Positions 1 to 64,000 of a DNA stretch of 64,000 bases are shown here, one piece after another. A program made the position numbers and the translations under genes. This DNA is from Planctomycetota bacterium (lineage in GTDB: Bacteria > Planctomycetota > B15-G4 > SIAN01), in the NCBI GenBank assembly GCA_031409275.1, contig JANNXA010000022.1:140058-204057 (forward strand), read 5' to 3'. Under the pieces are notes generated by a model that saw only the letters and a program-made list of their open reading frames with translations, had not been told where the DNA came from and did not search any database. Positions within the stretch are counted from its first letter, which is position 1, and the number at the start of each line of letters is the position of its first letter.

Positions 1-1
1 C

Positions 2-1417
2 GACCCCCTGCTCTTCGATCATGACGGCGACCAGCTGCGCATCACCTTGCCGACCCCGCTTGCGCGCGGCGACCGGTTCGGAGTCGCCGTGTGGTACTCG
101 GGCCGACCGGTGCGCCAGGACGACTTCAACGGCTTCCAATGGGCGACGACCCCCGACGGTCAGCCGTGGATCGCGACCTCGTGCCAGACGATCGGCGAGC
201 ACACCTGGTGGCCGTGCAAGGCGGCCTACTACCATCCGGAGGACAAGCCGGAGCGGGTGGCCGTCAACGTGACGGTACCGACCCCGCTCGTCGCCGCGAG
301 CAACGGCCGTCTGATCGACGTCGAGCGCGGCGCCGGGGTCACGACGTGGCGCTGGCAGCTCGACGACTCGATCCCGAGCTACGCCATCGCCGTCGCGATC
401 GGGCCCTACGAAGTGATCGAGTCGGAGGTCGCGCTGCCCGGTCTCGCGGCGCCGCTGGCGCTGCGCTACTTCGTCCTGCCGCAGAGCGTCGCGAAGGCGA
501 AGAAGCAGTTCGCGCAGGTTCCCGAGTTGCTGCGGTTCTTCAGCGAGAAGTTCGGTCCCTTCCCATTCCCCGAAGCGAAGTTCGCGTTGGCCGAGACGCC
601 GATCTGGGGCATGGAGCACGCGACCGTGATCGCGTACGGAAACAGCTTCCCCGACGCGATCCGCGGCACCGGCGAAGTGGATCCCTACGAGCTGCGCAAC
701 AAGCTCTTCGACTACGTGCTCGTCCACGAGGCCGCGCACGAGTGGTGGGGCAACTCGGTCACGGCCGGCAGTTGGGGCGACTTCTGGCTGCACGAGGGAT
801 TCGCCACCTATGCCGAGGCGCTGTGGGTCGAGCACGTCCACGGCCTCGACGTGGCGCTCGATTTCATGCAGTCCAAGAAGGCGGGCGTCGCGGAGCTGGC
901 CACCGTCTATCGCCCGCGCCGCACCACCGCGGCGAGCGCCTATGACACGCAGATGTACGACAAGGGCGCCTGGCTCCTCCACATGCTGCGCTACGTGATG
1001 GGCGATGAGCCGTTCTTTGGCGCGCTGCGCGACTTCGGGACCGATCCGCGCTGGAAGCACTCGACCTGCAGCAGCGCCGATTTCCAGGCCGCGTGCGAAG
1101 TGCGTCACGGTTCCTCGTTGCGCAGCTTCTTCCAGCCATGGCTCTATGGGACGCGCTGGCCGAGCTTCACGGTCCGCAAGCCCAAGCTCGAGGGGCACAA
1201 GGCGACGTTGTCGGTCGAGTGCAAGAGCAGCGGACAGTTCCGCTACGAGCTGCCGCTCGACGTCGAGGCGACCTGCGAGGATGGGTCGCGCTTGCGCCAG
1301 CGCTTCACCGTCGTCACCGGCAGCAACAGCTTCGAGATGACCGCAGCCGCGCCGATCGTCTCGGTGCGCTATCCCGGTTTCCGCTGGCTCTTGTGCGACG
1401 TGCGCGAGGTGCCTTGA
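2..1417 (+). CDS. M1-family zinc aminopeptidase (aminopeptidase N-like), 5' end truncated by window edge
   Basis: Open frame from position 2 with no upstream stop. Gluzincin motif HEAAHEWWGNSVT plus downstream WLHEGFATY (HEXXH...E) and a GAMEN-like GMEHA segment. Stop TGA at 1415-1417. Confidence 0.85.
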   Translation, partial: DPLLFDHDGDQLRITLPTPLARGDRFGVAVWYSGRPVRQDDFNGFQWATTPDGQPWIATSCQTIGEHTWWPCKAAYYHPEDKPERVAVNVTVPTPLVAASNGRLIDVERGAGVTTWRWQLDDSIPSYAIAVAIGPYEVIESEVALPGLAAPLALRYFVLPQSVAKAKKQFAQVPELLRFFSEKFGPFPFPEAKFALAETPIWGMEHATVIAYGNSFPDAIRGTGEVDPYELRNKLFDYVLVHEAAHEWWGNSVTAGSWGDFWLHEGFATYAEALWVEHVHGLDVALDFMQSKKAGVAELATVYRPRRTTAASAYDTQMYDKGAWLLHMLRYVMGDEPFFGALRDFGTDPRWKHSTCSSADFQAACEVRHGSSLRSFFQPWLYGTRWPSFTVRKPKLEGHKATLSVECKSSGQFRYELPLDVEATCEDGSRLRQRFTVVTGSNSFEMTAAAPIVSVRYPGFRWLLCDVREVP

Positions 1418-1420
1418 CGC

Positions 1421-1639
1421 GTGGACCTCACTGCCGGTTCGCTGCTCGCTTCGCTGTTCGCAAGTTCGATCGGCTTCAGCCTCTATCTCTACGGCAAGAA
1501 GCAGGCGCGGTCGCCTCAGCTCATCGTCGGCATCGTGCTGATGGTCTTCCCGTATTTCATCGACGGCACGCTCGAGATCGCCGCAATCGCCGCGGCGCTC
1601 GTCGGCGCGATGTGGCTGGCGATCTGCTACGGCTGGTAG
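1421..1639 (+). CDS. small two-TM hydrophobic protein (72 aa), function unknown
   Basis: GTG start 4 nt after the aminopeptidase stop. Two clear hydrophobic helices and a non-Arg-rich composition unlike the overlapping antisense ORFs. No recognisable family. Confidence 0.35.
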   Translation: MDLTAGSLLASLFASSIGFSLYLYGKKQARSPQLIVGIVLMVFPYFIDGTLEIAAIAAALVGAMWLAICYGW

Positions 1640-1673
1640 CGGCGGACGGAGCGACGCACCGCGAGGATCGCGC

Positions 1674-3458
1674 TCAACGGATCTCGAAGTCGGGGCAGCT
1701 CGTGCCACCGCGCCGGCTGGCGCCGGTCAGGACCGTTCCGGTCGGCCCGTCCGGGCGCGCGCTGTAGAGCTCGAACCGTCCGAGCTCCCGTTCATCGGCC
1801 GCGTAGAGCAGCAGCTCGGCGTCATGCCAGCACAGCCGGCAGACATCGCCGCCGCTTGGTGCGAGGCTTCCCGAGACGCGCTGCAGCAGGGAGCCGTCGC
1901 ACAGCGCGGCGAACGCCTCGAAGACGCCGTCGACGTTCTGGTCGGCCACCCACGCGAGACGCAGGCTGTCGGGCGACCATTGGATCGCGGGATCGATCGC
2001 CGTGTAGGCCGGATTCTCCGCATCGGACGCGAACAGCACATCCGCATGCAGGTCGTTGCGGCTGATCAGGAACAGGTTCGATCCGTCGGCGCGCGCGCAG
2101 AGCAGGTCGTAGGTCTGCAACGAGATCTCATTGGCGATGTAGGCCAGCCGGGACGAGTCGGGCGCCCAGCGAAACCTCTCGACGTTCTGCCCGAGCAGCG
2201 GCAGCTCGGTGTTGACGCGCTCGTTCGACCGCGATCTTGCGAGGGGATCGGCGACGTAGAGCTCGACGATGCCGCGTCGATCGAGGTCGCCGCGGAACGC
2301 GACCCGTGAGGAGTCGGGAGCCCACTCGAAGGCATCGGGCTCGAGGTAGATCACGCCGCCGTCGCGATCGAGCGGCCGCTTCGAGATCGGGGTCGCGTCG
2401 ACGTCAGGATCGGTCGAGCGCGGATCGATGCTCCACAACTCCACCAGGTCGGCCTTGATCCCGTCCGTCGCGTAGACGAGGCGACTGCCGTCGGGGGCCC
2501 ATGCAAACCGAAGGTCGTCGGGATCGAGGTTGGCCGGGTCGAAGCGCGCCGAAAGACGGCGGTCGTCGCTGCCATCCGCGGCGACGATGCGCAGCTCCGA
2601 ACCGGCCGCGGCGCCGCTCGCTTGCGCCACGAGGAACGCGAGATGCCCCGCGAGGTCGCCCGCCGGCGCCCATCCGAACGGCAAGTAAGGGCGCTCGAAT
2701 TCGCGGTCCATCGGCAGTCCGGGCGCCGAGGCGAGCGCGGGAGCGATGCGAAGCGCGTTGCTTCCGTCGGGAGCGACCACGTAGAGATGGAAGTGGCCCG
2801 TGGCAGGGTCCCGGGTCGCGCAAGCGAGATGGCTCGAGTCGGGGTTCCACTCGAATGCGGCCCGCGTCGCGGCGAAGTCTCGGCTGAGCGGGAACGCGAC
2901 CGGTCCGGCCGCGTCGGGCGAGACCTGGACGAGGTCGGTGCCGTTCTCGCGGACGGTGAAGAGCTGGGGCACTCCGGTCGTCACCGCATCGGCGACGTAG
3001 GCGATTCGCGACGAGTCGGGCGCCCAGACGAAGTCGCGGACTCGCTGTCCATCGGCGAGGTCTGGATGCACCTTGAAGGCGGGCGTCGTCGTCCGCAGGT
3101 CGACCACCCACAACTCGTCGATGTTGGTGAAGACGCGCGCAGCGACGAACGCGAGCCGGTTGCGATCGGGGGAGATGCCGATGCGCTTGACGGTCCCGCC
3201 GCCGAGTTGCGTCGCCGACAGAGAGATCTGGCTCGATCCGTCGAGGACGACCGCGAACGCTTCCTTCGTCTGGTTGAAGCGCAGGTCGCTGGCGACGACG
3301 ACATCGACGGCGAGCTTCACGGTCGGCGAGGAGCCGCCGCCTTGTCCCGGTTTCGACGCCGCGGTGATCGCGCCGGCGCCGCAGGCCGTGAGCATTCCGG
3401 CGGCCGCCGCGGCGAGCGCCGCGCGGCTTCTGGTCGAGGCGTTCATCAAGGTGTCCAT
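1674..3458 (-). CDS. PD40/TolB-like beta-propeller repeat lipoprotein
   Basis: At least six repeats of the F/W-x-W-A/S-P-D-S/G-S-R-L/I-A-Y type (WAPDSSRIAYVAD, WNPDSSHLACAT, WAPDGSRLVYATDG, WAPDSSRVAFRGD, WAPDSSRLAYIANE, WSPDSLRLAWVAD). Lipobox-like signal MLTAC. Start chosen at MDTLMNAS (ATG 3458); the ORF extends to 3548, but that part is Arg-rich. Confidence 0.75.
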   Translation of the reverse strand: MDTLMNASTRSRAALAAAAAGMLTACGAGAITAASKPGQGGGSSPTVKLAVDVVVASDLRFNQTKEAFAVVLDGSSQISLSATQLGGGTVKRIGISPDRNRLAFVAARVFTNIDELWVVDLRTTTPAFKVHPDLADGQRVRDFVWAPDSSRIAYVADAVTTGVPQLFTVRENGTDLVQVSPDAAGPVAFPLSRDFAATRAAFEWNPDSSHLACATRDPATGHFHLYVVAPDGSNALRIAPALASAPGLPMDREFERPYLPFGWAPAGDLAGHLAFLVAQASGAAAGSELRIVAADGSDDRRLSARFDPANLDPDDLRFAWAPDGSRLVYATDGIKADLVELWSIDPRSTDPDVDATPISKRPLDRDGGVIYLEPDAFEWAPDSSRVAFRGDLDRRGIVELYVADPLARSRSNERVNTELPLLGQNVERFRWAPDSSRLAYIANEISLQTYDLLCARADGSNLFLISRNDLHADVLFASDAENPAYTAIDPAIQWSPDSLRLAWVADQNVDGVFEAFAALCDGSLLQRVSGSLAPSGGDVCRLCWHDAELLLYAADERELGRFELYSARPDGPTGTVLTGASRRGGTSCPDFEIR

Positions 3459-3514
3459 CGAGCCAATCCAATGAGGGCGCATCTTCGCGCCCGACTGCGG
3501 TGCGAAACGAAGCG

Positions 3515-4291
3515 TCAGTCGCCGCCCGCTCCGGTGGGCGACTCCCACGCGCGGATCCGGGTTGCGACGCCATGCGCGGCGGTGGAGATGACCGCGTCGA
3601 GGATCAGTTCAGCGACCGCGTCAGGGTCGTCCTGGTCCATCGCGGAGACGAAGTGTGGCGGGATCAGGAGGCTCATCACGTACGGCAGCGGCGCTCCGCC
3701 GTTTCGATCGATGAAGTCGGACGTGATCGGCTCGTTGCCGACCTGGAACTTCCCGACGTTCCGATCGCTCCGCGCGACGCCTTCGAACAGCGCGATCTCG
3801 ATCTCGATCGGCGACGCCTGGTCGTAGTCATCGATGAAGAGCGAGGGGATCCCGACCAGCAACCACCCCACCGTGCCGGCGATCGCGCCACCCACCTTGC
3901 CGCTGCGCTCGGCCTCGCGCCGGATCACCTTCGCCACGATCGCGAGCTGCGGCGGAGGCTCCTGGTCCCAGGCGTAGTCGAGGTCGTTCGCGAAGGGCCG
4001 CGGCAGGAGCGCGACCGCCCCACGTCCGCATTCCTTCTCGATGGCCGCGTGAAGGCGAAGCGACAAGCGATCGTCGAGACACGGGGCGAGGATGGCCGCC
4101 GTCACGGCATCCTTCGTGGTCGGCGCAACCTCGCGCAGCTCCGACGCATCGACCCGGAACAGCGCGACGCGCGATCGGATCGCGGCCGGGTGGTCGGACT
4201 GCACCGCTTCGGCGCTCGACGACGATTGGCATGCCGCGAGAGTCGCGAGCAGCGCTACGAGAGCGAGCGGGCGCAACGAGAGGTTCGCCAT
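3515..4291 (-). CDS. lipoprotein of unknown function
   Basis: Start MANLSLRPLALVALLATLAAC (signal peptide plus lipobox Cys). ATG at 4291 lies 1 nt downstream of the upstream gene's stop codon. Acidic, non-Arg-rich composition. Confidence 0.6.
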   Translation of the reverse strand: MANLSLRPLALVALLATLAACQSSSSAEAVQSDHPAAIRSRVALFRVDASELREVAPTTKDAVTAAILAPCLDDRLSLRLHAAIEKECGRGAVALLPRPFANDLDYAWDQEPPPQLAIVAKVIRREAERSGKVGGAIAGTVGWLLVGIPSLFIDDYDQASPIEIEIALFEGVARSDRNVGKFQVGNEPITSDFIDRNGGAPLPYVMSLLIPPHFVSAMDQDDPDAVAELILDAVISTAAHGVATRIRAWESPTGAGGD

Positions 4292-4292
4292 G

Positions 4293-6983
4293 TCAGCGGC
4301 TCCTCGCGAGCCGGTAGATCGGACGGAAGCCACGCGACGCCCCCGGACCATCTTGGAAGAACTCCTGGTTCGCGATCTGGCAACGCGGCGCAGCGCAGTG
4401 GCTGCTGCCGCCGCAGAAGGGCCGGATCACCGTCGTCGCGTCGCTCGACCCCAAGAGTCGGCTCCACTCCTCGTCCTCGCGCAGGCACGCCTCCCAGACG
4501 TTGCCTTGGACGTCGAAGAGCCCCAGAGCGTTCGCGGCGCGCGTCCTCGCCGGCCGCACCTCGCCCTCGGAGTTGTCCTTGAACCATGCCGTTTCCGCGA
4601 GCGCGGCGGGCGTTGAAGCAGGGTCCTGCGGAGCGCCACCGAGCGCGAGGTAGCGCCACTCGGCGCTGTAGGGCAGCTCGAGCCCCATGTCGGCGCAGAA
4701 GCGGACGATGTCGCGTCCGCTGACCTGGACCACCGGCAGCGAACCGTCTCGCGGCGCCGAATCCTCGAGCGGGCGCCAACGCTGCCAGGCGTCGTTCGTG
4801 CATTCGGTCTCCGCGACCAGCAGGACGAAGGGCGAGCTGGTTTCGGGCGCTGTCGTCGCGAAGCGCGGGATCGTGTTCACCACCGCGAGCGGCAGCTCGA
4901 CTTCGACGAAGCGCAGGCCGCTCTTCCGGTGGATCCAGACGCGGCGATCGCTCGCCGTTCGCCCGGCCGGATCGAACGACGCTGCCAGCTCGGCAAGACG
5001 GCTCGCGCTCTCGTTCGCTGCCACGATCTCCGCCGTCGGCGTGGTGGCGGCGGGAGTGGCCACGTCGGGCGCGGCGCACTCGGGCGCCTTCGAATCGACG
5101 TCGACTTCGGGTGTCGTGGTCGCCGCCACGATGGGCTCGGTGACGGGTTCGGATGGCTCGGGAATCGGTGCGGGGTTCCTCGCTCCCGCATCCGCCACGA
5201 GCGGCGCCGCCGCCGCGACGGGCGCCTTCACCTCACGCGCGCCGAGAAGAGTTCCGTCGAGTCTCCGGAAGGTGACCGTCGCTCGGTCGACGCCGGATGG
5301 CAGATCGAGCTCCGCGACGAAGCGTCCGTTCGGCAGCACGGTGCACTGCGGAGGCACTCCGGTCGAAGAGTCGATCTGCAGGAGGTCGAGTCGTTGCGGC
5401 GAGAGCGTCGCTCGAATCGAAGCGCGACGATTCGTCGCTTCCAGCGGGCCGTTGTCCTCGAAGCTCAGTTCGACGGCGGCAGCCTCGGCAACGAAGTGGG
5501 TGATCCGGGCCGCGGTGGCATTCCAATCGTCCATCGCCGGCGAGGCGAAGACGTCCGTCTTGAACTCGCCGAGCGTCGCTTCCCACGCCGATCGCGAGGC
5601 GAGGAACTGGCGCGCACGGGCGTAACCGCTGGCGCCGGAGAGCGGCCAAGGCACGAGCGGCGCGTTGCGGATCAGTGGCTGGATCGCCGCGCGTCGTTGC
5701 GCTTCATTCCTTCGCGGGGCCTCGACCACGGGCGGCAGCTCGATGCGCCCCTCCAGCGACTTGGCCAGCGCCGGCGGTGGCGCGATCGGCGAGGCTTCGT
5801 CCGTGTGGCGCGGGCGATGAGTCGCACTCCAGGCGTTGAGCGCCACGATCGCGCCGATCACTCCGATCAGGAGCATCCAACTCTTGACGCGTGTCGTCGT
5901 CGGTGCCGGCAGCACGGCGCCCGGGCCGCTCAACGCTGCTGCGACCAGGGCGCGCTCCTCGACTCGCGCCGCGGCCACGTCGGGTGGCTGCGATGCCGAC
6001 GCGACGGCCGCCGTTTCGGGGACGACCGATTCGGGGGCGAGCATCGGCGTGTCGCGACGCTCGGCCGCTTCGGCCGGGATCGCGGTCGCTTCAAGAAGCG
6101 GCGGCTCGGCGGGCAGCTCCGCCGCGGGCAGCGTCGTCGAGGCGACCGGCGGCGGCTCGAGCGCAGGAGTCGGAAGGATCGCCTTCTGCATGGCGCCGTG
6201 CGGCTCGGCGACGCATGCGTTGCGGATCGCGTTCGCGAAGGCGCGGCAACTCGGATCGCGTCGCGCGAGATCAGGGTCGAACGCGCGCATGACGGCGGTC
6301 GCGACGGCTTCGGAAAGGTCAGGGCGCCATTCGCGGATCGGCCGCGCGGTCGACGCGCTCGCCCTCGGCGAATGGGGCAATTGGCCAGTGAGCGCCTGGT
6401 AGACGACGACGGCCAGTGCATGCCGATCGTCGACCAGGTTGGGTTCCGGCCAGGCGTCGATCGCAGTCGCCATGCCCACATCGGACAGGAAGGCGTTGCC
6501 TCCGGTGTCGAAGAGGATGTTGGCTGGATTCACGGCGCCATGGTGGACGCCGCGCGCATGGCAGAAGTCGAGTGCCGCCGCGATCTCCGTCAACCAGCCG
6601 ACGACGCTCATCGGCGCGGGGAGGCGGCGACGATCGTCGCCCGGCATCCGATCGGCGAGCGAGCCGCCGCTCAGGAAGGGCATCACGAAGAAGGGCGAAT
6701 CGCGGTGCTGGCCGACGTCGAGGATGCGGACGATGGCGCGGTGCTCGAGACGATTGACGTTTCGCACCTCGCGTTCGAATCGCTCGCGCGGTTCGGGATC
6801 GTCGACGAGTTCGCGATGCGGGAACTTCAGCGCGACGAGCGTACCGAGGCGGCGGTCCTCTGCCCGATAGACCGTCGACCGGTTGCCGCGCCCGAGCTCG
6901 CCGGTCACGACGTAACGGTCGTTGATCCACTCTCCGACGACTGCCGATGGAGGAACGCTAGGCACAATCCACCTCTTGCACAC
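4293..6983 (-). CDS. Ser/Thr protein kinase-like (predicted pseudokinase) - Pro/Ala-rich linker - single TM - C-terminal FGE-sulfatase (SUMF1-like) domain
   Basis: N-terminal Hanks kinase fold: GELGRGNRSTVY, VALKF lysine, ERFEREV. The catalytic loop reads HHGAVNPANILF instead of HRDLKPxN, and DVG replaces DFG. TM helix LLIGVIGAIVALNAW. The C-terminus carries GLFDVQGNVWEAC...RPFCGGSSHCAAPRC...RGFRPIY, matching the FGE-sulfatase domain. Confidence 0.8.
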   Translation of the reverse strand: MCKRWIVPSVPPSAVVGEWINDRYVVTGELGRGNRSTVYRAEDRRLGTLVALKFPHRELVDDPEPRERFEREVRNVNRLEHRAIVRILDVGQHRDSPFFVMPFLSGGSLADRMPGDDRRRLPAPMSVVGWLTEIAAALDFCHARGVHHGAVNPANILFDTGGNAFLSDVGMATAIDAWPEPNLVDDRHALAVVVYQALTGQLPHSPRASASTARPIREWRPDLSEAVATAVMRAFDPDLARRDPSCRAFANAIRNACVAEPHGAMQKAILPTPALEPPPVASTTLPAAELPAEPPLLEATAIPAEAAERRDTPMLAPESVVPETAAVASASQPPDVAAARVEERALVAAALSGPGAVLPAPTTTRVKSWMLLIGVIGAIVALNAWSATHRPRHTDEASPIAPPPALAKSLEGRIELPPVVEAPRRNEAQRRAAIQPLIRNAPLVPWPLSGASGYARARQFLASRSAWEATLGEFKTDVFASPAMDDWNATAARITHFVAEAAAVELSFEDNGPLEATNRRASIRATLSPQRLDLLQIDSSTGVPPQCTVLPNGRFVAELDLPSGVDRATVTFRRLDGTLLGAREVKAPVAAAAPLVADAGARNPAPIPEPSEPVTEPIVAATTTPEVDVDSKAPECAAPDVATPAATTPTAEIVAANESASRLAELAASFDPAGRTASDRRVWIHRKSGLRFVEVELPLAVVNTIPRFATTAPETSSPFVLLVAETECTNDAWQRWRPLEDSAPRDGSLPVVQVSGRDIVRFCADMGLELPYSAEWRYLALGGAPQDPASTPAALAETAWFKDNSEGEVRPARTRAANALGLFDVQGNVWEACLREDEEWSRLLGSSDATTVIRPFCGGSSHCAAPRCQIANQEFFQDGPGASRGFRPIYRLARSR

Positions 6984-7058
6984 GCCGCGCGGGGCGCCAG
7001 ATCGGCCAGACGCAGTTGAGCGACTGCGTGGGCTCTCGAGACACGCCTACTACGCGGC

Positions 7059-7622
7059 TCAGCTGCGATTCTTTTTCTCTTCGAGAAGGGCGCCACGTCC
7101 CGCGGCATCCCCCCTCGCGCCGGAGCTCTCCGGCGTGCCGTTGCTCTGCCGCTGCGAACCGGTCGTGGGATCGGCGCCGACGCGCAGCAACACCAATCGA
7201 GGCGTGCCGTCGACCACGATCTCGCGAGCTTCGACCATCTCGATCGCCAGGGGACCGAGCAGGTCGGCCGCTCCGTGCAGCGAGTCGGAGAAACGACGCG
7301 CGATCAGGACGATGCGCGGATCCGTTCCGAACGTGAGCCCCTTCTGCGGGAAGAGGCGATCGAGGAGGTGCCACATGCGCCGGACATCGGCGAGGACACA
7401 GACGCTTCGGCCAAGCAGCGCCTCGGCTCCGCCGCTGCCTTCGCCGAGGACCACGACGGGCCGCGCACTGCGGTCGACCATCAGCAGATCGAGCACGACG
7501 CCCGGTGTCAGCCGCAGAGCGACGTCGATCAGTTCGAGCCCGGCCTCGAGCAAGGTGGGGTTCTCGACCAGCGGCTGGAGCGACAGCGGCGCCTCGAGGT
7601 TCTGCAGTGCCGGGTTCATCAT
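7059..7622 (-). CDS. hypothetical cytoplasmic protein (possible Roadblock/LC7-like or regulatory domain)
   Basis: Same strand as and immediately upstream of the kinase-like gene. Start MMNPALQNLE. Balanced composition (L/V/E/D), unlike the overlapping Arg-rich frames. No confident family assignment. Confidence 0.4.
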   Translation of the reverse strand: MMNPALQNLEAPLSLQPLVENPTLLEAGLELIDVALRLTPGVVLDLLMVDRSARPVVVLGEGSGGAEALLGRSVCVLADVRRMWHLLDRLFPQKGLTFGTDPRIVLIARRFSDSLHGAADLLGPLAIEMVEAREIVVDGTPRLVLLRVGADPTTGSQRQSNGTPESSGARGDAAGRGALLEEKKNRS

Positions 7623-7763
7623 GGTGTGCGTCCTTGCGAGAGTCGGCCCGGGCGGGCCCACGCGGCGAGATCCTAGTCACTCGCCGGGAAATTTCTGCGT
7701 CTCCGCGTGTCCGAGGCGCAGGAGCACCCTGAAAAAGGTGCCGAGTCCCGGCGCGAACGTGCT

Positions 7764-8810
7764 TCAGCTGGCGGGGAGATCGCTTCGCCCGCGTCGCTCG
7801 CGCGCCATCGAATAGAGCGATTCAAGGGCGTCGAGTTCGCGCTGCGGGTCGTGGTGCGCGGCGATCCATGGCGGGCCGCGCGCGGCGACCGCGGCGACAG
7901 CGGGCTCGCGGCGCAGTGCCGCGATGCAACGCTGCGCGAATCCGGGGCGATCGGTGAAGAGCAGCGCTTGCTCGCCGTCGCGCAGCCACTCGCGGTTCCC
8001 TGGCACCGCGTGCGCGACGACGGGTCGGCAAAGCGCCAGCGCTTCCAGCAGCGCGTTGGAGAGCCCTTCGTAGTCGGAGCAATTGAGGACCGCGTCCGCC
8101 GCGGCGTAGACGCCGCCCATCGATTCGCCCGGAAGCGGACCGAGCCACCACGCCCACGGCGTGCAGGCCAATCTCGCGCGAACCTGTCGAGCGTAGTCGG
8201 CGTCGATCGCGGCGCCGACCAGCACCAGGCGGGCGCGCGGCTCGACCGCGACGACATCGGCAAACCAATCGAGCGCGCGCAGGTTGCCTTTCACCGGTCG
8301 AATGCCAGCGACCAGCAGCGCGAGACGCTCGTCGCCATGGAGCGAGAGCCGGCGGCGCAGCGCGAAGTCGCCGCTCGGTGCGACGACCCCCTTCGGCACG
8401 ACGCGCACGCGTCCACGCAGGCTCGGCCAGGTCGCCTCGACGGCGGCCTGTTGCTCTGGCAGCGCCACCATCGCCGCGTCCGCGCGCGCGACTTCGTCGG
8501 CGATGGTCGCTCGTCGCTCGATCGCCATCGGAAGTCCCGGCAGATCGCTGCCGGCGAAGGTGACCACCCGCGCCGGCCGGATCGCACCGACCCCGAAGTC
8601 GAGCGGCGTCGCGGCCCGGAAGGCGTGATAGACGTGGACGACGTCGAATCGGTCCGCTGCGCTTGCCGCTTCGGCCAGCGCCGCGCTGCCAGCATGGAAC
8701 CGGGTCACGTGGTGGCCGCGCCGCATCAGTCCGGTCGCGAGGCGACTCACGGTCTGCTCGTTTCCGGTCGCGAGCGCCGGTGGCCGCGGCTCGATCAACG
8801 CGATCCTCAC
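7764..8810 (-). CDS. glycosyltransferase family 4 (GT-B, RfaG-like)
   Basis: GTG start at 8810, 4-nt GTGA overlap with the upstream methyltransferase stop, and an upstream GGAGAG. N-terminal VRIALIEPRPPALATGNEQTVSRLATGLMRRGHHV and C-terminal EGLSNALLEALALCRPVVA are GT4 hallmarks. The ORF-track N-terminal 230 aa are Arg-rich antisense artefact. Confidence 0.75.
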   Translation of the reverse strand: MRIALIEPRPPALATGNEQTVSRLATGLMRRGHHVTRFHAGSAALAEAASAADRFDVVHVYHAFRAATPLDFGVGAIRPARVVTFAGSDLPGLPMAIERRATIADEVARADAAMVALPEQQAAVEATWPSLRGRVRVVPKGVVAPSGDFALRRRLSLHGDERLALLVAGIRPVKGNLRALDWFADVVAVEPRARLVLVGAAIDADYARQVRARLACTPWAWWLGPLPGESMGGVYAAADAVLNCSDYEGLSNALLEALALCRPVVAHAVPGNREWLRDGEQALLFTDRPGFAQRCIAALRREPAVAAVAARGPPWIAAHHDPQRELDALESLYSMARERRGRSDLPAS

Positions 8811-9649
8811 GCGGGGGGCTCTCCGCCTGGCAGGTCCGTTGGAAGATCGCGCCCCATCGCCTCGAGTGGCTCTTGCGTCGATTGCCGCGCCAGCGCGCGA
8901 CGGAATCCGACGAACAGGCCGCGTAGCAGGCTGCAATCGGCGTGTTCGCCCCCACCGCGGTCGAACAGGTCGATGAAGCGACGCACGATCCGACCATGCA
9001 GGCCACCGTCGGCGCCGGGCGCGAGGCCGAAACGCGTCAAGGTGTCGGCGCAATCTGCCCGGAGCGCCGAGCGGTCCTCGGCCGTCGCGCTGCGAGCGCG
9101 TGCTCGCGTCGGCAGCGGCGCAAGCGACGTGGCGCGCGCCACCTCCCAAAGTGCGATCGTCGCGGCGTGCGAGAGGTTCATCACCGGATCGGCACCTGGC
9201 ACCGGAATCGTCACCAGTTCGTGTGCCAGGTCGACCTCTTCCGTCGTGAGCCCTTTGTCCTCGCGGCCGAAGAGCAGCGCGGGAGCGGCATCGCGATCGG
9301 CGGCGATCTGCTGCGCCGCCGCGGCAAGGTCGCGGCGCGGTTGACGGAAGCGGCCGACGCGAGCGCTGAACGCGAAGACACGGCCGCACGCGACGAGCGC
9401 GCTCGCGACATCGTCGTGACAGGTCACCTGATCGAGCAGCGCCGCCCCGTGGCAGGCGCGCGCGCGCGCGTCGGCGTTCAGCAGCTTCTCGCGGCGCGCC
9501 GGCGACGCGACGACGAGCCGCAACGAGCGCGCCCCGAAGTTCCACATCGAACGGGCGATCGCGCCGACGTTGCCTGGCTCGTTGGGCTCGACGAGCACCA
9601 GCGTGACATGGTCGAGCGGCAGCGCTGCCGGCGGCTCCGCACGTTCCAT
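8807..9649 (-). CDS. SpoU/TrmH-family RNA 2'-O-methyltransferase (TrmJ-like)
   Basis: Start MERAEPP (ATG 9649). SPOUT motifs LVLVEPNEPGNVGAIARS, LFGREDKGLTTEEV and VTIPVPGADPVMNLSHAATIALWE. Confidence 0.75.
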   Translation of the reverse strand: MERAEPPAALPLDHVTLVLVEPNEPGNVGAIARSMWNFGARSLRLVVASPARREKLLNADARARACHGAALLDQVTCHDDVASALVACGRVFAFSARVGRFRQPRRDLAAAAQQIAADRDAAPALLFGREDKGLTTEEVDLAHELVTIPVPGADPVMNLSHAATIALWEVARATSLAPLPTRARARSATAEDRSALRADCADTLTRFGLAPGADGGLHGRIVRRFIDLFDRGGGEHADCSLLRGLFVGFRRALARQSTQEPLEAMGRDLPTDLPGGEPPA

Positions 9650-9705
9650 CTCGTCTCGCTCTCCTGTCTGGCTCGTTCCGGCCGCAGCAACGCGGAGCAC
9701 GTTAG

Positions 9706-10665
9706 TCAACGCGCCGCCGCGGCGAGCGTGGCGGCGAGGTCGACGTGTGCCTCGCGCGGCCCTTCGCCGTGCCAGCCGGCGGTGAGTTCGAGCCAGAGGA
9801 CGAGCCCCTGCTGAGTCTGAAATGGCGCGTAGCGCCGCGCGATGGCGCGATCGCCAGGCGGCTTGCGACCGGGCGCGCCGAAGAGCTTCGCGAAGCGGGC
9901 GCGACACCACGAATCGAGCGCGAGGTCGTCGTGACGACCCAGCAGTCGCAGGGCTTGGCCGGCTGCGTAGGGACCGAAACCGTCGAGCGCCAGGAGCCGG
10001 TCGCGCACGGTGGCGGTCGGCAGCGCTGCCTCCTCGAAGTGGACGGCGTCGAGTTCCCCGGTCGCGAAGCGCTCCGCGAGCTTGCGGGCGCTCCGCTCGC
10101 GATAGCCGACCCGCACGACCTCGCGCCAGAACGCTCCATTGGCGCTGGCGCAGACGGTGGCGGAAGGGAAGGCGGCGCGGCCCGACGGCGCCCGCGTCCC
10201 GAGCGCTTCGACGAGTCGCTCCACCATCAACCGCGTTGCCGACCAGGAGCAGTTCGTCGTGAACAGCAGCTTCAGCAGGTCCTCGAACAACGTCGCGCTG
10301 GCGAGCAGACGGCCGCCGCCGCGTCGCGCCACCCACGCGAGGTGCGGCTCCTTCGCGCAGAGCGACCAGAGCTCGGAGTAGTCGTGGTCGAGCCGCAGGA
10401 TGCGTCGTACCGCTCTCCTCAGCGCGGCGCGAACGGGCTTCGCGCCCGCAGCGGCACGCGCGGCGCTTCCGGTCACGGTGAGAAGCTCGCCGCGCGCCGT
10501 CACCGCGACGTCGTGCGCCGGTCCGCCGGCGTCCACCACCGTCTCGAAGCGATCGCGGGTGGCGTCGAAGCGATGCGGCGCCAGGTCGATCCAGCCGTGG
10601 CCGAAGAGGACGAGCGGGAGTTCGAACGGGGTTCTGGTCGTGAGCGCGAGGCGAGTCCTGCTCAA
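9706..10665 (-). CDS. HhH-GPD superfamily DNA glycosylase (AlkA / 3-methyladenine or 8-oxoG glycosylase-like)
   Basis: Helix-hairpin-helix Gly/Pro-rich loop LLALDGFGPYAAGQALRLLG. AlkA/OGG-like middle domain (LRLDHDYSELWSLCAKEPHLAWVARRGGGRLLASATLFEDLLKLLFTTNCSW). The start is uncertain; TTG 10665 gives a TTGA overlap with the BNR gene stop. Confidence 0.7.
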   Translation of the reverse strand: MSRTRLALTTRTPFELPLVLFGHGWIDLAPHRFDATRDRFETVVDAGGPAHDVAVTARGELLTVTGSAARAAAGAKPVRAALRRAVRRILRLDHDYSELWSLCAKEPHLAWVARRGGGRLLASATLFEDLLKLLFTTNCSWSATRLMVERLVEALGTRAPSGRAAFPSATVCASANGAFWREVVRVGYRERSARKLAERFATGELDAVHFEEAALPTATVRDRLLALDGFGPYAAGQALRLLGRHDDLALDSWCRARFAKLFGAPGRKPPGDRAIARRYAPFQTQQGLVLWLELTAGWHGEGPREAHVDLAATLAAAAR

Positions 10666-11753
10666 ACGATGGCCGCTTTCACGCAGGTGATCGGCGGCAG
10701 GTTGGCGGCGACGCACTCGAACTCCTCGCCGCCGTCGCGTCCGCGCCACAACTGTCCCGTCGTCGTGCCGAACCACAGCGACGCGTTCTTGCCGTCGTCG
10801 ACATCCAGCGAATCGCGCAGCACCGTGAACCACGCCTCCTTCTTGGGCAGACCGCGGCGCTTGGGCGACCAGGAGTCGCCGCCGTCGTCACTGCGCCAGA
10901 CGGTCGGCTGCGCGCCAGGACAGGTGCGTGTGGCGGTTTCGAGTGGCACGACCCAGATCGTGTCGGGCGCATGCGGATGGACGGCGATCGGGAAACCGAA
11001 GTCGCTTGGCAACCCCTTGGCGATGCTCTGCCAGCTGCGGCCGCCGTCGTCGCTGCGCAGCACGCTCAGGTCCTGGCGGTCCTCGGCGCCACCGTGATTC
11101 TGCAGGTAGAGACGCTGCGGCCGGCTCGGGTGGACGGCGATCTTGTGGACGCACTGGCCGAACTCCGGGTCGCGCTTGGGCTGGAAGTGCGCGTCGATGC
11201 CGCGATTGTTCGGCTCGAAGGTCTGGCCGCGATCGCGACTGCAGTAGTGGCCGCCCGCGGAGACGGCGACGTGCATCGAATCGGCGAGCGGCAGGATGGT
11301 GTGCAGGATCAAGCCGCCGGCACCCGGGTGCCACTCCTTCGCGTGCGGATGGTCGTTCAGCGGCGCGACCGATTCGAAGCGCTTGCCGCCGTCCTCGCTG
11401 TGGAAGAGCGCGGCCGGCTCCACTCCGCACCACAGGTCGCGCTTGCCGCGACCCGCTGCGAGCGACCAGATGTTCTTCATGGTGCGACCGTCGTCGGCGG
11501 CGAAGGCCGGGACGCCGCCCGTCGGCTTGAAGCGCTTTCCAAGGTCGGTCGAGAGCTGCAGCGTGGTTCCGAACCAGGGCGACGAGGGCGCGACGTAGAC
11601 GCGCGGCGCCGCACGCCGATCGATCAGCGCCGCGTTCACTCCCAGACCGGGGAAGAACGGTCCGCGCACCACCATTCGTTTGCCGCGCGCGGGCCCTTCG
11701 AGCATGAAGGTGCCTTTGCGCGTTCCAACGACCACCAGTGCTTTCTCGGCCAT
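10662..11753 (-). CDS. BNR/Asp-box repeat beta-propeller protein (sialidase/Ycf48/sortilin-like)
   Basis: Five S-x-D-x-G-x-T/S-W/F Asp-box motifs (SEDGGKRF, SRDRGQTF, SDDGGRSW, SDDGGDSW, GRDGGEEF). ATG 11753 preceded by GGAGGT. Confidence 0.75.
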   Translation of the reverse strand: MAEKALVVVGTRKGTFMLEGPARGKRMVVRGPFFPGLGVNAALIDRRAAPRVYVAPSSPWFGTTLQLSTDLGKRFKPTGGVPAFAADDGRTMKNIWSLAAGRGKRDLWCGVEPAALFHSEDGGKRFESVAPLNDHPHAKEWHPGAGGLILHTILPLADSMHVAVSAGGHYCSRDRGQTFEPNNRGIDAHFQPKRDPEFGQCVHKIAVHPSRPQRLYLQNHGGAEDRQDLSVLRSDDGGRSWQSIAKGLPSDFGFPIAVHPHAPDTIWVVPLETATRTCPGAQPTVWRSDDGGDSWSPKRRGLPKKEAWFTVLRDSLDVDDGKNASLWFGTTTGQLWRGRDGGEEFECVAANLPPITCVKAAIV

Positions 11754-11757
11754 GGCT

Positions 11758-12045
11758 TCAACCTCCGGAGACCGCTGGAAGGATGGTGACCCGATCGCCG
11801 GCACGCAACCGCGCCGCGGGGCTGGCGCGCGGCCGGACGAGTTCGTCGTTCAAGAAGAGCGACAGGTGCGGTCGCAACGCCCCCTGCTCGTCGCACACCA
11901 TCCGGTACGCCTCGGGCCAGCGCTGCGCGAACGCCGCGAGCAGAGCGGTCACGTCCGCGGCGACGAGCGCGACGCTGGTGGCACCGCCGCAAGCGGCGCG
12001 CACCGCGGCCGGCAGAAGGAGTTCGACTTCGAAGGGCGGCGCCAT
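11758..12045 (-). CDS. MoaD/ThiS-family ubiquitin-like beta-grasp protein ending in Gly-Gly
   Basis: 95 aa. C-terminus LRAGDRVTILPAVSGG and internal LSLFLNDELV match the MoaD/ThiS/CysO pattern. Sits 4 nt upstream of the BNR gene. Confidence 0.55.
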   Translation of the reverse strand: MAPPFEVELLLPAAVRAACGGATSVALVAADVTALLAAFAQRWPEAYRMVCDEQGALRPHLSLFLNDELVRPRASPAARLRAGDRVTILPAVSGG

Positions 12046-12067
12046 CGTCGACGAGGCTCCGGTGCGA

Positions 12068-13375
12068 TCAAGTGCCAGGCGGGATGCGTTCGGGCGGCAG
12101 GAGCAGCCGCCCCTCGCTGCGCGCGATCACCAGCGCGCCGACCAGATCGCCGGTGACGTTGGGAACAGTGCGCGCCATGTCGACCAGCCGATCGACTCCG
12201 AGCACCAGCGCCAGCAGCGACGGGTCGATGCCGACCTGCTGCAGCACGGTGACGATCAGCGGCAACGATCCACCTGGTACTCCCGCCGCGCCCACCGCCG
12301 TCAGCACCGACAGGAGCACGACGAGGAGCTGAGTGGAGAGCGGCAGGTCGAGCCCCGCGACCTGCGCGAGGAAGAGCACGACCACTCCTTCGAAGAGCGC
12401 GGTGCCGTTCATGTTGAGCGTCGCGCCGAGCGGGATCACGAAGCCGGCGATGTCGCGCGGAACGCCGAACTCGTGCTCGGCGGTGGCCAGTGTCGTGGGC
12501 AGCGTCGCGTTCGATGAGGAGGTGGAGAACGCCGTCGCCATCAATCCGCGCGCGCGCCGGAAGAGGACGCCGGGTGGCACCTTGGCGAAGAGCCAGCACA
12601 GCCCGCCCAGCACGACGAACTGCTGGATCGCGAGGCCGCCCAACGCCACTGCGAGGTAGGCGGCGAGCGAATGGAGGATCGAGGCGCCAAAGAGCGCCGA
12701 CTTCTCGAAGACGAGGCCGGCCACGCCAAACGGCGCCAGCTCCATCGCCCAGCCGATGATCTTGGTCGACGCGGCCGCGACGGCGTCGAGCACCTGCAGC
12801 AGCGGCCGCTTCTGCGCCTCGGGCAGGGTCCCGGCCGCGAGCCCGAAGAGGAGCGCGAAGAAGATCAGCCCGAGCATGTCGCCGTCGGCGGCCGCCTTGA
12901 CCGGATTCTTCGGCACGATCGCCAGCAGCATGTCGACCGAGAAGCCGCCGCTGCCCTGCGCCAGCGCGATCTTCTTCTCCGCCTCGGCGCGCGATGCCGC
13001 GACCAGTTCGTCGCGCATCGCCGGCGCCACCGTGTCGCCGGGCCGGAACAGGTCGACGAGGCCGATGCCAAGCATCGCCGCGAACGCCGTGGTCAGCAGG
13101 AACCAACAGATCGTCTTGAAACCGATGCGGCCGACCTTCGAGCCACCGCCGAGCCCCGCGACCCCGAGCGCCAGCGACGTGAAGACGATCGGCACGACGA
13201 TCATGAAGAGCAGGCGCATGAACAGCTCGCCGAACTTCGCGGCGACGTGCGTCGCGAACCAGCGCAGCCGCTCGTGGTCGTGGCCCCAGATCGCGTTGCA
13301 GGCGATTCCGGCGCCCACCCCGATGACGAGGCCGAGGAAGATCCGAGTCGCGCCGCCTTTTCGGGCGCCGCTCAC
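12068..13375 (-). CDS. dicarboxylate/amino acid:cation symporter (DAACS; GltP/GltT-like glutamate/aspartate transporter)
   Basis: Multi-TM protein with DAACS hallmarks (SSSNATLPTT, GVPGGSLPLIVTVLQQVGI, NVTGDLVGALVIARSEG). GTG 13375 overlaps the upstream stop (GTGA). Confidence 0.85.
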   Translation of the reverse strand: MSGARKGGATRIFLGLVIGVGAGIACNAIWGHDHERLRWFATHVAAKFGELFMRLLFMIVVPIVFTSLALGVAGLGGGSKVGRIGFKTICWFLLTTAFAAMLGIGLVDLFRPGDTVAPAMRDELVAASRAEAEKKIALAQGSGGFSVDMLLAIVPKNPVKAAADGDMLGLIFFALLFGLAAGTLPEAQKRPLLQVLDAVAAASTKIIGWAMELAPFGVAGLVFEKSALFGASILHSLAAYLAVALGGLAIQQFVVLGGLCWLFAKVPPGVLFRRARGLMATAFSTSSSNATLPTTLATAEHEFGVPRDIAGFVIPLGATLNMNGTALFEGVVVLFLAQVAGLDLPLSTQLLVVLLSVLTAVGAAGVPGGSLPLIVTVLQQVGIDPSLLALVLGVDRLVDMARTVPNVTGDLVGALVIARSEGRLLLPPERIPPGT

Positions 13376-14808
13376 CGTCCTGCTCCACGGTCGTCGTTCA
13401 GCTGCGGGAAGAGGCTCGGCTCCTCCATGACCCGCTCGACGGCGTCGATCTCCTTGGGCAGCGCCGCGGTCATCACGATGCATCCCTCTTCAGTGACCAC
13501 GACGTCATCTTCGATGCGCACGCCGATCGAGTGGAAGCGCGCCTCCACGTTCGGCGACCCCGGCGCGATGTAGCAGCCCGGCTCGATCGTGAGCACCATG
13601 CCCGCCGCAAGGCGCACCTCGCCGCGTCCATCCTCGGCGCGATAGGGGCAGTCGTCATGGACATCGAGACCGAGCCAGTGGCTGACGCCATGCGGCAGCA
13701 GGGCGAGCCCATGGTCGCGCTCCTTCACCACTCCGCTCTGCACGAGCGCATCGCCGAGCGCGCGGCGCGCGGCTTGATCGATCGCGCGCAGCGTGGCACC
13801 CGGCTTCACTGCCGCGATCGCGGCCTTCTGCGAGTCGAGCACCGCCTGGTAGACGAGGCGCTGCTCGCGGCTGAAGCGGCCATCCGAGGGCAGCGTGCGC
13901 GTCACGTCCGCCGTGTACATGCCGAACTCGGCGCCGACGTCGATGACGATCGTGGCGCGCGGCGGGACCCGCTCGCGGTTGCTGTCGTAGTGCAGGATGC
14001 ACGAGTTGGCGCCGCTGCCGACGATGCTCGAGTAGCCGAGCCGGCGCGAGCCGAGCAGCGTGTGCGTCGCCTCGATCACCGCCTGCAATTCGTACTCGTA
14101 GATCCCCGGCTCGGCATGGCGCATCGCGTTCAGTTGCGCCGCCGTCGTGATGTCGATGGCGCGTTGCAGGAGGGCGAGTTCGGCGGGCGACTTGATCAGC
14201 CGCAGCCGACCGATCGCCTGGCGCAGTTCGCTGCGATCGACGGAGAGGCCGGCCGGCACCGCGGCGTCGAGCAGCGCGGAATGCTTGGGATCGCCCGATT
14301 CGGCGCTGAAGATGCGCTTGGTCGTGGCGAGTTCGCTCTTGAGCGCCGCCGCGAGCGTGGCGTTCGAACGCGCCTCGTCCGCGAGCGGAGCGGCGCCCTC
14401 GACGCCGAGTCGCTTGCCGTCCCACATCTCCGAACCGGGATCGCGTGGCGGCACGAACAGGGTCGCGTGCGGCTGCCCTTCGCGGGTGGTGAGCAGCAAC
14501 GCGGCGCCCGGCTCGCCGAATCCGGTGAGGTACCAGAAGTCGCTCGCGGGCCGATACGGGTGATCGACGTCGTTGTTGCGCGCTTCGACCGGTGCGGTGA
14601 AGAGGACCACGACCGCGTCGTCGCCGAGTCGCTCGAGCAGGGCGGCGCGGCGAGCCGCGAATTGATCGGGCTCGAGCTCCTCGACTCGCGCGGCCCGGAT
14701 CGCCTCGCCGCGAACGGCGCTCGCCGCCGGGAACGGCGCCGGCGCGAGCGCCAGCCAACCGGTCACGCAGAGCTCGATCGGCGTGGACCACGTGCTCATG
14801 AAGTTCAT
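13372..14808 (-). CDS. Xaa-Pro aminopeptidase (M24B, PepP-like)
   Basis: Creatinase/prolidase N-domain followed by the M24 pita-bread domain (VIDVGAEFGMYTADVTRT, HGVSHWLGLDVHD, LTIEPGCYI, IGVRIEDDVVVTEEG). ATG 14808 has a perfect AGGAG 7 nt upstream and an ATGA overlap with the decarboxylase stop. Confidence 0.85.
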   Translation of the reverse strand: MNFMSTWSTPIELCVTGWLALAPAPFPAASAVRGEAIRAARVEELEPDQFAARRAALLERLGDDAVVVLFTAPVEARNNDVDHPYRPASDFWYLTGFGEPGAALLLTTREGQPHATLFVPPRDPGSEMWDGKRLGVEGAAPLADEARSNATLAAALKSELATTKRIFSAESGDPKHSALLDAAVPAGLSVDRSELRQAIGRLRLIKSPAELALLQRAIDITTAAQLNAMRHAEPGIYEYELQAVIEATHTLLGSRRLGYSSIVGSGANSCILHYDSNRERVPPRATIVIDVGAEFGMYTADVTRTLPSDGRFSREQRLVYQAVLDSQKAAIAAVKPGATLRAIDQAARRALGDALVQSGVVKERDHGLALLPHGVSHWLGLDVHDDCPYRAEDGRGEVRLAAGMVLTIEPGCYIAPGSPNVEARFHSIGVRIEDDVVVTEEGCIVMTAALPKEIDAVERVMEEPSLFPQLNDDRGAGR

Positions 14809-16259
14809 GAAGGAACTCCTGCCGTCGAGCGCAGCAGCGCGGCGCACTCCTCGCGCAACTGCTCGACCGCTTCGTCGACTCGCTCGACATGGGTCCGGAA
14901 CGAAAGCACGCAGAGGCGCAGCGCGAAACGGCCGCGCAGCAGCGTGCCCGACAGGAAGACGCGCTGCCGCGCATTGACTCGTCGAAGCAGTTCACGCGAG
15001 AGTTCGTCCCCGGCGGCACCGGCCCGCGCGACGCGGAATGCGAAGAGGGAAAGGTCGCACCCGCTCGCGAGCTCGAGGCCGGGGATGGTCGCGATCGCGG
15101 CGGCCGCGCGCTCCGCGAGTTCGAGCTTCTCCGTGAGCGCGGCACGGAACGCGGCGGCGCCGAACGTCTTGAGCGACAGCCAGACGCGCAGGCCGCGGAA
15201 GTCGCGCGACAGCTCCGGCGAGGCATCGGTGAAATCCTGCAGCGCGTCGCCCTGCGCGGTCGGCGGCAGGTAGGCGCTCGCTTGCGCAAAGGGGCGGCGC
15301 AGGTCGGCGCCATCGCGGATCAGCACGGCACCCGTTCCGTACGGCAGGAAGAGTCCCTTGTGGGGATCGATGGTCAGCGAGTCGGCCCGCTCGATGCCGA
15401 CGAGGCGCGCGCGACCGCGCTCGCACAGCTGGAAGCAGCCGCCGTACGCGCCGTCGACGTGGAACCAGAGCCGTTCGCGCGCGGCGAGTTCCGCCAACGC
15501 CGGCAGCGGATCGACGGCGCCGGTGTGGACCGTGCCCGCGCTCGCGATCACGATCGCCGGCAACAGGCCCGCCGCCCGATCGGAAGCGATGGCGCGCGCC
15601 ACGGTGTCGGGGTCGAGGCGACCGTGCTCGTCCGCCGGCAACTCGCGCAGGTTCGCGTGGCGAAAGCCGACGACGTGCGCCGCTTTGTGGATCGAGTGGT
15701 GGGTCTGATCGGAGGTGTAGATCGTGGCGCGCGCGAGCCCCTCTTCGCCGACCGACTTGTCGCGCGCCGCGGCCAGCGCCACGAGGTTCGCCATCGAGCC
15801 GCCCGAGGTGAAGACGGCGCGCGCCGCCGGCGGGAAGCGGAACTCGTCGAGCAGCCAACGCAACGTCTGCACTTCGAGCGCCACCAGCAGCGGCGCTGCG
15901 GCGGCGATTCCGACGAAGCGATTGGTGAGGCCGGCGACGAGGTCCGCGAGCGGCGCCGTCGGCAGCCCGCCGCCCGGAATGAACGCCAGGTAGCCGGGCC
16001 CCGCCGTCGTGAACGACTTCGGCACCCAGTCGCGGATCAGCCGCTCGAGCAGCGCGCGCGGGTCGCTCCCCGCTTCGGGAATCGGCTCGGCAATCTCCGC
16101 CAGCTCGGCGGCGGTGGGTGCCGGCCCGTGAGCCGGTTGCGTCGGCAGCTCGGCGACGTGGGTCAGCGCGAGGTCGACGGCCGCATGGAACCAAGCCGCG
16201 ACCAGCTCGTGCGGCGGTTCGAGCGGCGACAGGGAACTGGCGGCGCGCGCGGCAGTCAT
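14805..16259 (-). CDS. PLP-dependent group II amino-acid decarboxylase (aromatic-L-amino-acid/DABA/glutamate decarboxylase family)
   Basis: Start MTAARAASS (ATG 16259). Pyridoxal-binding motif SLTIDPHKGLFLPYGTGAVLIRD plus TSGGSMANLVALAAAR. The remainder of the 1452-aa ORF-track entry is Arg-rich artefact. Confidence 0.85.
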   Translation of the reverse strand: MTAARAASSLSPLEPPHELVAAWFHAAVDLALTHVAELPTQPAHGPAPTAAELAEIAEPIPEAGSDPRALLERLIRDWVPKSFTTAGPGYLAFIPGGGLPTAPLADLVAGLTNRFVGIAAAAPLLVALEVQTLRWLLDEFRFPPAARAVFTSGGSMANLVALAAARDKSVGEEGLARATIYTSDQTHHSIHKAAHVVGFRHANLRELPADEHGRLDPDTVARAIASDRAAGLLPAIVIASAGTVHTGAVDPLPALAELAARERLWFHVDGAYGGCFQLCERGRARLVGIERADSLTIDPHKGLFLPYGTGAVLIRDGADLRRPFAQASAYLPPTAQGDALQDFTDASPELSRDFRGLRVWLSLKTFGAAAFRAALTEKLELAERAAAAIATIPGLELASGCDLSLFAFRVARAGAAGDELSRELLRRVNARQRVFLSGTLLRGRFALRLCVLSFRTHVERVDEAVEQLREECAALLRSTAGVPS

Positions 16260-16349
16260 CGCGGCAGCGTAGCCGCGTCGAAGCCCTTTGCTACCGTGCC
16301 GCGCCGACTGCGATTCGATGCGCGGCGCGGTGCCGATGCGTGACCGTGC
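16260..16349. promoter_or_regulatory. divergent intergenic promoter region between the decarboxylase-led minus-strand cluster and the DPP-IV gene
   Basis: An about 90-nt non-coding gap between two divergently oriented starts (ATG 16259 on minus, 16350 on plus). This is the only sizeable gap upstream of the 15-gene cluster. Confidence 0.4.
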
Positions 16350-18605
16350 GTGACGATGATGAGGAGCGATCCGATGCGAAGCGTGCGCCGCGATTCCCCT
16401 GCCAGCGTCGCCTGGGCGGCGTGGGCGGCGTTGCTCCCGCTCCCGTTGCAGTCGAAGCCGCCGCTCACGATCGAGCAGACGATGGGCGCGGGCCGCGTCT
16501 CGTTCACCGCGACGCCGCCCTCGGTCACCTTCGCTCGCGATGGCCTCTCCCTCGAACGGCAGAAGGACGGCAAGGCGATCTGGGTCGATCCGCGCACGCA
16601 CGCGGAACGGGAACCGGAGCCGGCCGATGCGACCACGCTCGCCGCGGCGTCGACGCGCGAGGCGGCGCTGTTGGCCGCGCTCTCGGCGCTGCCGGGCTTC
16701 GATGAGGCGGCAGCGAAACGGCTGGCCACGAGCCGCCGCGGCAGCAGCGCGGACGGACAGTCGCTGCTGCTCGCCGGCGAGAACGACCTCTTCTTCTTTC
16801 GATTCGGTGGCGAGCGCGCGCTCCGATTGACCGATGGTCCCGAAGCGGAAGAGAACTCGCGCTTGTCGCCGGATGGCCGCTTCGTCTCGTTCGTGCGCGG
16901 CAACGACCTGTTCGCCGTCGAGACCGATGGCGCACGTGAGCGTCGCATCACCAAGGACGGCAGCGCGGAGAAGCTGAACGGCAAGCTCGACTGGGTCTAT
17001 CAGGAGGAGATCTACGGCCGCGGCAACTTCCAGGCGACCTGGTGGAGCCCCGACAGCCGGCACGTCGCATTCCTCGCGCTCGATCAGAGCGGCGTCCCCC
17101 ACCACCCGATCGTCGACCACGTTCCCAACCGCGCCGAGCTCGAGGACACGCGCTACCCGAAGGCGGGTGACCCCAATCCGACGGTTGCACTGGGTGTGGC
17201 GCGCGCGCGCGACGCGAAAGTCGTCTGGATCGACCTCGCGAAGTACGCGAAGGATGAAGCGCTGGTCGTGCGCGTCGGTTGGAGCCCGGACGGCAAACGG
17301 CTGATCTACCAGGTGCAGGATCGCGAGCAGCGCTGGCTCGAACTGCTGGCCGCCGATCCCGACAGCGGTCAGCCGACGCTGCTTGTGCGCGAAGAGTCCG
17401 CCTCCTTCGTCAACGTTCTGGAAGAGCCGCAGTGGCTGGCCGATGGCAGCTTCCTCTGGCAATCCGAGCGGACCGGTTTCCGCCACGTCTACCGCTACGC
17501 GGCGGATGGCAAGCTGCTCGGCGCGATCACGCGCGGCGATTGGGAAGTGCGAAGCGTGACCGCGGTCGACGAAGGCAAGCAGCTGCTCTGGTTCACCGCG
17601 AGCAAGGATTCCTCGATCGGCTCGAACCTCTATCGCTGCGGATTCGATGGCAGCGGTCTGATCCGGCTCACCGATGGCGGCGGCAGCCACAGCGTGGAGT
17701 GGAACGCCGACAAGAGCCTGTTCCTCGATCGCGTGTCGGGCCTCAACTTCCCGCCGGAAGTGCGCCTCTGCGATGGCGCGAGCGGCAAGGTGCTCGAGGT
17801 GGTCGCGCGCGCCGAAGTGAAGGCGCTCGCCGACTTCGACTACTCGGTGCCGGAACTGCTCAAGATCCCGACGGCCGACGGCTTCGTGATGGATGCGACG
17901 CTCGTGAAGCCGATCCCATTCGATCCGGCGAAGAAGTACCCGGTCTGGCTGCCGACCTATTCGGGTCCCGATGCGCCGTCGGTGTTCGATCGCTGGAACG
18001 GCGACCCGTGGCCGCAGTTCCTGGCGCAGCAGGGGTACGTCGTCCTGCAGGTGAACAACCGGACCTCGAGCCAGCGTGGGCACGTTCATCTGGAGAAGTG
18101 CTGGCAGCAGCTCGGTGTCCTGGAGCTCCAGGATCTGGAGGAGGCGTTGCGCTGGCTCGGAGCGAACCGGCCGTGGCTCGACACGACCCGCGTCGGGATC
18201 ACCGGATGGAGCTACGGCGGCTTCATGACCGCCTACGCGCTCACTCACAGCAAGGCGTTCAAGCTCGGAGTCGCGGGTGCGGGCGTCTACGACTGGCGCC
18301 TCTACGATTCGATCTACACCGAGCGCTACATGCGGACGCCGCAGAACAACGCGGAGGGTTATGCGCGCACTTCGTGCATCGAGGCGGCGAAAGAGCTGTC
18401 CGGCTACCTCGTCCTCGCGCATGGAACCATGGACGACAACGTGCACGTCCAGAACACCGTGCAGCTGGCCGGGGCGCTCCAGAAGGCCGGAATCGACCGC
18501 TTCGAAGTGATGGTCTATCCGCGTTCCCGCCACGGGCTCGGCAGCGTCGAGCAGAACAGCCACTACCGAAGGCTGACGTGGAAGGCGATCCGCGAACGGC
18601 TCTAA
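16350..18605 (+). CDS. dipeptidyl-peptidase IV (S9B family) with signal peptide
   Basis: DPP-IV N-terminal beta-propeller region (DWVYQEEIYGRGNFQATWWSPDSRHVAF). C-terminal prolyl-oligopeptidase catalytic domain with nucleophile elbow GWSYGG, plus downstream Asp/His (HGTMDDNVH). Confidence 0.85.
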   Translation: MTMMRSDPMRSVRRDSPASVAWAAWAALLPLPLQSKPPLTIEQTMGAGRVSFTATPPSVTFARDGLSLERQKDGKAIWVDPRTHAEREPEPADATTLAAASTREAALLAALSALPGFDEAAAKRLATSRRGSSADGQSLLLAGENDLFFFRFGGERALRLTDGPEAEENSRLSPDGRFVSFVRGNDLFAVETDGARERRITKDGSAEKLNGKLDWVYQEEIYGRGNFQATWWSPDSRHVAFLALDQSGVPHHPIVDHVPNRAELEDTRYPKAGDPNPTVALGVARARDAKVVWIDLAKYAKDEALVVRVGWSPDGKRLIYQVQDREQRWLELLAADPDSGQPTLLVREESASFVNVLEEPQWLADGSFLWQSERTGFRHVYRYAADGKLLGAITRGDWEVRSVTAVDEGKQLLWFTASKDSSIGSNLYRCGFDGSGLIRLTDGGGSHSVEWNADKSLFLDRVSGLNFPPEVRLCDGASGKVLEVVARAEVKALADFDYSVPELLKIPTADGFVMDATLVKPIPFDPAKKYPVWLPTYSGPDAPSVFDRWNGDPWPQFLAQQGYVVLQVNNRTSSQRGHVHLEKCWQQLGVLELQDLEEALRWLGANRPWLDTTRVGITGWSYGGFMTAYALTHSKAFKLGVAGAGVYDWRLYDSIYTERYMRTPQNNAEGYARTSCIEAAKELSGYLVLAHGTMDDNVHVQNTVQLAGALQKAGIDRFEVMVYPRSRHGLGSVEQNSHYRRLTWKAIRERL

Positions 18606-18637
18606 CACCCATCGCGACGTCCGAAAGCTCGCGCGGC

Positions 18638-19498
18638 TCAGGGAGACGCGCAGCGCACTCGGACACAGCCGTTGTGGGTCGAAAGGGTGATCGTGCCGGC
18701 GGCCGGATCGGGGAAGCGCAGCTCGAAGTCGTCGCCGTTGATCAAGACCGTGGGCCCGCCGCTGCCGCGCCAGTCGAGGCCGCCGAATTCGCCGTCGCCT
18801 TGGATCGTCCCGCGCATGCCGCTTTGAAGGTCGAGCTCGAGGTCGCCGTGGTGCGACGTCAGCGTCGCGTCGATGGCCGTCGCGCTCGTGCGGAGGCGGA
18901 CGTCGCCGTGATGGGACGACAAGGCCACTTGCGAGCCGCTCGTGGCGCAAGCGACCGTGCCGTGATGCGAACTCGCCGCGACGCATCCACGCAGGTCGAG
19001 CAGGTCGACGTCGCCGTGGTGGCTCGAGGCGGCGACCGGACCCGCGAGGCCCGTCACCGAGACGTCGCCGTCGTGCGACGCGAGCGTGACTCCGAAGCGC
19101 GCGGGAAGCGTGATCTGGAACGAGACGGTCGCTTCCCAGCGATCGGGCGCCTCCTGCAGCCACTCCGCTTGCAAGGTCAGCGTGCGGCCCTCGCCGCGGT
19201 GCGCGACCCGAAGTGCGGCGAGCGCGGTGTCGGCGTCGCTCGGGTCGCGTCCGCCGGCTTGCTTGTGGGCAACGATCGTCACCGAGTCGACGCCCGCCGC
19301 CGCCGATTCGACGTGGATCGAGCCGCGATGAGTGGTCACCGCCAGCGCATCGAAGTCGGCAGCTGCAACGACGATCGTCTCATCGGCAGAGGCGAAGCAG
19401 CTCGGATCGCGCCAGTGGCCCAGATGGATCGCACAACCGCCCGCAAGCAGAAGCGCGGCGGCGGCGGGCAACGTGGCGATGACGGTCGAAAGGCGCAT
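18638..19498 (-). CDS. lipoprotein with DUF4097-like all-beta repeat domain (repeated S-S-H-H-G-D/T motifs)
   Basis: Start MRLSTVIATLPAAAALLLAGGC (lipobox). Four copies of the ASSHHGD/TSHHGD repeat. ATG 19498 preceded by GGAG. The upstream 150 codons in the ORF track are Arg/Ser-rich artefact. Confidence 0.65.
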   Translation of the reverse strand: MRLSTVIATLPAAAALLLAGGCAIHLGHWRDPSCFASADETIVVAAADFDALAVTTHRGSIHVESAAAGVDSVTIVAHKQAGGRDPSDADTALAALRVAHRGEGRTLTLQAEWLQEAPDRWEATVSFQITLPARFGVTLASHDGDVSVTGLAGPVAASSHHGDVDLLDLRGCVAASSHHGTVACATSGSQVALSSHHGDVRLRTSATAIDATLTSHHGDLELDLQSGMRGTIQGDGEFGGLDWRGSGGPTVLINGDDFELRFPDPAAGTITLSTHNGCVRVRCASP

Positions 19499-19577
19499 CG
19501 AAGGTCTCCAACTTGCCCGGGAGGAGCCGCCATACTCCGCGAGGGTTGCAATCGCCCTGCCCACTGTTGGAGTCGTC

Positions 19578-20144
19578 ATGGTCCCGCCCGAACTTCCGCC
19601 CGCTGCGCCGCGCCCCTGGCCCCTGCTCCGCACGACGGCCGGTCCCAGCCTGAAGCTGTTCCAGATCCTGCATGAACGGCGCGAGAACCCGCGCAACGGC
19701 CACGCGATCGATGCGGTGGTGCTCGAGTCGGCCGACTGGGTCAACGTCGTCCCGATCACCCCCGCCGGCGAGATCGTCTTCGTCCGCCAGTACCGCTTCG
19801 GCATCCGGGCGAACACCCTCGAGATCCCGGGCGGGCTGATCAGTCGCGGCGAGGCGCCGCTGCTCGCCGCCACGCGCGAGCTGCGCGAAGAGACGGGAAT
19901 GGTGGCGCAGCGCATCACCTCGCTCGGCGCCGTCGAACCCAACCCCGCGTTCCTCACCAACCTCTGTCACCAGTTCCTTGCGCATGGCGTTGAACCGGAA
20001 GGGGAGCTTCTGCTCGATCCGGGCGAGGACGTCGTGGTCGAGCGTCACTCCTTCGCCGCGGTGCGGCGCATGGTCGGCGATGGGACGATCCGCCACAGCC
20101 TCGTGCTCACCGCACTCGCTCGCGTCCTCGACCTGCGCGGGTGA
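19578..20144 (+). CDS. NUDIX hydrolase (ADP-ribose pyrophosphatase-like)
   Basis: Nudix box GGLISRGEAPLLAATRELREETG (GX5EX7REUXEEXGU). ATG 19578 with GGAG 6 nt upstream. Confidence 0.8.
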   Translation: MVPPELPPAAPRPWPLLRTTAGPSLKLFQILHERRENPRNGHAIDAVVLESADWVNVVPITPAGEIVFVRQYRFGIRANTLEIPGGLISRGEAPLLAATRELREETGMVAQRITSLGAVEPNPAFLTNLCHQFLAHGVEPEGELLLDPGEDVVVERHSFAAVRRMVGDGTIRHSLVLTALARVLDLRG

Positions 20145-20312
20145 CCCGCTACCGCGCAACCGTTTCGTAGCGCGCGCGCCAATCGTTTTCCTGGCCTGCG
20201 CAATCGTCGATCACGAGCACCCAGTCGCGCCATCGCCCGTGTCGATCGATCCCGAGTCGCCGCTCTCCGCCGCATCTCCGTGGCGGTCGCGGCAGCCGGG
20301 AGTGCCGTTCGT

Positions 20313-21674
20313 ATGCAACTGGGACTGCGCGCAAAGTTCGGGCTCGGAATCGGTTTCCTCTCGCTGGCCGCGTGCGGCGCGAAGGTGAAAAGTCCGAGTC
20401 GTGTTCCTTACGTCGAAGTCTGGCCGCTCGCCCAGTTCGGCGATCTCGAGCAGGACTACGGCGCCTCGCTTGCGCTGGCGGACAGCGACGCCGACGGTGA
20501 CCGCGAGCTGATCGTTGGCGCCCCCGCCCGCGATCCGGCGATGGACGGGGTCGTGCTGTTCGTCTCGCTCGGAACGTTGACGGTCGTGAATGCGGTGCTG
20601 CCGTGGCGCCCGTCCGGCGACGACTCCGCTCATCACGACGAGTTCGGCCGGAGCCTGGTCTGGGGCGACTGGAATCGAGATACGCGCCTCGATCTGGCCG
20701 TCGGCGATCCTGGGGCCGACGTCGGCAACGTCGGGAACGCCGGCGAGGTGTGGGTCTTCTTCGGGCCGATCGACTCGGCGGTGGCGACGCGGATCTCGAG
20801 CAGCGTGCCCGCCAGCGGCGCCCGGTTCGGAGAGACGCTGGCCGCCGGCGACTACGACTTCGATGGTTACCAGGACCTCGCGATCGGCGCCCCGCATCCG
20901 GCCGATGTCGCGGTGGATGCCGATGGTCCCTCGCTCGAAGTGCTCTACGGTCCCGATTTCTCGCGCCGCGAACGCTGGGAAGCGGGCGGTGCCGGCGGTT
21001 CCTTCGGCGCGGCGTTGGTGAGCGTTCCGCAGCCGGGTGGCGGCGCGGCGCTGGTGGCCGGTGCGCCGGAGTTCGCGCACGCCGACGGAGCGCAGGGCGG
21101 CCTGTTCGCGTGGGAGCGCTTCGTCGACGCGTCCGCGCGTCGAGTCGGCTCGCCGCGCGCCGCCGACGCCGAGCTTGGCCGTGCGGGCAGCTACGGCGAT
21201 TTCGATGGCGACGGGGACGGCGAACTCGCCGTCGCGGCATTGGCCGGCCGTGGCGCGGTCTACTTCTTCGAGCGCGACCAGTTCCGCGAACAGGGCCGCC
21301 TCACGCTGCCATCGGTCCTCACCGCACGCGCGGGTGCCCCGCTCTTCACGACGCCCGACCTCACCGGCGACCACGCCGAAGAACTGCTCCTGCTTTCCGC
21401 TCGCGCCGAGGACCCGGCGGCGCTGCTCTTCTCGCCCGGTCGCGGGCTCGCGCACCTCGCGCTCGATTTCGCGGCGGCTTCGGCGATCTCCGCCAACTTC
21501 GACTGGGACGACGCGCCCGAGCTCCTGCTCGCCACGCCCACCGGCTTGCGATCGGGTGGCGGTCTCTCGCAGCTCAGCCTCGTCGATGTCAGCTGGCAGG
21601 ACGTGCATTCGCTCGCGTCGCCGAGGCCGGCTCCGATCGTGATCCCCGGCATCGCCGCGCTGCGCGAGCGCTGA
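20313..21674 (+). CDS. FG-GAP repeat (integrin-alpha-like) lipoprotein
   Basis: Signal/lipobox MQLGLRAKFGLGIGFLSLAAC. Repeated FG-GAP/Ca-binding-like D-x-D-x-D-G segments (DSDADGDRELIVGAP, GDWNRDTRLDLAVGDPGAD, GDYDFDGYQDLAIGAP, GDFDGDGDGELAVAA). Confidence 0.7.
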   Translation: MQLGLRAKFGLGIGFLSLAACGAKVKSPSRVPYVEVWPLAQFGDLEQDYGASLALADSDADGDRELIVGAPARDPAMDGVVLFVSLGTLTVVNAVLPWRPSGDDSAHHDEFGRSLVWGDWNRDTRLDLAVGDPGADVGNVGNAGEVWVFFGPIDSAVATRISSSVPASGARFGETLAAGDYDFDGYQDLAIGAPHPADVAVDADGPSLEVLYGPDFSRRERWEAGGAGGSFGAALVSVPQPGGGAALVAGAPEFAHADGAQGGLFAWERFVDASARRVGSPRAADAELGRAGSYGDFDGDGDGELAVAALAGRGAVYFFERDQFREQGRLTLPSVLTARAGAPLFTTPDLTGDHAEELLLLSARAEDPAALLFSPGRGLAHLALDFAAASAISANFDWDDAPELLLATPTGLRSGGGLSQLSLVDVSWQDVHSLASPRPAPIVIPGIAALRER

Positions 21675-21689
21675 GACGATCGGCGCGAG

Positions 21690-22510
21690 TCAGCGGTCGC
21701 GGCGCCGCAGCGCGCCGAGCACGCAGCAGACGACGAACAGGCCCGCGAGCGCCAGCACCACCGCGCCACCGGTCGGCACGGTGAACCAGGTCGAGAGGAG
21801 CAGCCCGAACACGCCGCCGAGCAGAGCGATGGCGATGCTCGCCGCGACGTGACCGCGCAACGTGGTCGCGATCTGGCGCCCGGCCGCCGCCGGGATCACC
21901 ACCCACGCCTCGACCAGCAGCGCGCCGACCACTTTGAGGCTCGCCACGATGGTGGCCGTCAGCAGCAGCACGAAGAGGTAGTCGAGCCGCGTGCGCTGGC
22001 TTGCCGTGGTTGGCGCGACCGCAGGCGCGACACTGTCGAGGAGCAGGGCGTTGTAGTGGCGCGCCAGGAACGCGGCCGCGATGAGGAGCAGCGCGCCCAG
22101 CAGCGCGAGGTCGCCGTTCGTCACGGTGAGCAGGCTGCCGAACATCAGCGCTTCGATCTGGTGGACGTTGAAGCGTTGCGTCACCGCGACGAGCAGGCAG
22201 ATCCCAAGCCCCAGCGTGAACGCGACGAAGACGCCGATCAGCGTGTCCGCCGGAAGCGCCGCGCGCCGCTTGAGCCACACCATTCCCAGCGCCGCCAGCA
22301 GGCAGAAGCCGAACATGCCGCCGTACGGCGCGGCGATCGGTTCCCCGAGCGCCAGCCCGATGGTGAGTCCGGTGAGCGCCGCCTGGCCGAGCGCGGTCGA
22401 CAGGAAGGCGAGCCGCCGCGCGACCACGAGGTGCGACAGCGTGCCGAGCAGCGGCGCCAGCAGCAGCACGGCGGCGAGTCCGCGTTGCAGGAACGGGAAG
22501 TCGAGCCAGT

Positions 22511-22514
<4 letters not shown>
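21690..22514 (-). CDS. metal (Zn/Mn) ABC transporter permease, ABC-3 family (ZnuB/MntB/TroC-like)
   Basis: 8-TM ABC-3 permease pattern (MNWLDFPFLQRGLAAVLLL..., FVLLLTATIVASLKVVGALLV). Confidence 0.85.
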
Positions 22515-23139
<625 letters not shown>

Positions 23140-23143
<4 letters not shown>

Positions 23144-24087
23144 TGTTTCTGCGCCGCGGGCTTCAACGCGCGCACGATCGTCGCGGCGTTCTGAGCCATC
23201 TCCTGCTCGAACTTCTCATCGGTGTAGTCGCCCGTCGCGACGTGCGAGAGGAGGAACACGTCGGCCTGCGCCGACTGCCGCACCACGTCGAGCAACGCCG
23301 GCGGAAAGCTCTCCTCGCTGAAGAGGACGCGCAGCTGCCGGTCGCGCAGCTCGGTGATCGCGTGGCCGAGTTCGAGCGCCGACGGGACCAATCCGTGCGC
23401 GGGCTCGATCACGACGGCGACTTCGATCCCGAACTCCTGCAGCAGGTAGGCGTAGCCATCGTGAACGGTCGCGACGCGCGCCGCTTCGACGTCGGCGAGC
23501 TCGAGCGCTGCCGCCGCCTTGATCTTGCGCAGCTTGCGGGCGTACTCGCCGGCGTTCTTGCGGAACAGCGGCGCGAGCTCGGGGCGCAGCTCGCTGAGCG
23601 CGTGCTCGATCGCGTAGGTCTGCTGGATGGCGTTCGTGAACGAGAGGAAGGTGTGGCTGTTGATCGCTTCGCCGTGTGCGCCGTGCAGGGTCGGCGTCGC
23701 GTCGCTGGGTCGGATGCGCAGCAACCGGCCATTGCCGGAGGCGACGATCATCGGTTCGAGGAAGTCGTCATGGCCCAGTCCGTTCACGACCACGGCATCG
23801 AGGTCGGCGAGCTTCGCGATGCCGGCGGCGCGCGGCTGGTAGTTCCCGGCGTCGACGTCGCCTGGCAGCAGCGGGCGCACTTCGACGTCGCTGCCGGCGA
23901 CCACGGCGCGCGTCCATGAGTAGTAGGGATGGAGCGTGACGCCGACCTTGAGCGGGGCTGCCGTGCGCGGCATCGGTTGAGCGGGCAGAGCGGACGCCGG
24001 AGGAGCCTGCGCTGCCGCCTCGGCGGTTGCCGCGATGAGCCAGCAGAGGAGGGTGGCGCAGACGTCGCGACGATCGAGGCGAATCAT
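23140..24087 (-). CDS. metal ABC transporter periplasmic substrate-binding protein (ZnuA/TroA cluster A-I)
   Basis: Signal peptide. TroA-fold hallmarks (LKVGVTLHPYYSW, His-rich HGAHGEAINSHTF loop, LLSHVATGDY). Confidence 0.85.
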
Positions 24088-24797
24088 GGAGAGCGCTCCG
24101 GCGGCGACGATTCGTTGGTTCGAGCCGATGGACCGATGAGGACCTGCCGCAATCCGTGCAGCGCTGGATCGGCGAGGAATCCCTCCGGCAGCGCGCTGGC
24201 GCCATCGGTCGCGATCCAGAAAGAGACGTGAAGCAGCGTGCCGTCGCGCAGCCGCCGATGCTGCTCGTCGAGCGCGACGGGCACCCGCGGGTCGCGGCCC
24301 TCGAGCTCTCCTGGCTGCGGCTCGAGGATCTGCAACAGGAGCGCGCCAGCCGTCGCTCCCGCGGCGGGTCGTCCGATGTACTGCCAGGCGCCGGCGCGCT
24401 GCTCGCGGGCGAAAGTCGCGTCACGCTTCGCGGCAGCGCCCGCGAACGGCTCGATGCCATCGGCCGCGAGGGTCGCGACGTCGGGCCATGCGCCGACCTC
24501 GTCGCGCAGGCGCAGCAGTTCGAGGGCGGCCTCGTGCAGCTCACGAACCGCGCGCTGCGCCGAGCCCGGCAGACCAGCGAAGAGGCGCTGCCAAGGCTGC
24601 TCGGTTGCGGCGTTGTCGGCGCCGCCGAGCGCTTGGTTGCCGCGGCCGATCCAGAGCAGCGCCACGACGGCAATCGCAACCGCGGCCCGCACCACCGCCG
24701 CCGTCTCGCCACGCCGGTCGGGCGGCGTCACGGTGACGAGTCGCGAGTCGTCGCCTTGCTGGCCGCGGTTGGCGTTCGTAGCGTCGTCCACAATCAT
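24084..24797 (-). CDS. membrane-anchored protein of unknown function, first gene of the metal-uptake operon
   Basis: Start MIVDDATNANRGQQ (ATG 24797). Single TM AAVVRAAVAIAVVALLWI, then an about 190-aa soluble domain. Its stop overlaps the SBP start (ATGA). Confidence 0.5.
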   Translation of the reverse strand: MIVDDATNANRGQQGDDSRLVTVTPPDRRGETAAVVRAAVAIAVVALLWIGRGNQALGGADNAATEQPWQRLFAGLPGSAQRAVRELHEAALELLRLRDEVGAWPDVATLAADGIEPFAGAAAKRDATFAREQRAGAWQYIGRPAAGATAGALLLQILEPQPGELEGRDPRVPVALDEQHRRLRDGTLLHVSFWIATDGASALPEGFLADPALHGLRQVLIGPSARTNESSPPERSP

Positions 24798-24872
24798 GCT
24801 CGAGCAACGAAAGTCGTGGCGGGATCGGATGGCGTGCGGCGCAGACGTTAGCTCCACGTCGAGGGGACGCGC

Positions 24873-25664
24873 GTGAGCGATCCGCTGCCCCCGCCGGCGC
24901 TCTCCGTGCGCGAGCTGCTCACGCTGAACGCGGCGGCGACGGCGACCCAGCTTCCGGCGCTGCTGCTGCTCACGCTGCTCTTCAGTGCGCCCAACGGCTG
25001 GCTCGACTGGCGCGATGCTGAACAGCTCGCGACGGGCGCCAAGGAGCACCTCTCGCCGTGGTGGCTCGGGCTCGCCGTCGCGCTCGCGACTGACACCGTA
25101 CTGCAGGGCATGGCGAGCGGACTCGCGTTGCGCCGCCTGGCCGGGGCCCCCGCTTCGCTCGCCGAAGCGTTTTCTCTGCCGATCCGCCAGCTGCTGGCGC
25201 TCCTGGTCATCGCGCTGTCGCTGGCAGCGCTGGCGCTGGTGGCCGTCGGGTTGCCGGGCGCGCTCTACTCGGCGCAACCCAACCTCTCCACTCTGGTGGT
25301 CTTCGCCGCCGGCGCGATCGTCACGCTGATCGCGTCGTCGGGGTGGCTGCTGGCAGTGCCGCTGGTGATGGCGGAGCGGCTTGGCCCGCTCGCCGCCCTC
25401 GCACGCAGCTGGCAGCTCACCAACGGGGTGCGACGCAAGTGCTTCGTGCTGCGCGCGCTGCAGGGCGTCGCCGTCATCGCCGCCGCGCAGTCGGGGGTCG
25501 CGCTGGGGGAAGCTTCGGCGGAAGGCGGCGGCGTGCTGTTCGCATTCGCGCTGCGCGTCTTCGCGACCGCGCTCCTGATCCTGTTGCCGACGGTGACCTA
25601 CGTGCGGCTGCTCGCGGTGCGCGGTGAAGCGCTGCCCGAGAAACTCGAGGAGCTGTTCCGATGA
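24873..25664 (+). CDS. polytopic membrane protein, function unknown
   Basis: GTG start 24873. 5-6 hydrophobic helices. Its stop overlaps the start of the downstream dioxygenase (ATGA). Confidence 0.55.
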   Translation: MSDPLPPPALSVRELLTLNAAATATQLPALLLLTLLFSAPNGWLDWRDAEQLATGAKEHLSPWWLGLAVALATDTVLQGMASGLALRRLAGAPASLAEAFSLPIRQLLALLVIALSLAALALVAVGLPGALYSAQPNLSTLVVFAAGAIVTLIASSGWLLAVPLVMAERLGPLAALARSWQLTNGVRRKCFVLRALQGVAVIAAAQSGVALGEASAEGGGVLFAFALRVFATALLILLPTVTYVRLLAVRGEALPEKLEELFR

Positions 25665-26482
25665 GCGAGGCGGCACGCCGAGATGGCTCGCGCTACCACG
25701 TCAGCGACGAGGAGAAGGCGCGATTCGCGGCCGACGGCTGGGTCCATCTGAAAGGGGTCCTGTCGGTCGAGGAGCTGGCGGCAGTCGCCATCGACTACGA
25801 GCGCTTCCTGCGTCGCGAGATCGCGGTCGCCGGCAAGGACTTCTGCGACATGTCCGGCGACTACGACAAGCCGGTCGAGTCGTTTGCGATCGTGAACGTG
25901 ATGCTGCCACGCCGCTACCACCCCGCCTGGCAGGGCAGCCTGTACGAACAGCGCGCCCACTCCATCGCCGAGCAGCTGCAAGGGCCGGGGATGGCGCTCG
26001 ACTACGACCAACTCCTGGCCAAGCGTCCGCAGCGACCGGACGCGGTCTTCGCCTGGCATCAAGACCTCGCCTACTGGCCGACCGATACGCCGGATACGCG
26101 CACCGCCACCTGCTGGCTCGCGCTCGATGACTCGACGCCCGAGAACGGCTGCATGCGCTTCGTTTCGGGGACGCAGGCGGCGCCGCTGCGCCCCCACCGG
26201 CCGCTGCATGGCGACCGCTCGAAGTCGCACACGCTGGTGACCGACCTCGTGAAGGGCGATCGAGTGACGCTGGCCCGCCTCGCGCGCGGTGACATCACCG
26301 TTCACGACGAGCGGGTGCTGCACGGGTCGGGCGGCAACGCGAGCAGCGGATGGCGTCGCGCCTACATCGTCGCCTTTCGCAGCGCCGCCACCGTCGCCGA
26401 GGAGCGCCGCCGCGGCTTCACCCACTCGCACAACGACGAGGCCAACGTGCTCGATCGCGTCGGGTTCGCGCAGGGGCGCTGA
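25661..26482 (+). CDS. PhyH-family Fe(II)/2-oxoglutarate dioxygenase (phytanoyl-CoA dioxygenase/ectoine hydroxylase-like)
   Basis: [13 protein letters not shown] (HxD facial triad), C-terminal [12 protein letters not shown], and Arg near the C-terminus. Confidence 0.8.
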
Positions 26483-26512
26483 GCCAGCGGCGGCAGCGCG
26501 CCAGCCGTTGTC

Positions 26513-27268
26513 TCACGCGCGGCTGCGTGCCCCGATGGCGACGGCGATCGCGACAACGACCAGCACCAGCGCGAAGCTGCGCTGCAACGCCGAGGCGGCC
26601 ATTCGCGGTGCGACGACCACGCCGAACGCGCTGCCGACGCTCCCGACCGCTGCGACGAGGCCGACCAGCGCGAGGTCGATCGTGACGCCACCGCGAGCGT
26701 GGTGGGCGGCGAAGGCCACGCTCGAGTTGATCGCGATCACCACCAGGCTCGTCGCTGCCGCGCGCGCGATCGGAAGGCCGCCGAACAGCAACATCGCCGG
26801 CACCAGCAGGAAGCCGCCGCCGACCCCGAGGAACCCGGTCAACACCCCCACTCCAACGGCGGCGCTGACGGCCTTGGCCGGCTGCCAGGCGGTTGGATCG
26901 CCCGGGACTTTCGGGGCGACGGCACGACGCCACAGGGCCACCGCCGCGCTGGCAACCAGCGCCGAGAAGGCGAGTTCCGTCGCGCGCTCCGGCACCGCGG
27001 CGTGGAGGCGCGCGCCGATCGGAGCGCCGAGCGCGCCGACTGCCGCGAAGAGGAACGCGATGCGGAGGTCGACGAGTCTCCGGCGCGCTTGCATCAAGGC
27101 GCCGACCGCGCTGATCAGCGCGACGATCACCAGCGATTCGACCGTTGCCTGATGTGGCGTTCGGTGGAGCAGCAGCGTCAGCAACGGAACCGTGAGGATC
27201 GAGCCGCCCGACCCGAACAGGCCGAGGCTGACTCCGACGACGGCGGCGCCGATCCAGGCGGCGATCAT
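26513..27268 (-). CDS. TauE/SafE (DUF81) sulfite/organosulfonate exporter family membrane protein
   Basis: Two half-repeats, each with a G-x-x-S-G-x-L-G-x-G-G-G motif ([14 protein letters not shown] and [17 protein letters not shown]). ATG 27268 overlaps the upstream stop (ATGA). Confidence 0.75.
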
Positions 27269-28566
27269 CGCCGCGGAGCCGCGCAGCCTCCGGCCGAGCA
27301 GCCCCCACCCTCCGCGGTCGCGGACATCGGCGCGGCGCTCGAGCGATTCCATGGCATGCGCGCCAACAGCAGCCCCATCCCGCACCAGTCGGTGATTCCG
27401 GCGAAGAGGAGGCCACCGCCGACGAACGCGGCGAGACCGACGAATGCCGGATGGAGCAGCAGCGCCAACACGGAGGAGAGCAGGACGAGGCTGCCGGCGA
27501 CGATTCGCACCTGCCGTTCGAGCGAGAGGCGCGCCCGCCCCTTCACGGTGTCAACGCCCGCGGCGCGCAGCGCTTCGAGCCCTCCTTCGACGACCGTCGT
27601 TCCGCCGACGCCGAGCGCCAAGAGCCGCTCCTGCGCCTGCGCTGCGCGAGCGCCGGTTCGGCAGAGCAGCAGGCGTGGCGCTGCCACTTTGCGGATCTCG
27701 TCGATTCGCCCTTCGAGTTGATCGAGCGCTACCAGGCGCGATCCGTCGACATGCTCCGTCTCGAATTCGGCTCCGCTGCGCACATCGATCACGCTGTGGG
27801 CGCTGCCGTTGGCGATGCGTGCCACGAGTTCGGCTGCCGGAAGCGAGGCGGCGATGGGCGCGCCGTCGCGATTCAGCGCCAGCAGCAGCTCCATGTTCGC
27901 GGGACGCGGCGGCCCCGGCCCCGCCAGCGCCTTCGCGAAGGCGTCGCGGTCGGCGTGGGCCAGCCAAGGATTGTCGCGCCTCTGTCCACCCAGGGTGCTC
28001 TCGATCCGGCCGTGGTAGTCGTGGCCGGGAAACAGGCGGGTGGTGTCGGGCAGTTCGCGCAGCAACCGCTGCAACGTGTCGAACAGGACGCGTGCGTCGC
28101 CCCCGAGGAAGTCGGCGCGCGCGATGGTGTCGATCAGCAACGTGTCGCCGGCGAAGAGCGCGTCGCCAATCACCAGCACGAGATGATCTTGCGTATGACC
28201 GGGCGCGTGGAGCACCCGCACGCGCTGCTCACCCAGCGGCAGTTCCTCACCGTCGGCCGGCATGCGCGTCACTCCGCGATGAGCCGCCAGCGGATGGGCA
28301 ACGCGGGTCGCTTGCAGTCGGATCGCGAGGGAGGCCGATCCGGAGGGGTGATCGGCGTGGGTGTGGGTGTCGACGACGAAATCGACCGTGAGCTGGTCGC
28401 GGTTCACTCGATCGACGATCGCATCGACGAGATCGAGATGCGGGTCGACCACGAGCGCGCGTCGGGAAGGCGCGTCCGCGACGAGCCAGCTGCGGCACCC
28501 TTGCGGGTGGAGGAACGGGACGACGACGAGGTGGCTCGCGGAACGGGTGGGCGCATCGAGTTTCAT
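27265..28566 (-). CDS. MBL-fold hydrolase (persulfide dioxygenase-like) - rhodanese - DUF2892/YgaP-like membrane tail fusion
   Basis: Start MKLDAPT (ATG 28566). Metallo-beta-lactamase motif VDTHTHADHPSG plus HAPGHTQDH and PGHDY. A rhodanese-like segment (VIDVRSGAEFETEHVDGSRLVAL...LLLCRTGARAAQA) with the active-site Cys in CRTG. Hydrophobic C-terminus ending GITDWCGMGLLLARM. Confidence 0.8.
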   Translation of the reverse strand: MKLDAPTRSASHLVVVPFLHPQGCRSWLVADAPSRRALVVDPHLDLVDAIVDRVNRDQLTVDFVVDTHTHADHPSGSASLAIRLQATRVAHPLAAHRGVTRMPADGEELPLGEQRVRVLHAPGHTQDHLVLVIGDALFAGDTLLIDTIARADFLGGDARVLFDTLQRLLRELPDTTRLFPGHDYHGRIESTLGGQRRDNPWLAHADRDAFAKALAGPGPPRPANMELLLALNRDGAPIAASLPAAELVARIANGSAHSVIDVRSGAEFETEHVDGSRLVALDQLEGRIDEIRKVAAPRLLLCRTGARAAQAQERLLALGVGGTTVVEGGLEALRAAGVDTVKGRARLSLERQVRIVAGSLVLLSSVLALLLHPAFVGLAAFVGGGLLFAGITDWCGMGLLLARMPWNRSSAAPMSATAEGGGCSAGGCAAPRR

Positions 28567-28678
28567 GACGGGCTCCTGCGGGTGGACGAGTCGCTCTTCC
28601 GGCAGGAGAGAGGCACGTTCCACGCCAGCGTTCCCGCGGAGGAGCGCGACGCCACCCGCACGCGCGGGCGGCGCGCCG

Positions 28679-29494
28679 CTAGGAGGTGGACGCTCCTTCA
28701 CGCAGTTCGCGTGCGAGCCAGTCGCGCAGCGGCTGGGGGAGTTTTCCTTCGCCAAGCTCGCGGCACAGCTCCTGCCCCCAGTCGAGCGAGGCGAAGACCG
28801 TCGCGCACCGCTCGCAGACGAGCCCACGCGGGAACTCGAAGGCGACCCCGCGATCGAGTGCCTCCTGCTTGGCGCGCAGCAAGTCGAGGCAGAGCTGGCG
28901 CTCGTATCGCGGCGGTGCCACCGCCTCCCGTGGCAGCACCGCCTCGAGTGCCGCGCGCAGCCGCAATCGGGCGCGATGGACGCGCGTGCGGACCGTGGCG
29001 GGCTCGATCCCGAGCAGCGCCGCCACCTCGCTCACCTCGAGTCCGACGATCTCGCGCAGCACCAACGGCAGCCGGAAATCGAGCGGCAACTCCGCGATGG
29101 CCGCCTCGAGTTGCTGCTTCGCTTCGCGGCGGACGGCCGCGGCGACCGGAGTCGAGTCGTCGGGAACCGTTCCGAGCAGCGGTGCCGCGAACAGCGCCTC
29201 CGGATCGAGCGGCGCGAGTTCCGTCGGAGCCCCGGCGCGCGGGCGGTGCATGCGCTGGCAGGCGCGAGCGGCGATCGACCAGAGCCACGTCGCCGGCGAT
29301 GAGCGCCCTTCGAAGCGATCCCACGCGCGCCACGCCTGCAGGAAGGTCTCCTGCACCAGCTCACGCGCCTGCTCGTCATCGCCGCAGAAGCGCCGACCGA
29401 GTGCGTAGAGGCGGCTGCCCTGCTCGTCGACCAGTCGCGGCAGCGCTTGCGCGCGCGGGTCGCCTGCGCGAACGGGTGGCGACGTCTCGCTCAA
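28679..29494 (-). CDS. ECF (sigma-70 family) sigma factor with C-terminal Cys-rich extension (CorE/ECF44-like)
   Basis: Region 2 (LYALGRRFCGDDEQARELVQETFLQAWRAWDRF) and region 4 HTH (LPLDFRLPLVLREIVGLEVSEVAALLGIEPATVRTRVHRARLRLRAALE). This is followed by an about 75-aa tail with four Cys (C-x17-C-x2-C-x15-C). Start uncertain: TTG 29494 gives a TTGA overlap with the carboxypeptidase stop. Confidence 0.75.
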   Translation of the reverse strand: MSETSPPVRAGDPRAQALPRLVDEQGSRLYALGRRFCGDDEQARELVQETFLQAWRAWDRFEGRSSPATWLWSIAARACQRMHRPRAGAPTELAPLDPEALFAAPLLGTVPDDSTPVAAAVRREAKQQLEAAIAELPLDFRLPLVLREIVGLEVSEVAALLGIEPATVRTRVHRARLRLRAALEAVLPREAVAPPRYERQLCLDLLRAKQEALDRGVAFEFPRGLVCERCATVFASLDWGQELCRELGEGKLPQPLRDWLARELREGASTS

Positions 29495-31107
29495 GAGCCG
29501 AGGTGATCGATGCGCAGCACGGCGAAGCGCGTCGCGTCGTCCGCGCTCGCGCCAAGCAGCCCCCACGTGGCGAGCCCATCGTCGGAGCGCGCGTCGAGCA
29601 GCAGCAGCGCCAGTCGCGCGAGCCGCTGCTTCGAGGGCACGAAGAGCGTCCCCGCGGGCAGCTCGCCCTGCCACGCTCCGTCGCTGCCGCCCCACTCGAT
29701 GAGTCGATGACCCTGGAATGGCCGTTCCGATTCGCGGCGATCCCGGATCACCATGGCGGTTCCGCGGGCCGGAGCCGCCGCCGCGAAGCGCTCGACCACG
29801 AGGCCGTGGCGGCGCAGCAGCTCTTCGAGCTCCGCGCTCGCACCCGGAATCGCGAAACCGGCGAGAGGCAGCGCGAGCGGCTCCAACCCCCCGAAGCTCA
29901 CCTGCGCCGGAAGCACCACTTCACGCACGACACCGGTGTCGATGACCCGTTCGAGTCCCGTCACGGCGTCGGGCTCGCTGCGGCACTCACCGACCAGCAC
30001 GCGGTCGTTCGCGCGCGTCACGGTCAGCTTGCCGCGTCGGGGCACGGCCGCGCCGCCCGCCCGCTCGATCCCGTCGGCGTCGGCGTCACGGCGAAGCTGC
30101 GCGATGGTGTCGGCACGCGCTGCGGAAAAGCGCAGCGCCGCCCGCACGAAGGCGCCAGTCACCTGCACGCGCCGCTCGAAGGTCTCGTGGCTGTAGGCCT
30201 CCGAAAGGAGCGTGAGGCGGTTGCAGAGGCCGAAGTAGTTGATGCCGTAGCGCCCGCGGTGGTCGAAGGTCGCCCAGCCGAGTTCGGGCTGCTTGGAATC
30301 GACGAAGTCGCCGTAGTCGTAGGTGGCGAATCCGGCGCCCGCCATCGTCGCGCGCAAGGCCGGCAACAGCGTTCCTTGCGCGAACGCCAGCATCTTCGGT
30401 TCGGTCGCCGGATGGAGCGGCGGGGCATAGGTGAGGTCGTAGCCGTGGAAGCTGCCATCGGTCGTGTGCAGATCCATCACCAGCGCGGCGTCGAGCGCGT
30501 TCACCGCAGCGATCAGCCCGCGCGTCTCGGGCGCTTCGAGCTTGATGAAGTCGCGGTTCAGGTCGAGCTGCTGTCCGTTGGCGCGTTGACCGACGCCTTC
30601 GACCGGCCCGTTCTGGTCGGGGCGATTCTTGCGATCGATGGCGTCGTTGCCGTCGGGGTTGTAGTTCGGCACGAACGCGATCACCAGGCGCGTCAGGAGC
30701 TCGGTGTGCTGGCCCGCCGCGAACTCGCGCAGGAGCTCCTGCACCGCCTCTTTGCCCTCGACCTCGCCCGCGTGGATGTTGGCGCAGACCAGCACGGCGA
30801 GCTTGCCGCTCGCGCGCGCGATGGCCAACGTCGGGCAGGGCGGCTCGGCCACGAGCACCAGCGGCACCGCGCGCCCTTGCGTCGATGTCGCGATCTCGAG
30901 GCGCACGAGGCGTGGCGAGGCGGCGACGCAGGTCGCCACGAACCGCTCGACCTCCTCGCTCGTCGAGGTGCGCGTGAAGCCGGACGCCTCGGCCACGGTG
31001 CGTGGTAGTGCGGGTGGCGGTCCCGGCGACGCGTCCTGCTGCGATGCGCGCGCGAGCGACGCGGACAGGAGGAGAGCGAGCGGGGCCAGCAGCCGGCGCG
31101 GGCTCAT
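29491..31107 (-). CDS. M14-family zinc metallocarboxypeptidase with signal peptide
   Basis: Signal MSPRRLLAPLALLLSASLARA. Zn-binding HxxE in CANIHAGEVEG, NPDG, and the downstream H in LHTTDGSFHGYD. Confidence 0.8.
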   Translation of the reverse strand: MSPRRLLAPLALLLSASLARASQQDASPGPPPALPRTVAEASGFTRTSTSEEVERFVATCVAASPRLVRLEIATSTQGRAVPLVLVAEPPCPTLAIARASGKLAVLVCANIHAGEVEGKEAVQELLREFAAGQHTELLTRLVIAFVPNYNPDGNDAIDRKNRPDQNGPVEGVGQRANGQQLDLNRDFIKLEAPETRGLIAAVNALDAALVMDLHTTDGSFHGYDLTYAPPLHPATEPKMLAFAQGTLLPALRATMAGAGFATYDYGDFVDSKQPELGWATFDHRGRYGINYFGLCNRLTLLSEAYSHETFERRVQVTGAFVRAALRFSAARADTIAQLRRDADADGIERAGGAAVPRRGKLTVTRANDRVLVGECRSEPDAVTGLERVIDTGVVREVVLPAQVSFGGLEPLALPLAGFAIPGASAELEELLRRHGLVVERFAAAAPARGTAMVIRDRRESERPFQGHRLIEWGGSDGAWQGELPAGTLFVPSKQRLARLALLLLDARSDDGLATWGLLGASADDATRFAVLRIDHLGS

Positions 31108-31958
31108 GCGCGGCTCGCGAAGAGCAGCGTGCGCAGGCCGTTGCGTTCCTGGCGGACGTGGTCGATCTCGATGCGGGGGAACCCGGCCAAGGTGAGCGCC
31201 TCCTTCAGTCCATCGAGCGGGAGCCAGCGCGCGAAGTCGAGCGTTCCGGCGAAGGGGTTGTCGGGCTGGTCCTCGCGGAAGCGTCGGAACGCGAAGCGGC
31301 GTCCCCCCGCCTCGTAGCTCTCGGTGGCCTGCTCAGGCGCGGCGATCGAGGTGTCGAGCATCATTCCATCGCGCACCAGCTCACCGAGCGCCAGCAGATG
31401 GGCGACCGGATCACGCAGGTGGTAGAGCACTCCGACGTGATGGGCGACGTCGACCTGCAACTCTGGCGGCGGCGTCGCGCGGCTCTCGACGTCCCATGGG
31501 AAGACGGTCGGGTGGACGCCGAAGAAGGCGCAGCGCACGATCGTCTTCACCACGTTCTCGACGCGCGCATCGATGGCGGTGACGGCTTTCGCGCGCTGGC
31601 ACAAGGCGATGGTGTGAATCCCCTCGAAGCAACCGATCTCGAGCACTCGCTTGTCGGCGAGGTGGAAGCGCGCGTCGAACTGCACGATGCGCGGATCGGG
31701 AATCGGCTGCGGCGACTCGCGTTTGCCCTCTTTCGCCGGGCAGCCGAAGCGGCGTCCGTGGCCATCCGCGGTGAAGCAGTTCCAATCGAGCAGCGTGTTC
31801 AGCCGGTCGAGTTCGCCGTCGGAGAGGCGATCGACGAGCGGCGCGGCCACGCGCCCCTCGGTGAAGCCGCTGCGCGGGAAGCTGGCGCGAAACCTCGCCT
31901 TGGCGGCCGCGCGCGCGGCGCTGCGGTCGAATCGTTCGAGCAACCAGCGGGCAAGCAT
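31104..31958 (-). CDS. class I SAM-dependent methyltransferase
   Basis: Start MLARWLLERF (ATG 31958, GGAGG upstream). Motif I-like VLEIGCFEGIHTIAL and acidic motif II TAIDAR. Its stop overlaps the carboxypeptidase start (ATGA). Confidence 0.7.
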   Translation of the reverse strand: MLARWLLERFDRSAARAAAKARFRASFPRSGFTEGRVAAPLVDRLSDGELDRLNTLLDWNCFTADGHGRRFGCPAKEGKRESPQPIPDPRIVQFDARFHLADKRVLEIGCFEGIHTIALCQRAKAVTAIDARVENVVKTIVRCAFFGVHPTVFPWDVESRATPPPELQVDVAHHVGVLYHLRDPVAHLLALGELVRDGMMLDTSIAAPEQATESYEAGGRRFAFRRFREDQPDNPFAGTLDFARWLPLDGLKEALTLAGFPRIEIDHVRQERNGLRTLLFASRA

Positions 31959-31972
31959 CGAGGGCCTCCGGA

Positions 31973-33166
31973 TCAGCGGCGTCGCAGCGCCTCGGTCGGC
32001 GCCAGGCGCGCCGCGCGCCAGGCCGGCACGGCGCCGCCGAGCAGCCCGAGCGCGAGTGCGAAGGTGATGGCACCGCCAAGCACCGGCAGCGTGACGCGGA
32101 AGGCAAACGCGACTTCGGTGAAGGTCGCGAAGTTGGTGGTGCCGGTCTCGATGCCGTTGATCGGAAGCGCCAGCAGGCACCCGACCGCTCCGCCGATCAG
32201 GCCGAGCACCAGCGCCTCGAACAGGAAGGAGAGGAAGATCGGGAAGGGCCGGAAACCCAGCGACAGGAGGATTCCGATCTCGTGCGTTCGGCTGGCCACC
32301 GCCGACAGCATGGTGTTGGTGGCGGTGAAGGTGGCGGCGAGCCCCATGATCACCGACAGCCCGATGCTGAGCGCGAGCAGCGTGGTCGCGAGCGCGCCGG
32401 TCATCGACTCGAGGTACGCGCGCTCGGTGAAGACCTTCACCTTCAGGTCCTGGTAGGTCGACCCGTCGGCGAGCATCGCGGCGAATGCGTCGTATTCGTC
32501 GCCGACGATCTCGGGATTGAGCTTCGCCACCACGCGATTGGCCACCGGTCGCTGCAGCGCGACGAGCATGCGCTCGAAGTCGCCCCAGATCTCCGACTCG
32601 AAGGGGCCGTCGCATTCGAAGATGCCGACCACGCGAAACGGCGTCGTGTTGAGCTGGACCACGTCGCCGAGCCGGCAGTTCTCGATGCGATCGACGAGCT
32701 TGCGCCCCACCACGACCTCGTCGGCGCCGAACTGCAGCGCGCGCCCCTCGGTGAAACGGAACGAGTCCCCGCGAATCGCGAGGCTCGCCGCCTGCACTCC
32801 GCGGATCGGGACGTTGGTCTCGCCGCTGCCGTCCGCCTTGTTGCGTCGGACGGCGAGGTAGCACTCCATCGCCGCGAGTGGCGCGCCTTCCGGGCCGCCC
32901 GACTTCGCGATCTGCGGAAGGGTCTTGATCAGCCGATCACACGTTTCGCGCGTGATCCCGCTTTCGCCTTCGCTGGTCGCCCCCTGGCGCAGGAAGACGG
33001 CGACATCGTCACGGCCGTTCTGGACGAACAGCGAAGTGAAGCCGGCTCGCAACGCCAGCACTCCGGCCAGCACGGCGACCGTCGCCCCGATGCCAAGCAC
33101 GGTCAGCAGGGTCGCGCTGCGGCGGACGAAGAGGCTGCGCAGGGTGTAGGAGAGTGGTACGAGCAT
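31973..33166 (-). CDS. ABC transporter permease, FtsX/MacB-type (LolC/E-like)
   Basis: N-terminal TM, large periplasmic domain, then three C-terminal TM helices (FtsX topology). The C-terminus ends GGAVPAWRAARLAPTEALR. Confidence 0.85.
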   Translation of the reverse strand: MLVPLSYTLRSLFVRRSATLLTVLGIGATVAVLAGVLALRAGFTSLFVQNGRDDVAVFLRQGATSEGESGITRETCDRLIKTLPQIAKSGGPEGAPLAAMECYLAVRRNKADGSGETNVPIRGVQAASLAIRGDSFRFTEGRALQFGADEVVVGRKLVDRIENCRLGDVVQLNTTPFRVVGIFECDGPFESEIWGDFERMLVALQRPVANRVVAKLNPEIVGDEYDAFAAMLADGSTYQDLKVKVFTERAYLESMTGALATTLLALSIGLSVIMGLAATFTATNTMLSAVASRTHEIGILLSLGFRPFPIFLSFLFEALVLGLIGGAVGCLLALPINGIETGTTNFATFTEVAFAFRVTLPVLGGAITFALALGLLGGAVPAWRAARLAPTEALRRR

Positions 33167-33169
33167 CGG

Positions 33170-34336
33170 TCACTCCACCGATCGCAGCGCTTCGACCACG
33201 CGAAGCGCGCGTGCGCGAAGCGCCGGCATGACGCCGGCGACGAGGCCGATGGCGAGCGTGAGCCCGGTGGCCAGCAGCAGCGTCTCCGACGTCACCTCGT
33301 AGCCGGGGAACATGCTGCCGAGCGCGGCGCGCAGTCCCGGCTCGCTCAACTTCGCCAGCGCGATGCCGCCGAAGCCGCCGATCCCGCAGAGCAGCAGCGA
33401 CTGGGTCAGCATCATCCCGGCGACGCTGCCGTCGGTGAAACCGACCGCCTTCAGGATGCCGGCGTCGTGCAACTGTTCGCGGAAGGCCATCAGCATCGTG
33501 TTGATGCAGGCGAGCACGATCGCGATCAGGACGCCCCCGCCGATCGCCGAGACGAAGAAGGGTACGTTGCCGACCATCGAGACGAACTGCGCCTGGAACT
33601 CCGCCTCGGTGCTGCAACTGACGCGCTGCGGCCCGTTCTCGAACAGCTGCTCGACCGATGCCGCGATCGCGACCTGGTCGGCATCGGGGGCGGTGCGCAG
33701 GAAGTAGGTGCCGGTGCCGGGCGCTTCGCCGAACGACGCCTTCACCGTCTCTTCGAAGTAGTTCCAGTGGAAGAACATCGTGTTGCCGTCGACGGCGCTC
33801 GAGGTGGGCTCGTAGATCGCCCGGACGGTGAACTCCCACGCGCCGCCGTCGGGGGCCGGGAAGATCGTCGCCAGCAACGGCACTGTCTGGCCGACCTTCC
33901 AGTCGAACTGCTTCGCGAGCGAGCGGCCGACCAGGCAGCCGCGTCGATCGGCGGCGACGTCGGCCCAACTGCCCTCGACCAGCGACACTTCCGGATACAG
34001 GTCGTTGAGCTGGTCCATGTCGACGGCGAACTGCGCGAAGAAGGCGTCCTCGTCGCCGTAGCGGCCGCCGAACCACTGCCATTTGCAGAGGGTCTGGACC
34101 CCTTCGACAGCGGCGATCTTCGCCTGGTAGCTCTGCGGCAGGTCGACGAAGAGGCTCACGGCGGATTGCACGACGAGGCGATCGCGCTTGGCACCGCGCA
34201 CGCCGGCGTCGAGCGCGACGACCAGCGAGCGCAGCATGCAGAGCAGGAACAGCGCCACCACCAGCGAAGCGATGGTGAGACCCGAGCGAACCTTGTGCTT
34301 GCCGAGGTAACGGCGAACCAGGCGGAAGGAACTCAT
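33170..34336 (-). CDS. ABC transporter permease, FtsX/MacB-type (second paralog)
   Basis: Same FtsX topology. The C-terminus ends MPALRARALRVVEALRSVE. Confidence 0.85.
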   Translation of the reverse strand: MSSFRLVRRYLGKHKVRSGLTIASLVVALFLLCMLRSLVVALDAGVRGAKRDRLVVQSAVSLFVDLPQSYQAKIAAVEGVQTLCKWQWFGGRYGDEDAFFAQFAVDMDQLNDLYPEVSLVEGSWADVAADRRGCLVGRSLAKQFDWKVGQTVPLLATIFPAPDGGAWEFTVRAIYEPTSSAVDGNTMFFHWNYFEETVKASFGEAPGTGTYFLRTAPDADQVAIAASVEQLFENGPQRVSCSTEAEFQAQFVSMVGNVPFFVSAIGGGVLIAIVLACINTMLMAFREQLHDAGILKAVGFTDGSVAGMMLTQSLLLCGIGGFGGIALAKLSEPGLRAALGSMFPGYEVTSETLLLATGLTLAIGLVAGVMPALRARALRVVEALRSVE

Positions 34337-34340
34337 GCGC

Positions 34341-35051
34341 TCAGGCCCGACCGGCGACGACGGGGTTGGTCTCGATCCGGCCGAGCTGCCCCTTGTCGAG
34401 GTGGACGATCATGCTGGCGCGCGCCGCTGCGAACGGGTCGTGCGTCACCATCAGGATGGTCTTCTTGAACTCCTGGTTCAGGCGCACCAGAAGGTCGAGC
34501 ACGTCGCCGGCCGACTTGCGGTCGAGATCGCCGGTGGGCTCATCGGCGAGGATCACTTTCGGGTCGCTGGCGATCGCGCGCGCGATGGCGACGCGCTGCT
34601 CCTGACCACCCGAGAGTTGTTGCGGACGATGCTCTTCGCGGCCCTCGAGCCCGACCAGTTTCAGCGCGAAGCGCGCGTGGTCGCGCCGCTCCTTCTTGGA
34701 GAGGGGCGTCAGCGTGAGCGGCAGTTCGACGTTCTCCTGCGCGGTCAGCACCGGGATCAGGTTGAAGCCCTGGAAGACGAAGCCGACGTTGGCCGCGCGC
34801 CACCGCGCGAGTTCGCCGGAGGAGAGCTCGGAGAGGTTCGAGCCTGCCACGACGAGCTGTCCGTCGTCGGCCTGGTCGAGCCCGCCAATCAAGTTGAGCA
34901 GCGTCGTCTTGCCCGAACCCGACGGCCCCATCAGCGCATAGAAGCGCCCCTCGTCCATCGTCAGGTCGAGTCCGTCGAGCACGGTCAGCGTCTCGCCGCC
35001 GCGCTGGTAGCGCTTGAAGACTCCGCGCGCCGAGATCATCGGATTGCTCAT
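34341..35051 (-). CDS. ABC transporter ATP-binding protein (MacB/LolD-type)
   Basis: Walker A GPSGSGKTT, signature LSGGQEQRVAIARA, Walker B ILADEPTGDLD, H-loop THD. Confidence 0.9.
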   Translation of the reverse strand: MSNPMISARGVFKRYQRGGETLTVLDGLDLTMDEGRFYALMGPSGSGKTTLLNLIGGLDQADDGQLVVAGSNLSELSSGELARWRAANVGFVFQGFNLIPVLTAQENVELPLTLTPLSKKERRDHARFALKLVGLEGREEHRPQQLSGGQEQRVAIARAIASDPKVILADEPTGDLDRKSAGDVLDLLVRLNQEFKKTILMVTHDPFAAARASMIVHLDKGQLGRIETNPVVAGRA

Positions 35052-36505
35052 GGCTGCTCCTTCGACTTCGCTTGCACCCGATCCCCGTCGGCGAGGTCCG
35101 CCGGCGGGTCGACCACCACGCGATCACGCGCGGCAAGTCCCTTGGTCACCAGTACGCGCCCGCCGCTCGGTTCCCCCGCGGCGACTTCCGTTCGCTGCAC
35201 TCGATCGCCGCGCACGACCCACACCACGAGCGCCGCGCCGTCGCGCTGCAGCGCTCGTTCCGGGACCAGCACGCCGACGATCGGTACGGCGCCTCCCGCG
35301 GCCGGGGCCGGCGCATCCTTCGTTCGAAACACGACGCGTGCCCCCATCTCGGGGCGCAGCTTCGCGTCGGGCGCGGCGAATCGCACGCGCACTTCGATCG
35401 TCGCCTTGCTTCGACTCGCGGTCGGCCAGATCCGGGTGACCTCGCCGTCGTATCCCTGCTCCGGCCACGCATCGAGGAAGATGCTGGCTGGCGCGCCGAC
35501 CGTGACGGCGTTGATGGTCCGCTCCGGCATCTCGACCTGCACTTCGAGCGACGCGAAGTCGACCATGGTCGCCACCGAGCCGCGGCTGTTGGCTCCCTGC
35601 GAGTTGGGTGAGACGACCTCGCCGACTTCGGCGTCCTTCAGCACGACCACGCCGTCGAAAGGGGCGCGCACTTCGGTCTTGTCGTAGGTTGCCTGCGCCT
35701 GGTCGCGCTGCGCGGAGGCGACCGCCACCCGCGTGAGCACCTCGGCCGCGAGCGACTCCTGCACGGCGACTTGCCGCTCTCCCTGCACGATCGCCGATTG
35801 CGCGGCGGCGAGCTGAGCGACGGCGGCACGCTCCGCGGCGGCGGCCCGCGCCGCCTCGGCGCGCGCATCATCGAGCCACTGCTGGCTCTCGATGTCGTCG
35901 GCCACCATCTTCTCGGCGCGAGCGAGCCGTTGTGCCGCCTGCGCGCTCGTGGCGCGCGCCTCATCTTGCTGCGCGGCGGTGGCGTCGCGAATGCGCTCGA
36001 GGCGCTCGATGTCGCTGCGAGCGGCGGCCAACTCCTGCTCGGCGCGGGTGACGGACGCCTTCGCGCTCGCAAGCTCGGCGGTGGCATGGGCGAGCGACGC
36101 GCGGTACTCGTCCGAGTAGAGACGGGCGACCACGAAGCCCTTCTTGACGACCATTCCTTCGGTCACGTTCATCTCGACGATGCGGCCCGGCGCATCGGCG
36201 GAGAGCGCGGCGCGTTTGCTGGCGACGACGTAGCCGTTGGCCGAGGTCCCGGCGACGGCGCTCGCGGCGAGCGGCGTCGGGGCGAGGGCCACGGCGATCT
36301 CGACTTCCGGCAGGCGCACGCGATCGACCCACTGGCGCAACCGCGGCCAGAACAACGCGATCCCGCCGACGAGCAGCAGCAGCCCGACGATCCTGGCGCC
36401 GGAGCCGCCGCGACGCGGTGGTCGGCCGGTTCCTGCTGCGCCCGCGTCCTGCTTTCGCTCGATCCGCAACGGACTGAGATCCACGACGCAAAACCCTCCG
36501 CCCAA
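35048..36505 (-). CDS. HlyD/MacA-family periplasmic adaptor (membrane fusion protein)
   Basis: N-terminal TM IVGLLLLVGGIALFW. A long Ala/Gln/Glu-rich coiled coil. C-terminal beta-barrel/MPD region (VRAPFDGVVVLKD..., ASIFLDAWPEQGYDGEVTRIWP). TTG 36505 or GTG 36484 are the start candidates. Confidence 0.75.
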   Translation of the reverse strand: MGGGFCVVDLSPLRIERKQDAGAAGTGRPPRRGGSGARIVGLLLLVGGIALFWPRLRQWVDRVRLPEVEIAVALAPTPLAASAVAGTSANGYVVASKRAALSADAPGRIVEMNVTEGMVVKKGFVVARLYSDEYRASLAHATAELASAKASVTRAEQELAAARSDIERLERIRDATAAQQDEARATSAQAAQRLARAEKMVADDIESQQWLDDARAEAARAAAAERAAVAQLAAAQSAIVQGERQVAVQESLAAEVLTRVAVASAQRDQAQATYDKTEVRAPFDGVVVLKDAEVGEVVSPNSQGANSRGSVATMVDFASLEVQVEMPERTINAVTVGAPASIFLDAWPEQGYDGEVTRIWPTASRSKATIEVRVRFAAPDAKLRPEMGARVVFRTKDAPAPAAGGAVPIVGVLVPERALQRDGAALVVWVVRGDRVQRTEVAAGEPSGGRVLVTKGLAARDRVVVDPPADLADGDRVQAKSKEQP

Positions 36506-36576
36506 GACGAGCGGCGCACGTTAGCAGCCGGCTCAAGAAGTCGACTCGCGCGGGCCGCGTCGCGAACCGCTGCCGC

Positions 36577-38067
36577 TCACGGCTGCTTGCGCAGTTCCTT
36601 GTCCTTCAGGCCCGGATGGTCGGCGGGGATGCGCGTGGCGCGGAACAGCGCATGCGGCGGTGCGGGCTGTCCCTCACCGGGGTCGGCGTCGCCGAACGGA
36701 TGGAGGTACTCCCACACCATCGTGCCGTCTGCCTTCACCTCGAAGACGCGACCGCTGGCGCCTTCGCAGATCAGCGTGTGGCCGTTGCGCAACCGCTGCG
36801 CGCCGGAGATGAAGTTCGAGAAGAAGTCGCTCTTGGTGGGCGCCGTGTAGCTCCAGACCGGCGCCGCCGGTCCGGCCGCGACGAGTGGCTCGAGCAGGAG
36901 ACCGCCATCCTTCTGGCGCGGCAACTCGAGCTCGATCACGGCCGAGTAGTTGCCGTCGGGTCGACCCGCGCCGTTGTTGTAGATCAACAGGTGTCCGGCG
37001 CCGGGGAAGCCGGACGGGATGAAGCGCGCGTTGTGCTGAAAGAAGAGCGTCTGGTCGCTCTTGCCGCCGGCGCCGTAGTTCTTCGGATTCCCCCAACGCC
37101 ACAGCAGGTCGCCGCCCTTGCCGCTGAGGCCGCCTTCGCTGCCGGCCGCTTCGTCGGAGGTCGTGCTGTGGTCGAGGATCCAGACCTCGCCTAGATGCGG
37201 CGAACTCAGCACGATCTGGTCGTGCTCGACGTCGTAGTGGATCGCGTTGGTATGCAGCCAGTCCGCCTGCAGCTCGCCGGCGGCCGGCTTGGCGTCGATG
37301 TAGCCGAGCTTCTGCAACTCGGCGATGTCGGCGTCGCTGGGCAGCTCTCGGCGCAAGTCGCAGTTGAGGTCGAGTCGCTCGGGATGACTTGCGACATCGC
37401 CGTAGTTGGCCGCATCGGGATCGACATCCTGGATCAGGTGATCCCATGCGTGCCATTGCCAGATGATCTCGGCGCCATCCTTCCCGCTTGGCTCGATCTC
37501 AAAGACGCAGTCGCTCCAGATGCCGTTGAGCCCGACGTGCGCGGGATGGCGACCGGCGGCGATCGCCTCGGAGCGCGTCTTGTACTCCCATGCGATGAAG
37601 AGGATCGTCCCATCGGGGGTGAGCGCGATGTCGTGGTGCTGCAGCGTCTCTTCGCTGGCGAACTTCCAATCCCACACGACGCTGCCGTCCCAATCGAGTT
37701 CCTGCAGCCGACCGCAGGCACCTCCTGCCTTGAAGCGCTGGATGCCCGGCTCCTTGCTGCAGCGCAGCAGATGGCCGTTGTCGAGCAGGTACTCGCTGCC
37801 TGGCATGAAGCCGGTCTTCCACTCGTGCGCCAGGTTCCCTTCGAGATCGACAAGGCGAATCGTCTTGCTGCGCAGCGGCGCGATCAGCGTGTAGCCGGGA
37901 GTGGCCTCCGCCGTGCGCAGCGCGAGTCCGCGCGGGCGACTCGCCGGCGGCTCGCCGGGCGGGGCGCCGCCGGGTGGCGGTGGCGGCGCGCCTTGCGCCA
38001 CGACGACGCTCGCCAAGGTCGAGAGGGTCGCGCAGAGGTGCAGCAGTCGGGTGGCGATCGAAGTCAA
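36577..38067 (-). CDS. arylsulfotransferase (ASST) family beta-propeller protein, secreted
   Basis: TTG 38067 start (GGAG 9 nt upstream) gives the signal peptide MTSIATRLLHLCATLSTLASVVVAQG. Body rich in ASST-like segments (LLDNGHLL, IIWQWHAWDHL, LHTNAIHYD, FFQHNARFIPSG). Confidence 0.75.
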   Translation of the reverse strand: MTSIATRLLHLCATLSTLASVVVAQGAPPPPPGGAPPGEPPASRPRGLALRTAEATPGYTLIAPLRSKTIRLVDLEGNLAHEWKTGFMPGSEYLLDNGHLLRCSKEPGIQRFKAGGACGRLQELDWDGSVVWDWKFASEETLQHHDIALTPDGTILFIAWEYKTRSEAIAAGRHPAHVGLNGIWSDCVFEIEPSGKDGAEIIWQWHAWDHLIQDVDPDAANYGDVASHPERLDLNCDLRRELPSDADIAELQKLGYIDAKPAAGELQADWLHTNAIHYDVEHDQIVLSSPHLGEVWILDHSTTSDEAAGSEGGLSGKGGDLLWRWGNPKNYGAGGKSDQTLFFQHNARFIPSGFPGAGHLLIYNNGAGRPDGNYSAVIELELPRQKDGGLLLEPLVAAGPAAPVWSYTAPTKSDFFSNFISGAQRLRNGHTLICEGASGRVFEVKADGTMVWEYLHPFGDADPGEGQPAPPHALFRATRIPADHPGLKDKELRKQP

Positions 38068-38239
38068 CTTGGAACTCCAGCGAAGGGCACGGTCACTCCG
38101 GCCATCTTGTCGAGGCGCCCACGCGCGGTGAAGGGCGCGCTCGAACCCGACTTCATCCGCGAGTCCCGCTACGATCTCGCGCTCCCGTCGATCTTGGCCT
38201 CCGCGGAGCTTCACGGTGCCGGCACGTTCCACTTGTCGA
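38068..38239. promoter_or_regulatory. divergent promoter region between the arylsulfotransferase gene and the ChaN-like fusion gene
   Basis: An about 170-nt non-coding gap flanked by divergent starts. Confidence 0.35.
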
Positions 38240-40369
38240 ATGGCCCTGCTCCTCGCACTCGGCGCCACCAGTTGCGTCGGATCGAGCGGTCAGCGCCAGA
38301 AGAGGCTCGCGCCCGGCAGCGCGCTCCTCCACCAGGCCTCGCGCCTCTTCGACGGAAAGAGCGGCGTCGAGGTCGGTTGGGAAGCGGCGTTGTCGCGCCT
38401 CGCCGAAGCGGACGTCGTGTTCCTCGGCGAGACGCATCTCGACCGCCTCACCCACGACGCCGAACTCGAGTTCCTGCGCGAACTCACCGAGCGTCGCGAC
38501 GGGCAGACCGCGCTCGCGCTCGAGATGTTCGAGCGCGACGTGCAGCCGTTCCTCGACGAGTACCGGGCCGGCCGCATCGACGAGCGCCTGTTCCTCCAGC
38601 ATTCGCGGCCGTGGGGCAACTACGCCACCGACTACCGGCCGCTGATCGAGTTCTGCAAGGCCGAGCAGCTGCCGATCATCGCGTCGAACCTGCCCGCCGA
38701 GCTGCGCCGCAAGCTCGGCCGCGGTGGTGCTGAAGCGCTCGCGGCGTTGACTCCCGACGAGCGCGCGCTGGTGCCGGAGCCGCTGTTCGAGAACCGTCCG
38801 GACTACTGGAAGCGCGTCGACCACGTCACGCGCGGTCACGCCGCCATGGGGATCGTGCCCGCCGAAAGCCGCCTCTTCGACGGGCAGAACCTCTGGGACA
38901 ACACGATGGGCGACTCGATCGCGCGCGCGCGCGCGGCCGACCCCGAGCGCCAGGTGATCCACGTGAACGGCGGCTTCCACAGCGACTATGGCGACGGCAC
39001 CGTCTGGCAGCTCCTGCAGCGCGCGCCCGCCACCGCCGTCGCGACCGTTCAGATCGTCGCCACCACCGACCTCGCCGACGTCCGCGTCGACGTCGCGACG
39101 CCGCGCGCCGATTTCGTCCTCTTCGTCGAGGCGCGCGCGAAGGCGGCCGAGGACGGTGTGGCCGCGGTGAATGTCGCGCGTGAGCACGGATGGCGCTTGT
39201 CGCGACCGGCCGGCGCGAGCGCCCCGGTCCCGTTGCTGATCTGGCTTTGCGACGACGGTCAGGAGAGCGCCGCCGCCCAGAAGCTGTGGCAGCCGGCGAT
39301 CGGCGACGGCGCCGCGCTGCTCACGCTCGATCCCTCGTTCCCCTACCTCGGCGCCGATGGCAGCAAGCACGGCCGCTGGTTCTTCCCGGGATCTGCCGAC
39401 AGCGGCGGCGGGCTCGCGACGAGCGCGCTCGACCGGATCTTCGAGGTGGTCGCGCGTGAGGACCTCGCGGCCGGTCTCTCGCTCGATCGCACACGCATCG
39501 TCATCGCTGGAGAAGGCGCCGGCGCGACGATGGCGCTGCATGCGGCGCGCTACCTCGGCGACGAAGCTTTCTCGACACTCGCCTTCGAACCGCGCGCGAA
39601 GAGCGAACTCGCCGAGATGATCGCCCCGCTCTCGCTGTCGGCGGGTCGGACCACCCGAAAGGTGGCGATCCACTCCAGCGAGGCGGAGGCGGCGAGCTGG
39701 CGTGAGCTCACCGCGGGCGATGGCGAGTTGCGCCTCACGACGGAAGTCGTCGCGCAGCCCGACGCACCGGCCGCGCGCGATGCCGCGCAGGTTGACGCAG
39801 TGCGCGCGGCGCTCGGCCTCGCCGCCGCTCCCGAGAGCCGCGCGGCCGCGGCCGTGATCGAGCAGGCACCCGTGCATCCGGCCGGCGAACTCGTCGCGCG
39901 GCAGCTCGCGCGCCGCGTGCGCGCCGCGCAGCTCGCGCAGCCCCCTCCCATGGCGATCACCGCCGCCGCGTTCGCCGATGGGCAGCGCCTGCCGCGGTCG
40001 AGCGGCGCGTTCGGTGGCACCACGATCGTGGTCCTGCCGGCCGACGTTGCCGATGGCGAGTGGGCCGCCTGGAAGGCGCTCGAATCACCCGATGTGCTGC
40101 AGGCGAAGAGCCGCTTCCATCGGCTGCGGATCGCGCGCGGAGACGGGGACGAGTCGCCGCGCGCGGTGATCGAGAAACTGCGCGCCGAGAATCCGCAGCG
40201 GCGCGACTTCCTGCTGGTGCCGGCCGAATTCTGCGTCGACGACGCCGCGCTCGAGCGGCTGACTGCGGCCATCGGCGCGCTCGCCGACGAACTCCATCTC
40301 GAGCTGCTGCCGGGGCTCGGCGCACTGCTGCCGGTCGGTCCGCCGGCTCCGGCTCCCGCGCCGCATTGA
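38240..40369 (+). CDS. multidomain lipoprotein: ChaN/Tiki-like (DUF399) haem-binding-type domain + esterase-like alpha/beta-hydrolase-type domain + C-terminal domain
   Basis: Lipobox MALLLALGATSC. ChaN-like core ADVVFLGETHLDRLTHDAELEFLRELTE...ALEMFERDVQPFLDEY. The middle segment LLIWLCDDGQ...RIVIAGEGAGATMALHAA resembles the phospholipase/carboxylesterase fold but has Gly where the nucleophile Ser is expected. Confidence 0.65.
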   Translation: MALLLALGATSCVGSSGQRQKRLAPGSALLHQASRLFDGKSGVEVGWEAALSRLAEADVVFLGETHLDRLTHDAELEFLRELTERRDGQTALALEMFERDVQPFLDEYRAGRIDERLFLQHSRPWGNYATDYRPLIEFCKAEQLPIIASNLPAELRRKLGRGGAEALAALTPDERALVPEPLFENRPDYWKRVDHVTRGHAAMGIVPAESRLFDGQNLWDNTMGDSIARARAADPERQVIHVNGGFHSDYGDGTVWQLLQRAPATAVATVQIVATTDLADVRVDVATPRADFVLFVEARAKAAEDGVAAVNVAREHGWRLSRPAGASAPVPLLIWLCDDGQESAAAQKLWQPAIGDGAALLTLDPSFPYLGADGSKHGRWFFPGSADSGGGLATSALDRIFEVVAREDLAAGLSLDRTRIVIAGEGAGATMALHAARYLGDEAFSTLAFEPRAKSELAEMIAPLSLSAGRTTRKVAIHSSEAEAASWRELTAGDGELRLTTEVVAQPDAPAARDAAQVDAVRAALGLAAAPESRAAAAVIEQAPVHPAGELVARQLARRVRAAQLAQPPPMAITAAAFADGQRLPRSSGAFGGTTIVVLPADVADGEWAAWKALESPDVLQAKSRFHRLRIARGDGDESPRAVIEKLRAENPQRRDFLLVPAEFCVDDAALERLTAAIGALADELHLELLPGLGALLPVGPPAPAPAPH

Positions 40370-40384
40370 GTCGCGCGCGCGACG

Positions 40385-41692
40385 TCAGGCCAACAGCTCG
40401 CGGACGATCGCGCCCTCGGGATCGACCAGCGTCGCCGGACGCCGCGACGTCGCCTGGAAGCGCTTCGTTCCGTCGATCCGCAGCAGATGGGCCAAGGTGG
40501 CGAACAGGTCTGGAACGGTGACCGGCCGCGCGACGATGGACTCTCCACGATCATCCGTGCTGCCCACCACGGTGCCCGCCTTCACTCCGGCACCGGCGAG
40601 CAGCGCGCAGTAGTTGTGTGGCCAGTGGTCGCGGCCGCGGCGCGCGCTGATGGCCGGCGTCCGGCCGAACTCGCCCATGCAGACCACCAGGGTCTCCGAC
40701 AACAGCCCGCGCTGTTCGAGGTCGTCAAGCAACGTCGAGAGCGCCGGATCGAGCTCGCGGCAGAGCGCCTCCGTCTTCGGGAAGTTGTCGATGTGAGTGT
40801 CCCACCCGTCGAAGTGGATCTCGACGGCGCTGACCCCCTCCTCGAGCAGGCGGCGCGCGAGCAGAGCGCCCTGACCAACCGTCGAGGGGCCGTACGCCTC
40901 GCGCAAGCGATCGGGCTCGGCGTCGAGGTTGAAGGCGCGACTGCGAACGCTCTCCATCAACCGGCGGGCACGCCGCTGCTGCTCGCGGTTGCTGTTCACC
41001 TCGACCTCGGCGCCGCGGCGCGCGTAGTCGGCGTCGAGCAGTTCACGCAGCGAATCGCGCCGATCGGTGCGAATCGCGTCGAGCGGGCGCGCCGCGGCGA
41101 GGTTCGCGACCGGGCTGCCGGGGCGGGCCACGAGGAACGGGGCGTGCGCTACTCCGAGGTAACCAGCCGAGCCGGGCGCGCCGTTGATCTGCACGAAGCT
41201 CGGCAGCTCGGCGGCGGGGTCGCCTAGTTCGTGTGAGACGACCGAGCCGAAGGTCGGAAAGGCGACGCTGGGGTTGGGCGTGTAGCCGGTGTGCAGCAGC
41301 AGCCGCGCGCGGGCGTGGCTGCCCTCCTTGGAGTGGAGGCTGCGGATCACCGCCAGTCGATCCGCACGTTCGCGCAGCTGCGGCAGGTGCTCGCTGAAGC
41401 TCCAGCCGGCGCGATCGGTGGGAAGCGCGCGAAACGGCCCGCCATTCACGGTGCCGGGCTTGGGGTCGAACGTGTCGAGCTGGCTCGGGCCGCCTTCCAG
41501 CCAGATCAGGATCAAGCGCCGCGGCGTGGGCGCGTCGCCGAGCGCTGCTTCTTGAGCGCACGCGTGGCGCTGCAGCAATCCGAGCAGTCCGGAGCCGATC
41601 GATGCGGCACCGATTCCGCCGGCGAGCTGCGCCAGCAGCGCACGCCGAGTCAGCTGTCCGGTCCAACGCGCGGATGGCAGCGAGGAGCTCAT
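40385..41692 (-). CDS. DUF1501 domain protein (sulfatase/AlkP-superfamily fold, Tat signal)
   Basis: Start MSSSLPSARWTGQLTRRALLAQLAGGIGAASIG (twin-Arg-like signal). Characteristic DUF1501 segments (FDTFDPKPG, HSKEGSHARARLLLHTGY, MGEFGRTP, RDHWPH). ATGA overlap with the DUF1553 gene stop. Confidence 0.85.
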   Translation of the reverse strand: MSSSLPSARWTGQLTRRALLAQLAGGIGAASIGSGLLGLLQRHACAQEAALGDAPTPRRLILIWLEGGPSQLDTFDPKPGTVNGGPFRALPTDRAGWSFSEHLPQLRERADRLAVIRSLHSKEGSHARARLLLHTGYTPNPSVAFPTFGSVVSHELGDPAAELPSFVQINGAPGSAGYLGVAHAPFLVARPGSPVANLAAARPLDAIRTDRRDSLRELLDADYARRGAEVEVNSNREQQRRARRLMESVRSRAFNLDAEPDRLREAYGPSTVGQGALLARRLLEEGVSAVEIHFDGWDTHIDNFPKTEALCRELDPALSTLLDDLEQRGLLSETLVVCMGEFGRTPAISARRGRDHWPHNYCALLAGAGVKAGTVVGSTDDRGESIVARPVTVPDLFATLAHLLRIDGTKRFQATSRRPATLVDPEGAIVRELLA

Positions 41693-43554
41693 GGATTGGT
41701 GTGGAACTCCGCGCTGTTCACCAGGGCCCAGTAGAGATCGTCGGCTGAGGCGCGCGGATGGGCGGCATCGAGCGCCGCCACCAACGCGCGCGCTTCCTCG
41801 GGCTGCGGAGGTCGCGACAACGTGGCGAGGAACCACGGCGTGATCCGTTCGACCTCGCTGTGGCGCGCATCGAACAGCGCGTGCAGGGAGGCATCGTCAC
41901 GCAAGGCGGCAGGAATGACCGCGGCGTCGCCGTTGCGCAGCAGCAACGCCAGCGGGATGTTGACCTCCAGCGTGCGATCGTTGGCGTCGGCGCGGCCGGG
42001 CGAGCAGCGCTCGAGTTCGCGCAGCAGCTGGGCGCGCTGCTCGTCGAGGTGCTCCGCGGCGATGTCCGCGTTCCCGAGCCGAAGCACGGTGTTGGCGAGC
42101 TGCTCTGGCGTGAAGCTGCGGCGCGGATGGGCGGCGAACCAACGTTCGCTGCGTGCGCGCGCCTCGGAGTCGGCGCCAGACGCCGCACCGAGCGCGTAGG
42201 CGCGCGTGCGTGCCACCACGCGATAGAGCAGGCGAACGTCGCCGCCTTGTTCTGCGAGCGCCGCCGCGAGCGCAGCGTGCAGCTCCGGCAGGATTCGATC
42301 GGAGCCATCCGCGAGGTCATCGACCGGATCGACGAGTCCGTGGCCGAGCAGGAGCGAGACGATGCGATTGGACTGCGCCAACGTGAACCAGCGGTTGCCT
42401 GGCGCGATGATCCATTCGGCGAGCGCCGCGCGACGCGACTGTCCGCGCTGCGCTTCGTACGGGGCGTCATCGAGATGCGCCGCGACGCCAAACTTCTCGC
42501 GCCGTTCGAGGTAGCGATCGAGCAGGTCGCGTGCGTCGCCAGGGAGTCGTCCGCGCAGCGACTCGAGCGCTTCACCGTCGGCGAGGAAGGCGAGGATCGG
42601 CCGCTCGCCCCCGACGCTCTCGCGCAGCAAGGCACGCAATTGCGCGACTGCCGCCAACTCGGCGGGCGTCCGGCGCTGCGCGGGGCCCTCGGCGCCCGCG
42701 CGCATCGACGGCTTGTCCATCGAGGAGGCGCCCGCCTCGAGTTCCCTCAGTCGATCGGCGAGGTCCCATTCGGGCGAACGGTCGATGACGCGGAAGCCCG
42801 GGCCGCCGATCTCGGAGAGCAGGCCGTGGTCCCCGCGCATCTCGACGAAGAACCCTACGAAACGGTTGAACTGCTCCCGCGTCCAGTGGTCGTAGGGATG
42901 GTCGTGGCACTGGGCGCACTGGATCTGGAGGCCGAGGAACGCGCGTGCAGAGACGCCAGCAAGCGTCTCGATCGAATCGCGAAAGCTGATCGGGAACGCG
43001 AAGGCCCCGGGCGTGCGGGCCGCGCCGGACGCGGCGATCAGCTCGGTCGTGAGCTGTGGGAAGGTGATGCCCTCGCGGAATCGCTCGGCCAGCCATGGCC
43101 TCAGCCAGCGCGTGGTCTTCTCGGCGTCCTTGCCGGCCTCGCCCACCAGCAGTTCGTTCCATTGGAACGAGAGCTCATCGGCGAATCGCGGGTCGGTGAG
43201 TTGCGCCTCGATCTCTTCGGCGCGTCGCGTCGCCGCCGGACGCGCCAGGAACCGCGCGATCTCCGCCGGTGTCGGCGCGCAGCCGCGCAAGTCCAGGCTC
43301 AGGCGACGCAGCCACGTCGAGTCGTCGAGCGGCGTCGCGGCGACGAGCCCCTGCTCCTCCCACGCCGCGGCCACCATCGCGTCGAACCGCGTCACGAGCG
43401 CGTCGACCGCGGTCGACGGCGGCGCCGCGTCGGGCGCAAGCGATGGCGACGCCGTCGCGACGGTCAACGCGAGGGACACCGCGGCGGCAAGGGCAGAAAG
43501 ACGACTAGGCCAGGCACGCAACCGAACCACTCCTGCAACGACGAGGCGCTGCAA
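41689..43554 (-). CDS. DUF1549/DUF1553 (PSCyt2/PSD1) domain protein
   Basis: Hallmarks RRLSLDLRGCAPTPAEIARF and the cytochrome-like GLQIQCAQCHDHPYDHWTREQF. Universally paired with DUF1501, as here. Confidence 0.85.
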   Translation of the reverse strand: MQRLVVAGVVRLRAWPSRLSALAAAVSLALTVATASPSLAPDAAPPSTAVDALVTRFDAMVAAAWEEQGLVAATPLDDSTWLRRLSLDLRGCAPTPAEIARFLARPAATRRAEEIEAQLTDPRFADELSFQWNELLVGEAGKDAEKTTRWLRPWLAERFREGITFPQLTTELIAASGAARTPGAFAFPISFRDSIETLAGVSARAFLGLQIQCAQCHDHPYDHWTREQFNRFVGFFVEMRGDHGLLSEIGGPGFRVIDRSPEWDLADRLRELEAGASSMDKPSMRAGAEGPAQRRTPAELAAVAQLRALLRESVGGERPILAFLADGEALESLRGRLPGDARDLLDRYLERREKFGVAAHLDDAPYEAQRGQSRRAALAEWIIAPGNRWFTLAQSNRIVSLLLGHGLVDPVDDLADGSDRILPELHAALAAALAEQGGDVRLLYRVVARTRAYALGAASGADSEARARSERWFAAHPRRSFTPEQLANTVLRLGNADIAAEHLDEQRAQLLRELERCSPGRADANDRTLEVNIPLALLLRNGDAAVIPAALRDDASLHALFDARHSEVERITPWFLATLSRPPQPEEARALVAALDAAHPRASADDLYWALVNSAEFHTNP

Positions 43555-43612
43555 TAGACGCTCCCGCCGCCGCCGTCAACCTTCGCGCGACGGCGCTGCT
43601 AGGATCCGCGGA

Positions 43613-45049
43613 ATGAGACTCCCTTCGGCGCCTCCGTCGTGGCTCGCGGCTGCCGCCATCGCATTCCACCAGGAAGCGATACCGGTGCCGCCTCCTGCTG
43701 CACCGCAGCGACTCGTCGTCGTGACCCTCGATACGGTCCGCGTCGATCGCCTCGGCTGCTACGGCTACTTCCGCGACACGACTCCGAACCTCGACCGCTT
43801 CGCGACGGATGCGCTGCGCTTCACACGCTGCCAGGTGCCGATCGCGCAGACGACTCCGAGCCACACCTCGTTGTTCACCGGCGTCGGCCCCTTCGAGCAT
43901 GGCGTCACTTCGAACCACGCGCGGCGCTCCAACGAGGAACCGTCCGAGATCGGGCTCGAGACTTCGGCGACGTTGCGCACGCTCGCCGAGTCGTTCCAGC
44001 AGCGCGGCTTCGCGACGGGGGGCTTCGTCACGGCGACGCCGGTCAAGCGTTTCACCGGCCTGGCAAAAGGCTTCGACGAATGGAGCGAGCCGGAGCGCGG
44101 TCGCCGCATCGGACACGAGGCGATCCGCGACGCGTTGGCCTTCCTCGACCGTCATAAAGAGGAGTCGATGTTCGTCTGGGTCCATCTCTACGACGCGCAT
44201 GAACCCTACACCGCGCCGACCCCGCCAAAGCAGTTCCTGTCGCGCTACTCGAGCGAGCCGCGCCTCCTCGATTGGCTCGCCGCGCGCAACTTCCCGAGCC
44301 GATCGGCTGATCTCGAGGCGCACGGTCGCGATGTGATCTCGACACAGAACGACTACGACGGCGCGCTGCGCTTCATGGACCAGCAACTCGGTGTGCTACT
44401 CACCCGGCTCGAAACCGAGCCGCTCTACAGCTCCACCACCGTCGTGTTGGTCGCCGACCATGGAACGGCACTTGGCCAGCACGATCACGTCGGTCACGGG
44501 ATCTGCTGGGAAGAGCAGCTGCAGATCCCGCTTCTCGTTCGAGTTCCCGGACTCGCGCCAGGCGTGGTCGACGAGCCGCTCTCGACGCTCGATCTCTGGC
44601 CCACTCTGTCGGCGCTGGTGCCGGGACTCCTCGACGCGGCATGGCTGCCGCAGTGCCGCGGTGCCGACGTGCTGTCACCCGACCACACCCCGGCGCCGCG
44701 GTTTGCGATTTCCGGTCGTGACTCGAGCCTCGCTTCCGTGAGAGCGGGGCGCTTCAAGCTGATCCGCGACGAGCGCCGCGCGACGCAGCTCTTCGATCTC
44801 GACGCCGATCCCAACGAAACCAAGGATGTCGCCGTCGACCACCCCGACGTCGTGCAGCGGCTCAGCGCGCTGGTCGCGGACGAGGTGGCGCGCCAGAAGC
44901 GTGCACACGCGCTGCACCGCAGCCCGTCGGGCGAGTCGGGCAGCGTGGATCCGAAGCTCCTCGAGGAGCTGCGGGAGCTCGGCTACGTAGGCGCCGACGC
45001 GGGCAGTGCGGACGAAGAGGGCGGCGGCGATCGGCGCCGTCCACGCTGA
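43613..45049 (+). CDS. sulfatase-like alkaline-phosphatase-superfamily enzyme with Thr/His in place of the fGly-motif Cys/Arg
   Basis: Start MRLPSAPPSW. The sulfatase N-terminus VVVTLDTVRVDRLGCYGY is followed by RFTRCQVPIAQTTPSHTSLFTG where arylsulfatases have LCTPSRAALLTG. Downstream motifs WVHLYDAHEPY and VVLVADHGTALGQHDHVGHG. Confidence 0.85.
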   Translation: MRLPSAPPSWLAAAAIAFHQEAIPVPPPAAPQRLVVVTLDTVRVDRLGCYGYFRDTTPNLDRFATDALRFTRCQVPIAQTTPSHTSLFTGVGPFEHGVTSNHARRSNEEPSEIGLETSATLRTLAESFQQRGFATGGFVTATPVKRFTGLAKGFDEWSEPERGRRIGHEAIRDALAFLDRHKEESMFVWVHLYDAHEPYTAPTPPKQFLSRYSSEPRLLDWLAARNFPSRSADLEAHGRDVISTQNDYDGALRFMDQQLGVLLTRLETEPLYSSTTVVLVADHGTALGQHDHVGHGICWEEQLQIPLLVRVPGLAPGVVDEPLSTLDLWPTLSALVPGLLDAAWLPQCRGADVLSPDHTPAPRFAISGRDSSLASVRAGRFKLIRDERRATQLFDLDADPNETKDVAVDHPDVVQRLSALVADEVARQKRAHALHRSPSGESGSVDPKLLEELRELGYVGADAGSADEEGGGDRRRPR

Positions 45050-45058
45050 GCCGCAGTT

Positions 45059-47245
45059 TCAGCGGCCGTCGCGGCGAGGGACGCGCCGCTCGTACTCCGG
45101 CAGTTCGAGCAGCTTGGGATCGAGTGCCTTGAGCGCGACGTCGAGCAACTGCGCCGACTCCGCTGGCCCTCGCTGCTGGAGACGCGCCAGCACCATCTTC
45201 GCGGTGTCGACGGGAGAGAGGTTCAATCCGTCGAGCGTTGCAGCGGATGCCGGCGCACGCGTGAAGCAGGCGATCAGCTCAGTCACGGCGGTTGCGTCGT
45301 CGTCGCGCTCGAAGGCGATGCGCGCGCGGCCCGCCATGGCGAGCGCGATGAAATGGTCCGCGGCGCCACGCTCGTCCGGCAGCCGCGCGATCGCCGCTTC
45401 GTACCACTCGATCGCCTGCGTGTAGGAGGCGAGCGCGGCCTCGGCGTCGCCGGCGCGGCGCTCGAACTCGGCGGCCACCATCGCGCCATAACCCGCGAAC
45501 GAATTCAGCGCCGCCGAAGGCTCTTCGCGCGCGAGCCATTCGCGGTAGGTCGCCACGATTCCGGCCGGACCGCGCTCGTCGAGCGCGCGCGCCCGCAGCC
45601 GTGCGTGGAGCAGATCGGAATCGGGGAAACGGGCCAGTCCTTGGCGGAGGAAGTTCTGCGCCGGCTGCTTGGCGCCGAGCCACTGCAGCACGTCGTAGTG
45701 GCCCGCGATGAGATCGTCCCGGCCCAGCGGATGGCGCGCCATCGCGGAGTAGGCCGCATTCAGCTCGGCGAGCCAGGCGGGCGGCCATGGCGTCTTCTGA
45801 CGCAGCGCCTCGCCCAACGCCTGTTCCCGCGAACGCGCGAACAGCTCGAGCACCGCGAGCGCTTCCGGACGGCTCGGATCGTCGGGAGCGCCCGCGACGA
45901 TCGCGGCGACCGCGTGCTGACGTGCGTCGGTTTCATCTCCGAGTTCGCGTGCGGTGACGGCGAGCGTCGTCTCGACCCGATGACCGTGGGCGCCGAGCTC
46001 GGCGGCTCGACGCACCGTGCGCTGCGCGTCGGCGAGCACGAGCTTCGCGAAGCGATCGTCCTCGGTTCGCGTCGCGAGGTCGACCATCGCTTCGCCGAGC
46101 TCCAGAAGCGCCGTGGCGTCGCGCCCGACGAGGAGCGCGTCCTGATCGGTGAGCCGCTGCTGCCAGAGCTGCGCGCGCGCCGCGACCGCGGCGGGATCGG
46201 GGGGCAGTGTCCACGCCGCGAGGTCGATCAACGTGGTCGCGGTCGCGAGCCCCTGATGGACGACGGAGAGCGTGCGCGCGCGGGACGAGCTGGCGCCCAA
46301 CCGATCGAGCGCCCCCACCAGCGCCGTGCGCTGTGCCGCGTCAATGGGGCCCGACAACGCCTCGGCGATCAACGGCACCGCTTCAGGCGCGGTGCTGCGG
46401 GCGAGCCCGTCACGAGCCTGCGACGCCAGCGACTGGTCGAACGAATGGAGCGCGAGCCGCAGCAATTCGACCGGCGCTGCGGCCGGATCGGCGAGCGCCG
46501 CCGCGAGCAGCGCCTGGCGCGCCTTCGCGTCGCCCTTCTGCCACGAGCTCTCCACGGCCACACGATCGGCCTGATCGCGGCTGGTCACGCGCTCGACGAG
46601 CGACCGGTCGCCGCGCACGATCGGTCGCGGCGGCGGACGCTTGACGATCGTGGTCGCGATCTGGTCGAGCACCGACTGCACGTCCCACGCGTAGAAGACG
46701 TCGTGGAGCTCCGTGCCGTCGACCTCGACCGCGACATGACGCGGCGCGACGCGCTGCCCTTCGAAGAACTTCTCGAACAGGAACGGCTCGATCGCGATGT
46801 GCTCGCCGCAAGTCACGCTGCCGAAGCGCGGACAGAGGATGCGCTGGCCGGACTCGTCGTAGTCGCGCGGCGTGTGGCGGTAGGTGGAGGCGATGACGCA
46901 GACGTAGGGCTCGTAGAGCTTCGCCGCGTCGGGAATTCGGTAGCGGATGCCGGCGTAGTGCTCGCTGGCGATCTCTCCGTCCATGTTGACGCAGATCAAG
47001 ATCGGCTTGCCGCTCTCCTTGGCGACCGCCAACGCGTCCTCCCAGGTGCGCTGGAACGCGATCAGGCACGGCCGCTTCCAATCTTCCGCCGACGGGGCGG
47101 GCCAGGTCTGCTCGCGGCTCTGGCCATTGGCCGGCGGCGGCGTCGCCTGCGCGCGGAGCGGAGAGCCGAGGGCCAGCGACAGCGCGAACGCGAGCGCGAT
47201 CACAGCCGTGCGACGGAACGAGCGGACAGCGGGCGATGCAGCCAT
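45059..47245 (-). CDS. secreted protein: N-terminal thioredoxin-like-fold-type domain plus long helical (TPR/HEAT-like) repeat region
   Basis: Start MAASPAVRSFRRTAVIALAFALSLALGSPLRAQA (signal peptide). N-domain KPILICVNMDGEIASEHYAGIRY with several Cys. The about 450-aa C-terminal part is Ala/Leu-rich and helical. The ORF-track N-terminal extension is artefact. Confidence 0.6.
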   Translation of the reverse strand: MAASPAVRSFRRTAVIALAFALSLALGSPLRAQATPPPANGQSREQTWPAPSAEDWKRPCLIAFQRTWEDALAVAKESGKPILICVNMDGEIASEHYAGIRYRIPDAAKLYEPYVCVIASTYRHTPRDYDESGQRILCPRFGSVTCGEHIAIEPFLFEKFFEGQRVAPRHVAVEVDGTELHDVFYAWDVQSVLDQIATTIVKRPPPRPIVRGDRSLVERVTSRDQADRVAVESSWQKGDAKARQALLAAALADPAAAPVELLRLALHSFDQSLASQARDGLARSTAPEAVPLIAEALSGPIDAAQRTALVGALDRLGASSSRARTLSVVHQGLATATTLIDLAAWTLPPDPAAVAARAQLWQQRLTDQDALLVGRDATALLELGEAMVDLATRTEDDRFAKLVLADAQRTVRRAAELGAHGHRVETTLAVTARELGDETDARQHAVAAIVAGAPDDPSRPEALAVLELFARSREQALGEALRQKTPWPPAWLAELNAAYSAMARHPLGRDDLIAGHYDVLQWLGAKQPAQNFLRQGLARFPDSDLLHARLRARALDERGPAGIVATYREWLAREEPSAALNSFAGYGAMVAAEFERRAGDAEAALASYTQAIEWYEAAIARLPDERGAADHFIALAMAGRARIAFERDDDATAVTELIACFTRAPASAATLDGLNLSPVDTAKMVLARLQQRGPAESAQLLDVALKALDPKLLELPEYERRVPRRDGR

Positions 47246-47373
47246 GGCGAACTCTTCGGGGTGTTCGTGGCGGTGGAGCGAAGCACGGCAGAACCATAGC
47301 GCGGCGAGCTCATCGGTCGGGTGCGAGCGGGGGCCGCTATCCTGCCCCGCTTCCCGTTTCGGAGCCTGTTGCC
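47246..47373. promoter_or_regulatory. divergent promoter region upstream of the MoxR-Bat operon
   Basis: An about 128-nt gap between a minus-strand ATG (47245) and the MoxR GTG (47374). Contains the GGAG RBS of MoxR. Confidence 0.35.
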
Positions 47374-48363
47374 GTGAGCGCCACCGCCCCACTCGTCGAG
47401 CGCCTCGCACCACTGCGCGTCGTCTTCGACGACGTCCTGCGCGAGGTCGGCGGCGTCATCGTCGGTCAGCAATCGCTGCTCCAGAAGATGGTCATCGGTC
47501 TGCTCGCCGATGGCCATGTCCTGCTCGAGGGGGTCCCCGGCCTCGCCAAGTCGCTCGCCGTGCAGACGCTCGCGCAGGCGCTCGGCGGCACCTTCCGGCG
47601 CATCCAGTTCACCCCCGACCTCTTGCCCGCCGACCTGCTCGGCACGCAGATCTTCCAGCCGAAGAGCGGCGAGTGGCTGGTGCGCGAGGGGCCGATCTTC
47701 GGCCACTTCGTGCTGGCCGACGAAATCAACCGAGCGCCGGCCAAGGTGCAGTCGGCGCTGCTCGAAGCGATGCAGGAACGGCAGGTGACGCTCGCCGGTG
47801 AGACGCGTCCGTTGCCGGAACCGTTCCTGGTGCTCGCCACGCAGAACCCGGTCGAGCATGAGGGCACCTACTCGCTGCCCGAGGCGCAAGTCGATCGCTT
47901 CATGCTGAAGCTGGTGCTCGACTACCCGAGCAAGGACGAAGAGGTCGCCATCGTTGATCGCATGGCGCGCACCGGCAAGAAGCCCGCGGCGCGTGCCGTG
48001 ACGAATCCGCAGGCCGTCCTCGAGGCGCGTGCGCTGCTGGATGAGATCCACCTCGAACCGCGCCTGGCGCGCTACCTCGTCGACCTGGTCGGCGCCACGC
48101 GCCGGCCCGACACCGTGGGCCTCGCCGCGCTCGCCAAGCTCGTTGCCTATGGCGCTTCGCCGCGCGCGACGGTGGCGCTGGCGCAAGCTTCGCGAGCGCA
48201 CGCGTTCCTCGCCGGCCGCGACCACGTGACGCCGCACGACGTGAAGTCGCTCGCGCTCGACGTCCTGCGCCATCGGATCAGCCTTCACTTCGAGGCGGCG
48301 GCGGAAGGGGTGACTGCCGAGCAGGTCGTCGTCGCCGTCCTCGCCCGCGTCCCCGTCCCGTAG
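47374..48363 (+). CDS. MoxR-family AAA+ ATPase
   Basis: GTG 47374 with GGAG 9 nt upstream. Walker A LLEGVPGLAKS, Walker B HFVLADEINRAP, sensor FLVLATQNPVE, and C-terminal MoxR lid. Confidence 0.9.
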   Translation: MSATAPLVERLAPLRVVFDDVLREVGGVIVGQQSLLQKMVIGLLADGHVLLEGVPGLAKSLAVQTLAQALGGTFRRIQFTPDLLPADLLGTQIFQPKSGEWLVREGPIFGHFVLADEINRAPAKVQSALLEAMQERQVTLAGETRPLPEPFLVLATQNPVEHEGTYSLPEAQVDRFMLKLVLDYPSKDEEVAIVDRMARTGKKPAARAVTNPQAVLEARALLDEIHLEPRLARYLVDLVGATRRPDTVGLAALAKLVAYGASPRATVALAQASRAHAFLAGRDHVTPHDVKSLALDVLRHRISLHFEAAAEGVTAEQVVVAVLARVPVP

Positions 48364-48371
48364 TGCACCTG

Positions 48372-49295
48372 ATGGCGATCCAGAGCGCCCCGCCGGATGA
48401 CGCCGAGCTCGCGCGGCTGTTGCGCGAGGTGCAGCGCATCGAAGCGGAAAGCGGTCGCGTGGTGGCGAGCCTGATGTCGGGCGCGTGGGCGTCGCGCTTC
48501 CGTGGCCAAGGGCTCGAGTTCGAGGAGGTGCGCGAGTACATCGCCGGAGATGATCCGCGCGCGGTCGACTGGAACGTGACGGCGCGCTACGGACGGCCGT
48601 TCGTGAAGCAGTTCGTCGACGAGCGCGAGCGGACGCTCCTCTTCCTGCTCGACCGATCGGCCTCGATGGAAGGCAGCACGTGGGCCGGGCGGCCGCGCGT
48701 GGCAGCGGCTCGCGTCGTCGCCAGTCTCGCGCTCGCGGCCTGCGCCAACCACGATCGAAGCGGATTGCTGGCGTTTGGCGCTCGGGTCGATGCCGTCGTG
48801 CGCCCGCAAAGTGGTCGCGCGGCCGCGCTGCGGCTGGTGCGTGACACGCTGGCCTTGCCCGCCGAGCGTGGCGCCGCGGCACTGCCGTCGGCGCTCGCGC
48901 TCGCCACGGCACGCTTCCGGCCGGGCGCGATCGTCGTGCTCTTGTCGGATTTCGCGGACGAGGGCTGGCGCGATGCCGCCGCGCGCTGCTCGCAGCGCCA
49001 CGACGTGGTCGCCGTGCGTCTCGCCGCCGATGAGTTGCCGCCGGCCGCCGCGGGTCTCGTCGAGCTTTGCGATCCCGAGTCCGGCCGGCGTGAAGTCGTC
49101 GACTGCGCGAGTGCGCGAGTGCGAGCCGCGGCGCAGTCGCGCTCGCTGGCCGCCCGCGAGCAGTGGCACGCGTTGGCGCGGCAGGCGGGCGTCGATCGAC
49201 TCGAACTGCCGGTCGCGCCAGGCACGGCGCACGCGCTCTCGGCACGGCTGTACGGCTTCTTCATGGGGCGCTCGGTGCGGACCTCTCGGCGATGA
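48372..49295 (+). CDS. DUF58 domain protein (vWA-like, MoxR partner)
   Basis: FEEVREYIAGDDPRAVDWNVTARYGRPFVKQF and LLFLLDRSASM are typical of DUF58. Follows MoxR directly. Confidence 0.8.
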   Translation: MAIQSAPPDDAELARLLREVQRIEAESGRVVASLMSGAWASRFRGQGLEFEEVREYIAGDDPRAVDWNVTARYGRPFVKQFVDERERTLLFLLDRSASMEGSTWAGRPRVAAARVVASLALAACANHDRSGLLAFGARVDAVVRPQSGRAAALRLVRDTLALPAERGAAALPSALALATARFRPGAIVVLLSDFADEGWRDAAARCSQRHDVVAVRLAADELPPAAAGLVELCDPESGRREVVDCASARVRAAAQSRSLAAREQWHALARQAGVDRLELPVAPGTAHALSARLYGFFMGRSVRTSRR

Positions 49296-50200
49296 GCCCC
49301 GCGGCCCTGCTACTCGCTCTCGCGGTGCTGGCGCGCGTGCAGGGCGAGGTCGCGATCGTGGTCGAAGTGCCGGCGCAACCCGTTGCGCCGGGCGCACCGT
49401 TCGAGATCAGCGTGCATCGCGACTGGGATGCGGCGCTCGTCCCGGCTCCGTTCGAGGAAGGCGCGCTCACCGGCAACGGGCTGGTGGTGCAGCTCCAGGA
49501 GGTGATCCGCGGCGGCAGCTCGCTGCGCGTCGAGGAGCACCGTCGCTATGTCGCGCAGGCGCATTCGCGGCGTCAGATCGCGCTCGATTCGGTGGTCGCG
49601 CGCGCCACGAGCAGCGATGGCCGAGTCTCATTCGAGGCGACGGCGCTGCCGCGAGTGATCGCTCTTGCCCCGACGCTGGCGGCGGACGACGCGTCGCCGC
49701 TCGAGTGGCCGGCCGATTTCGCGACTCCGGCCGCGCGCGCGCGACGCGACGACTTCCCGAGCCTCGGCTCCTGGATCGTCGCAGCGCTCGCACTCCTCGC
49801 GACGCTCGTGGCCTGGTTGGCAGCGCGCGGCCGCGGTGCGGCAGCGCCGATGGCGGCGGCGCCGATGGCGCGGGGTCGACTCGCGGCCCTGGCGCTCGCG
49901 GAAGAGCCGACCCGCGGCGGCGCCGCTCGCCGCGAACTCTGCGCCGCAATCGCCGACGTGGTTCGCGCCACCCTCGAAGAGGAGCGAGCGATCCCCGCCT
50001 CGAGGCGGACGCGCGAAGAGGTGATCGACCTCGCACGATCGGCCGCGCTGCCGTCCGCAGCGCAGCGCGTCCTCTCGGAGCTGCTCGAACGCGCCGACGC
50101 CGCCAAGTTCAAGGCCGCGGCGCCGAGCGAGCCGGAGCGCCTCGCACTGATCGAACTGGCGCAGCGCTTCCTCGGGCTGCTGCCCGCGGAGCGTCCATGA
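49292..50200 (+). CDS. Bat-operon membrane protein (DUF4381-like), signal peptide plus internal TM
   Basis: Start MSPAALLLALAVLARVQG, ATGA overlap with the DUF58 stop. Internal TM WIVAALALLATLVAWLAA. Occupies the position held by DUF4381 in MoxR-DUF58-Bat operons. Confidence 0.55.
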   Translation: MSPAALLLALAVLARVQGEVAIVVEVPAQPVAPGAPFEISVHRDWDAALVPAPFEEGALTGNGLVVQLQEVIRGGSSLRVEEHRRYVAQAHSRRQIALDSVVARATSSDGRVSFEATALPRVIALAPTLAADDASPLEWPADFATPAARARRDDFPSLGSWIVAALALLATLVAWLAARGRGAAAPMAAAPMARGRLAALALAEEPTRGGAARRELCAAIADVVRATLEEERAIPASRRTREEVIDLARSAALPSAAQRVLSELLERADAAKFKAAAPSEPERLALIELAQRFLGLLPAERP

Positions 50201-51174
50201 GCGGCCTCTTCCCGCCGTGGAGCGAGCTGCAGTTCGCGACGCCGCACGCCGCGTGGCTGCTGCTGCTCGTGGCCGCGCTCTCCTTGCAAGGCGTGGTGAG
50301 CCGCCCCACCGCGCTGCCGCGCGCAGCTCCCGCTCTCGTGAATGCGATCGCCTTGCCGGGCTCGTGGCGTCGACGTTGCGCCGCGCTGCTGCCATCGCTG
50401 AGGTGCGCGGCCTGGCTCCTGCTGGTCCTCGCCGCGATGCGGCCGGTGCGGCGCGTGGCGCTGCCGCAGTCGATCGAAGGGATCGACATCGTGGTGGCGC
50501 TCGATCTCTCGTCGTCGATGGCCGCAGAAGACCTGGCGCCGGGTGAAACGCGCCTGGCAGTGGCGAAGCGGGCACTCGACGACTTTCTGCGGCGACGACC
50601 GGAGGATCGCATCGCTTTGCTCTCGTTCGCGCGCTGGCCTGACCTGCTGGTGCCGTTGACCCGCGACCATGCAGCGCTGCGCGCGAAGCTGGAGGCGTTG
50701 ACGCTCGTCGAGCCGGATGGAGCGGAGGACGCGACCGGAATCGGGACCGCGCTCGCGCGCGCGCTGCAGTTGCTCGAGAAATCGGCGGCGCGCTCGAAGG
50801 TGATCGTGCTGCTGACCGACGGCGTCGAGAACGTGGCGACGGCGCAGACCCCCGACGAGATCGCTCCGCTGCATGCGGCGCAGCGAGCGGCGCAGTCGGG
50901 CGTGCGCATCGACCCGATCGTCGTCGGCCGTGGTGACACCGATACGCGCGAGGTCGAGGCGGTCGCTTCGCGCACCGGCGGGACCTGCTTCACCGCGCGC
51001 GATGCCGCGGCGGTCGCAGCCGTCTGCGCCCAGATCGATGGACTCGAGCGCACGCGGCTCGAAGCTCCGCGCTGGCACGTCGAGGAGTGGTTCGCTCCGT
51101 TCGTGGCGGTCGCATTGGCGCTGCTGCTGGCCGCTCGCGCGATGGCGGCGTCGGGTCTCGAGGTGTTGCGATGA
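50197..51174 (+). CDS. BatA-like vWA-domain membrane protein
   Basis: N-terminal TMs, then a vWA with MIDAS IVVALDLSSSM...LLTDGVEN, and a C-terminal TM. ATGA overlaps on both sides. Confidence 0.8.
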   Translation: MSGLFPPWSELQFATPHAAWLLLLVAALSLQGVVSRPTALPRAAPALVNAIALPGSWRRRCAALLPSLRCAAWLLLVLAAMRPVRRVALPQSIEGIDIVVALDLSSSMAAEDLAPGETRLAVAKRALDDFLRRRPEDRIALLSFARWPDLLVPLTRDHAALRAKLEALTLVEPDGAEDATGIGTALARALQLLEKSAARSKVIVLLTDGVENVATAQTPDEIAPLHAAQRAAQSGVRIDPIVVGRGDTDTREVEAVASRTGGTCFTARDAAAVAAVCAQIDGLERTRLEAPRWHVEEWFAPFVAVALALLLAARAMAASGLEVLR

Positions 51175-52901
51175 GCGCGAGCGAGCTGCTGCTTTCGCCC
51201 CAATCGTGGCCACTGCCGCTGGCGGTCGGAGTGGTCGGCTGGCTGCTCGAAGTGGCGGAGCGCCGGCGCGAAGCGCGTCGGTGCGCGGCGCTCGGCGAAG
51301 CGCCTCCCACGCGACGTCGCGGCCTCGCCACGCTGGCGATGGTGCTGGCGGCGTCGGCGTTCCTCGAACCCGCCCGCGGTCAGGGCGAAGCTCCCCTATC
51401 GGCGCGTCCCGACCTCGTCGTCTGCCTCGATGTTTCGCGATCGATGCTGGCGACGGACGCCTCCCCGAGCCGGCTCGCGGCGGCCCAGGCCGCATTGGTG
51501 AAGATGGCGACAGCGGGGCAAGGCGAGCGCCTGGCGCTGGTCCTTTTCGCGGGGGTGGCGCAGCTGGCCGTACCGCTCACCGACGATGCCGCTGCATTCG
51601 CCGAGCAGGTGGAGGTGGCGAGCCCCGATCGGGTCGCGCGCGGCGGCAGCGACCTCGCGGCCGCGATCGACGTCGCGCTCGTGGCGCTGCGCGCCGCGGA
51701 GTCGCGCGGCGGCGCGATCGTGCTGCTCACCGATGGCGAGGATCTCTCGCGCGCGGTCGCCGTCGCCGACGCCGCGCAACGCTGTCGCGAACGCGGAGTG
51801 GTCCTCCATGCGGTCGGTTTTGGTTCGCCTGAAGGGCGCAAGATCGCGCTGCCCACTGCGCAAGGAGAGCGCTTCCTCGTTGACCGCGAGGGACGCGAAG
51901 TGATCTCGCGGCTCGATGAGCCGGGGCTGGCGTGGCTCGCGGAGGCGACCGGCGGGAGCTACGTCGCGGCGAGGGAAACGGACGCGCCGCTCGACGCCAT
52001 CGTCTCGAAGATCCGCCGTTCGTCGCCACCGCGGTTCGACGCCTCGGCGGCTGCGGTGCGGCCGCTGTTCCAGTGGTTGCTGGTCGCCGCGCTGCTGCTC
52101 GGGACGATCGACGAAGCGGCGAAGAGGATGCGCCGCAAGCGGGCCGTGGCCGTTGGCCGAGCGGGATCCTATCTGGTCGCGCTGATCGCGCTGGTGACGA
52201 GTTCGATGGTGGCATGCGCGCCGCAGCAACGCGTGACCTCGCTGCCCGGTGACGATCTCGCGACCGCGGCCAGCGAGTGGCGTGCGGCGCTCGCGGCCGA
52301 GGTGGCGGGAGATGCCGAGGCCGCCGCGTCTCACGCGGAACTCGCCGCGATGCGTGGCGCAGCGGTCTACCGCGACGACGCGCGTTTCCTGATCGCCGCG
52401 CTCGACTTCCGGCGCGGCGAAGCGCTTTCGAGACGGGCGTTGGCGCCTCATCACGATCTCGAAGCGGCCCGCGCCGGCCGCGAGGCGTTGGTCGCCGCGC
52501 TCGCCGACTTCGCCGCGTTGGCCGCCACCGATTCCGAGGTGGCGCGCCGCAACGTCGAGCGTTGCCTGCTGCGCATCGAGGCGCTCGACCGCCTGCTGGT
52601 GCCGCCGGTCGAACCGCCGCTGGTCGACGAGACGCGTCGCCTCGCTGCGCCGGTGGCTCTGGACTCCACCACTGCCCTCGATCCGACCGCACCGCCCGAC
52701 GAGCCGAGCGCCGAGCTCGCCGCCGATGAGATCGTCGATCCGGTCGAGCCGCCATCGCCATTGCCGCCGCAACTCGCCGAGCTCGATCCGGTCGCGTTGG
52801 CGCAGTTGTTCGAGCGGCTGGCGGAGAAGGAGGCGGCGAAGCGCGCCGCGCGCTCGGAACAGCGCGCACGCCAGAACGCCGACGTGGAGCGCGACTGGTG
52901 A
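51171..52901 (+). CDS. BatB-like vWA-domain protein fused to a BatC-like TPR/helical C-terminal region
   Basis: vWA MIDAS LVVCLDVSRSM...VLLTDGEDL, a second TM, then an Ala-rich helical and Pro/Glu-rich tail. Confidence 0.8.
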   Translation: MSASELLLSPQSWPLPLAVGVVGWLLEVAERRREARRCAALGEAPPTRRRGLATLAMVLAASAFLEPARGQGEAPLSARPDLVVCLDVSRSMLATDASPSRLAAAQAALVKMATAGQGERLALVLFAGVAQLAVPLTDDAAAFAEQVEVASPDRVARGGSDLAAAIDVALVALRAAESRGGAIVLLTDGEDLSRAVAVADAAQRCRERGVVLHAVGFGSPEGRKIALPTAQGERFLVDREGREVISRLDEPGLAWLAEATGGSYVAARETDAPLDAIVSKIRRSSPPRFDASAAAVRPLFQWLLVAALLLGTIDEAAKRMRRKRAVAVGRAGSYLVALIALVTSSMVACAPQQRVTSLPGDDLATAASEWRAALAAEVAGDAEAAASHAELAAMRGAAVYRDDARFLIAALDFRRGEALSRRALAPHHDLEAARAGREALVAALADFAALAATDSEVARRNVERCLLRIEALDRLLVPPVEPPLVDETRRLAAPVALDSTTALDPTAPPDEPSAELAADEIVDPVEPPSPLPPQLAELDPVALAQLFERLAEKEAAKRAARSEQRARQNADVERDW

Positions 52902-54451
52902 CCCTGCTCTCGCTGCTCCTGGGGTGCGTGCTCTTCGCGGTCGACGACGAAGTACCGCTCGCGGCGCGCTTCGTCGTCGCCCGCGAAGTGGCTTTCGTCG
53001 GCGAACCGATCGAGGTGAGCCTGCGCCTCGAATGGGATGAGCGCTGGTTTGCAGCGCGCGCGCTTCAGCCATTCCTGCAGCCGCTCGACTTGCCGCTCGA
53101 AGCGGAGGTGGCGGCGTTGAGCATTCGCCCTGACGCGTTGGCGCGGCCGGGACGCTGGCGCACCGCGTCTTCGAAAGCCGCGTCGTCCTCTCGAACGCTC
53201 GTCATGAACGGCGAACGGATCGCCGTCGAGCTGGCCGGCGCGCCCGACGCGGAAGGCCGCGTTGCGGTCGAGCTGGCGCGCACCTTCCTGCCCACGCAGG
53301 CGGGACGCTTCGTTCTTCCCGCAGCGACGCTGCGTTTCGCCACTGCGTCGCGCTTCGACGTCGACCTGCTTGGGAGTCGGATCGCGCTCGACCGGCAAGA
53401 GCGGACGCTCGTCGTCGATGCGCGCGTGATCGAGGTGATCGAGCCTCCGGCGGAAGGCCGCCCCGCCGCCTTCGCCGGCGCGATCGGGCGCTTCCGCGTG
53501 ACGGCGAGCGCGACGTCGCTCGACGTCGAGGCCGGTGCGACCCTGCGCTGCACGGTTCGCGTCGAGGGCGAAGGCAATTTCGAGCGGATCGCCGCCCCGC
53601 GCTTCGAGGCGACGGGATTCGCGTTGCTGGGCACGCTGGCGCGTGTGAGCGAGAGCGGCGTCGAGTTCCACTACGACGTTGCCGCGGCGCAGCCCGGCGC
53701 GTGGCGCTTGCCCGCGTTCGAGCTCGTCGCGCTCGATCCAGGACCGCCGGCGACCTACGTCGAGCTCGCGACCGACGCGATTCCGGTGACGGTGCGCGCC
53801 ACCGCTGCAAGCGAGGCGGCCGCTGCCGCCGCGACCGAAGCCGCGAAGCTCCGGGACCAGGCGCGCGCAGAGCTCGCGCTGCTCGCTCCGTTGCGCGCCG
53901 TCGAGCGCGGCGAGGGGCTCTACTCGAGCGTCGTTGAGCGGACCGATCTTGGCTTGCGTGCATGCCGCGACGGCGACTTCGCCGCGGCCGAGCAGTGGTT
54001 CCGTGCCGCGCTCGCCGAAGCGGACACGGCGGCGCCGGCGCTGCGCTTCAATCTCGGCCACGCCCGCTTCGCGCGCGGCGACGTGGTCGGCGCGCTGTGC
54101 GAGTGGCTGCAGGCGGCGCCAGCGTTGGCCGGCGACTCCGGACTCGACGCGAACGTGGCATTGGCCGCCGCGCGACTCGATCTGCCGGCGCCGACGCGCG
54201 AGCGATTGGCGGCGCGAGTACGCGACGGCGGCGTCGGCCGCGGCAGTCAGGCGCTCGTGGTGACGCCAACGGCGCTGCTCGCGGAGCCGACGGCGAAAGC
54301 GGCGACCGCCGCGCAAGGCAACTTGCTGCCCCCCGGCACGCTGCTCACGCTGCTGGCACAGGGGGTGCGCTACGTCGAGGTGAGTGACGGTGCCGCGCGC
54401 GGCTTCGTCCCGCGCGCGGCCATCACGCTGCTCGATCCCTCTCGCGAGTGA
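52898..54451 (+). CDS. BatD-like (oxygen-tolerance family) protein with C-terminal TPR-like and SH3-like region
   Basis: GTG 52898 overlapping the BatB stop (GTGA). N-terminal TM, beta-rich middle, TPR-like FRAALAEADTAAPALRFNLGHARFARGD. Operon position of BatD. Confidence 0.65.
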   Translation: MTLLSLLLGCVLFAVDDEVPLAARFVVAREVAFVGEPIEVSLRLEWDERWFAARALQPFLQPLDLPLEAEVAALSIRPDALARPGRWRTASSKAASSSRTLVMNGERIAVELAGAPDAEGRVAVELARTFLPTQAGRFVLPAATLRFATASRFDVDLLGSRIALDRQERTLVVDARVIEVIEPPAEGRPAAFAGAIGRFRVTASATSLDVEAGATLRCTVRVEGEGNFERIAAPRFEATGFALLGTLARVSESGVEFHYDVAAAQPGAWRLPAFELVALDPGPPATYVELATDAIPVTVRATAASEAAAAAATEAAKLRDQARAELALLAPLRAVERGEGLYSSVVERTDLGLRACRDGDFAAAEQWFRAALAEADTAAPALRFNLGHARFARGDVVGALCEWLQAAPALAGDSGLDANVALAAARLDLPAPTRERLAARVRDGGVGRGSQALVVTPTALLAEPTAKAATAAQGNLLPPGTLLTLLAQGVRYVEVSDGAARGFVPRAAITLLDPSRE

Positions 54452-54466
54452 CGCGAACGCGGCGGC

Positions 54467-55345
54467 TCACACGTCGCAGAGGTCGATCGCCTCGCGCAGC
54501 GAGGTCATCGCATCGCGGCGCGGGATGAACTCCTGCCCCATCCAACCCTTGAAGCCCGTCTCGACGATGGCGCGGCAGATCGCCGGGTAGTGGAGCTCCT
54601 GGGTGTCGTCGATCTCATTGCGTCCCGGCACGCCGGCGGTGTGGTAGTGGCCGATCGAGGCGTGGTGGTCCTTGATGGTGTGGATCACGTCGCCTTCCAT
54701 GATCTGCGCGTGATAGATGTCGTAGAGGATCTTCATGCGATCGCTGCCGACGCCCTGCACGATGTCGAGCCCGTAGCGCATGCGATCGAAGGCGTAGTCG
54801 CCGTGGTCGACTTTGCTGTTCAGGATCTCCATCACCAGCGTCACGCCGTGCTTCTCGGCGAGCGGCGCGACGCGGCGCAGGCCGGCAATGCAGTTGGCGA
54901 TCCCTTCGGAGTCGGGCTGCCCGCGCTTGTTGCCCGAGAAGATCACGATCGACGGGACGCCCGCCTCGGCGCACTTGGGGATCAGCGACTCGGACTGCGC
55001 GACCAGCTCGTCGTGCTTCTCTTTGCGGTTCCACGCATCGCCGATCGAACCGATCCCGATGGCCACCGCGCAGGTCAGGCCGTGCTTCTTCACCGTCGCC
55101 CAATCGTCGGGGCCGAGGATCTCGACCGAGCCGATGCCCATCGCGGCGGAGTTTCGCGCCAGCTCGTCGAGTTCCATCCCGCCGAAGCACCAGCGCGCCA
55201 CCGAGTGGTGCAAGCGGTTGCGGCGCGCGGTGGGCGGCGTCGCCGTATTCACCATGTCCTGCGCGCGGGCGCGCGGCGTCAGCAGATTCGAAGAGGCGAG
55301 CGCGAGCGAGGCGCTCGAAAGCTTGAGGAAGTCACGGCGATCCAT
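54467..55345 (-). CDS. xylose-isomerase-like TIM-barrel protein (hydroxypyruvate isomerase / sugar-phosphate isomerase-epimerase family) with Tat signal
   Basis: Start MDRRDFLKLSSASLALASS (twin-arginine motif). Hyi-like body (LDIVQGVGSDRMKILYDIYHAQIMEGD, GHYHTAGVPGRNEID). Confidence 0.8.
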   Translation of the reverse strand: MDRRDFLKLSSASLALASSNLLTPRARAQDMVNTATPPTARRNRLHHSVARWCFGGMELDELARNSAAMGIGSVEILGPDDWATVKKHGLTCAVAIGIGSIGDAWNRKEKHDELVAQSESLIPKCAEAGVPSIVIFSGNKRGQPDSEGIANCIAGLRRVAPLAEKHGVTLVMEILNSKVDHGDYAFDRMRYGLDIVQGVGSDRMKILYDIYHAQIMEGDVIHTIKDHHASIGHYHTAGVPGRNEIDDTQELHYPAICRAIVETGFKGWMGQEFIPRRDAMTSLREAIDLCDV

Positions 55346-55378
55346 GGCGTCTCCTTGACGGGCCGAAGGTCGGCGAAG

Positions 55379-55422
55379 GAGGCGCATCGTAGTGCCGCCG
55401 CGACGAGGACGCGATGCGCCTC
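55379..55422. other. perfect 11-bp inverted repeat (GAGGCGCATCG ... CGATGCGCCTC) with an about 22-nt loop. Possible terminator of the small secreted-protein gene and/or 5'-UTR structure of the isomerase gene
   Basis: Seen directly in the sequence between 55345 and 55437. A second overlapping complement (GCGACGAGG/CCTCGTCGC) allows an alternative pairing. No U-tract follows. Coordinates are approximate to within 1-2 nt. Confidence 0.35.
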
Positions 55423-55436
55423 GTCGCGCGGCGCCG

Positions 55437-55901
55437 TCACTTCTTCTTGGGCGGGACCGGCTTGGGGCCGAAGCGCGGGTTGCCGGCCGCCAGCGCGGTC
55501 GGAACGGCGATGGACGCGGAGACCTGGTGGAACTCGCTGTCGGTCGCGGTCACCTTCAGGCTGGTCGCGTTCCCAGGCATCTTCGTGAAGCAGAGCTGCT
55601 TGCCGTTGGTCACGTCGCTGGACGACAGCCCCTTCTTGCCGACCAGCCAGAGGGTGATCTGGAGCGGGTTCTTGAAGATGACGTTGCCATCGACGGTGTA
55701 CTCGTAGGAGTACCCGAGCAGGTCGGCCGCGCCGTCGGGATCGACGATGTTGAAGCAGAGCGCCGGCTTCCCGTTCACCGTCGTCGAAGAGGCGGTCACC
55801 GTCGGCGGGGAGTTCGGGGTGTCGTCATCGCCGCGCGCGGCAGCTCCGAGCGAGAGCAGCCCCAGGGTGGTCACGGCGGAGAGGATCTTCTTGCCAGTCA
55901 T
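55437..55901 (-). CDS. small secreted protein (154 aa), unknown function, Lys-rich C-terminus
   Basis: Start MTGKKILSAVTTLGLLSLGAAARG (signal peptide). Two Cys (ALCF, QLCF). Ends PKPVPPKKK. Confidence 0.55.
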   Translation of the reverse strand: MTGKKILSAVTTLGLLSLGAAARGDDDTPNSPPTVTASSTTVNGKPALCFNIVDPDGAADLLGYSYEYTVDGNVIFKNPLQITLWLVGKKGLSSSDVTNGKQLCFTKMPGNATSLKVTATDSEFHQVSASIAVPTALAAGNPRFGPKPVPPKKK

Positions 55902-56035
55902 GGCGGTTTCCCTTGCCCGAGGACGGTTTCGTGTCACCCGCAAGCGCGGGCAAGGGATTGCATCGGAACGAGAGCGGCTCACTTGAAGCGCGCGCTGGAC
56001 GAATTCAGTCGGTCGCTTTTTTCCGCAGCCGCGGA

Positions 56036-56473
56036 TCAGCCGCTCGCCTTCGCGCAGTGGCGGTCGAAGGCGGCGATCAGGTTGCGCGCGACGTCCTGCG
56101 GGCCGCGCCCCTCGATCTCCTGGCGCGCCACGTAGTGAACCACCTTGCCGTCTTTCAGCAGCGCCATCGAGGGCGAGCTCGGCGGCAACGGCTTGAAGTG
56201 GTCGCGGGCGCGCGCGGTGGCCTCGGCGTCCTGGCCCGCGAAGACAGTCGTGATCGCATCGGGGAGCGTCGAGTGGCTCAGCGCGAGCGCGATGCCGGGG
56301 CGAGCCGTGCCGCCGGCGCAGCCGCACACCGAGTTCACGATGAGGAGCGTCGTCCCGGGTCGCTTGACCGCGGCGTCGACCTCGGCTGCGCTGCGCAGCT
56401 CCTTCACTCCAAGACGGGTCAGCTCGGCGCGCAAAGGCGCCACGAGCGCTTCTTCGTACATCGGCATGGTCAA
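56036..56473 (-). CDS. bacilliredoxin-like protein (DUF1094, BrxA/BrxB YphP/YqiW family)
   Basis: Thioredoxin-fold protein with the family-defining CGC motif in LLIVNSVCGCAGG. Confidence 0.7.
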   Translation of the reverse strand: MTMPMYEEALVAPLRAELTRLGVKELRSAAEVDAAVKRPGTTLLIVNSVCGCAGGTARPGIALALSHSTLPDAITTVFAGQDAEATARARDHFKPLPPSSPSMALLKDGKVVHYVARQEIEGRGPQDVARNLIAAFDRHCAKASG

Positions 56474-56503
56474 AAAGTCCTCGCGCGGCGGGCCAACGTC
56501 GGC

Positions 56504-58180
56504 TCACGGTTGCGCGAGGCGATGGTAGCGACCGCCTGGCAGCGGACCGTGGTGGGTCGTGCGACCGTCGGGCCAGCGCACGGTCACCTGCTCGGCCGCG
56601 CCCGCGTCGCGCAGCGCGAAGAGCAGGCGCGTGTCGTGGAAAGCGCCGTAGCTCGAAGTGCCTCGAACCTCCTCGACCTCGCGATGGCCCGCCGCTTCGA
56701 CGGTGATGCGCGCCCCGATCGCCTGGCGGTTGCTGCCACGGCCGGCGAGTTCGAGGCCGATCCAGGCCGGGCCGTCGGCGCCGACGCGCGTCCGGTTCTC
56801 GAGCAGCGCCGGGCCGCGCTCCCAATGGGCGACCACGGCGTCGAGGTCGCCGTCGTTGTCGAGGTCCCCCACGGCGAGCCCGCGTCCGACGTAGCGCCCG
56901 GCGAAGTAGTCGCCGGCGACGTCGTTGCGCGGCGCGAATCGGCCGCCGCCCTCGTTTCGGTAGTAGTGCGGTGGCTGACGAAACGTCTGCGCCGGTTCGA
57001 GCAGGTGGATGTTGTCGCAGACGTGACCGTTGGCGATCAGGACGTCCGGGTCGCCATCGAGATCGGCATCGAAGAACTCGCAGCCGAACCCGACCCATAG
57101 GAACGAAGGCGGGCCGAGCCCGCTCGACTCGCTGCGATCCTCGAAGGTGCCGTCGCCGAGGTTGCGATAGAGGGTGTTCTGCTCGAAGTCGAGGTTGGTG
57201 ACCAGCAGGTCGAAGTCGCCGTCAGCATCGACGTCGCCGAAGTCGCAGCCCATCGCCGCCGTGGAAAGCCCCGAGCGATCGACGGCGACGAACGCCTCGG
57301 CCGCGACGTCGCGGAAGCGTCCGGCCCCGTCGTTGCGCCACAGGAAGTTGGGCGTCGAGTCGTTCGCGACGAACCAGTCGACATCGCCATCGCCGTCGTA
57401 GTCGCAGAGCACGCTGCCGAGTCCAGCGCCGCCGCACCCAGCGATGCCGGCCTGCGCGCTGATGTCGACGAGGCGGCCGTCGTCGTTTCGATAGAGGACG
57501 TCATCGGCGGGCGGGAACTCGTCGGGGTGGCAGAAGCTGCGGTACTCCTCGCCGCGATCGAGCGGACCGCAGCCGCGGTGGTCGTAGTCCTCATGGACAT
57601 AGTTCACGACGTAGAGGTCGAGGTCGCGGTCGCCATCGAAGTCGAGGAAGGTCGCCGCGGTCGACCAGGCGCCGCTAGCGCCGCCCCACTGCGCGGTCGC
57701 ATCGACGAAGCGGCCGCCGTCGTTGCGCAGGAAGCGATTGGCTCCGACGTTGCACAAGTAGAGGTCGGGGTCGCCGTCGCCGTCGAAATCGGGACAGGCC
57801 GCCGCGTAGGTGTAGCCGTCGAGCCCGATCCCCCCATCGGAGACCCCGCTCGCGTCGGTGACGTCGCTGAAGCGCCAGAAACCGTCGTTGCGGAAGAGGC
57901 GATCGCGGAAGTCGCTGTCGCCGCGGTAGCCAGGTAGCGCCGCTCCCTGCGGCAGGAAGAGATCGAGGTCGCCGTCGCTGTCGTAGTCGAGGAGCGCGAC
58001 GCCGCCGCCGGTGATCTCCGTGAGGTGCTTCTTGCCGCTGCCGCCCCACTGCGGAACGAAGTCGACCGCGCCGAGATGCTCGACGAAGAGCGGCGGCTTC
58101 GATGCGCTCGGCGCCGGCGCGTCGCCGCAACGAGCGGCGACGAGCAGCACGACCGCGAGGCGCCTCAAGAGCCGCTCCAC
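56504..58180 (-). CDS. CRTAC1-family protein (FG-GAP/VCBS repeats + ASPIC/UnbV C-terminal domain), lipoprotein
   Basis: GTG 58180 gives MERLLRRLAVVLLVAARCG (lipobox). Many D-x-D-G-D-x-D repeats (DYDSDGDLDLFL, DFDGDGDPDLYL, DYDGDGDVDWFV, DVDADGDFDLLV, DLDNDGDLDAVV). C-terminal ASPIC/UnbV (GARITVEAAG...GTSSYGAFHDTRLLF). Confidence 0.8.
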   Translation of the reverse strand: MERLLRRLAVVLLVAARCGDAPAPSASKPPLFVEHLGAVDFVPQWGGSGKKHLTEITGGGVALLDYDSDGDLDLFLPQGAALPGYRGDSDFRDRLFRNDGFWRFSDVTDASGVSDGGIGLDGYTYAAACPDFDGDGDPDLYLCNVGANRFLRNDGGRFVDATAQWGGASGAWSTAATFLDFDGDRDLDLYVVNYVHEDYDHRGCGPLDRGEEYRSFCHPDEFPPADDVLYRNDDGRLVDISAQAGIAGCGGAGLGSVLCDYDGDGDVDWFVANDSTPNFLWRNDGAGRFRDVAAEAFVAVDRSGLSTAAMGCDFGDVDADGDFDLLVTNLDFEQNTLYRNLGDGTFEDRSESSGLGPPSFLWVGFGCEFFDADLDGDPDVLIANGHVCDNIHLLEPAQTFRQPPHYYRNEGGGRFAPRNDVAGDYFAGRYVGRGLAVGDLDNDGDLDAVVAHWERGPALLENRTRVGADGPAWIGLELAGRGSNRQAIGARITVEAAGHREVEEVRGTSSYGAFHDTRLLFALRDAGAAEQVTVRWPDGRTTHHGPLPGGRYHRLAQP

Positions 58181-59394
58181 GCGGCGAGTTGCGCCGCGAA
58201 GGCCGAGTCGTCGACTTCCGGGTGCGCGCGCTGCCAGTCGTTGAGGACGACGCGCAGGAACTGCTCCTTCGCCGCGGGCGAGGACCAGCGGATCGCATCG
58301 ATGGCGCGCTTGGAGGCGGGGAGATCGCCGAGGCCGGCGCACGCACGCGCTTCGAGCGGAAGCACGACCGACGGCGCCGCGGCGGCCGCGGCCAGCGCTC
58401 GGATCCGCTCGAGCGCTTCGTGGAACTGCGCCTGATCCAGCAGGAGTCGGGCGAGCCGCTCCAATCCGCCAAGGTACTCGGGCCACGCAACGACCAGCTC
58501 ACGGCGCAGCGCGAGCGTCCTCTCCACGTCGACGCGATGTCGCTGCGACGTGTGATCCTTCAGCGCGCGCAGCAGCTCATGGCGACGCCGCTCGCGAGCG
58601 GCTCGATCGACGTCGCCGTCACGGGTCGCGAGCTGCGCCGCGAGCAGGTGCGCGCGCGGCTCTTCGGGGTCGAGCGTCAGCGCTTCCGCAACGGCGGCTT
58701 CGGCCGCGGAAAAGTCGCTCGCCTCGAGCAGGAGTTCGCCGCGCGACAGAAGGAAGTTGGCGCGCGTCCCTGGCGGCAGACCGGCGACGGCGAGCGCCTT
58801 CGCGTAGCCCTCCAGCGCTTCACCGCGCTTCCCGTTGGACGCCGCGATGGCGGCAAGCGCTGCGACCGCGAGCGTTCCGCGGCCCGGTTCCGCGCGAACC
58901 TGCGGCGCCGCGAGCGCCTCGCGCAACAGCGCCTCCGCCCGCGCAAGATCGCCAAGTTCGCGTCGAGCGATTCCCTCGCCGCAGGCGGCCATCGGGTCAT
59001 GCGGATCGACCAGGCGAGCCAGCCGAAACTGCTGCACCGCCGCGCCGAAACTGCCGCGGCCGTGTCCTTCGAGCAGCAGGAAGCCATGGTCGAGGAGCGC
59101 GGGAAGGCAGGCCGGGTCGGCCACGAGCGCCGCTTCAAACAGGCGGGCCGCCTCGACCACGTCGTCTCGTTGCAGTGCCGCGAGCCCTTGCTGATGCAGC
59201 GCGCGCGCCGCCGCCGCGTCGCCCGATCGCGGCGGTGCGAGCGGCGCATCGAGGATGCTCTCCTCGGTGCGTTCGATGCCAGGCGGTTTCGGTGCGTCAA
59301 TCGCCGCGTGGTCGCAGGCGATGGCCGCGAGCGGCAGCCACAGCGCCGCGCCACCAAGCGATCGCCGCCGCCTGGCGCCGCGATTCCAAGTCAC
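58165..59394 (-). CDS. TPR-repeat lipoprotein
   Basis: GTG 59394 overlapping the upstream stop (GTGA). Signal RRRRSLGGAALWLPLAAIAC. Multiple TPR-like helices (FEAALVADPACLPALLDHGFLLLEGHG, EGYAKALAVAGLPPGTRANFLLSRGELLL). Confidence 0.7.
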   Translation of the reverse strand: MTWNRGARRRRSLGGAALWLPLAAIACDHAAIDAPKPPGIERTEESILDAPLAPPRSGDAAAARALHQQGLAALQRDDVVEAARLFEAALVADPACLPALLDHGFLLLEGHGRGSFGAAVQQFRLARLVDPHDPMAACGEGIARRELGDLARAEALLREALAAPQVRAEPGRGTLAVAALAAIAASNGKRGEALEGYAKALAVAGLPPGTRANFLLSRGELLLEASDFSAAEAAVAEALTLDPEEPRAHLLAAQLATRDGDVDRAARERRRHELLRALKDHTSQRHRVDVERTLALRRELVVAWPEYLGGLERLARLLLDQAQFHEALERIRALAAAAAAPSVVLPLEARACAGLGDLPASKRAIDAIRWSSPAAKEQFLRVVLNDWQRAHPEVDDSAFAAQLAAWSGS

Positions 59395-61634
59395 TGTCTG
59401 GGCCTCGCGACCGTTCGCAGCGTGGCGCTGCCTTCGTCGACTTCGACGATCGCGTCGACCGGCACCGCTTCGAAGCGCTGCGTCTTCCCGGTGCGTGGCC
59501 ACGCGACTTCGAGCGCGAGGATGCTGGTGGCATCGCGCAGACCGAATTCCGCCTGCAGGCTGTTGCCGCCGAAGCTCGAGTTGCCGCCCACCCACTGATG
59601 GACGGTGCGCGGCCCGGTCGGCTCCTGGAACGTCACGGCGAGGCGCGCACCGATGCCGAAGCGGTTCGACTCGCGGCCGATCAGGCGGACCGTGAGCCAG
59701 TGCTGGTCGTTGCCCGGATTGCGGAACAGCGCACTCCCGAACGCGTCGTCGCGCAGCACGCCGCCGATCACGACGAAGAGATCCTCGTCGCCGTCGCCAT
59801 CGAGATCGCCGATCGCGACGCCGTGCCCCTTCTGGAGGTGGCCGGTGCCGCTCGCCGTGGTGACGTCCTGGAAGCGGCGTCCCCCCTCGTTGCGCAGCAG
59901 CACGTTGGGCCAGAGCGAGGCGAATTCGGGGTCGCCGGTGGCCAGGTAGAGGTCGGGCCAGCCGTCGTGGTCGAGATCGCCGAAGTTCGACCCCATCGGG
60001 AAGGCGACTCGCGCGAGTCCGCGCTCCTGGGTCACGTCGCGGAAGCCGCCATGGCCGTCGTTTTCGTAGAGGCGCTGCGTGTCGGCGCCGAGGCGGCGCT
60101 CGCGAAACCACGCCGCCATCTCGAGCGGACGCGTCGCAGGCGTCGCGTAGCAGCTCACATAGAGGTCGGGCCAGCCGTCCTGATTGGCGTCGAAGAACCA
60201 GCACGAGAAGCTCTTGATCGGCTCGGCGACGCCAAGCTGCGTCGCGACGTCGATGAACTTGCCGTCGCCTTCGTTCCGGTACAGCCGATTGCGTCCACCG
60301 AGGTTCGAGACGTAGAGATCGGGATCGCGATCGCCGTCGTAGTCGCAGAAGGCGGCGCCTTTGCACAGCGCGTCGTTGCGCACTCCAGCGCGGTCGGTGA
60401 TCTCCTCGAAGGTGGCGTCGCCGCGATTCTTGAACAGACGGCACGGATAGTCCTCGGCCGAACCGGCGCCGAGGCTCTCGTAGCCGAGGAAGAGGTCGAG
60501 GTCGCCGTCGAGGTCGATGTCCGCGGTTGCCGACACGAGGCTCGGCGCCGAGATCTCGATCCCCGCTTCGCGCGTGCGATCGACGAAGGTGCCGTCGGCC
60601 TGCTGGATCAGCAGCGAGTTCGGCAGCTCGCCATGGCGATGGATCCACGCCCCGCGCTGGACCAGCAGGTCGAGCCGGCGATCGCCATTCCAGTCGTGAG
60701 CGAAGCACTGGAACCCGCCGAGCTGGCCGGCGAGTCCCGCAGCCTCGGAGCGGTCGACGAAGGTGCCGTCGGGTTGCTGCACGAAGTAGCCGAGCGGATC
60801 CTCCGGCGCGGAGGAGGTCACCACCACGTCGAGCCGCCCGTCGCCGTCGATGTCATCCATGACCGCGCCGCCGGCGAGGCCGCAGGTCGCCAGGCCGAGC
60901 TCCTGCGCAGCGTCGGCGAAACGGGCGAACGGCGCCTCGGACTCGAACGCCGCCGCCGGCAATCGCCACGCTACGGGCAGCGCGTCGGGCCAGCTGCCGA
61001 GCGTCATGTGGGCGATGTTGAAGAGCCAGAGCGAACGCAGGTCGCCGGGGTCGGCCCGCAGCAGCGGCGCGAGCAGCGCGATGGCCGCTTCGCTGCCGCG
61101 GCGATCCTGGTGCAGCGCCGCCGGTGCGAACGGGACGATGCAGCTTTGCGGTCCATGCGCGGTGACGCAGTTGTCGCGCTCCGCCTGGCGCAGCGCGACG
61201 ATCGCGAGCTGGCGCGTCACCGCGATCTCCGCCTCGACGGCGCCCGCCGCTTGCGCGGCCCGTCGGCACGCGTCGTACTCGCGGCGCGCGCCATCGAGGT
61301 CGCCATCCGAGAGCAGCGCGTCCGCCAACGCGTAACGCAGGTCGAAACGCACGTCGTCTCCCGCGTCTGCGGGCAGCTGCGCGAGTCGCGCCGGCAACTC
61401 GCGCAACGCGGCGCGTCCGTAGAGGAGCGCATCGCTCTCGCGCAATCGTGCGCCGAGGTCGCGCAGCAGCACCGACTTGCGGTCGGTGAGCGGCGGCAAC
61501 GATGGATCGCGCTGACGCGGGCGACGCATGCCGCACGTGTCCTGGAGCGGGATGGAAAGCGGCGGCTGCTGTCCCGGCAAAGGATCTGCGATCGACAACG
61601 ACGCCGCCCCAAGCGCCAGCCGGGCGAGCTTCAT
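59391..61634 (-). CDS. TPR + FG-GAP/VCBS + ASPIC/UnbV protein (second CRTAC1-family paralog), secreted
   Basis: Start MKLARLALGAASLS. N-terminal TPR-like helical region. D-x-D-G-D repeat blades (DIDGDGRLDVVV, DIDLDGDLDLFL, DYDGDRDPDLYV, DLDHDGWPDLYL, DLDGDGDEDLFV). C-terminal UnbV/ASPIC (GIGARLAVTFQ...GGNSSFGGNSLQAEFGL). Confidence 0.8.
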   Translation of the reverse strand: MKLARLALGAASLSIADPLPGQQPPLSIPLQDTCGMRRPRQRDPSLPPLTDRKSVLLRDLGARLRESDALLYGRAALRELPARLAQLPADAGDDVRFDLRYALADALLSDGDLDGARREYDACRRAAQAAGAVEAEIAVTRQLAIVALRQAERDNCVTAHGPQSCIVPFAPAALHQDRRGSEAAIALLAPLLRADPGDLRSLWLFNIAHMTLGSWPDALPVAWRLPAAAFESEAPFARFADAAQELGLATCGLAGGAVMDDIDGDGRLDVVVTSSAPEDPLGYFVQQPDGTFVDRSEAAGLAGQLGGFQCFAHDWNGDRRLDLLVQRGAWIHRHGELPNSLLIQQADGTFVDRTREAGIEISAPSLVSATADIDLDGDLDLFLGYESLGAGSAEDYPCRLFKNRGDATFEEITDRAGVRNDALCKGAAFCDYDGDRDPDLYVSNLGGRNRLYRNEGDGKFIDVATQLGVAEPIKSFSCWFFDANQDGWPDLYVSCYATPATRPLEMAAWFRERRLGADTQRLYENDGHGGFRDVTQERGLARVAFPMGSNFGDLDHDGWPDLYLATGDPEFASLWPNVLLRNEGGRRFQDVTTASGTGHLQKGHGVAIGDLDGDGDEDLFVVIGGVLRDDAFGSALFRNPGNDQHWLTVRLIGRESNRFGIGARLAVTFQEPTGPRTVHQWVGGNSSFGGNSLQAEFGLRDATSILALEVAWPRTGKTQRFEAVPVDAIVEVDEGSATLRTVARPRQ

Positions 61635-61659
61635 CGAGAGCGGTCGCAAGCGCGGCGGC

Positions 61660-63618
61660 TCAGCGAATCGTCAGGTCGACGCGATTGGTGATGGCGCCGG
61701 CTTTCGGCTTGTAGCGGTCGACCACCAGCGATTGCAGGTAGACGTCGATGCCGATCAGCGAGGAATCGTCGGGAACGTCGAGCGCGAGCGAGCGCGCACC
61801 CGTCGCGTCGACGGCTCCGATGTCGAGCAGCAGCGCGAGGCCGAAGTCGATGGTGAAGGTGCCAAACGGCGCGAACGGCAGGCTGCCGATCGCCGTGCTG
61901 CCGAAGAGCCAGGCGTCGCTCCCCTGCGTTCCCGTGGTGTCGAACTGCAGCGTCGTGTTGATGATCGGCTCGCCGCGGACCAGCAGCGTGTAGGGAGGCA
62001 CGCCCCACAGTTCGAGGTCGGCGACGTCCCATTCGATGTCGACGCCGTCGGCGGCGCCGGTCGCGCTGCCCACCAGTCGCACCGAGAGATTCGCGAGGTC
62101 GCCCCAGATCAGCGTCGGAGCGCCATCGATGGCCGCTCCCTTGCTCACCAGCGCGCTCACCTCGCGCCACGCGGCCGGGTCGGGGACCGCAAGCACCGGG
62201 ATCGCGCCACCCGCGCTGCCGACGATCGGCACCACCGTGTTCCAATCCTGCGAGGTCGAACCGGGCGCCGAGAAGGTGCCGTCGACGGACGCTTCGAGCC
62301 GATAGGTGTCGTCCTGGATCGGGCCCGTCGTCCGGTAGCGCACCCGAACCACGATCTGCTGCAGCAGCCCGCGCGGGGTCGCGTCGAATCCGGCAAGGCG
62401 CAACTCCTGCGAGCCGGCCGGGACGAGCGCGCCGACGTCATCCTGAACGAACGCGGAAGTGCCATTGCGCGCGCCGCCCCCAAGGTCGGTCGCGCTCGAC
62501 GCCGTCCGCGTGCCGAGGCGCTGCACGAATCCGAAACGACGCGTCTCGCCGTCACCGTCCGCGGTGACGCCGCCGAGTCCCTGCCACACCTTCTCTTCGT
62601 GCAGGTCGTAGCCGCGCTTCTTCGGATGGATCGCGTCGAGCCCGAAGAAGCTGCAGATCAGGTCATCCTCGCCGACGATCGTGCCGGACACCGGATCGAG
62701 GTGCTCGTAATCGGGCCACACCTCGGCGATGGCGACGCGCCGCCGTTGTCCCCACGCCACGTCTCGCAGCACCTGGTTCCACACCGCGCCCCACTCGTTG
62801 TGGAAGGCGTTGTTGCCGCCTTTGTTGTCGTAGACCGTGTTGAGGATCACGTCGACGTCGGGCAACTCGGTCTGCAGGGTGGAGAGCAGTTCCTGCACGT
62901 TCTGGCGGGCGGCGACCAGATTCGCCGCGGTCCTGGCGTGGTCCCCGTCATCAGCGAGGAAGTCGTTGCCGCCGATCGAGATCGTGACCAGCTGCGCGTT
63001 GGCGGCGATGGCGTCGAAGAGGTTGCCGCTCTTGCCCGGATCGAGCAGATCGAAGGTCGTGTAGCCCAGCACGGCTTCCTTCTGGAGCCGCGCGCTGCCG
63101 GCGCGATCGAGTTTCGCGGTAGTGAGCGGCGTCACGTAGTCGTTCTTGCCGCCGACCGAGTCGCACAGGTTGAAGCCGAAGGCGATCGAATCGCCGAGCG
63201 CCACGTGCAGCAGCGGGGCCGCGCCGCTCGACGAGCGCAAGTGGCCGACCAGCAGGTCGAGCAACGCGGGCCGGCGGCGCCCCTGCGGATAGTCGGGGAT
63301 CGGATCGGCGTCGCCGCCAAGATCCTGGTAGGCGAAGCGCCAGTCGGCGCCGAGCGCCACGTCGAGCAGGTACTTCGAGCCGTTGATCGGGTTGAAGGAG
63401 AAGGCGCCGTCGGGACCGGTCACCACCGTCACGTCGAAGGCGCCGTCGTCGCCGTAGAGCGTGACGGAGCGTCCGGCCAGGAGCGGCTCGCCCGGATCGA
63501 GGAGTCCATCGCGATCGAGGTCGTGGAAGAGTGCTCCGTCGATCGCCTGGCCCTGCACCGACGGGGTCAGCAGGGTCCCGACGATCAGAAGGGGAAGCGT
63601 ACGGGGGATGAGGGTCAC
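61660..63618 (-). CDS. secreted SGNH/GDSL-family hydrolase with N-terminal SdrD-B/Cna-B-like beta-sandwich domain
   Basis: Signal MTLIPRTLPLLIVGTLLTPSVQGQA. Beta-sandwich N-domain (GRSVTLYGDDGAFDVTVVTGPDGAFSF). SGNH blocks (LLHVALGDSIAFGF block I with Ser, ISIGGNDF block III, DAIHP block V with Asp/His). Confidence 0.75.
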   Translation of the reverse strand: MTLIPRTLPLLIVGTLLTPSVQGQAIDGALFHDLDRDGLLDPGEPLLAGRSVTLYGDDGAFDVTVVTGPDGAFSFNPINGSKYLLDVALGADWRFAYQDLGGDADPIPDYPQGRRRPALLDLLVGHLRSSSGAAPLLHVALGDSIAFGFNLCDSVGGKNDYVTPLTTAKLDRAGSARLQKEAVLGYTTFDLLDPGKSGNLFDAIAANAQLVTISIGGNDFLADDGDHARTAANLVAARQNVQELLSTLQTELPDVDVILNTVYDNKGGNNAFHNEWGAVWNQVLRDVAWGQRRRVAIAEVWPDYEHLDPVSGTIVGEDDLICSFFGLDAIHPKKRGYDLHEEKVWQGLGGVTADGDGETRRFGFVQRLGTRTASSATDLGGGARNGTSAFVQDDVGALVPAGSQELRLAGFDATPRGLLQQIVVRVRYRTTGPIQDDTYRLEASVDGTFSAPGSTSQDWNTVVPIVGSAGGAIPVLAVPDPAAWREVSALVSKGAAIDGAPTLIWGDLANLSVRLVGSATGAADGVDIEWDVADLELWGVPPYTLLVRGEPIINTTLQFDTTGTQGSDAWLFGSTAIGSLPFAPFGTFTIDFGLALLLDIGAVDATGARSLALDVPDDSSLIGIDVYLQSLVVDRYKPKAGAITNRVDLTIR

Positions 63619-63741
63619 GGAAGTTCCTCGAGGAGGGGCGGCGAGGTGACGGGAGAACGCGGCCGGGACGATCGCCGAGAATGATCGCGACCGGGCGCGG
63701 ACGGCGGAAGGGTGTGCTTGCGGCGGGCCTCGCCGGCGACG

Positions 63742-63984
63742 TCACTCCTTCGCGGCGCGCTCGGAGGTGGCCGTGTACTTGCCGAGCTTGGCGACGTAGT
63801 GCTTCTGGTTCTTCGCGAACCACTTGTCCCAGTCGCGCTTCTCGTCCCGACTCCAATCTGGCAGCGCGTCGGCGCCCTGCTTCAGCGCGGACTTCGCCAG
63901 CGCATCGCGCAGCGTCGGGCCGGTCGGGTCGGGGCCACCGAATCGGCCCTCGCCGATCGGCGCGACGCCAAGTCGCTCCACCAC
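63742..63984 (-). CDS. small hypothetical protein (80 aa), possibly secreted/periplasmic, near window edge
   Basis: ORF with a Lys/Trp/Asp-rich non-artefact composition (DWSRDEKRDWDKWFAKNQKHYVAKLGKY). The start is close to the window end and a longer upstream start cannot be excluded. Confidence 0.3.
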   Translation of the reverse strand: MVERLGVAPIGEGRFGGPDPTGPTLRDALAKSALKQGADALPDWSRDEKRDWDKWFAKNQKHYVAKLGKYTATSERAAKE

Positions 63985-64000
63985 GATCTGCGCGCCCTTG

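Follow-up and report, generated by a model that had tools for sequence, protein, structure and literature searches.

A twelve-gene minus-strand run in an uncultured planctomycete is probably a set of juxtaposed modules that includes a widely conserved ThiS-BNR gene pair

Do twelve consecutive genes on one strand, for peptide catabolism, nucleic-acid modification and envelope functions, form one functional unit, or are they neighbours by descent? This question was raised by a window of 64,000 nucleotides (the whole stretch of DNA analysed) from an uncultured planctomycete with a compact, strand-biased genome of roughly 70% GC. The run most likely consists of small, independent modules, juxtaposed and kept together by lineage-level synteny, rather than of one functional unit.

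Between positions 1674 and 16259 every gene lies on the minus strand, as described in the first-pass annotation and supported by GC3 frame analysis and the ORF lists. An independent gene caller gave the same gene models on the identical metagenome contig L001. About 15 genes had been claimed, but the annotation's own list named 12, which is the actual number; its domain calls for these were essentially right. The overlaps it named and the spacers of 56 and 75 nt were also correct, but the largest spacer had been overlooked. The run is real, yet smaller and looser than described.

Neither the run length nor the tightness of the junctions is unusual for the window. The same-strand share of adjacent genes was 76% over the whole window, which has further same-strand runs of 8, 7, 5 and 4 genes. 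In Markov simulations, the probability of a run of at least 12 among 47 genes was 0.42 with the window-wide persistence and 0.18 with the persistence from outside the cluster. Junctions of up to 25 nt made up 8/11 inside the run and 14/24 outside (Fisher p = 0.48), and junction lengths were similar (Mann-Whitney p = 0.28). Short overlaps are a genome-wide habit and no signal of shared function. The scenario named at the outset as refuting a super-cluster, a compact, GC-rich genome in which neighbouring genes tend to share a strand, is thus mostly what we see, plus lineage-level synteny.

The first gene encodes a group II PLP-dependent decarboxylase (14805..16259, 484 aa; Pfam Pyridoxal_deC 1.5e-54). 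It was below all NCBIfam equivalog cut-offs, and its closest PDB entries were aromatic amino-acid decarboxylases (4obu at 4e-64; Trp/Tyr decarboxylases). A 4-nt ATGA overlap joins it to a gene for a Xaa-Pro aminopeptidase-like PepP (13372..14808; AMP_N + M24; 310 bits vs the NF008131 cut-off of 465), with the reported AGGAG ribosome-binding site 8 nt upstream of the ATG. A GTGA overlap follows, and then a DAACS/SDF family symporter (12068..13375, 435 aa; Pfam SDF 4.8e-111). Both flanking genes are on the plus strand, oriented as first annotated. The DPP-IV (S9B) dipeptidyl peptidase (16350..18605; DPPIV_N 4.9e-80, Peptidase_S9 1e-48) is divergent from the decarboxylase over a 90-nt spacer, and an M1 aminopeptidase (2..1417; Peptidase_M1 1.5e-26), with its 5' end beyond the window, is convergent with the run.

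The close relatives were about six uncultured Planctomycetota, all from metagenomes, with 56–90% identity. The eight-gene core decarboxylase-PepP-DAACS-ThiS-BNR-HhH-SpoU-GT4 persists in them with variation, and the region past GT4 is different in each genome. The divergent DPP-IV/decarboxylase pairing was kept in all three relatives with this region visible (L082, L087 and L093). Coupling of decarboxylase, PepP and symporter had been suggested as a check; in this narrow lineage decarboxylase-PepP was retained in three of the four relatives with a visible junction (L082, L087 and L084), but L082 lacked DAACS at the equivalent position. In L093 the place of PepP was taken by three unrelated genes, ASPIC-WD40-ASPIC (FG-GAP/ASPIC and WD40), with junctions of 0–4 nt. 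The colinearity of L082 runs beyond the strand switch (ZnuA-ABC-ABC3-FG-GAP-DUF4097-DPP-IV), indicating inherited synteny, not cluster-specific linkage. L087 kept the DPP-IV-to-GT4 block, as did L086 and L093 in substituted form, while both flanks were rearranged; therefore, more than inertia, e.g., co-transcription, could hold the core.

Located 22 nt after the symporter gene is the gene for a ThiS/MoaD-like beta-grasp protein (11758..12045, 95 aa). It scored 37.5 bits with Pfam ThiS (cut-off 22.5), remained under the NCBIfam cut-offs for MoaD, ThiS and SAMP1, and had as closest PDB entries the CysO-type carriers 3dwg_C and 4n6e_B. The protein ends in ...VSGG-stop, and its Gly-Gly codons (GGAGG) double as the Shine-Dalgarno sequence for the following gene, 4 nt away; the two genes are probably translationally coupled. 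The second encodes a seven-bladed Asp-box (BNR) beta-propeller (10662..11753, 363 aa), with 3b7f as the only close structure. Across 198 sequences, 122 of its 363 positions were at least 97% identical, including eight His, C201 and C278.

We compared this pair with a distant set of 80 loci from Planctomycetota, Acidobacteriota, Eisenbacteria, Gemmatimonadota, Verrucomicrobiota and Nitrospirota, at least six phyla. ThiS was directly upstream of BNR in 77 of the 80 genomes, the junction measured 1–4 nt in 70/78 loci, and all ThiS-like orthologs (78/78) ended in GG. The other ten run genes were all absent within 10 kb of BNR in these genomes. In an all-against-all ORF clustering of the 80 loci, every other neighbour family was limited to six loci at most, and when 131 immediate neighbours were scanned in bulk against Pfam, the commonest family had four members. 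The adjacency is not inertia, because the short junction and the GG-stop recur in six or more phyla, where the surroundings are otherwise random. Judged from its gene order, junction and conservation, the ThiS-BNR bicistron is the run's only evolutionarily fixed functional unit. Mechanistically, a housekeeping E1-like enzyme with its gene elsewhere in the genome would activate the free Gly-Gly tail, and the activated Ubl may then be used by, or dock into, the conserved His/Cys-rich face of a cytoplasmic propeller. This uncharacterised cassette is the single element of the run that merits follow-up.

A divergent HhH-GPD (Ogg1/AlkA-like) glycosylase-like protein (9706..10665, 319 aa) is encoded after BNR, with a 4-nt TTGA overlap. 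A Pfam search gave no match for it, NCBIfam ogg matched at 4.8e-7, and a profile of six orthologs matched DNA glycosylases only (E 2e-5 to 5e-4); GFGPYAAG...D251 is invariant in the orthologs. The gene follows BNR solely in the close lineage, there in 6/6 genomes. On the other side of a 56-nt spacer (9650..9705) lies the gene for a SpoU-class (TrmJ/YjtD-like) RNA 2'-O-methyltransferase (8807..9649, 280 aa; Pfam SpoU_methylase 1.6e-22; 128.5 bits vs the TIGR00050 cut-off of 167). It overlaps by 4 nt (GTGA) with the GT4 glycosyltransferase gene (7764..8810, 348 aa; 240 bits vs the NF038229 cut-off of 400), which closes the lineage-conserved core. The proposed methyltransferase-glycosyltransferase coupling was borne out within the narrow lineage, where SpoU and GT4 were adjacent in 7/7 close relatives. 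All of the ~12 close GT4 homologs belong to this lineage.

The spacer between HhH and SpoU carried inserts in three of six relatives: a 62-aa gene plus ParE (a toxin module) in L082, and genes of 181 aa in L083 and 179 aa in L086, for a secreted ~180-aa protein. The embedding of a glycosylase next to a methyltransferase-glycosyltransferase pair, initially considered odd, is accounted for by the juxtaposition of independent modules, with an insertion hot-spot exactly at the 56-nt spacer.

Alternatively, ThiS, BNR, HhH, SpoU and GT4 could be a lineage-specific operon for nucleic-acid hypermodification, in which sulfur donation would go together with base excision or exchange, 2'-O-methylation and glycosylation. 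ThiS-family proteins such as TtuB and Urm1 are sulfur donors for tRNA thiolation. The five genes keep their order, inserts aside, in all six spanning relatives, with 57–80% protein identity and varying outer flanks, and the BNR/HhH and SpoU/GT4 junctions are both 4-nt overlaps. However, HhH, SpoU and GT4 were absent beside ThiS-BNR in 80/80 other genomes, the inserts between HhH and SpoU are unrelated genes, and a GT4 homolog at 34% identity has a methyltransferase of class I rather than SpoU as its neighbour. To our knowledge, there is no biochemical precedent for a link among these five families, and we consider such a pathway unlikely.

The run ends with four genes found in none of the relatives examined. 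The first (7059..7661) encodes a hypothetical protein of 200 aa with no Pfam or NCBIfam match and no homolog in any relative locus. The second (4293..6983, 896 aa) combines a Ser/Thr kinase-like domain (Pkinase 1.5e-21 over the N-lobe), a transmembrane segment and a FGE-sulfatase-like domain (7.8e-14); in its translation HRD is changed to HHG, which makes it a pseudokinase, and DFG to DVG. After a gap of 1 nt comes a 258-aa lipoprotein (3515..4291; lipobox LAAC) without family match. The last gene encodes a PD40 (WD40-like) beta-propeller (1674..3548; Pfam PD40 1.7e-15) with candidate starts at 3548, 3482 or 3458, so that its junction with the lipoprotein gene ranges from -34 to +56 nt. In L089 and L086, an M1 ortholog (72–74% identity) is convergent directly after GT4; therefore, the four-gene tail separates ancestral neighbours in the window.

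The overlooked largest spacer, of at least 102 nt (7662..7763), separates GT4 from the 200-aa hypothetical and marks the boundary between conserved core and genome-specific tail; it measures 141 nt if the hypothetical starts at ATG 7622. A hairpin and T-run in succession (7752-7740) within it are only suggestive, since the count of terminator-like structures in the region equals the shuffle expectation. The 75-nt spacer (6984-7058) lies between the hypothetical and the kinase-FGE gene. No sigma-70-like promoters or convincing intrinsic terminators were detected within the run by a scan that does not cover planctomycete promoters, and which thus speaks neither for nor against multiple transcription units.

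Together, these results point to five modules: (i) DPP-IV divergent from the decarboxylase(-PepP); (ii) the DAACS symporter; (iii) ThiS-like plus BNR, which the HhH-GPD-like gene would have joined only in the window's lineage; (iv) SpoU plus GT4; and (v) an envelope/signalling tail of the hypothetical, pseudokinase-FGE, lipoprotein and PD40 genes, probably an insertion that parted GT4 from its ancestral convergent neighbour, M1. The three largest spacers fall on module boundaries drawn from synteny. Modules (i)–(iv) would be colinear through shared ancestry in a narrow lineage and appear to tolerate loss, replacement and insertion, unrelated newcomers being equally tightly packed.

Could the adjacencies simply reflect recent shared descent and chance packing on one strand, with no selection for linkage even of sub-blocks? 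The run statistics match the rest of the window and the L082 synteny reaches past the run, both as expected, but ThiS-BNR contradicts this explanation across phyla, and SpoU-GT4 (7/7) and BNR-HhH (6/6) persist in the lineage despite neighbouring indels, making it very unlikely. Scarcely credible is one super-operon for proline-peptide scavenging, with DPP-IV, PepP, M1, symporter and decarboxylase at work and the other genes co-regulated: the flanking peptidases, the decarboxylase/PepP overlap and the conserved adjacencies of DPP-IV, decarboxylase and PepP favour it, but PepP is replaceable and DAACS dispensable, M1's ancestral neighbour is GT4 rather than the peptidase end, 7/12 genes are unlinked to peptide catabolism, only ThiS-BNR is conserved in the 80 other genomes, and distant decarboxylase homologs had no peptidase or symporter neighbours. 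Moreover, the decarboxylase is mismatched with a Glu/Asp-type symporter, because its nearest characterised relatives act on aromatic amino acids, not on Glu, Asp or Pro products. From the first-pass interpretation, the domain calls, SpoU-GT4 and decarboxylase-PepP stand; the single super-cluster with a proline-peptide theme, already weak by the decarboxylase type, does not, given that ThiS alone accompanies BNR elsewhere and the relatives lack the tail.

A run of juxtaposed modules resembles the 'uber-operons' that Lathe, Snel and Bork reportedly described in 2000 as conserved neighbourhoods of unrelated operons, and ordinary lineage-level synteny blocks. Shared traits are tight, co-directional genes of mixed function, whose order persists among relatives despite the loss, replacement or insertion of single genes or modules. 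In contrast, conservation here does not reach beyond one narrow planctomycete lineage, 4/12 genes are unique to the window's genome, and the analysis revealed no functional or regulatory coherence.

ThiS-BNR resembles the sulfur-carrier pairs CysO-CysM (3dwg), CysO-BexX (4n6e), ThiS-ThiG and MoaD-MoaE, in which the gene of a small ThiS/MoaD beta-grasp protein with a Gly-Gly end adjoins a much larger conserved partner. The partner here is, however, a seven-bladed Asp-box propeller, whereas those pairs have a PLP enzyme, TIM barrel or MoaE fold. Neither the window nor the 80 loci showed a linked gene for an E1-like adenylase, a JAMM protease or sulfur metabolism.

The propeller itself resembles 3b7f (Reut_B4987 of Ralstonia eutropha JMP134, a 'putative glycosyl hydrolase with BNR repeats'). 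This protein of about 370 aa is likewise one seven-bladed Asp-box propeller (Foldseek TM 0.90, profile E-value 4.8e-79, identity only 33%), and PMC2716378 gives its function as 'Not known'. It retains H135, H151, H203, H220 and H259 of the ThiS-paired family, but lacks C201, C278, H137, H161 and H169, all (near-)invariant there. Among the next-best structural matches, of the same propeller class, were the sortilin Vps10 domain and Ycf48/HCF136 bound to the D1 peptide. These share only 12–16% identity with BNR and act as binding proteins in the lumen or outside the cell rather than as enzymes. Their structure entries describe peptide tails bound on or inside the propeller, which by analogy would offer a structural precedent for the docking of a flexible ...VSGG tail.

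A ThiS-like gene, encoding a small beta-grasp ubiquitin-like protein (Ubl), and the BNR (Asp-box) propeller gene directly after it are the one deeply conserved unit in the run of minus-strand genes between positions 1674 and 16259. Of the 80 distant loci sampled, from six or more phyla, at least 77 have this ThiS-BNR cassette (10662-12045, minus), always in unrelated contexts.

Gene models in this ~70% GC window were taken from GC3/codon-position analysis, ORF lists and start-codon context. The run consists of genes for a decarboxylase (14805-16259), the aminopeptidase PepP (13372-14808), a DAACS symporter (12068-13375), the ThiS-like protein (11758-12045), the BNR propeller (10662-11753), an HhH-like protein (9706-10665), a SpoU methyltransferase (8807-9649), a GT4 glycosyltransferase (7764-8810), the hypothetical protein hyp200 (7059-7661), a kinase-FGE protein (4293-6983), a lipoprotein (3515-4291) and a PD40 propeller (1674-3548). 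An independent gene caller gave the same 12-gene set on an identical metagenome contig (Logan SRR20217191). The first-pass annotation had described about 15 genes, all on the minus strand; the count is 12, and both the ORF lists and the GC3 frames place 12/12 on that strand. Its ATGA, GTGA and TTGA overlaps and the AGGAG ahead of the PepP start were all correct, and the gene coordinates bear out that DPP-IV (16350-18605, plus) is divergent from the run and the M1 aminopeptidase (2-1417, plus) convergent with it. The larger spacers of 56 and 75 nt are right as well, only they are not the sole ones: at least 102 nt between GT4 and hyp200 (7662-7763) had been overlooked. A 72-aa hydrophobic ORF whose coding signal is strong (1421-1639, plus; GC3 0.88), absent from the first-pass annotation and without family assignment, lies between the M1 and PD40 genes and begins 3 nt past the M1 stop.

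The run is not more than the chance expectation for the window. The whole-window map has 47 genes, with 76% of adjacent pairs co-stranded, further runs of 8, 7, 5 and 4 genes, and four-nucleotide overlaps all along. The probability of a run of at least 12 genes was 0.42 with window-wide strand persistence and 0.18 with the persistence measured outside the cluster. Junctions of ≤25 nt made up 8/11 within the run and 14/24 outside it (Fisher exact p = 0.48), so that short co-directional junctions do not discriminate for a single operon; the comparison of junction lengths gave a Mann-Whitney p of 0.28. A further case of this window-wide tight packing is a Bat/MoxR-type operon (47374-54451, plus) with a MoxR AAA+ ATPase, a DUF58 protein, an unassigned 302-aa gene, a VWA protein and a BatD-like protein, joined by 1–4 nt overlaps.

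A consensus scan, with planctomycete promoter types outside its scope, found no sigma-70-like promoters in the run. Five terminator-like sites were seen, compared with 5.9 expected from shuffles. One of them, a hairpin with a T-run (7752-7740) 12 nt past the GT4 stop, was considered as a terminator; with the regional count at shuffle expectation it is suggestive only, and RNA folding puts its T-run in the loop of an alternative hairpin. Spacer RNA folds had z-scores of -1 to -1.9. As boundaries or island markers, no structured RNAs with Rfam gathering-level matches and no tRNAs were found in the whole 64 kb. The GC content was uniform across the run (0.68–0.72), leaving a foreign origin of its last four genes unsupported by composition.

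Synteny was compared with about six close relatives, all metagenome-derived uncultured Planctomycetota with 56–90% protein identity, located by exact-protein look-ups and a metagenome scan and checked by tblastn. The scan for the GT4 lineage gave four loci, two of them duplicates. Placement of the window in the Planctomycetota is supported by the source names of the homologs, and by a DUF1501 and PSCyt2/PSD1 (DUF1549/DUF1553) gene pair (40385-43530, minus), a pairing that is a hallmark of planctomycetes.

The first eight genes of the run, from the decarboxylase to GT4, are a colinear block at the lineage level. The block was complete in L084, where unrelated genes follow, and in L087, where CRCB and a minus-strand DPP-IV gene precede it. 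In L082 the order was ZnuA, ABC, ABC3, FG-GAP, DUF4097 and DPP-IV (minus), then decarboxylase, PepP, ThiS, BNR, HhH, an insertion, SpoU and GT4, without DAACS. L083 carried DAACS, ThiS, BNR and HhH, a 181-aa gene, then SpoU, GT4 and an integrase island. In L086/L093, which belong to one genome, DPP-IV (minus) and the decarboxylase were followed by an ASPIC-WD40-ASPIC block, DAACS, ThiS, BNR, HhH, a 179-aa gene, SpoU, GT4, a 579-aa gene and M1 (minus). In L089 we found HhH, SpoU and GT4, with M1 (minus) ~550 nt further on. The block thus withstands the loss of DAACS, the replacement of PepP and the entry of further genes. Insertions fall exactly at the position of the 56-nt spacer of the window in three of the six relatives that span ThiS to GT4, and the genes that entered the run in L093 are packed with the same 0–4 nt junctions. 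The colinearity with L082 extends across strand switches past the end of the run, pointing to inherited synteny as opposed to cluster-specific linkage.

The insertion in L082 (12277-12740) is a ParE toxin gene with a small upstream gene (62 aa), between HhH and SpoU. The island in L083 (6756-11136) has a phage-type integrase, a DUF1580 gene and a DnaB/AAA_25 gene, immediately past GT4. The ~180-aa genes of L083 and L086 share 59% identity and have an apparent N-terminal signal peptide, as judged by eye. In L087 (11119-13553), GT4 is followed by a rhodanese gene and a Sulf_transp/TusA-type gene (sulfur trafficking), a few genes downstream of ThiS-BNR; seen in one genome only, this may be coincidence. 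An ASPIC-TPR-ASPIC block of the window (56504-61649, minus) resembles the ASPIC-WD40-ASPIC block of L093 (7756-12703) with 31–42% identity, and it was left out of the evidence because this similarity is at the paralog level only.

The last four genes of the run (hyp200, kinase-FGE, lipoprotein and PD40) were found in no relative. They separate GT4 from M1, its ancestrally convergent neighbour, starting at the 102-nt spacer. Neither a relocation of the ~180-aa insert between HhH and SpoU to give hyp200 nor an orthology of PD40 with the 579-aa gene of L086 was supported, as no similarity was found in either case. The coupling of the methyltransferase to GT4, which had been called odd, is real in this lineage: SpoU and GT4 were adjacent in 7/7 relatives, and they overlap by 4 nt in those four whose called coordinates show it (L082, L083, L086 and L087). 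It does not hold further out, where at 34% GT4 identity the neighbours are a class-I methyltransferase and a ROK kinase. The GT4 subfamily is almost confined to this lineage.

The gene labels of the first-pass annotation were largely upheld by Pfam, NCBIfam and PDB searches. The SpoU gene had a SpoU_methylase domain (80.6 bits, above the 29.7 cut-off) and scored below the TrmJ/YjtD models (TIGR00050, 128.5 < 167; NF011694, 59.8 < 280). GT4 aligned end to end with NF038229, the GPMC-system family 4 glycosyltransferase, at 240.5 bits; judged by the curated cut-off of 400, it would fall outside the GPMC system despite the resemblance. No paper on a 'GPMC system' was found in the literature searched. 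The HhH protein had no Pfam match at E ≤ 0.01 and reached only 29 bits against TIGR00588 (ogg; cut-off 398). Six orthologs share its invariant motif GFGPYAAG...LALD251SW, which lines up with the HhH-GPD motif of 4ejy and OGG1, consistent with a helix-hairpin-helix, a Gly/Pro-rich loop and then a predicted catalytic Asp. The six-ortholog profile matched only Ogg1/AlkA-class DNA glycosylases, remotely (E 2e-5 to 5e-4), and a Tyr stands where bifunctional Ogg enzymes have the lyase Lys. The 896-aa kinase-FGE protein, found at this position in none of the relatives, has a Ser/Thr kinase-like domain at the N-terminus and an FGE-sulfatase-like one at the C-terminus, joined by a long low-complexity linker that is rich in Pro/Ala and includes a hydrophobic segment. 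With HHG for HRD, DVG for DFG and the catalytic Asp missing, the kinase domain is a pseudokinase. Outside the run, ~11 kb from the cluster, the window encodes a fusion of a metallo-beta-lactamase, a rhodanese and a YgaP-like transmembrane domain (27265-28755, minus), an architecture which to us recalls persulfide dioxygenase-type proteins.

These assignments span peptide hydrolysis, aromatic-type decarboxylation, transport, a Ubl, a propeller, a DNA-glycosylase-like protein, an RNA methyltransferase, a glycosyltransferase, a pseudokinase and envelope proteins, and they do not place the products of the run in one pathway. The proposed coherent proline-peptide theme fared no better. The DPP-IV/decarboxylase/PepP neighbourhood is conserved inside this lineage only, and is not obligatory there, since PepP is replaced in L093. 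The suggested decarboxylase-PepP-symporter sub-block is kept in L084 and L087; it is broken in L082, by the loss of DAACS, and in L093. Neither in another planctomycete nor in a Thermoanaerobaculia genome did the decarboxylase homologs (54–55% identity) have peptidase or symporter neighbours. The idea that symporter and decarboxylase handle the peptide products joins two assignments that do not match each other: among characterised enzymes the decarboxylase is closest to aromatic amino-acid decarboxylases (4obu, 4e-64; plant Trp and Tyr decarboxylases come next), and the symporter is Glu/Asp/dicarboxylate-like. M1, counted as part of the peptidase theme, has GT4 as its conserved neighbour, away from the peptidase end of the run.

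For the synteny check outside the lineage, we queried species-representative genomes with a 14-member BNR alignment. The BNR propeller family is large (>6,400 matches). We took 80 loci, each with 10 kb on either side, from Planctomycetota, Acidobacteriota, Eisenbacteria, Gemmatimonadota, Verrucomicrobiota and Nitrospirota; being the best-scoring 80 of at least 597, they under-sample remote family members. A tblastn search with the full set of 16 proteins from the region placed the ThiS-like gene immediately upstream of BNR in 77 of these best 80 loci. In two of the exceptions BNR lies ≤160 nt from a contig end, and in the third a 93-aa ORF is at the same spot. None of the remaining ten cluster genes was found within 10 kb of BNR in any of the same best 80 loci (0/80), which speaks against a conserved super-cluster. 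Since conservation beyond the relatives and a common pathway both fail, the run is a familiar, unremarkable arrangement and behaves like a set of unrelated modules in ordinary, lineage-restricted synteny. The super-cluster finding as stated therefore matters little. In compact planctomycete genomes newly inserted unrelated genes take on the same 0–4 nt junctions, and long same-strand, overlap-packed runs in such high-GC genomes should not be read as super-clusters without synteny beyond the immediate lineage.

The distant contexts gave no functional clue for ThiS-BNR: no neighbour family recurred, and no Pfam family was enriched. When the ORFs within 6 kb were clustered all against all, no other family occurred in more than six loci. 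A Pfam scan of the 131 immediate BNR neighbours gave a maximum of four SDRs, and no E1, JAMM, Moco or sulfur genes. The gene downstream of BNR was on the opposite strand in 47/76 loci, and co-stranded ones were ~100 nt off (median).

The ThiS-like protein is a beta-grasp protein by its match to PF02597 (37.5 bits, above the 22.5 cut-off). It was closest to the CysO-type sulfur carriers 3dwg_C (E = 3e-6) and 4n6e_B, and fell short of the equivalog cut-offs that NCBIfam sets for SAMP1, MoaD and ThiS, so that it belongs to none of these subfamilies. All ThiS orthologs (78/78) end in (V/I)SGG-stop, and BNR starts 1–4 nt after this stop in 70/78 loci. The Gly-Gly codons of the window's own ThiS-like gene (TCC GGA GGT TGA AGCC ATG) double as the BNR Shine-Dalgarno sequence GGAGG. 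No linked E1-like adenylase (ThiF/MoeB/MoeZ) or JAMM protease was found in the 64-kb window, and none was recurrent in the 80 loci. Some known sulfur-carrier systems rely on an unlinked housekeeping E1, so a carrier function is compatible with this lack.

The AlphaFold model of BNR (pLDDT 86.8, pTM 0.89) matched seven-bladed Asp-box propellers, and six Asp-boxes are readable in the sequence. No signal peptide is evident, as the first strand begins at residue 4. The only close structural match was 3b7f, of unknown function (TM 0.90, 33% identity), followed by GH74 enzymes, Ycf48 and sortilin. Among 198 sequences, 122 of 363 positions were ≥97% identical, including eight His; C201 was present in 198/198 and C278 in 194/198. 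Both cysteines and three of the conserved histidines of the family are lacking in 3b7f. When the six Asp-boxes and the DSSP string are used to assign strands to blades, most of the invariant polar residues would lie in D-to-A or B-to-C loops or at A-strand starts. These form the canonical 'top' face round the central channel, where we infer from propeller topology the positions of K13, D88/R90, E112, H135/H137, H151, E197/Q200/C201/H203, N219/H220, R276/C278, R313/D314 and T330-Q334. GH74 enzymes have two propellers, and sialidases have a catalytic Arg triad, Tyr and Glu. BNR, a single propeller, scored 26.6 bits against BNR_2 (cut-off 31.4) and E = 0.005–0.6 against sialidase chains, and its GH74 match spans just ~95–150 residues of the two-propeller enzymes. 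By these scores it lacks significant family-level similarity to sialidases and GH74 enzymes, and its single propeller is not the GH74 architecture. For a cytoplasmic, Ubl-paired propeller, the database labels 'exo-alpha-sialidase' and 'PSII assembly factor-like' are probably wrong.

What can be delimited precisely is a two-gene cassette (...VSGG-stop, 1–4 nt, propeller), present in hundreds of species from at least six phyla in unrelated contexts. About one-third of the propeller residues are nearly invariant, and we found no published function. In the literature searched, where coverage was partial and absence is no proof of novelty, we found no description of the pair. Papers on COG4447 were set aside as a source, as the BNR family they deal with is another one, whose links are to DUF1302, DUF1329 and RND genes.

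We tentatively read ThiS-BNR as an undescribed, ancient and self-contained two-protein system, in which an E1-activated Gly-Gly Ubl would serve a cytoplasmic propeller enzyme that receives sulfur or handles the Ubl covalently, with its invariant, subfamily-specific Cys/His site as a possible metal or persulfide centre. This joint reading draws on the observed gene order, junction, Gly-Gly terminus, conservation and fold, and on the lack of a linked E1 or JAMM gene; the interaction, chemistry and substrate are putative. The specific mechanism, which we hold equally doubtful, would begin with adenylation of the C-terminal glycine of the Ubl by a housekeeping E1-like enzyme encoded elsewhere, as reported for the BexX 2-thiosugar system. 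The adenylated glycine would be converted to a thiocarboxylate, and the flexible Ubl tail would then dock on the conserved face of the propeller, where Cys/His residues, possibly with a metal, would use the sulfur or make a covalent intermediate. The HhH-GPD-like gene may also have been recruited to the cassette in this particular lineage.

If this reading is true, the propeller would be the first of its fold to partner a ThiS/MoaD protein, and a widespread misannotation as 'exo-alpha-sialidase / PSII assembly factor-like' would be corrected for thousands of genes. If the cassette is a new sulfur-carrier-dependent enzyme, thiocarboxylate (or prokaryotic Ubl) biochemistry would gain a new fold. 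To our knowledge, the propeller is not among the partner folds known in a sulfur-carrier role; in its pairing, ThiS-BNR is like the known pairs of a sulfur carrier and its partner enzyme.

Follow-up and report, generated by a model that had tools for sequence, protein, structure and literature searches.

A probable planctomycetal receptor of the kinase-SUMF1 type with a predicted pseudokinase domain

Bacterial pseudokinases are few and are known mostly from Actinobacteria, and among pseudokinases in general there are proteins that bind ATP or catalyse reactions of another kind. PknI of Mycobacterium tuberculosis, a bacterial kinase of solved structure, is a single-pass membrane protein. In Planctomycetota, SUMF1 reportedly ranks third in frequency among the partner domains of Ser/Thr kinases (STKs) (PMC11032199), and the kinase-TM-FGE-sulfatase architecture is also found in the Proteo1 family of the bacterial STK atlas (10.1101/2025.01.12.632604). 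That atlas defines a pseudokinase by the lack of at least one of the VAIK Lys, the HRD Asp and the DFG Asp, reports substitution of the VAIK Lys in all seven of its pseudokinase families (in 34% to 100% of the members of a given family), and raises non-canonical activity for bacterial families (10.1101/2025.01.12.632604).

We analysed a gene on the minus strand at 4293..6983 of a 64-kb window, by which we mean the whole stretch of planctomycete DNA that was examined. The encoded protein shares with the Planctomycetota STK-SUMF1 proteins (PMC11032199) an N-terminal, cytoplasmic Hanks-type fold, one TM helix, a C-terminal, extracytoplasmic PF03781 domain and a host in the same phylum. Unlike theirs, its kinase domain has neither the HRD Asp nor the loop Lys and retains little of the activation segment; the protein also has an added, family-specific hairpin-Ig module, and its gene lies within a conserved four-gene cassette. 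The gene probably encodes a single-pass receptor of the planctomycetal Ser/Thr kinase-TM-periplasmic SUMF1/FGE-fold type in which the kinase has turned into a pseudokinase. The protein departs only modestly from this widespread kind of receptor. An earlier, sequence-only reading of this DNA had singled out the kinase-FGE fusion; such fusions, as it remarked, occur in several lineages, and the kinase-TM-SUMF1 architecture is common in the phylum (PMC11032199) and is not noteworthy by itself.

Gene layout and the conserved cassette

The open reading frame is intact and comprises 896 codons when counted from the first GTG, with its stop codon at 4293-4295. The GTG at 6965 is the likely start, backed by annotation and orthologs, and would give a protein of 890 aa; all residue numbers here, for the protein and its domains, follow the 896-codon count. 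The identical protein recurs in one NCBI assembly and in two independent Logan assemblies, so the reading frame is not an assembly artefact.

From its N terminus the protein comprises a kinase-like domain (residues 17-265; 6189..6935), a cytoplasmic Pro/Ala-rich linker (residues 267-368; 5880..6185), a single predicted TM helix (residues 369-387, WMLLIGVIGAIVALNAWSA; 5823..5879), a family-specific module made of a helical hairpin and an Ig-like domain (residues 438-589; 5217..5672), an extracytoplasmic Pro/Ala/Thr-rich linker (residues 590-679; 4947..5216) and a short (~217 aa) domain with the FGE-sulfatase, C-type-lectin-like fold (residues 680-896; 4296..4946), all on the minus strand. The TM helix is the sole Kyte-Doolittle peak above 1.6. 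The two linkers contain 15-17% Pro and 24-25% Ala, in agreement with the Pro/Ala-rich spacer and one TM helix described in the sequence-only reading.

The gene lies in a cassette of the order A / kinase / C / D, which was found in all seven of the loci that we read. Gene A (7059..7622, minus strand) encodes a cytoplasmic protein of 187 aa whose fold is of the NucS-like PD-(D/E)xK kind, with L-G-E at the canonical E-x-K position. Gene C (3515..4291, minus strand) starts 1 nt past the stop codon of the kinase gene. Its product, a putative lipoprotein of 258 aa (…LAAC), has a hydrophobic, Gly-rich stretch in its interior. Gene D (1674..3458, minus strand) encodes a 594-aa putative lipoprotein that has a PD40 (TolB-like) beta-propeller. 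Among orthologs, genes A and C are 55-65% identical. Sequence searches with genes A and C against Pfam (to E 10), NCBIfam and PDB profiles returned no match; the identification of gene A comes from fold comparison only, and gene C, as judged from its sequence, is outside every known family. The presence of a kinase next to a nuclease-fold gene could also be read as a defence system. PADLOC run on the cassette proteins returned only generic N-lobe kinase matches (PD-T4-6, mad6) and none for genes A, C and D, and that reading was not supported.

The kinase-like domain and its relatives

Pfam Pkinase matched residues 24-176 (E 1.5e-21), a match that covers only positions 1-149 of the 263 in the profile. 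The C-lobe is present, and its closest solved match is PknI of M. tuberculosis (E 1.4e-7). HMMER alignment to the structures of PknB, PknA and StkP placed V-H-H148-G149-A150-V-N152-P-A-N155 opposite i-v-H-R-D-i-K-p-q-N, so that in the catalytic loop (residues 148-155; 6519..6542, minus strand), which reads HRDVKPSN in active orthologs, Gly149 replaces the HRD Arg, Ala150 the catalytic Asp and Asn152 the loop Lys. The sequence-only reading had assigned Gly to the catalytic Asp and Val to the Lys, a register that is off by one, with Gly149 in fact at the HRD Arg site. No register of this domain contains a canonical HRD Asp, so the earlier verdict of a dead catalytic loop holds.

The VALK lysine and the DVG motif were read correctly at the outset. 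Lys53 (in VALK, opposite VAIK of PknB-like chains), Glu72, Asn155 and Asp168 are all kept. Glu72 is the alpha-C Glu and lies 19 residues beyond Lys53, the same spacing as that of the K30-E49 pair in the bacterial STK alignment (10.1101/2025.01.12.632604). The DFG motif is DVG (D168-V169-G170), in which the metal-binding Asp168 is retained and Phe is replaced by Val, and the Gly-rich loop reads GRGNRS, with its third Gly replaced. Alignment with orthologs and PknI showed that the DVG motif is followed by a shortened activation segment (together 6429..6482, minus strand): 15 residues separate the DxG Gly from the alpha-F Asp186 as against 39 in active orthologs, so that ~24 residues of the segment are gone. 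The APE Glu position is occupied by Asn ('WPEPNL' opposite PknI 'YPAPEL'). Neither the deletion nor this Asn had figured in the sequence-only reading.

Of the features of a competent Hanks-type kinase, the domain thus has the VAIK Lys/alpha-C Glu pair and the DFG Asp, and lacks HRDxKxxN with its catalytic Asp and a complete activation segment with P+1 loop and APE. With a Pkinase fold and Ala150 for the HRD Asp, it falls under the published definition of a pseudokinase. With HRD Asp, loop Lys and APE Glu gone, a deletion in the activation segment, and orthologs with intact kinases as a clean contrast, the domain is predicted to be a pseudokinase, and more firmly so than when this was first proposed. 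Loss of the HRD Asp is not a strict bar to non-canonical nucleotide chemistry.

The degenerate loop is partly shared with PknI (PDB 5M06-5M09, 5XKA), which has the same Lys-to-Asn change (HRDVNPAN, compared with HGAVNPAN here) and a similarly short activation segment (DFGIASQPSYPAPEL in PknI, DVGMATAIDAWPEPNL here). In PknI, however, the HRD Asp is intact, as are the Phe of DFG and the Glu of APE, and it is an actinobacterial protein without an FGE-fold ectodomain. A second likeness is to bacterial pseudokinase families such as ActPs3/the MviN (MurJ) pseudokinase domain (10.1101/2025.01.12.632604), likewise a membrane-tethered Hanks fold with catalytic-triad losses, a deleted or attenuated activation loop and a presumed scaffold role. 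They come from another lineage and are fused to other domains, and here active and dead forms occur within one orthologous family. Unlike the atlas pseudokinase families, the present protein has its VAIK Lys and is without the HRD Asp.

The ectodomain is common to only ~9 clusters among billions of proteins, and those relatives that carry organism names are Planctomycetota/Planctomycetes MAGs. Five of these clusters have a fully canonical kinase, and four, including the protein studied here, are degenerate. When the HRD, VAIK and DFG motifs were followed across relatives, P0002-P0005, L010 and P0129 proved canonical, with VAIK, HRDVKPSN, DFG and GTPLYMAPE; in the other three degenerate members (P0006, P0007, P0121) neither VAIK Lys nor alpha-C Glu nor loop Asn remains, and the set of losses differs in each of the four. 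In a neighbour-joining tree the degenerate members form one clade with 98-100% bootstrap, whether the kinase domain or all domains are used, and with 46% when the ectodomain is used alone. It is possible that the fast-evolving kinase domains attract one another as long branches, and hence that catalysis was lost twice independently.

The ectodomain and alternative readings

The model of residues 438-589 (AF2 pLDDT 93.8) shows a helical hairpin and a seven-strand Ig-like beta-sandwich, for which Foldseek returned Ig, filamin and LdtMt2 BIg domains. The module is restricted to this ectodomain family. The C-terminal FGE-sulfatase domain proposed in the sequence-only reading was recovered by Pfam (PF03781; E 7.8e-14, residues 724-887, profile positions 63-252 of 255), and the family profile matched PDB FGE chains at E 1e-21 to 1e-25. 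With the aerobic FGEs (human SUMF1; S. coelicolor, 2Q17; T. curvata, 6S07) the domain shares the superfamily fold and the GNVWE, GGS and GFR motifs; unlike them, it has a reduced N-terminal subdomain and is fused to a receptor, and its family has a shorter loop without a conserved catalytic C-x4-C. The closest solved relative in sequence is TvpA of Treponema denticola (PDB 2Y3C), a diversity-generating retroelement (DGR) variable protein with an FGE-type C-type-lectin fold (E 6e-10 for the single sequence, 3e-42 for the profile). TvpA shares the FC...C pair of cysteines and is a non-enzymatic, ligand-binding protein. Because of this kinship we considered whether the domain is itself a DGR target. 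No repeat of at least 40 nt involving 4293-4500 occurs anywhere in the 64 kb, and neither the ORFs that were run against Pfam nor the called-gene tables included a reverse transcriptase. We therefore rejected this candidate: unlike TvpA, the FGE-fold domain does not appear to be diversified by a DGR.

The window does contain, as claimed earlier, a sulfatase homolog without an fGly residue (~43607-45049, plus strand). It reads ...QTTPSHTSLFTG and has TTPSH, with Thr at the position of the fGly Cys/Ser, and it is the sole sulfatase-family gene within the 64 kb. The suggested link to the kinase gene did not hold, since the homolog lies 36 kb away on the opposite strand, outside the conserved neighbourhood, and no sulfatase is present in any of the orthologous neighbourhoods that we read. 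Given these facts and the Thr in place of the fGly residue, we rejected a functional tie.

The cysteines bear on the alternative in which the C-terminal domain is a working FGE for periplasmic sulfatases, with the pseudokinase as its anchor. Its loop (C857-GGS-S-H-C863-AAPR-C868; 4380..4415, minus strand) has a C863-x4-C868 pair directly after GGS, in a domain of the FGE-sulfatase fold, and an ungapped, GGS-anchored alignment superposes both cysteines exactly on the FGE C-x4-C (GGS-S-H-C863-A-A-P-R-C868 versus GGS-Y-L-C-H-D-S-Y-C of S. coelicolor). The pair noted in the sequence-only reading is thus real. It is, however, lineage-specific, as is C857: seven of the nine members of the family have Ser, Thr or Asn where C863 stands here, and the loop of P0129 has no Cys at all. 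Profile alignment (HMMER) to the S. coelicolor enzyme puts the 'SYC' with the second catalytic Cys into an insertion that the family lacks, the GGS-to-GFR segment being 4 residues shorter, although gap placement by an HMM in so short a loop is uncertain and the case is ambiguous for this sequence alone. C868, which is invariant across the close family, covaries with C763 (both are present in P0122, P0124 and TvpA and neither in P0123), as would fit a structural C763-C868 disulfide. Because C863 is not conserved, the second-Cys insertion is missing and C868 covaries like a disulfide partner, fGly synthesis by the ectodomain is unlikely. The small size of the domain, which matches only profile positions 63-252, its kinship to a binding protein and the sulfatase data given above also count against a working FGE, and we regard that alternative as extremely improbable. 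Of the two options in the sequence-only reading, an fGly enzyme on a pseudokinase scaffold thus drops out, and a sensor that uses the FGE fold to bind a ligand fits the evidence; the domain looks like a binding module rather than a sulfatase-maturing enzyme.

Two further alternatives concern the kinase-like domain. It could be vestigial, a neutral spacer en route to loss, with the function residing in the anchor and in the ectodomain together with lipoproteins C and D. The domain is 56% identical to that of the active P0002, as against 74% between the active P0002 and P0003 at a like ectodomain divergence (48-56%), and the catalytic residues lost differ between this lineage and the P0006 group, as is expected once constraint is lifted. 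But dN/dS for the degenerate pair P0006/P0007 is 0.20 in the kinase domain, level with the structured ectodomains (0.15 in the mid-domain, 0.26 in the FGE domain) and well under the linkers (0.42-0.44); the kinase domain of the active pair P0004/P0005 also gives 0.20. Moreover, in all four degenerate members the domain is full-length and in frame with a recognisable C-lobe, and the present protein keeps Lys53, Glu72, Asn155 and Asp168, so that we consider a vestigial domain unlikely. The P0006/P0007 values suggest a degenerate domain under purifying selection and not in decay, and the 56% identity of the present kinase-like domain to that of P0002 is no lower than the identity of its own ectodomain (48-56%); since the present protein has no close relative, we infer such selection on its own pseudokinase domain only from the sister lineage and the identity ratios. 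The same four residues, which bind ATP and metal, might instead serve non-canonical catalysis without the HRD Asp, such as atypical phosphotransfer, ATPase activity or nucleotidyl transfer. Yet P0006, P0007 and P0121 stay under purifying selection although three of the four (VAIK Lys, alpha-C Glu, loop Asn) are missing from them, which indicates that the conserved function of the clade is independent of these residues. The replaced third Gly of the Gly-rich loop and the deletion of the activation/P+1 segment, needed for binding protein substrates, also speak against such catalysis, which seems to us very unlikely.

Proposed signalling by the receptor

For the receptor with a pseudokinase that we favour, the hairpin-Ig module and the non-enzymatic FGE/C-type-lectin-fold domain would bind a ligand or partner in the envelope or periplasm; the lipoproteins of genes C and D, the latter with its PD40 propeller, may be such partners. 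Oligomerisation or a change of conformation would carry the signal across the membrane. In orthologs with an active kinase the signal would trigger autophosphorylation of the activation loop; in the degenerate clade the kinase fold would serve, without catalysis, as a scaffold or an allosteric partner. Because its nucleotide-binding residues are kept, the pseudokinase may still bind nucleotide, and its partner could be another kinase or the NucS-like protein of gene A. Ligand, partners and signalling route are all inferred, the ligand and the roles of genes A, C and D from gene order.

A broader proposal is that the four-gene cassette is an undescribed planctomycetal envelope-to-cytoplasm signalling module, in one clade of which catalysis is dispensable and output passes by protein contact to the NucS-like protein or a partner kinase. 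We hold this to be doubtful, if conceivable. If true, active and dead versions of a bacterial receptor kinase would stand naturally paired as orthologs within the same operon. Intact and dead orthologs in one conserved operon, with the dead domain apparently still selected, offer a clean comparison for what a bacterial receptor kinase does once phosphotransfer is lost.

The locus also calls for caution in annotation. One ortholog is named 'SUMF1/EgtB/PvdO family nonheme iron enzyme' by NCBI, and a chance C-x4-C may hint at an FGE activity for which the family, taken together, gives no support. The 64-kb window also contains PSCyt2/PSD1 and DUF1501 genes.

Kinase motifs of the 4293-6983 product

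The minus-strand ORF at 4293-6983 is uninterrupted (896 codons counted from the first GTG), and its third-position GC pattern is of the coding type within 70% GC DNA. In P0001, the database copy, and in every ortholog the start lies six codons downstream (VPS..., window 6965), giving 890 aa; residue numbers follow the 896-codon version throughout. Because the identical protein is present in one NCBI assembly and two independent Logan assemblies, assembly error does not explain its unusual features. Pfam placed Pkinase at residues 24-176 (E 1.5e-21; profile positions 1-149 of 263 only) and FGE-sulfatase at residues 724-887 (E 7.8e-14). Pro makes up 15-17% and Ala 24-25% of two long linkers (residues 267-368 and 590-679), and a Kyte-Doolittle scan found a single hydrophobic helix at residues 369-387, in agreement with the Pro/Ala-rich linker and one TM helix described between the two domains in the sequence-only reading. 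The protein has no N-terminal signal sequence; therefore, the kinase-like domain is predicted to be cytoplasmic and residues 388-896 extracytoplasmic.

The kinase register was fixed by HMMER alignments to the solved kinase domains of PknB, PknA, StkP and PknE, which placed G-V-H-H148-G149-A150-V-N152-P-A-N155-I-L-F-D on i-v-H-R-D-i-K-p-q-N-i-l-i-d. Gly149 occupies the HRD Arg position, Ala150 that of the HRD Asp (the catalytic base) and Asn152 that of the catalytic-loop Lys, while the loop Asn (Asn155) is retained. No register of the loop restored the catalytic Asp against the solved kinases. The earlier claim of a dead loop thus stands, though its 'Asp to Gly, Lys to Val' was one position off. 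The alignments bear out its DVG at the DFG position (metal-binding D168 retained) and the kept VAIK-type Lys (VALK53) and alpha-C Glu (E72); the Gly-rich loop, GRGNRS, lacks the third Gly. A shortened activation segment had been overlooked: 15 residues separate the DxG Gly from the alpha-F Asp, versus 39 in active orthologs. The C-lobe is still recognisable, with a best solved match to M. tuberculosis PknI (E 1.4e-7, alignment reaching the domain end), whose own loop reads HRDVNPAN and whose activation segment is also short. 'WPEPNL' aligns with PknI 'YPAPEL', which puts Asn in place of the APE Glu. A kinase fold that has lost the VAIK-Lys, HRD-Asp or DFG-Asp is usually classed as a pseudokinase (10.1101/2025.01.12.632604), and on this definition the present domain is one, as foreseen from its catalytic loop and DVG.

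Active and degenerate relatives in a four-gene cassette

Only seven full-length relatives (P0001-P0007) emerged when 5.8 billion proteins were searched by word index, after which scores fell from 543 to 128 bits and generic kinases began; an ectodomain-only search added P0121. When 1.84 billion cluster representatives were searched exhaustively with an ectodomain profile (HMMER), the whole ectodomain was covered by three representatives (P0121, P0001, P0005) and the distant P0129, and ~70,000 other matches covered the FGE part alone. Among 185,579 species genomes there were only three loci, each titled Planctomycetota MAG. P0129 is a metagenome protein with an active kinase by motifs.

Kinase motifs are fully canonical (VAIK, HRDVKPSN, DFG, GTPLYMAPE) in P0002-P0005, locus L010 and P0129. 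P0006, P0007 and P0121 have VV(I/V)AF without the Lys, HGDVSPES, DLG and an activation segment of 18 residues; their alpha-C Glu is also lost (Gln in P0006/P0007 and, by eye, Thr in P0121). This set of losses differs from that of the window protein, but derived states are common to all four: CHARGV-HG, ILFD(T/S)GGNA and the short activation segment. The four clustered in NJ trees rooted on P0129, with bootstrap values of 100% for the kinase domain, 98% for all domains and 46% for the ectodomain alone. One origin followed by further decay is most parsimonious, with long-branch effects possible.

The same four genes, in the same order and orientation, were found in every readable locus: the window, those of P0002, P0005, P0006, P0007 and P0121, and, by ORF inspection, L009. 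The cassette is intact with active and dead kinases alike. Gene A (~190 aa), of NucS-like fold, is 57-65% identical among orthologs and had no sequence match in Pfam, NCBIfam or PDB; by eye, its E-x-K position reads L59-G60-E61. Its family comprises 53 clusters, and longer paralogs adjoin a ComEA-like HHH_3 gene in another conserved context, which has no kinase. The kinase-FGE gene follows gene A. Gene C (3515-4291, minus strand) encodes a 258-aa putative lipoprotein (~250 aa and 55-63% identity across orthologs) whose signal is of the lipoprotein type (…LAAC) and which contains an internal stretch that is hydrophobic and Gly-rich (VGGAIAGTVGWLLVGIPSLF). It matched nothing in Pfam, NCBIfam, PADLOC or PDB. 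The gene starts 1-2 nt past the kinase gene's stop across loci, 1 nt in the window, where it is translationally coupled. Gene D encodes a PD40 (TolB-like) propeller of ~600 aa whose N-terminus resembles a lipobox. PADLOC found only generic kinase similarity among the cassette proteins.

Outer flanks vary between loci, save for a convergent M1-family peptidase common to degenerate-clade loci. It lies at 47-1417 (plus strand) in the window, convergent to the PD40 gene, likewise in the P0006, P0007 and P0121 loci, and no active-kinase locus has it. The shared gene order is evidence that the degenerate-clade genomes are related. At the P0129 locus, 261- and 753-aa genes lie downstream and gene A is not upstream.

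Ectodomain modules

An AF2 model of residues 438-589, built from eight sequences (pLDDT 93.8), showed a hairpin of two helices and, after it, a sandwich of seven strands, with Ig-like, filamin and LdtMt2 BIg domains as Foldseek neighbours (E ~1e-3). The module is tandem-duplicated in P0129 and, among the 1.84 billion representatives, otherwise limited to the kinase-FGE family.

Residues 680-896 have the FGE-sulfatase (C-type-lectin-like) fold. Their best solved sequence relative is the ligand-binding Treponema denticola DGR variable protein TvpA (2Y3C; E 6e-10 from the single sequence, 3e-42 by profile), with true FGEs next (E 1e-21 to 1e-25); the T9SS ring lipoprotein PorK/GldK also matched. 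A DGR origin was rejected, as the window holds no template or variable repeat.

The loop after GGS reads C857-GGS-S-H-C863-AAPR-C868 in the window protein, L-GGS-C-N-C-SGER-C in P0002, L-GGS-C-(N/S)-S-SAER-C in P0003-P0005 and G-GGS-C-H-T-A(P/A)(A/T)R-C in P0006, P0007 and P0121; P0129 has R-GGG-Y-R-N-LLTM-F, with no Cys at all. Profile alignment to S. coelicolor FGE (GGS-Y-L-C-H-D-S-Y-C-N-R-Y-R-V-A-A-R) matched the first catalytic Cys to Cys863 of the window protein and P0002 only, treated 'SYC', with the second catalytic Cys, as an insertion absent from the family, and set the family-invariant C868 two residues ahead of the R-x-A-A-R segment. C763 ('FC' before LELPxxAEW) covaries with C868: among further FGE-fold sequences, P0122, P0124 and TvpA have both and P0123 neither, as would be expected if the two formed a structural disulfide. 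A similar disulfide, Cys235-Cys346, is present in human FGE.

Function, alternatives and neighbouring genes

SUMF1 is the third most frequent partner domain of Planctomycetota STKs, in single-pass proteins with the domain periplasmic, in almost all species (PMC11032199); kinase-TM-FGE-sulfatase architectures are catalogued in Proteobacteria as well (10.1101/2025.01.12.632604). The window protein is a member of this well-known planctomycetal receptor class. Specific here are the few orthologs that carry an additional hairpin and Ig-like module, their fixed four-gene cassette, and a subclade, including the window, in which the kinase has turned into a pseudokinase and continues to be maintained. 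Most likely, the ectodomain would detect a ligand or partner, oligomerisation or conformational change would carry the signal across the membrane, and the pseudokinase would act as a non-catalytic scaffold or allosterically, with genes A, C and D as candidate partners.

Of the alternatives, a vestigial kinase-like domain is the least improbable, though still unlikely. Active members conserve the kinase domain best (P0002-P0003, 74% identity; ectodomain, 49-50%), an order reversed in degenerate members (P0006-P0121, 62% and 67-72%); window-P0002 values are 56% and 48-56%. The window protein's kinase domain is relaxed relative to active ones, yet not faster-evolving than its own ectodomain. Nei-Gojobori dN/dS for the closest degenerate pair (P0006/P0007) and an active pair (P0004/P0005), respectively, was 0.20 and 0.20 in the kinase domain, 0.15 and 0.47 in the mid-domain, 0.26 and 0.44 in the FGE domain, and 0.42-0.44 versus 0.63 and 1.23 in the linkers; codon bias inflates absolute values, and the comparison between regions and pairs is internal. 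These values point to a pseudokinase fold under maintenance, at least in the sister lineage P0006/P0007. Non-canonical nucleotide chemistry, in a domain that keeps VALK53 and D168 and lacks the HRD Asp, is rather more doubtful. Least likely by far is a working FGE. An ungapped alignment would superpose C863 and C868 on the FGE C-x4-C, a point in favour of this reading for the window sequence alone. However, Cys863 is absent in 7/9 orthologs, and so is not part of the domain's conserved function, the profile alignment puts the second catalytic Cys in the insertion that the family lacks, and C868 covaries with C763 as a structural disulfide would. We concluded from these comparisons that the FGE-fold domain is probably a binding module. 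The Cys pair noticed earlier does exist in the window protein, but not as a conserved catalytic pair; of the functions proposed, pseudokinase plus sensor was supported and fGly enzyme was not. With residue assignments corrected, the original observation was essentially right.

The family offers a natural active/dead orthologous pair for the study of bacterial pseudokinase function, and is a warning not to infer FGE activity from a Cys motif seen in one sequence.

The fGly-less sulfatase homolog reported in the same window was located at approximately 43607-45049 (plus strand; alkaline-phosphatase superfamily; Pfam Sulfatase, 3.9e-38). Its nucleophile region, ...QTTPSHTSLFTG, has T-T-P-S-H for C/S-x-P-x-R: Thr occupies the fGly position and His replaces Arg. 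The suggested link to the FGE domain found no support: the ORF is 36 kb from the kinase-FGE gene, on the opposite strand, and no orthologous neighbourhood contains it. Its product shows weak similarity to arylsulfatases and to choline sulfatases, and a more distant one to phosphoethanolamine transferases; instead of a sulfatase, it may be a hydrolase or transferase with a Thr nucleophile.

Elsewhere in the window, genes of the MoxR-type AAA+ ATPase, VWA and BatD-like kinds form a Bat/aerotolerance-like cluster at 47236-54451 (plus strand). Possibly by coincidence, the P0002 gene has a comparable MoxR-DUF58-VWA cluster 3-8 kb upstream. The largest families of direct repeats detected in the window (D1 and D2, ~47-nt units) come from two paralogous FG-GAP/ASPIC-UnbV repeat proteins, at 56504-58486 and 59391-61649 (both minus strand). 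An arylsulfotransferase (ASST) homolog and a PSCyt2/PSD1-DUF1501 gene pair, the latter a hallmark of Planctomycetota genomes, lie at 36577-38268 and 40385-43554 (both minus strand).

Follow-up and report, generated by a model that had tools for sequence, protein, structure and literature searches.

A sulfatase-scaffold protein with a T-x-P-x-H nucleophile motif from a planctomycete, probably a secreted phosphoester hydrolase

What reaction is catalyzed by a protein that is built like a type I sulfatase, and carries a threonine at the position where sulfatases form formylglycine? The question is raised by a gene at 43613..45049 (+ strand) of the 64,000-nucleotide stretch of planctomycete DNA analyzed here (the window), which has a stop-free translation of 478 amino acids and which we interpret as encoding a secreted enzyme of the alkaline-phosphatase superfamily. 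The GC3 of this open reading frame is 0.82, as in real genes of the 70% GC window, and a protein identical to its product is already public (P0001). An initial annotation, made from the letters of the window, described the gene as a member of the sulfatase family in which two motif residues had been replaced, and proposed that it encodes a phosphoester or other hydrolase or transferase, or else an inactive binding protein.

The nucleophile motif and the sulfatase scaffold

The 478-aa protein matched the Pfam family PF00884 (Sulfatase) over residues 34–336 (E 1.6e-38), and also PF01663 (Phosphodiest) over residues 34–292 (E 1.5e-14, 54.8 bits vs a gathering score of 23). None of the NCBIfam models reached its cut-off with this protein: the arylsulfatase and choline-sulfatase equivalogs scored 100 bits vs a cut-off of 481 and 97 vs 433, respectively, and the transferase models 13–28 bits vs cut-offs of 404–1250. 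For comparison within the family, 542 homologues were collected by a word-indexed search and the best 120, with identities of 28–77%, were aligned with MAFFT. Residues 1–22 (MRLPSAPPSWLAAAAIAFHQEA; 43613..43678, + strand), which have low pLDDT values, are a probable Sec signal peptide as read from the sequence and the homologue alignment; distant homologues have lipoprotein-type L-x-x-C signals in its place. No membrane domain was found in the 478-aa protein, and this 22-residue signal-like N-terminus alone precedes the catalytic domain, suggesting a secreted or periplasmic location. Toward the other end of the protein, the motif L453-R-E-L456-G457-Y458 (44969..44986, + strand) is kept in 112–116 of the 120 homologues and overlaps the region of a helix predicted with moderate confidence at residues 447–455; in homologues with a fused TPR domain, the L-x-x-L-G-Y motif stands before that domain. 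A scan for promoters and terminators around the gene found none.

The codons ACG ACT CCG AGC CAC at 43850–43864 encode TTPSH, as part of the motif Q79-T80-T81-P82-S83-H84-T-S-L-F-T89-G90. Alignment by phmmer to solved sulfatases (e.g. 7stt, 'vA-S-P-T-R-asimtg') paired T80 with the formylglycine position and H84 with the motif Arg, in agreement with the earlier reading of TTPSH in place of CTPSR. With Thr in T-x-P-x-H where sulfatases have C/S-x-P-x-R, formylglycine cannot form; the conclusion that a formylglycine sulfatase is impossible here was thus correct, as there is no convertible residue at T80-T-P-S-H84.

The motif opens a longer segment, T80-T-P-S-H84-TSLF-T89-G90-VG-P93-FE-H96-G97-VTS-N101 (43850..43915, + strand), which was delimited from the DNA, from conservation among the homologues and from a segment search of the PDB. 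In that search, the 31-aa nucleophile segment gave nine matches, all of them to ENPP1, Xanthomonas (Xac) NPP or PafA, with no sulfatase among the nine. The matches are individually weak (E 0.07–1.5) because the query is so short, and the weight of the evidence lies in their exclusivity and in their register. TTPSHTSLFTGVGPFEHGVTSN aligned without gaps to ENPP1, with T80 on Thr256 and N101 on an Asn that lies 21 residues further along, the gap-free aligned ranges being residues 255–277 of ENPP1 and 51–75 of Xac NPP. Thr256 is the catalytic nucleophile of ENPP1 (PMC8808174). By this correspondence, T80 is the predicted nucleophile of the 478-aa protein, and N101 is predicted to contact a phosphoryl oxygen.

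In both fold and overall sequence the protein lies far nearer to sulfatases than to NPPs, and its scaffold is a sulfatase-type one, the C-terminal subdomain included. Among solved structures, sulfatases were the whole-protein match, at E 4e-23, and the first 75 residues of the domain matched arylsulfatase A at E 3e-11 vs 1e-3 for NPP, which bears out the earlier observation that the N-terminus resembles that of type I sulfatases. No close relative of the protein has a solved structure. The protein shares with the type I sulfatases (SulfAtlas family S1), to which the phosphonate monoester hydrolases (PMHs) are related, an alpha/beta fold made of an N-terminal catalytic subdomain and a C-terminal one. 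The residues around the active site differ. The Cys or Ser that becomes formylglycine in S1/PMH enzymes is T80, the motif Arg is H84, the distal sulfate-binding Lys is H295, and the second Asp of the S1 DD motif is T41. The G-K-x-H signature of S1 has no counterpart, the region reading GFATGGFVTATP instead, and of the basic residues that bind sulfate in S1 the protein keeps just the His equivalent to H196.

A predicted two-metal site

Three further conserved blocks supply candidate metal ligands. In D40-T41-x-R43-x-D45 (43730..43747, + strand), D40 aligned with the leading Asp of the DD/DQ motif of sulfatases and with the Glu of EptA 'GETSRAE', and is the predicted first ligand of the metal on the nucleophile side. 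Conservation and alignment predict a second metal site at H191-L-Y-D194-A-H196-E-P198-Y (44183..44209, + strand), with H196 as a predicted ligand of the second metal, and probably D194 as well. H196 aligned with a His that sulfatases conserve, seen in 'RPHSPY' of 7oz8, and by inspection the pattern H-x4-H-x-P-Y around it resembles EptA 'HTIGSHGPTY', the site of the equivalent of MCR-1 H395. In the last block, D282-H283-G-TALGQ-H290-DHVG-H295 (44456..44497, + strand), D282 and H283 are metal ligands as predicted from the alignments, and H295 aligned with a Lys in the sulfatase 4upi and with a His in EptA 'SDHGESLGENGIYLHG'. A profile HMM of the family aligned D282-H283...H295 with SDHG...LHG of EptA from E. 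coli K-12 (DHGeglgqhgelgHg vs DHGESLGENGIYLHG); these residues correspond to D465/H466/H478 of MCR-1, and the spacing is 13 residues in both. The proposal that the Thr is a nucleophile of the phosphoryl-transfer type remains the best reading, given that the T80 segment matches NPP/PafA only among solved structures and that the sulfatase Lys position is occupied by H295, aligned with the second-zinc His of EptA/MCR-1.

In MCR-1, Zn1 is bound by D465, H466, E246 and Thr285, and H478 either forms the Zn2 site together with H395 or contacts the phospho-Thr (PMC5216409). ENPP enzymes bind two zincs, one held by the Thr together with two Asp and one His, the other by one Asp and two His (PMC8808174). 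The predicted set D40/T80/D282/H283 plus D194/H196/H295 would have the same composition as the ENPP site, and we infer metal binding and a role for D194. The spacing in D194-x-H196 is not that of the D-x3-H found in NPP and alkaline phosphatase. The family HMM gave weak, partial alignments, around DHG only, to two PF01663 proteins from related loci. R165, which lies 85 residues past T80, is conserved in 107 of the 120 homologues, with Lys in another six. The same distance of 85 residues separates R164 from T79 in PafA (numbers from the title of PDB 5too), a match that is best taken as a numerical coincidence.

These features are probably best explained by a catalytic core of the NPP/PafA and EptA kind carried on a two-subdomain type I sulfatase scaffold. 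Thr80 would be positioned on one metal bound by D40, D282 and H283, with a second metal held by H196, H295 and probably D194, and N101 would contact a non-bridging oxygen of the phosphoryl group. In the first step, metal-activated Thr80 would attack the phosphorus and the leaving group would depart, giving a phospho-Thr intermediate; in the second step, this intermediate would be hydrolyzed by water.

Such an enzyme would resemble several known groups in part. With NPP/ENPP and PafA it shares the segment T-x-P-x-H-x4-T-G-x2-P-x2-H-G-x3-N, gap-free, along with a PF01663 score above threshold and an Asp/His set like that of the ENPP two-zinc site in composition, although the NPP-type fold is not its closest structural relative. 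LtaS, EptA/MCR-1, OpgB and PbgA are characterized Thr-type proteins of PF00884. EptA/MCR-1, LtaS and OpgB have a Thr nucleophile with a D-H...H block whose last His lies next to the phospho-Thr or the second zinc, as predicted also for the 478-aa protein, but these transferases and PbgA/YejM carry a membrane domain, in contrast to the predicted soluble, secreted form of the planctomycete protein. The first metal ligand of the transferases is Glu, in contrast to the Asp of a D-x-x-R-x-D start here, and the sulfatase C-terminal subdomain further sets the 478-aa protein apart from the transferases of PF00884. Many members of PF00884 are Thr-bearing non-sulfatases, and Thr is found in 30 of the 59 Pfam seed sequences (Barbeyron et al. 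2016, PMC5066984). The LtaS-like group described by Barbeyron et al. has T-x-N-x-E (PMC5066984), as opposed to the T-x-P-x-H found here. The combination of a soluble two-subdomain sulfatase scaffold, a T-x-P-x-H...N segment of the NPP/PafA type and a His pair of the EptA type is what distinguishes this protein from known enzymes.

The T-x-P-x-H family and its genomic neighborhoods

The two unusual residues are not peculiar to this gene. All 119 of the 119 homologues aligned there carry T80, H84, D40, T41, R43 and D45, which answers the initial annotation's question of whether orthologs consistently carry T and H. H196, D282 and H295 occurred in all 120 homologues, H283 and H191 in 119, N101 in 117, H96 in 116, H290 in 114, and D194 in 113 (with Glu in four others). 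The near-invariance of T80, H84, D40, D282, H283, H196 and H295 is what selection on an active site would be expected to produce. A regular expression for T-x-P-x-H...TG matched 101 of the best 120 homologues, and one for the C/S...R sulfatase motif matched none of them. All motifs of the clade (D-T-x-R-x-D, T-x-P-x-H...HG-x3-N, H-x2-D-x-H-x-P, D-H-G-x5-H-x4-H-G and L-x-x-L-G-Y), which are conserved in 112–120 of the 120 homologues, are found in the 478-aa protein.

An exhaustive phmmer search of 1.84 billion representatives recovered 10,004 cluster representatives (50% identity) at E <= 1e-30, and T-x-P-x-H was present in 129 of 138 further cluster representatives, mostly followed by HG-x3-N. 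The description of a sulfatase with two residues replaced is therefore misleading, since T-x-P-x-H typifies a family that numbers about 10,000 clusters at 50% identity; the 478-aa protein is one unremarkable representative of this very large T-x-P-x-H clade of PF00884. It fits this uncharacterized clade only, and failed the tests for S1 sulfatases, for the NPP fold and for membrane transferases. At least 550 carriers were found among species-representative genomes, chiefly of Acidobacteriota, Planctomycetota, Deltaproteobacteria/Myxococcota and Aminicenantes, and including the cultured Sorangium cellulosum So ce26. Fusions to TPR repeats are found in many family members, and two catalytic domains in some. 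In the source databases the members are labelled 'sulfatase', 'arylsulfatase A-like enzyme', 'choline-sulfatase' or 'sulfatase-like hydrolase/transferase'. A cluster look-up for family members gave no informative names, and in the literature (open-access papers and bioRxiv) we found neither a characterized member nor a paper on the clade.

The initial annotation had also drawn support from neighboring genes with sulfate-ester or alkaline-phosphatase-fold chemistry. These genes are real, but the argument built on them is mostly weak. The gene at 43613–45049 stands alone, convergent with a 784-aa ORF that had no Pfam match. Divergent from it is a pair at 40385..43554 (− strand), identified by Pfam as PSCyt2/PSD1 (DUF1549/DUF1553) and DUF1501, the latter at 40385–41836 (− strand). 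The divergent trio recurs at a syntenic orthologue with 76% identity and the same contig order (P0003), in two metagenomes with otherwise different neighbors (P0006), and at a paralogue in the genome of the syntenic orthologue (P0009). The pairing thus occurs in three independent contexts within a close planctomycete clade, but none of 80 loci from more distant relatives shows it, and we reject a family-wide functional link to DUF1501/PSCyt2 on this count. The DUF1501–PSCyt module is a conserved unit without an assigned function (PMC3542564), and PF00884 genes often adjoin PSCyt genes (PMC5615132). The DUF1501 neighbor had no relative among solved structures by sequence, and alignment of the divergent intergenic regions yielded a short TAGGATC match alone, in two or three loci.

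The arylsulfotransferase gene (36577–38268, − strand; Pfam) lies 5 kb from the gene, and the kinase-FGE fusion (4293–6983, − strand) is 37 kb away. The arylsulfotransferase, ChaN, a MacB-type exporter and a Bat-like operon around the gene are shared with the syntenic orthologue only, and links to the arylsulfotransferase, ChaN or Bat-operon neighbors were rejected for that reason. Elsewhere in the family, two other paralogues are found in tandem together with an Exo_endo_phos gene and a DUF885 gene, and in 32 of 87 distant loci further family copies adjoin, making two to four copies. PF01663 proteins adjoin family members in about six distant loci. TonB-dependent receptors with a CarboxypepD_reg domain were found in 29 of 80 distant loci, a count that may partly reflect chance, because such receptors are very common in Acidobacteriota. 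Genes of the phosphate regulon were not recurrent among the neighbors of the distant loci. With its Exo_endo_phos tandem and its PF01663 and TonB-dependent receptor neighbors, the context fits phosphoester breakdown; it mildly favors hydrolysis for nutrient scavenging, without pointing to a specific substrate.

Competing readings and what the family may mean

Taking these lines of evidence together, we consider the product to be a secreted, metal-dependent hydrolase acting on phosphoesters (either a phosphodiesterase or a phosphomonoesterase), one belonging to the alkaline-phosphatase superfamily and having Thr80 as its nucleophile, with a probability of roughly 0.6. A less likely reading is that it is a transferase like LtaS, EptA/MCR-1 or OpgB, moving a phospho-alcohol group through Thr80 to an acceptor in the cell envelope. 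The groups transferred by such enzymes are phosphoethanolamine, phosphoglycerol or similar, and to our knowledge all known transferases of the LtaS/EptA kind reach their lipid donor through a multi-span membrane domain. An N-terminal domain of that sort is absent here, and a signal peptide with no membrane domain favors a hydrolase over a lipid-linked transferase. The D-H...H block and the Thr are features that the transferases also possess, but the protein scored far under every NCBIfam transferase model, it has the sulfatase-type C-terminal subdomain and begins with D-x-x-R-x-D instead of Glu, and arrays of tandem paralogues are more like those of scavenging hydrolase families.

A sulfatase, or a hydrolase of sulfate or sulfonate esters, that uses the Thr directly without formylglycine is improbable. 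It would account for a scaffold closest to S1 sulfatases and for an arylsulfotransferase gene at 5 kb, and it has a precedent of sorts in Alteromonas PafA, a Thr/two-zinc enzyme reported to show measurable sulfatase activity (PMC12594817). The sulfate-binding residues are gone, however (Arg is H84, Lys is H295, and G-K-x-H is absent), the arylsulfotransferase adjoins in the syntenic orthologue only, and no Thr-type enzyme of sulfatase fold is known as a dedicated sulfatase (Barbeyron et al. 2016, PMC5066984). We infer hydrolysis in preference to transfer, and phosphate in preference to sulfate esters as substrates.

It is conceivable that an enzyme lost its activity and was retained for binding or scaffolding, as PbgA/YejM was long regarded as having done. 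We regard this as very improbable for the 478-aa protein, in disagreement with the suggestion of an inactive binding protein in the initial annotation, since the residues presumed to bind metal or take part in catalysis vary little or not at all among the 120 homologues. Seven potential metal or catalytic residues are retained in 113–120 of the 120 homologues, as is N101, which would be unexpected in the absence of catalysis. That an otherwise normal Cys-type sulfatase shows the T/H pair through strain polymorphism, or through an error of sequencing or assembly, can be dismissed: two bases would have to change to turn a Cys codon (TGY) into the Thr codon ACG, and the same T and H occur throughout the aligned homologues, which come from independent assemblies, and in nearly all of the further representatives.

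Extending the phosphoester hydrolase reading from the gene to the clade is more tentative. It is possible, though doubtful, that the T-x-P-x-H clade constitutes a large unrecognized class of environmental phosphoesterases, and perhaps also an extant intermediate, with two-metal phosphodiesterases of the Thr type on one side and formylglycine sulfatases and PMHs on the other. The proposed intermediate would combine a sulfatase scaffold with an NPP core of the ancestral type. If this were true, thousands of planctomycete, acidobacterial and myxobacterial 'sulfatase' genes would be mislabelled, and the use of sulfated polysaccharides inferred from PF00884 counts would be inflated. Surveys of phoA, phoD, phoX and pafA genes would miss the clade, because its members are annotated as sulfatases, and a sizeable share of the capacity of soils and sediments to turn over organic phosphorus would have been overlooked. 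The clade would likewise offer a natural hybrid in which to study shifts between phosphate and sulfate chemistry in the alkaline-phosphatase superfamily. The practical weight of the gene at 43613–45049 alone is modest. Members of the clade are abundant in Acidobacteriota, Planctomycetota and Myxococcota of soil.

Genes flanking the T-x-P-x-H enzyme

The gene for the T-x-P-x-H enzyme (43613-45049, + strand) lies opposite a DUF1501 and PSCyt2/PSD1 (DUF1549/DUF1553) gene pair at 40385-43554 on the (-) strand. The resulting order, in which DUF1501 and then PSCyt2/PSD1 are read away from the divergently transcribed enzyme gene, was found in three independent contexts in the close planctomycete clade, with coordinates elsewhere of 4672-9425 in L001 (the locus of the syntenic orthologue), 4528-9392 in L002 and 3509-8431 in L004. 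Among more distant loci of the family, the arrangement occurred in none of 80. The DUF1501-PSCyt module has been described as a conserved unit of unknown function (PMC3542564).

Approximately 10 nt 5' of the ATG, the sequence TAGGATC is present both in the window (about 43596-43602) and in L002, and its counterpart in L004 is the weaker TAGCTTC. TAGGATC could be a promoter element, a ribosome-binding element, or a chance occurrence.

On its other side, the enzyme gene converges with an ORF of 784 aa (45059-47413, - strand) that had no match in Pfam. The equivalent position beside the orthologue in L001 is occupied by an unannotated gene of 682 aa (9485-11533, - strand).

Architecture and taxonomic labels of the family

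The C-terminal motif L-x-x-L-G-Y (residues 453-458; window 44969-44986, + strand) is kept in 112-116 of the 120 aligned family members, and in TPR fusion proteins it sits where the TPR domain joins. Tandem arrays of two to four family genes occur in 32 of 87 loci, L009, L037 and L059 among them, and some members carry two T-x-P-x-H catalytic domains on one polypeptide (proteins P0122, P0150, P0190 and P0193 exemplify the arrays and double domains).

The MAGs to which three family-bearing contigs (L015, L076 and L086) are assigned bear the names Klebsiella pneumoniae, Bifidobacterium breve and Bifidobacteriaceae. Because of the distribution of the family, these labels look like binning contamination or mislabelling.

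Other gene clusters in the window

An 896-aa protein (4293-6983, - strand) combines an N-terminal protein kinase domain, for which the Pfam match is partial (profile positions 1-149 of 263), with a C-terminal FGE-sulfatase domain. A MacB-type exporter cluster (31973-36505, - strand) consists of an HlyD-family adaptor and two MacB_PCD/FtsX permeases, between which lies a 236-aa ORF (34341-35051); next to the cluster are genes for an arylsulfotransferase (36577-38268) and, at 38216-40369, for a haem-binding protein resembling ChaN. At 47236-54451 (+ strand) lies a Bat-like operon whose genes encode a MoxR-type AAA ATPase, a DUF58 protein, two proteins with VWA domains and one that resembles BatD. 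The window also encodes three FG-GAP repeat proteins, at 20280-21674 (+), 56504-58486 (-) and 59391-61649 (-), the latter two with an ASPIC/UnbV domain; at L049, a similar protein stands beside a family member.
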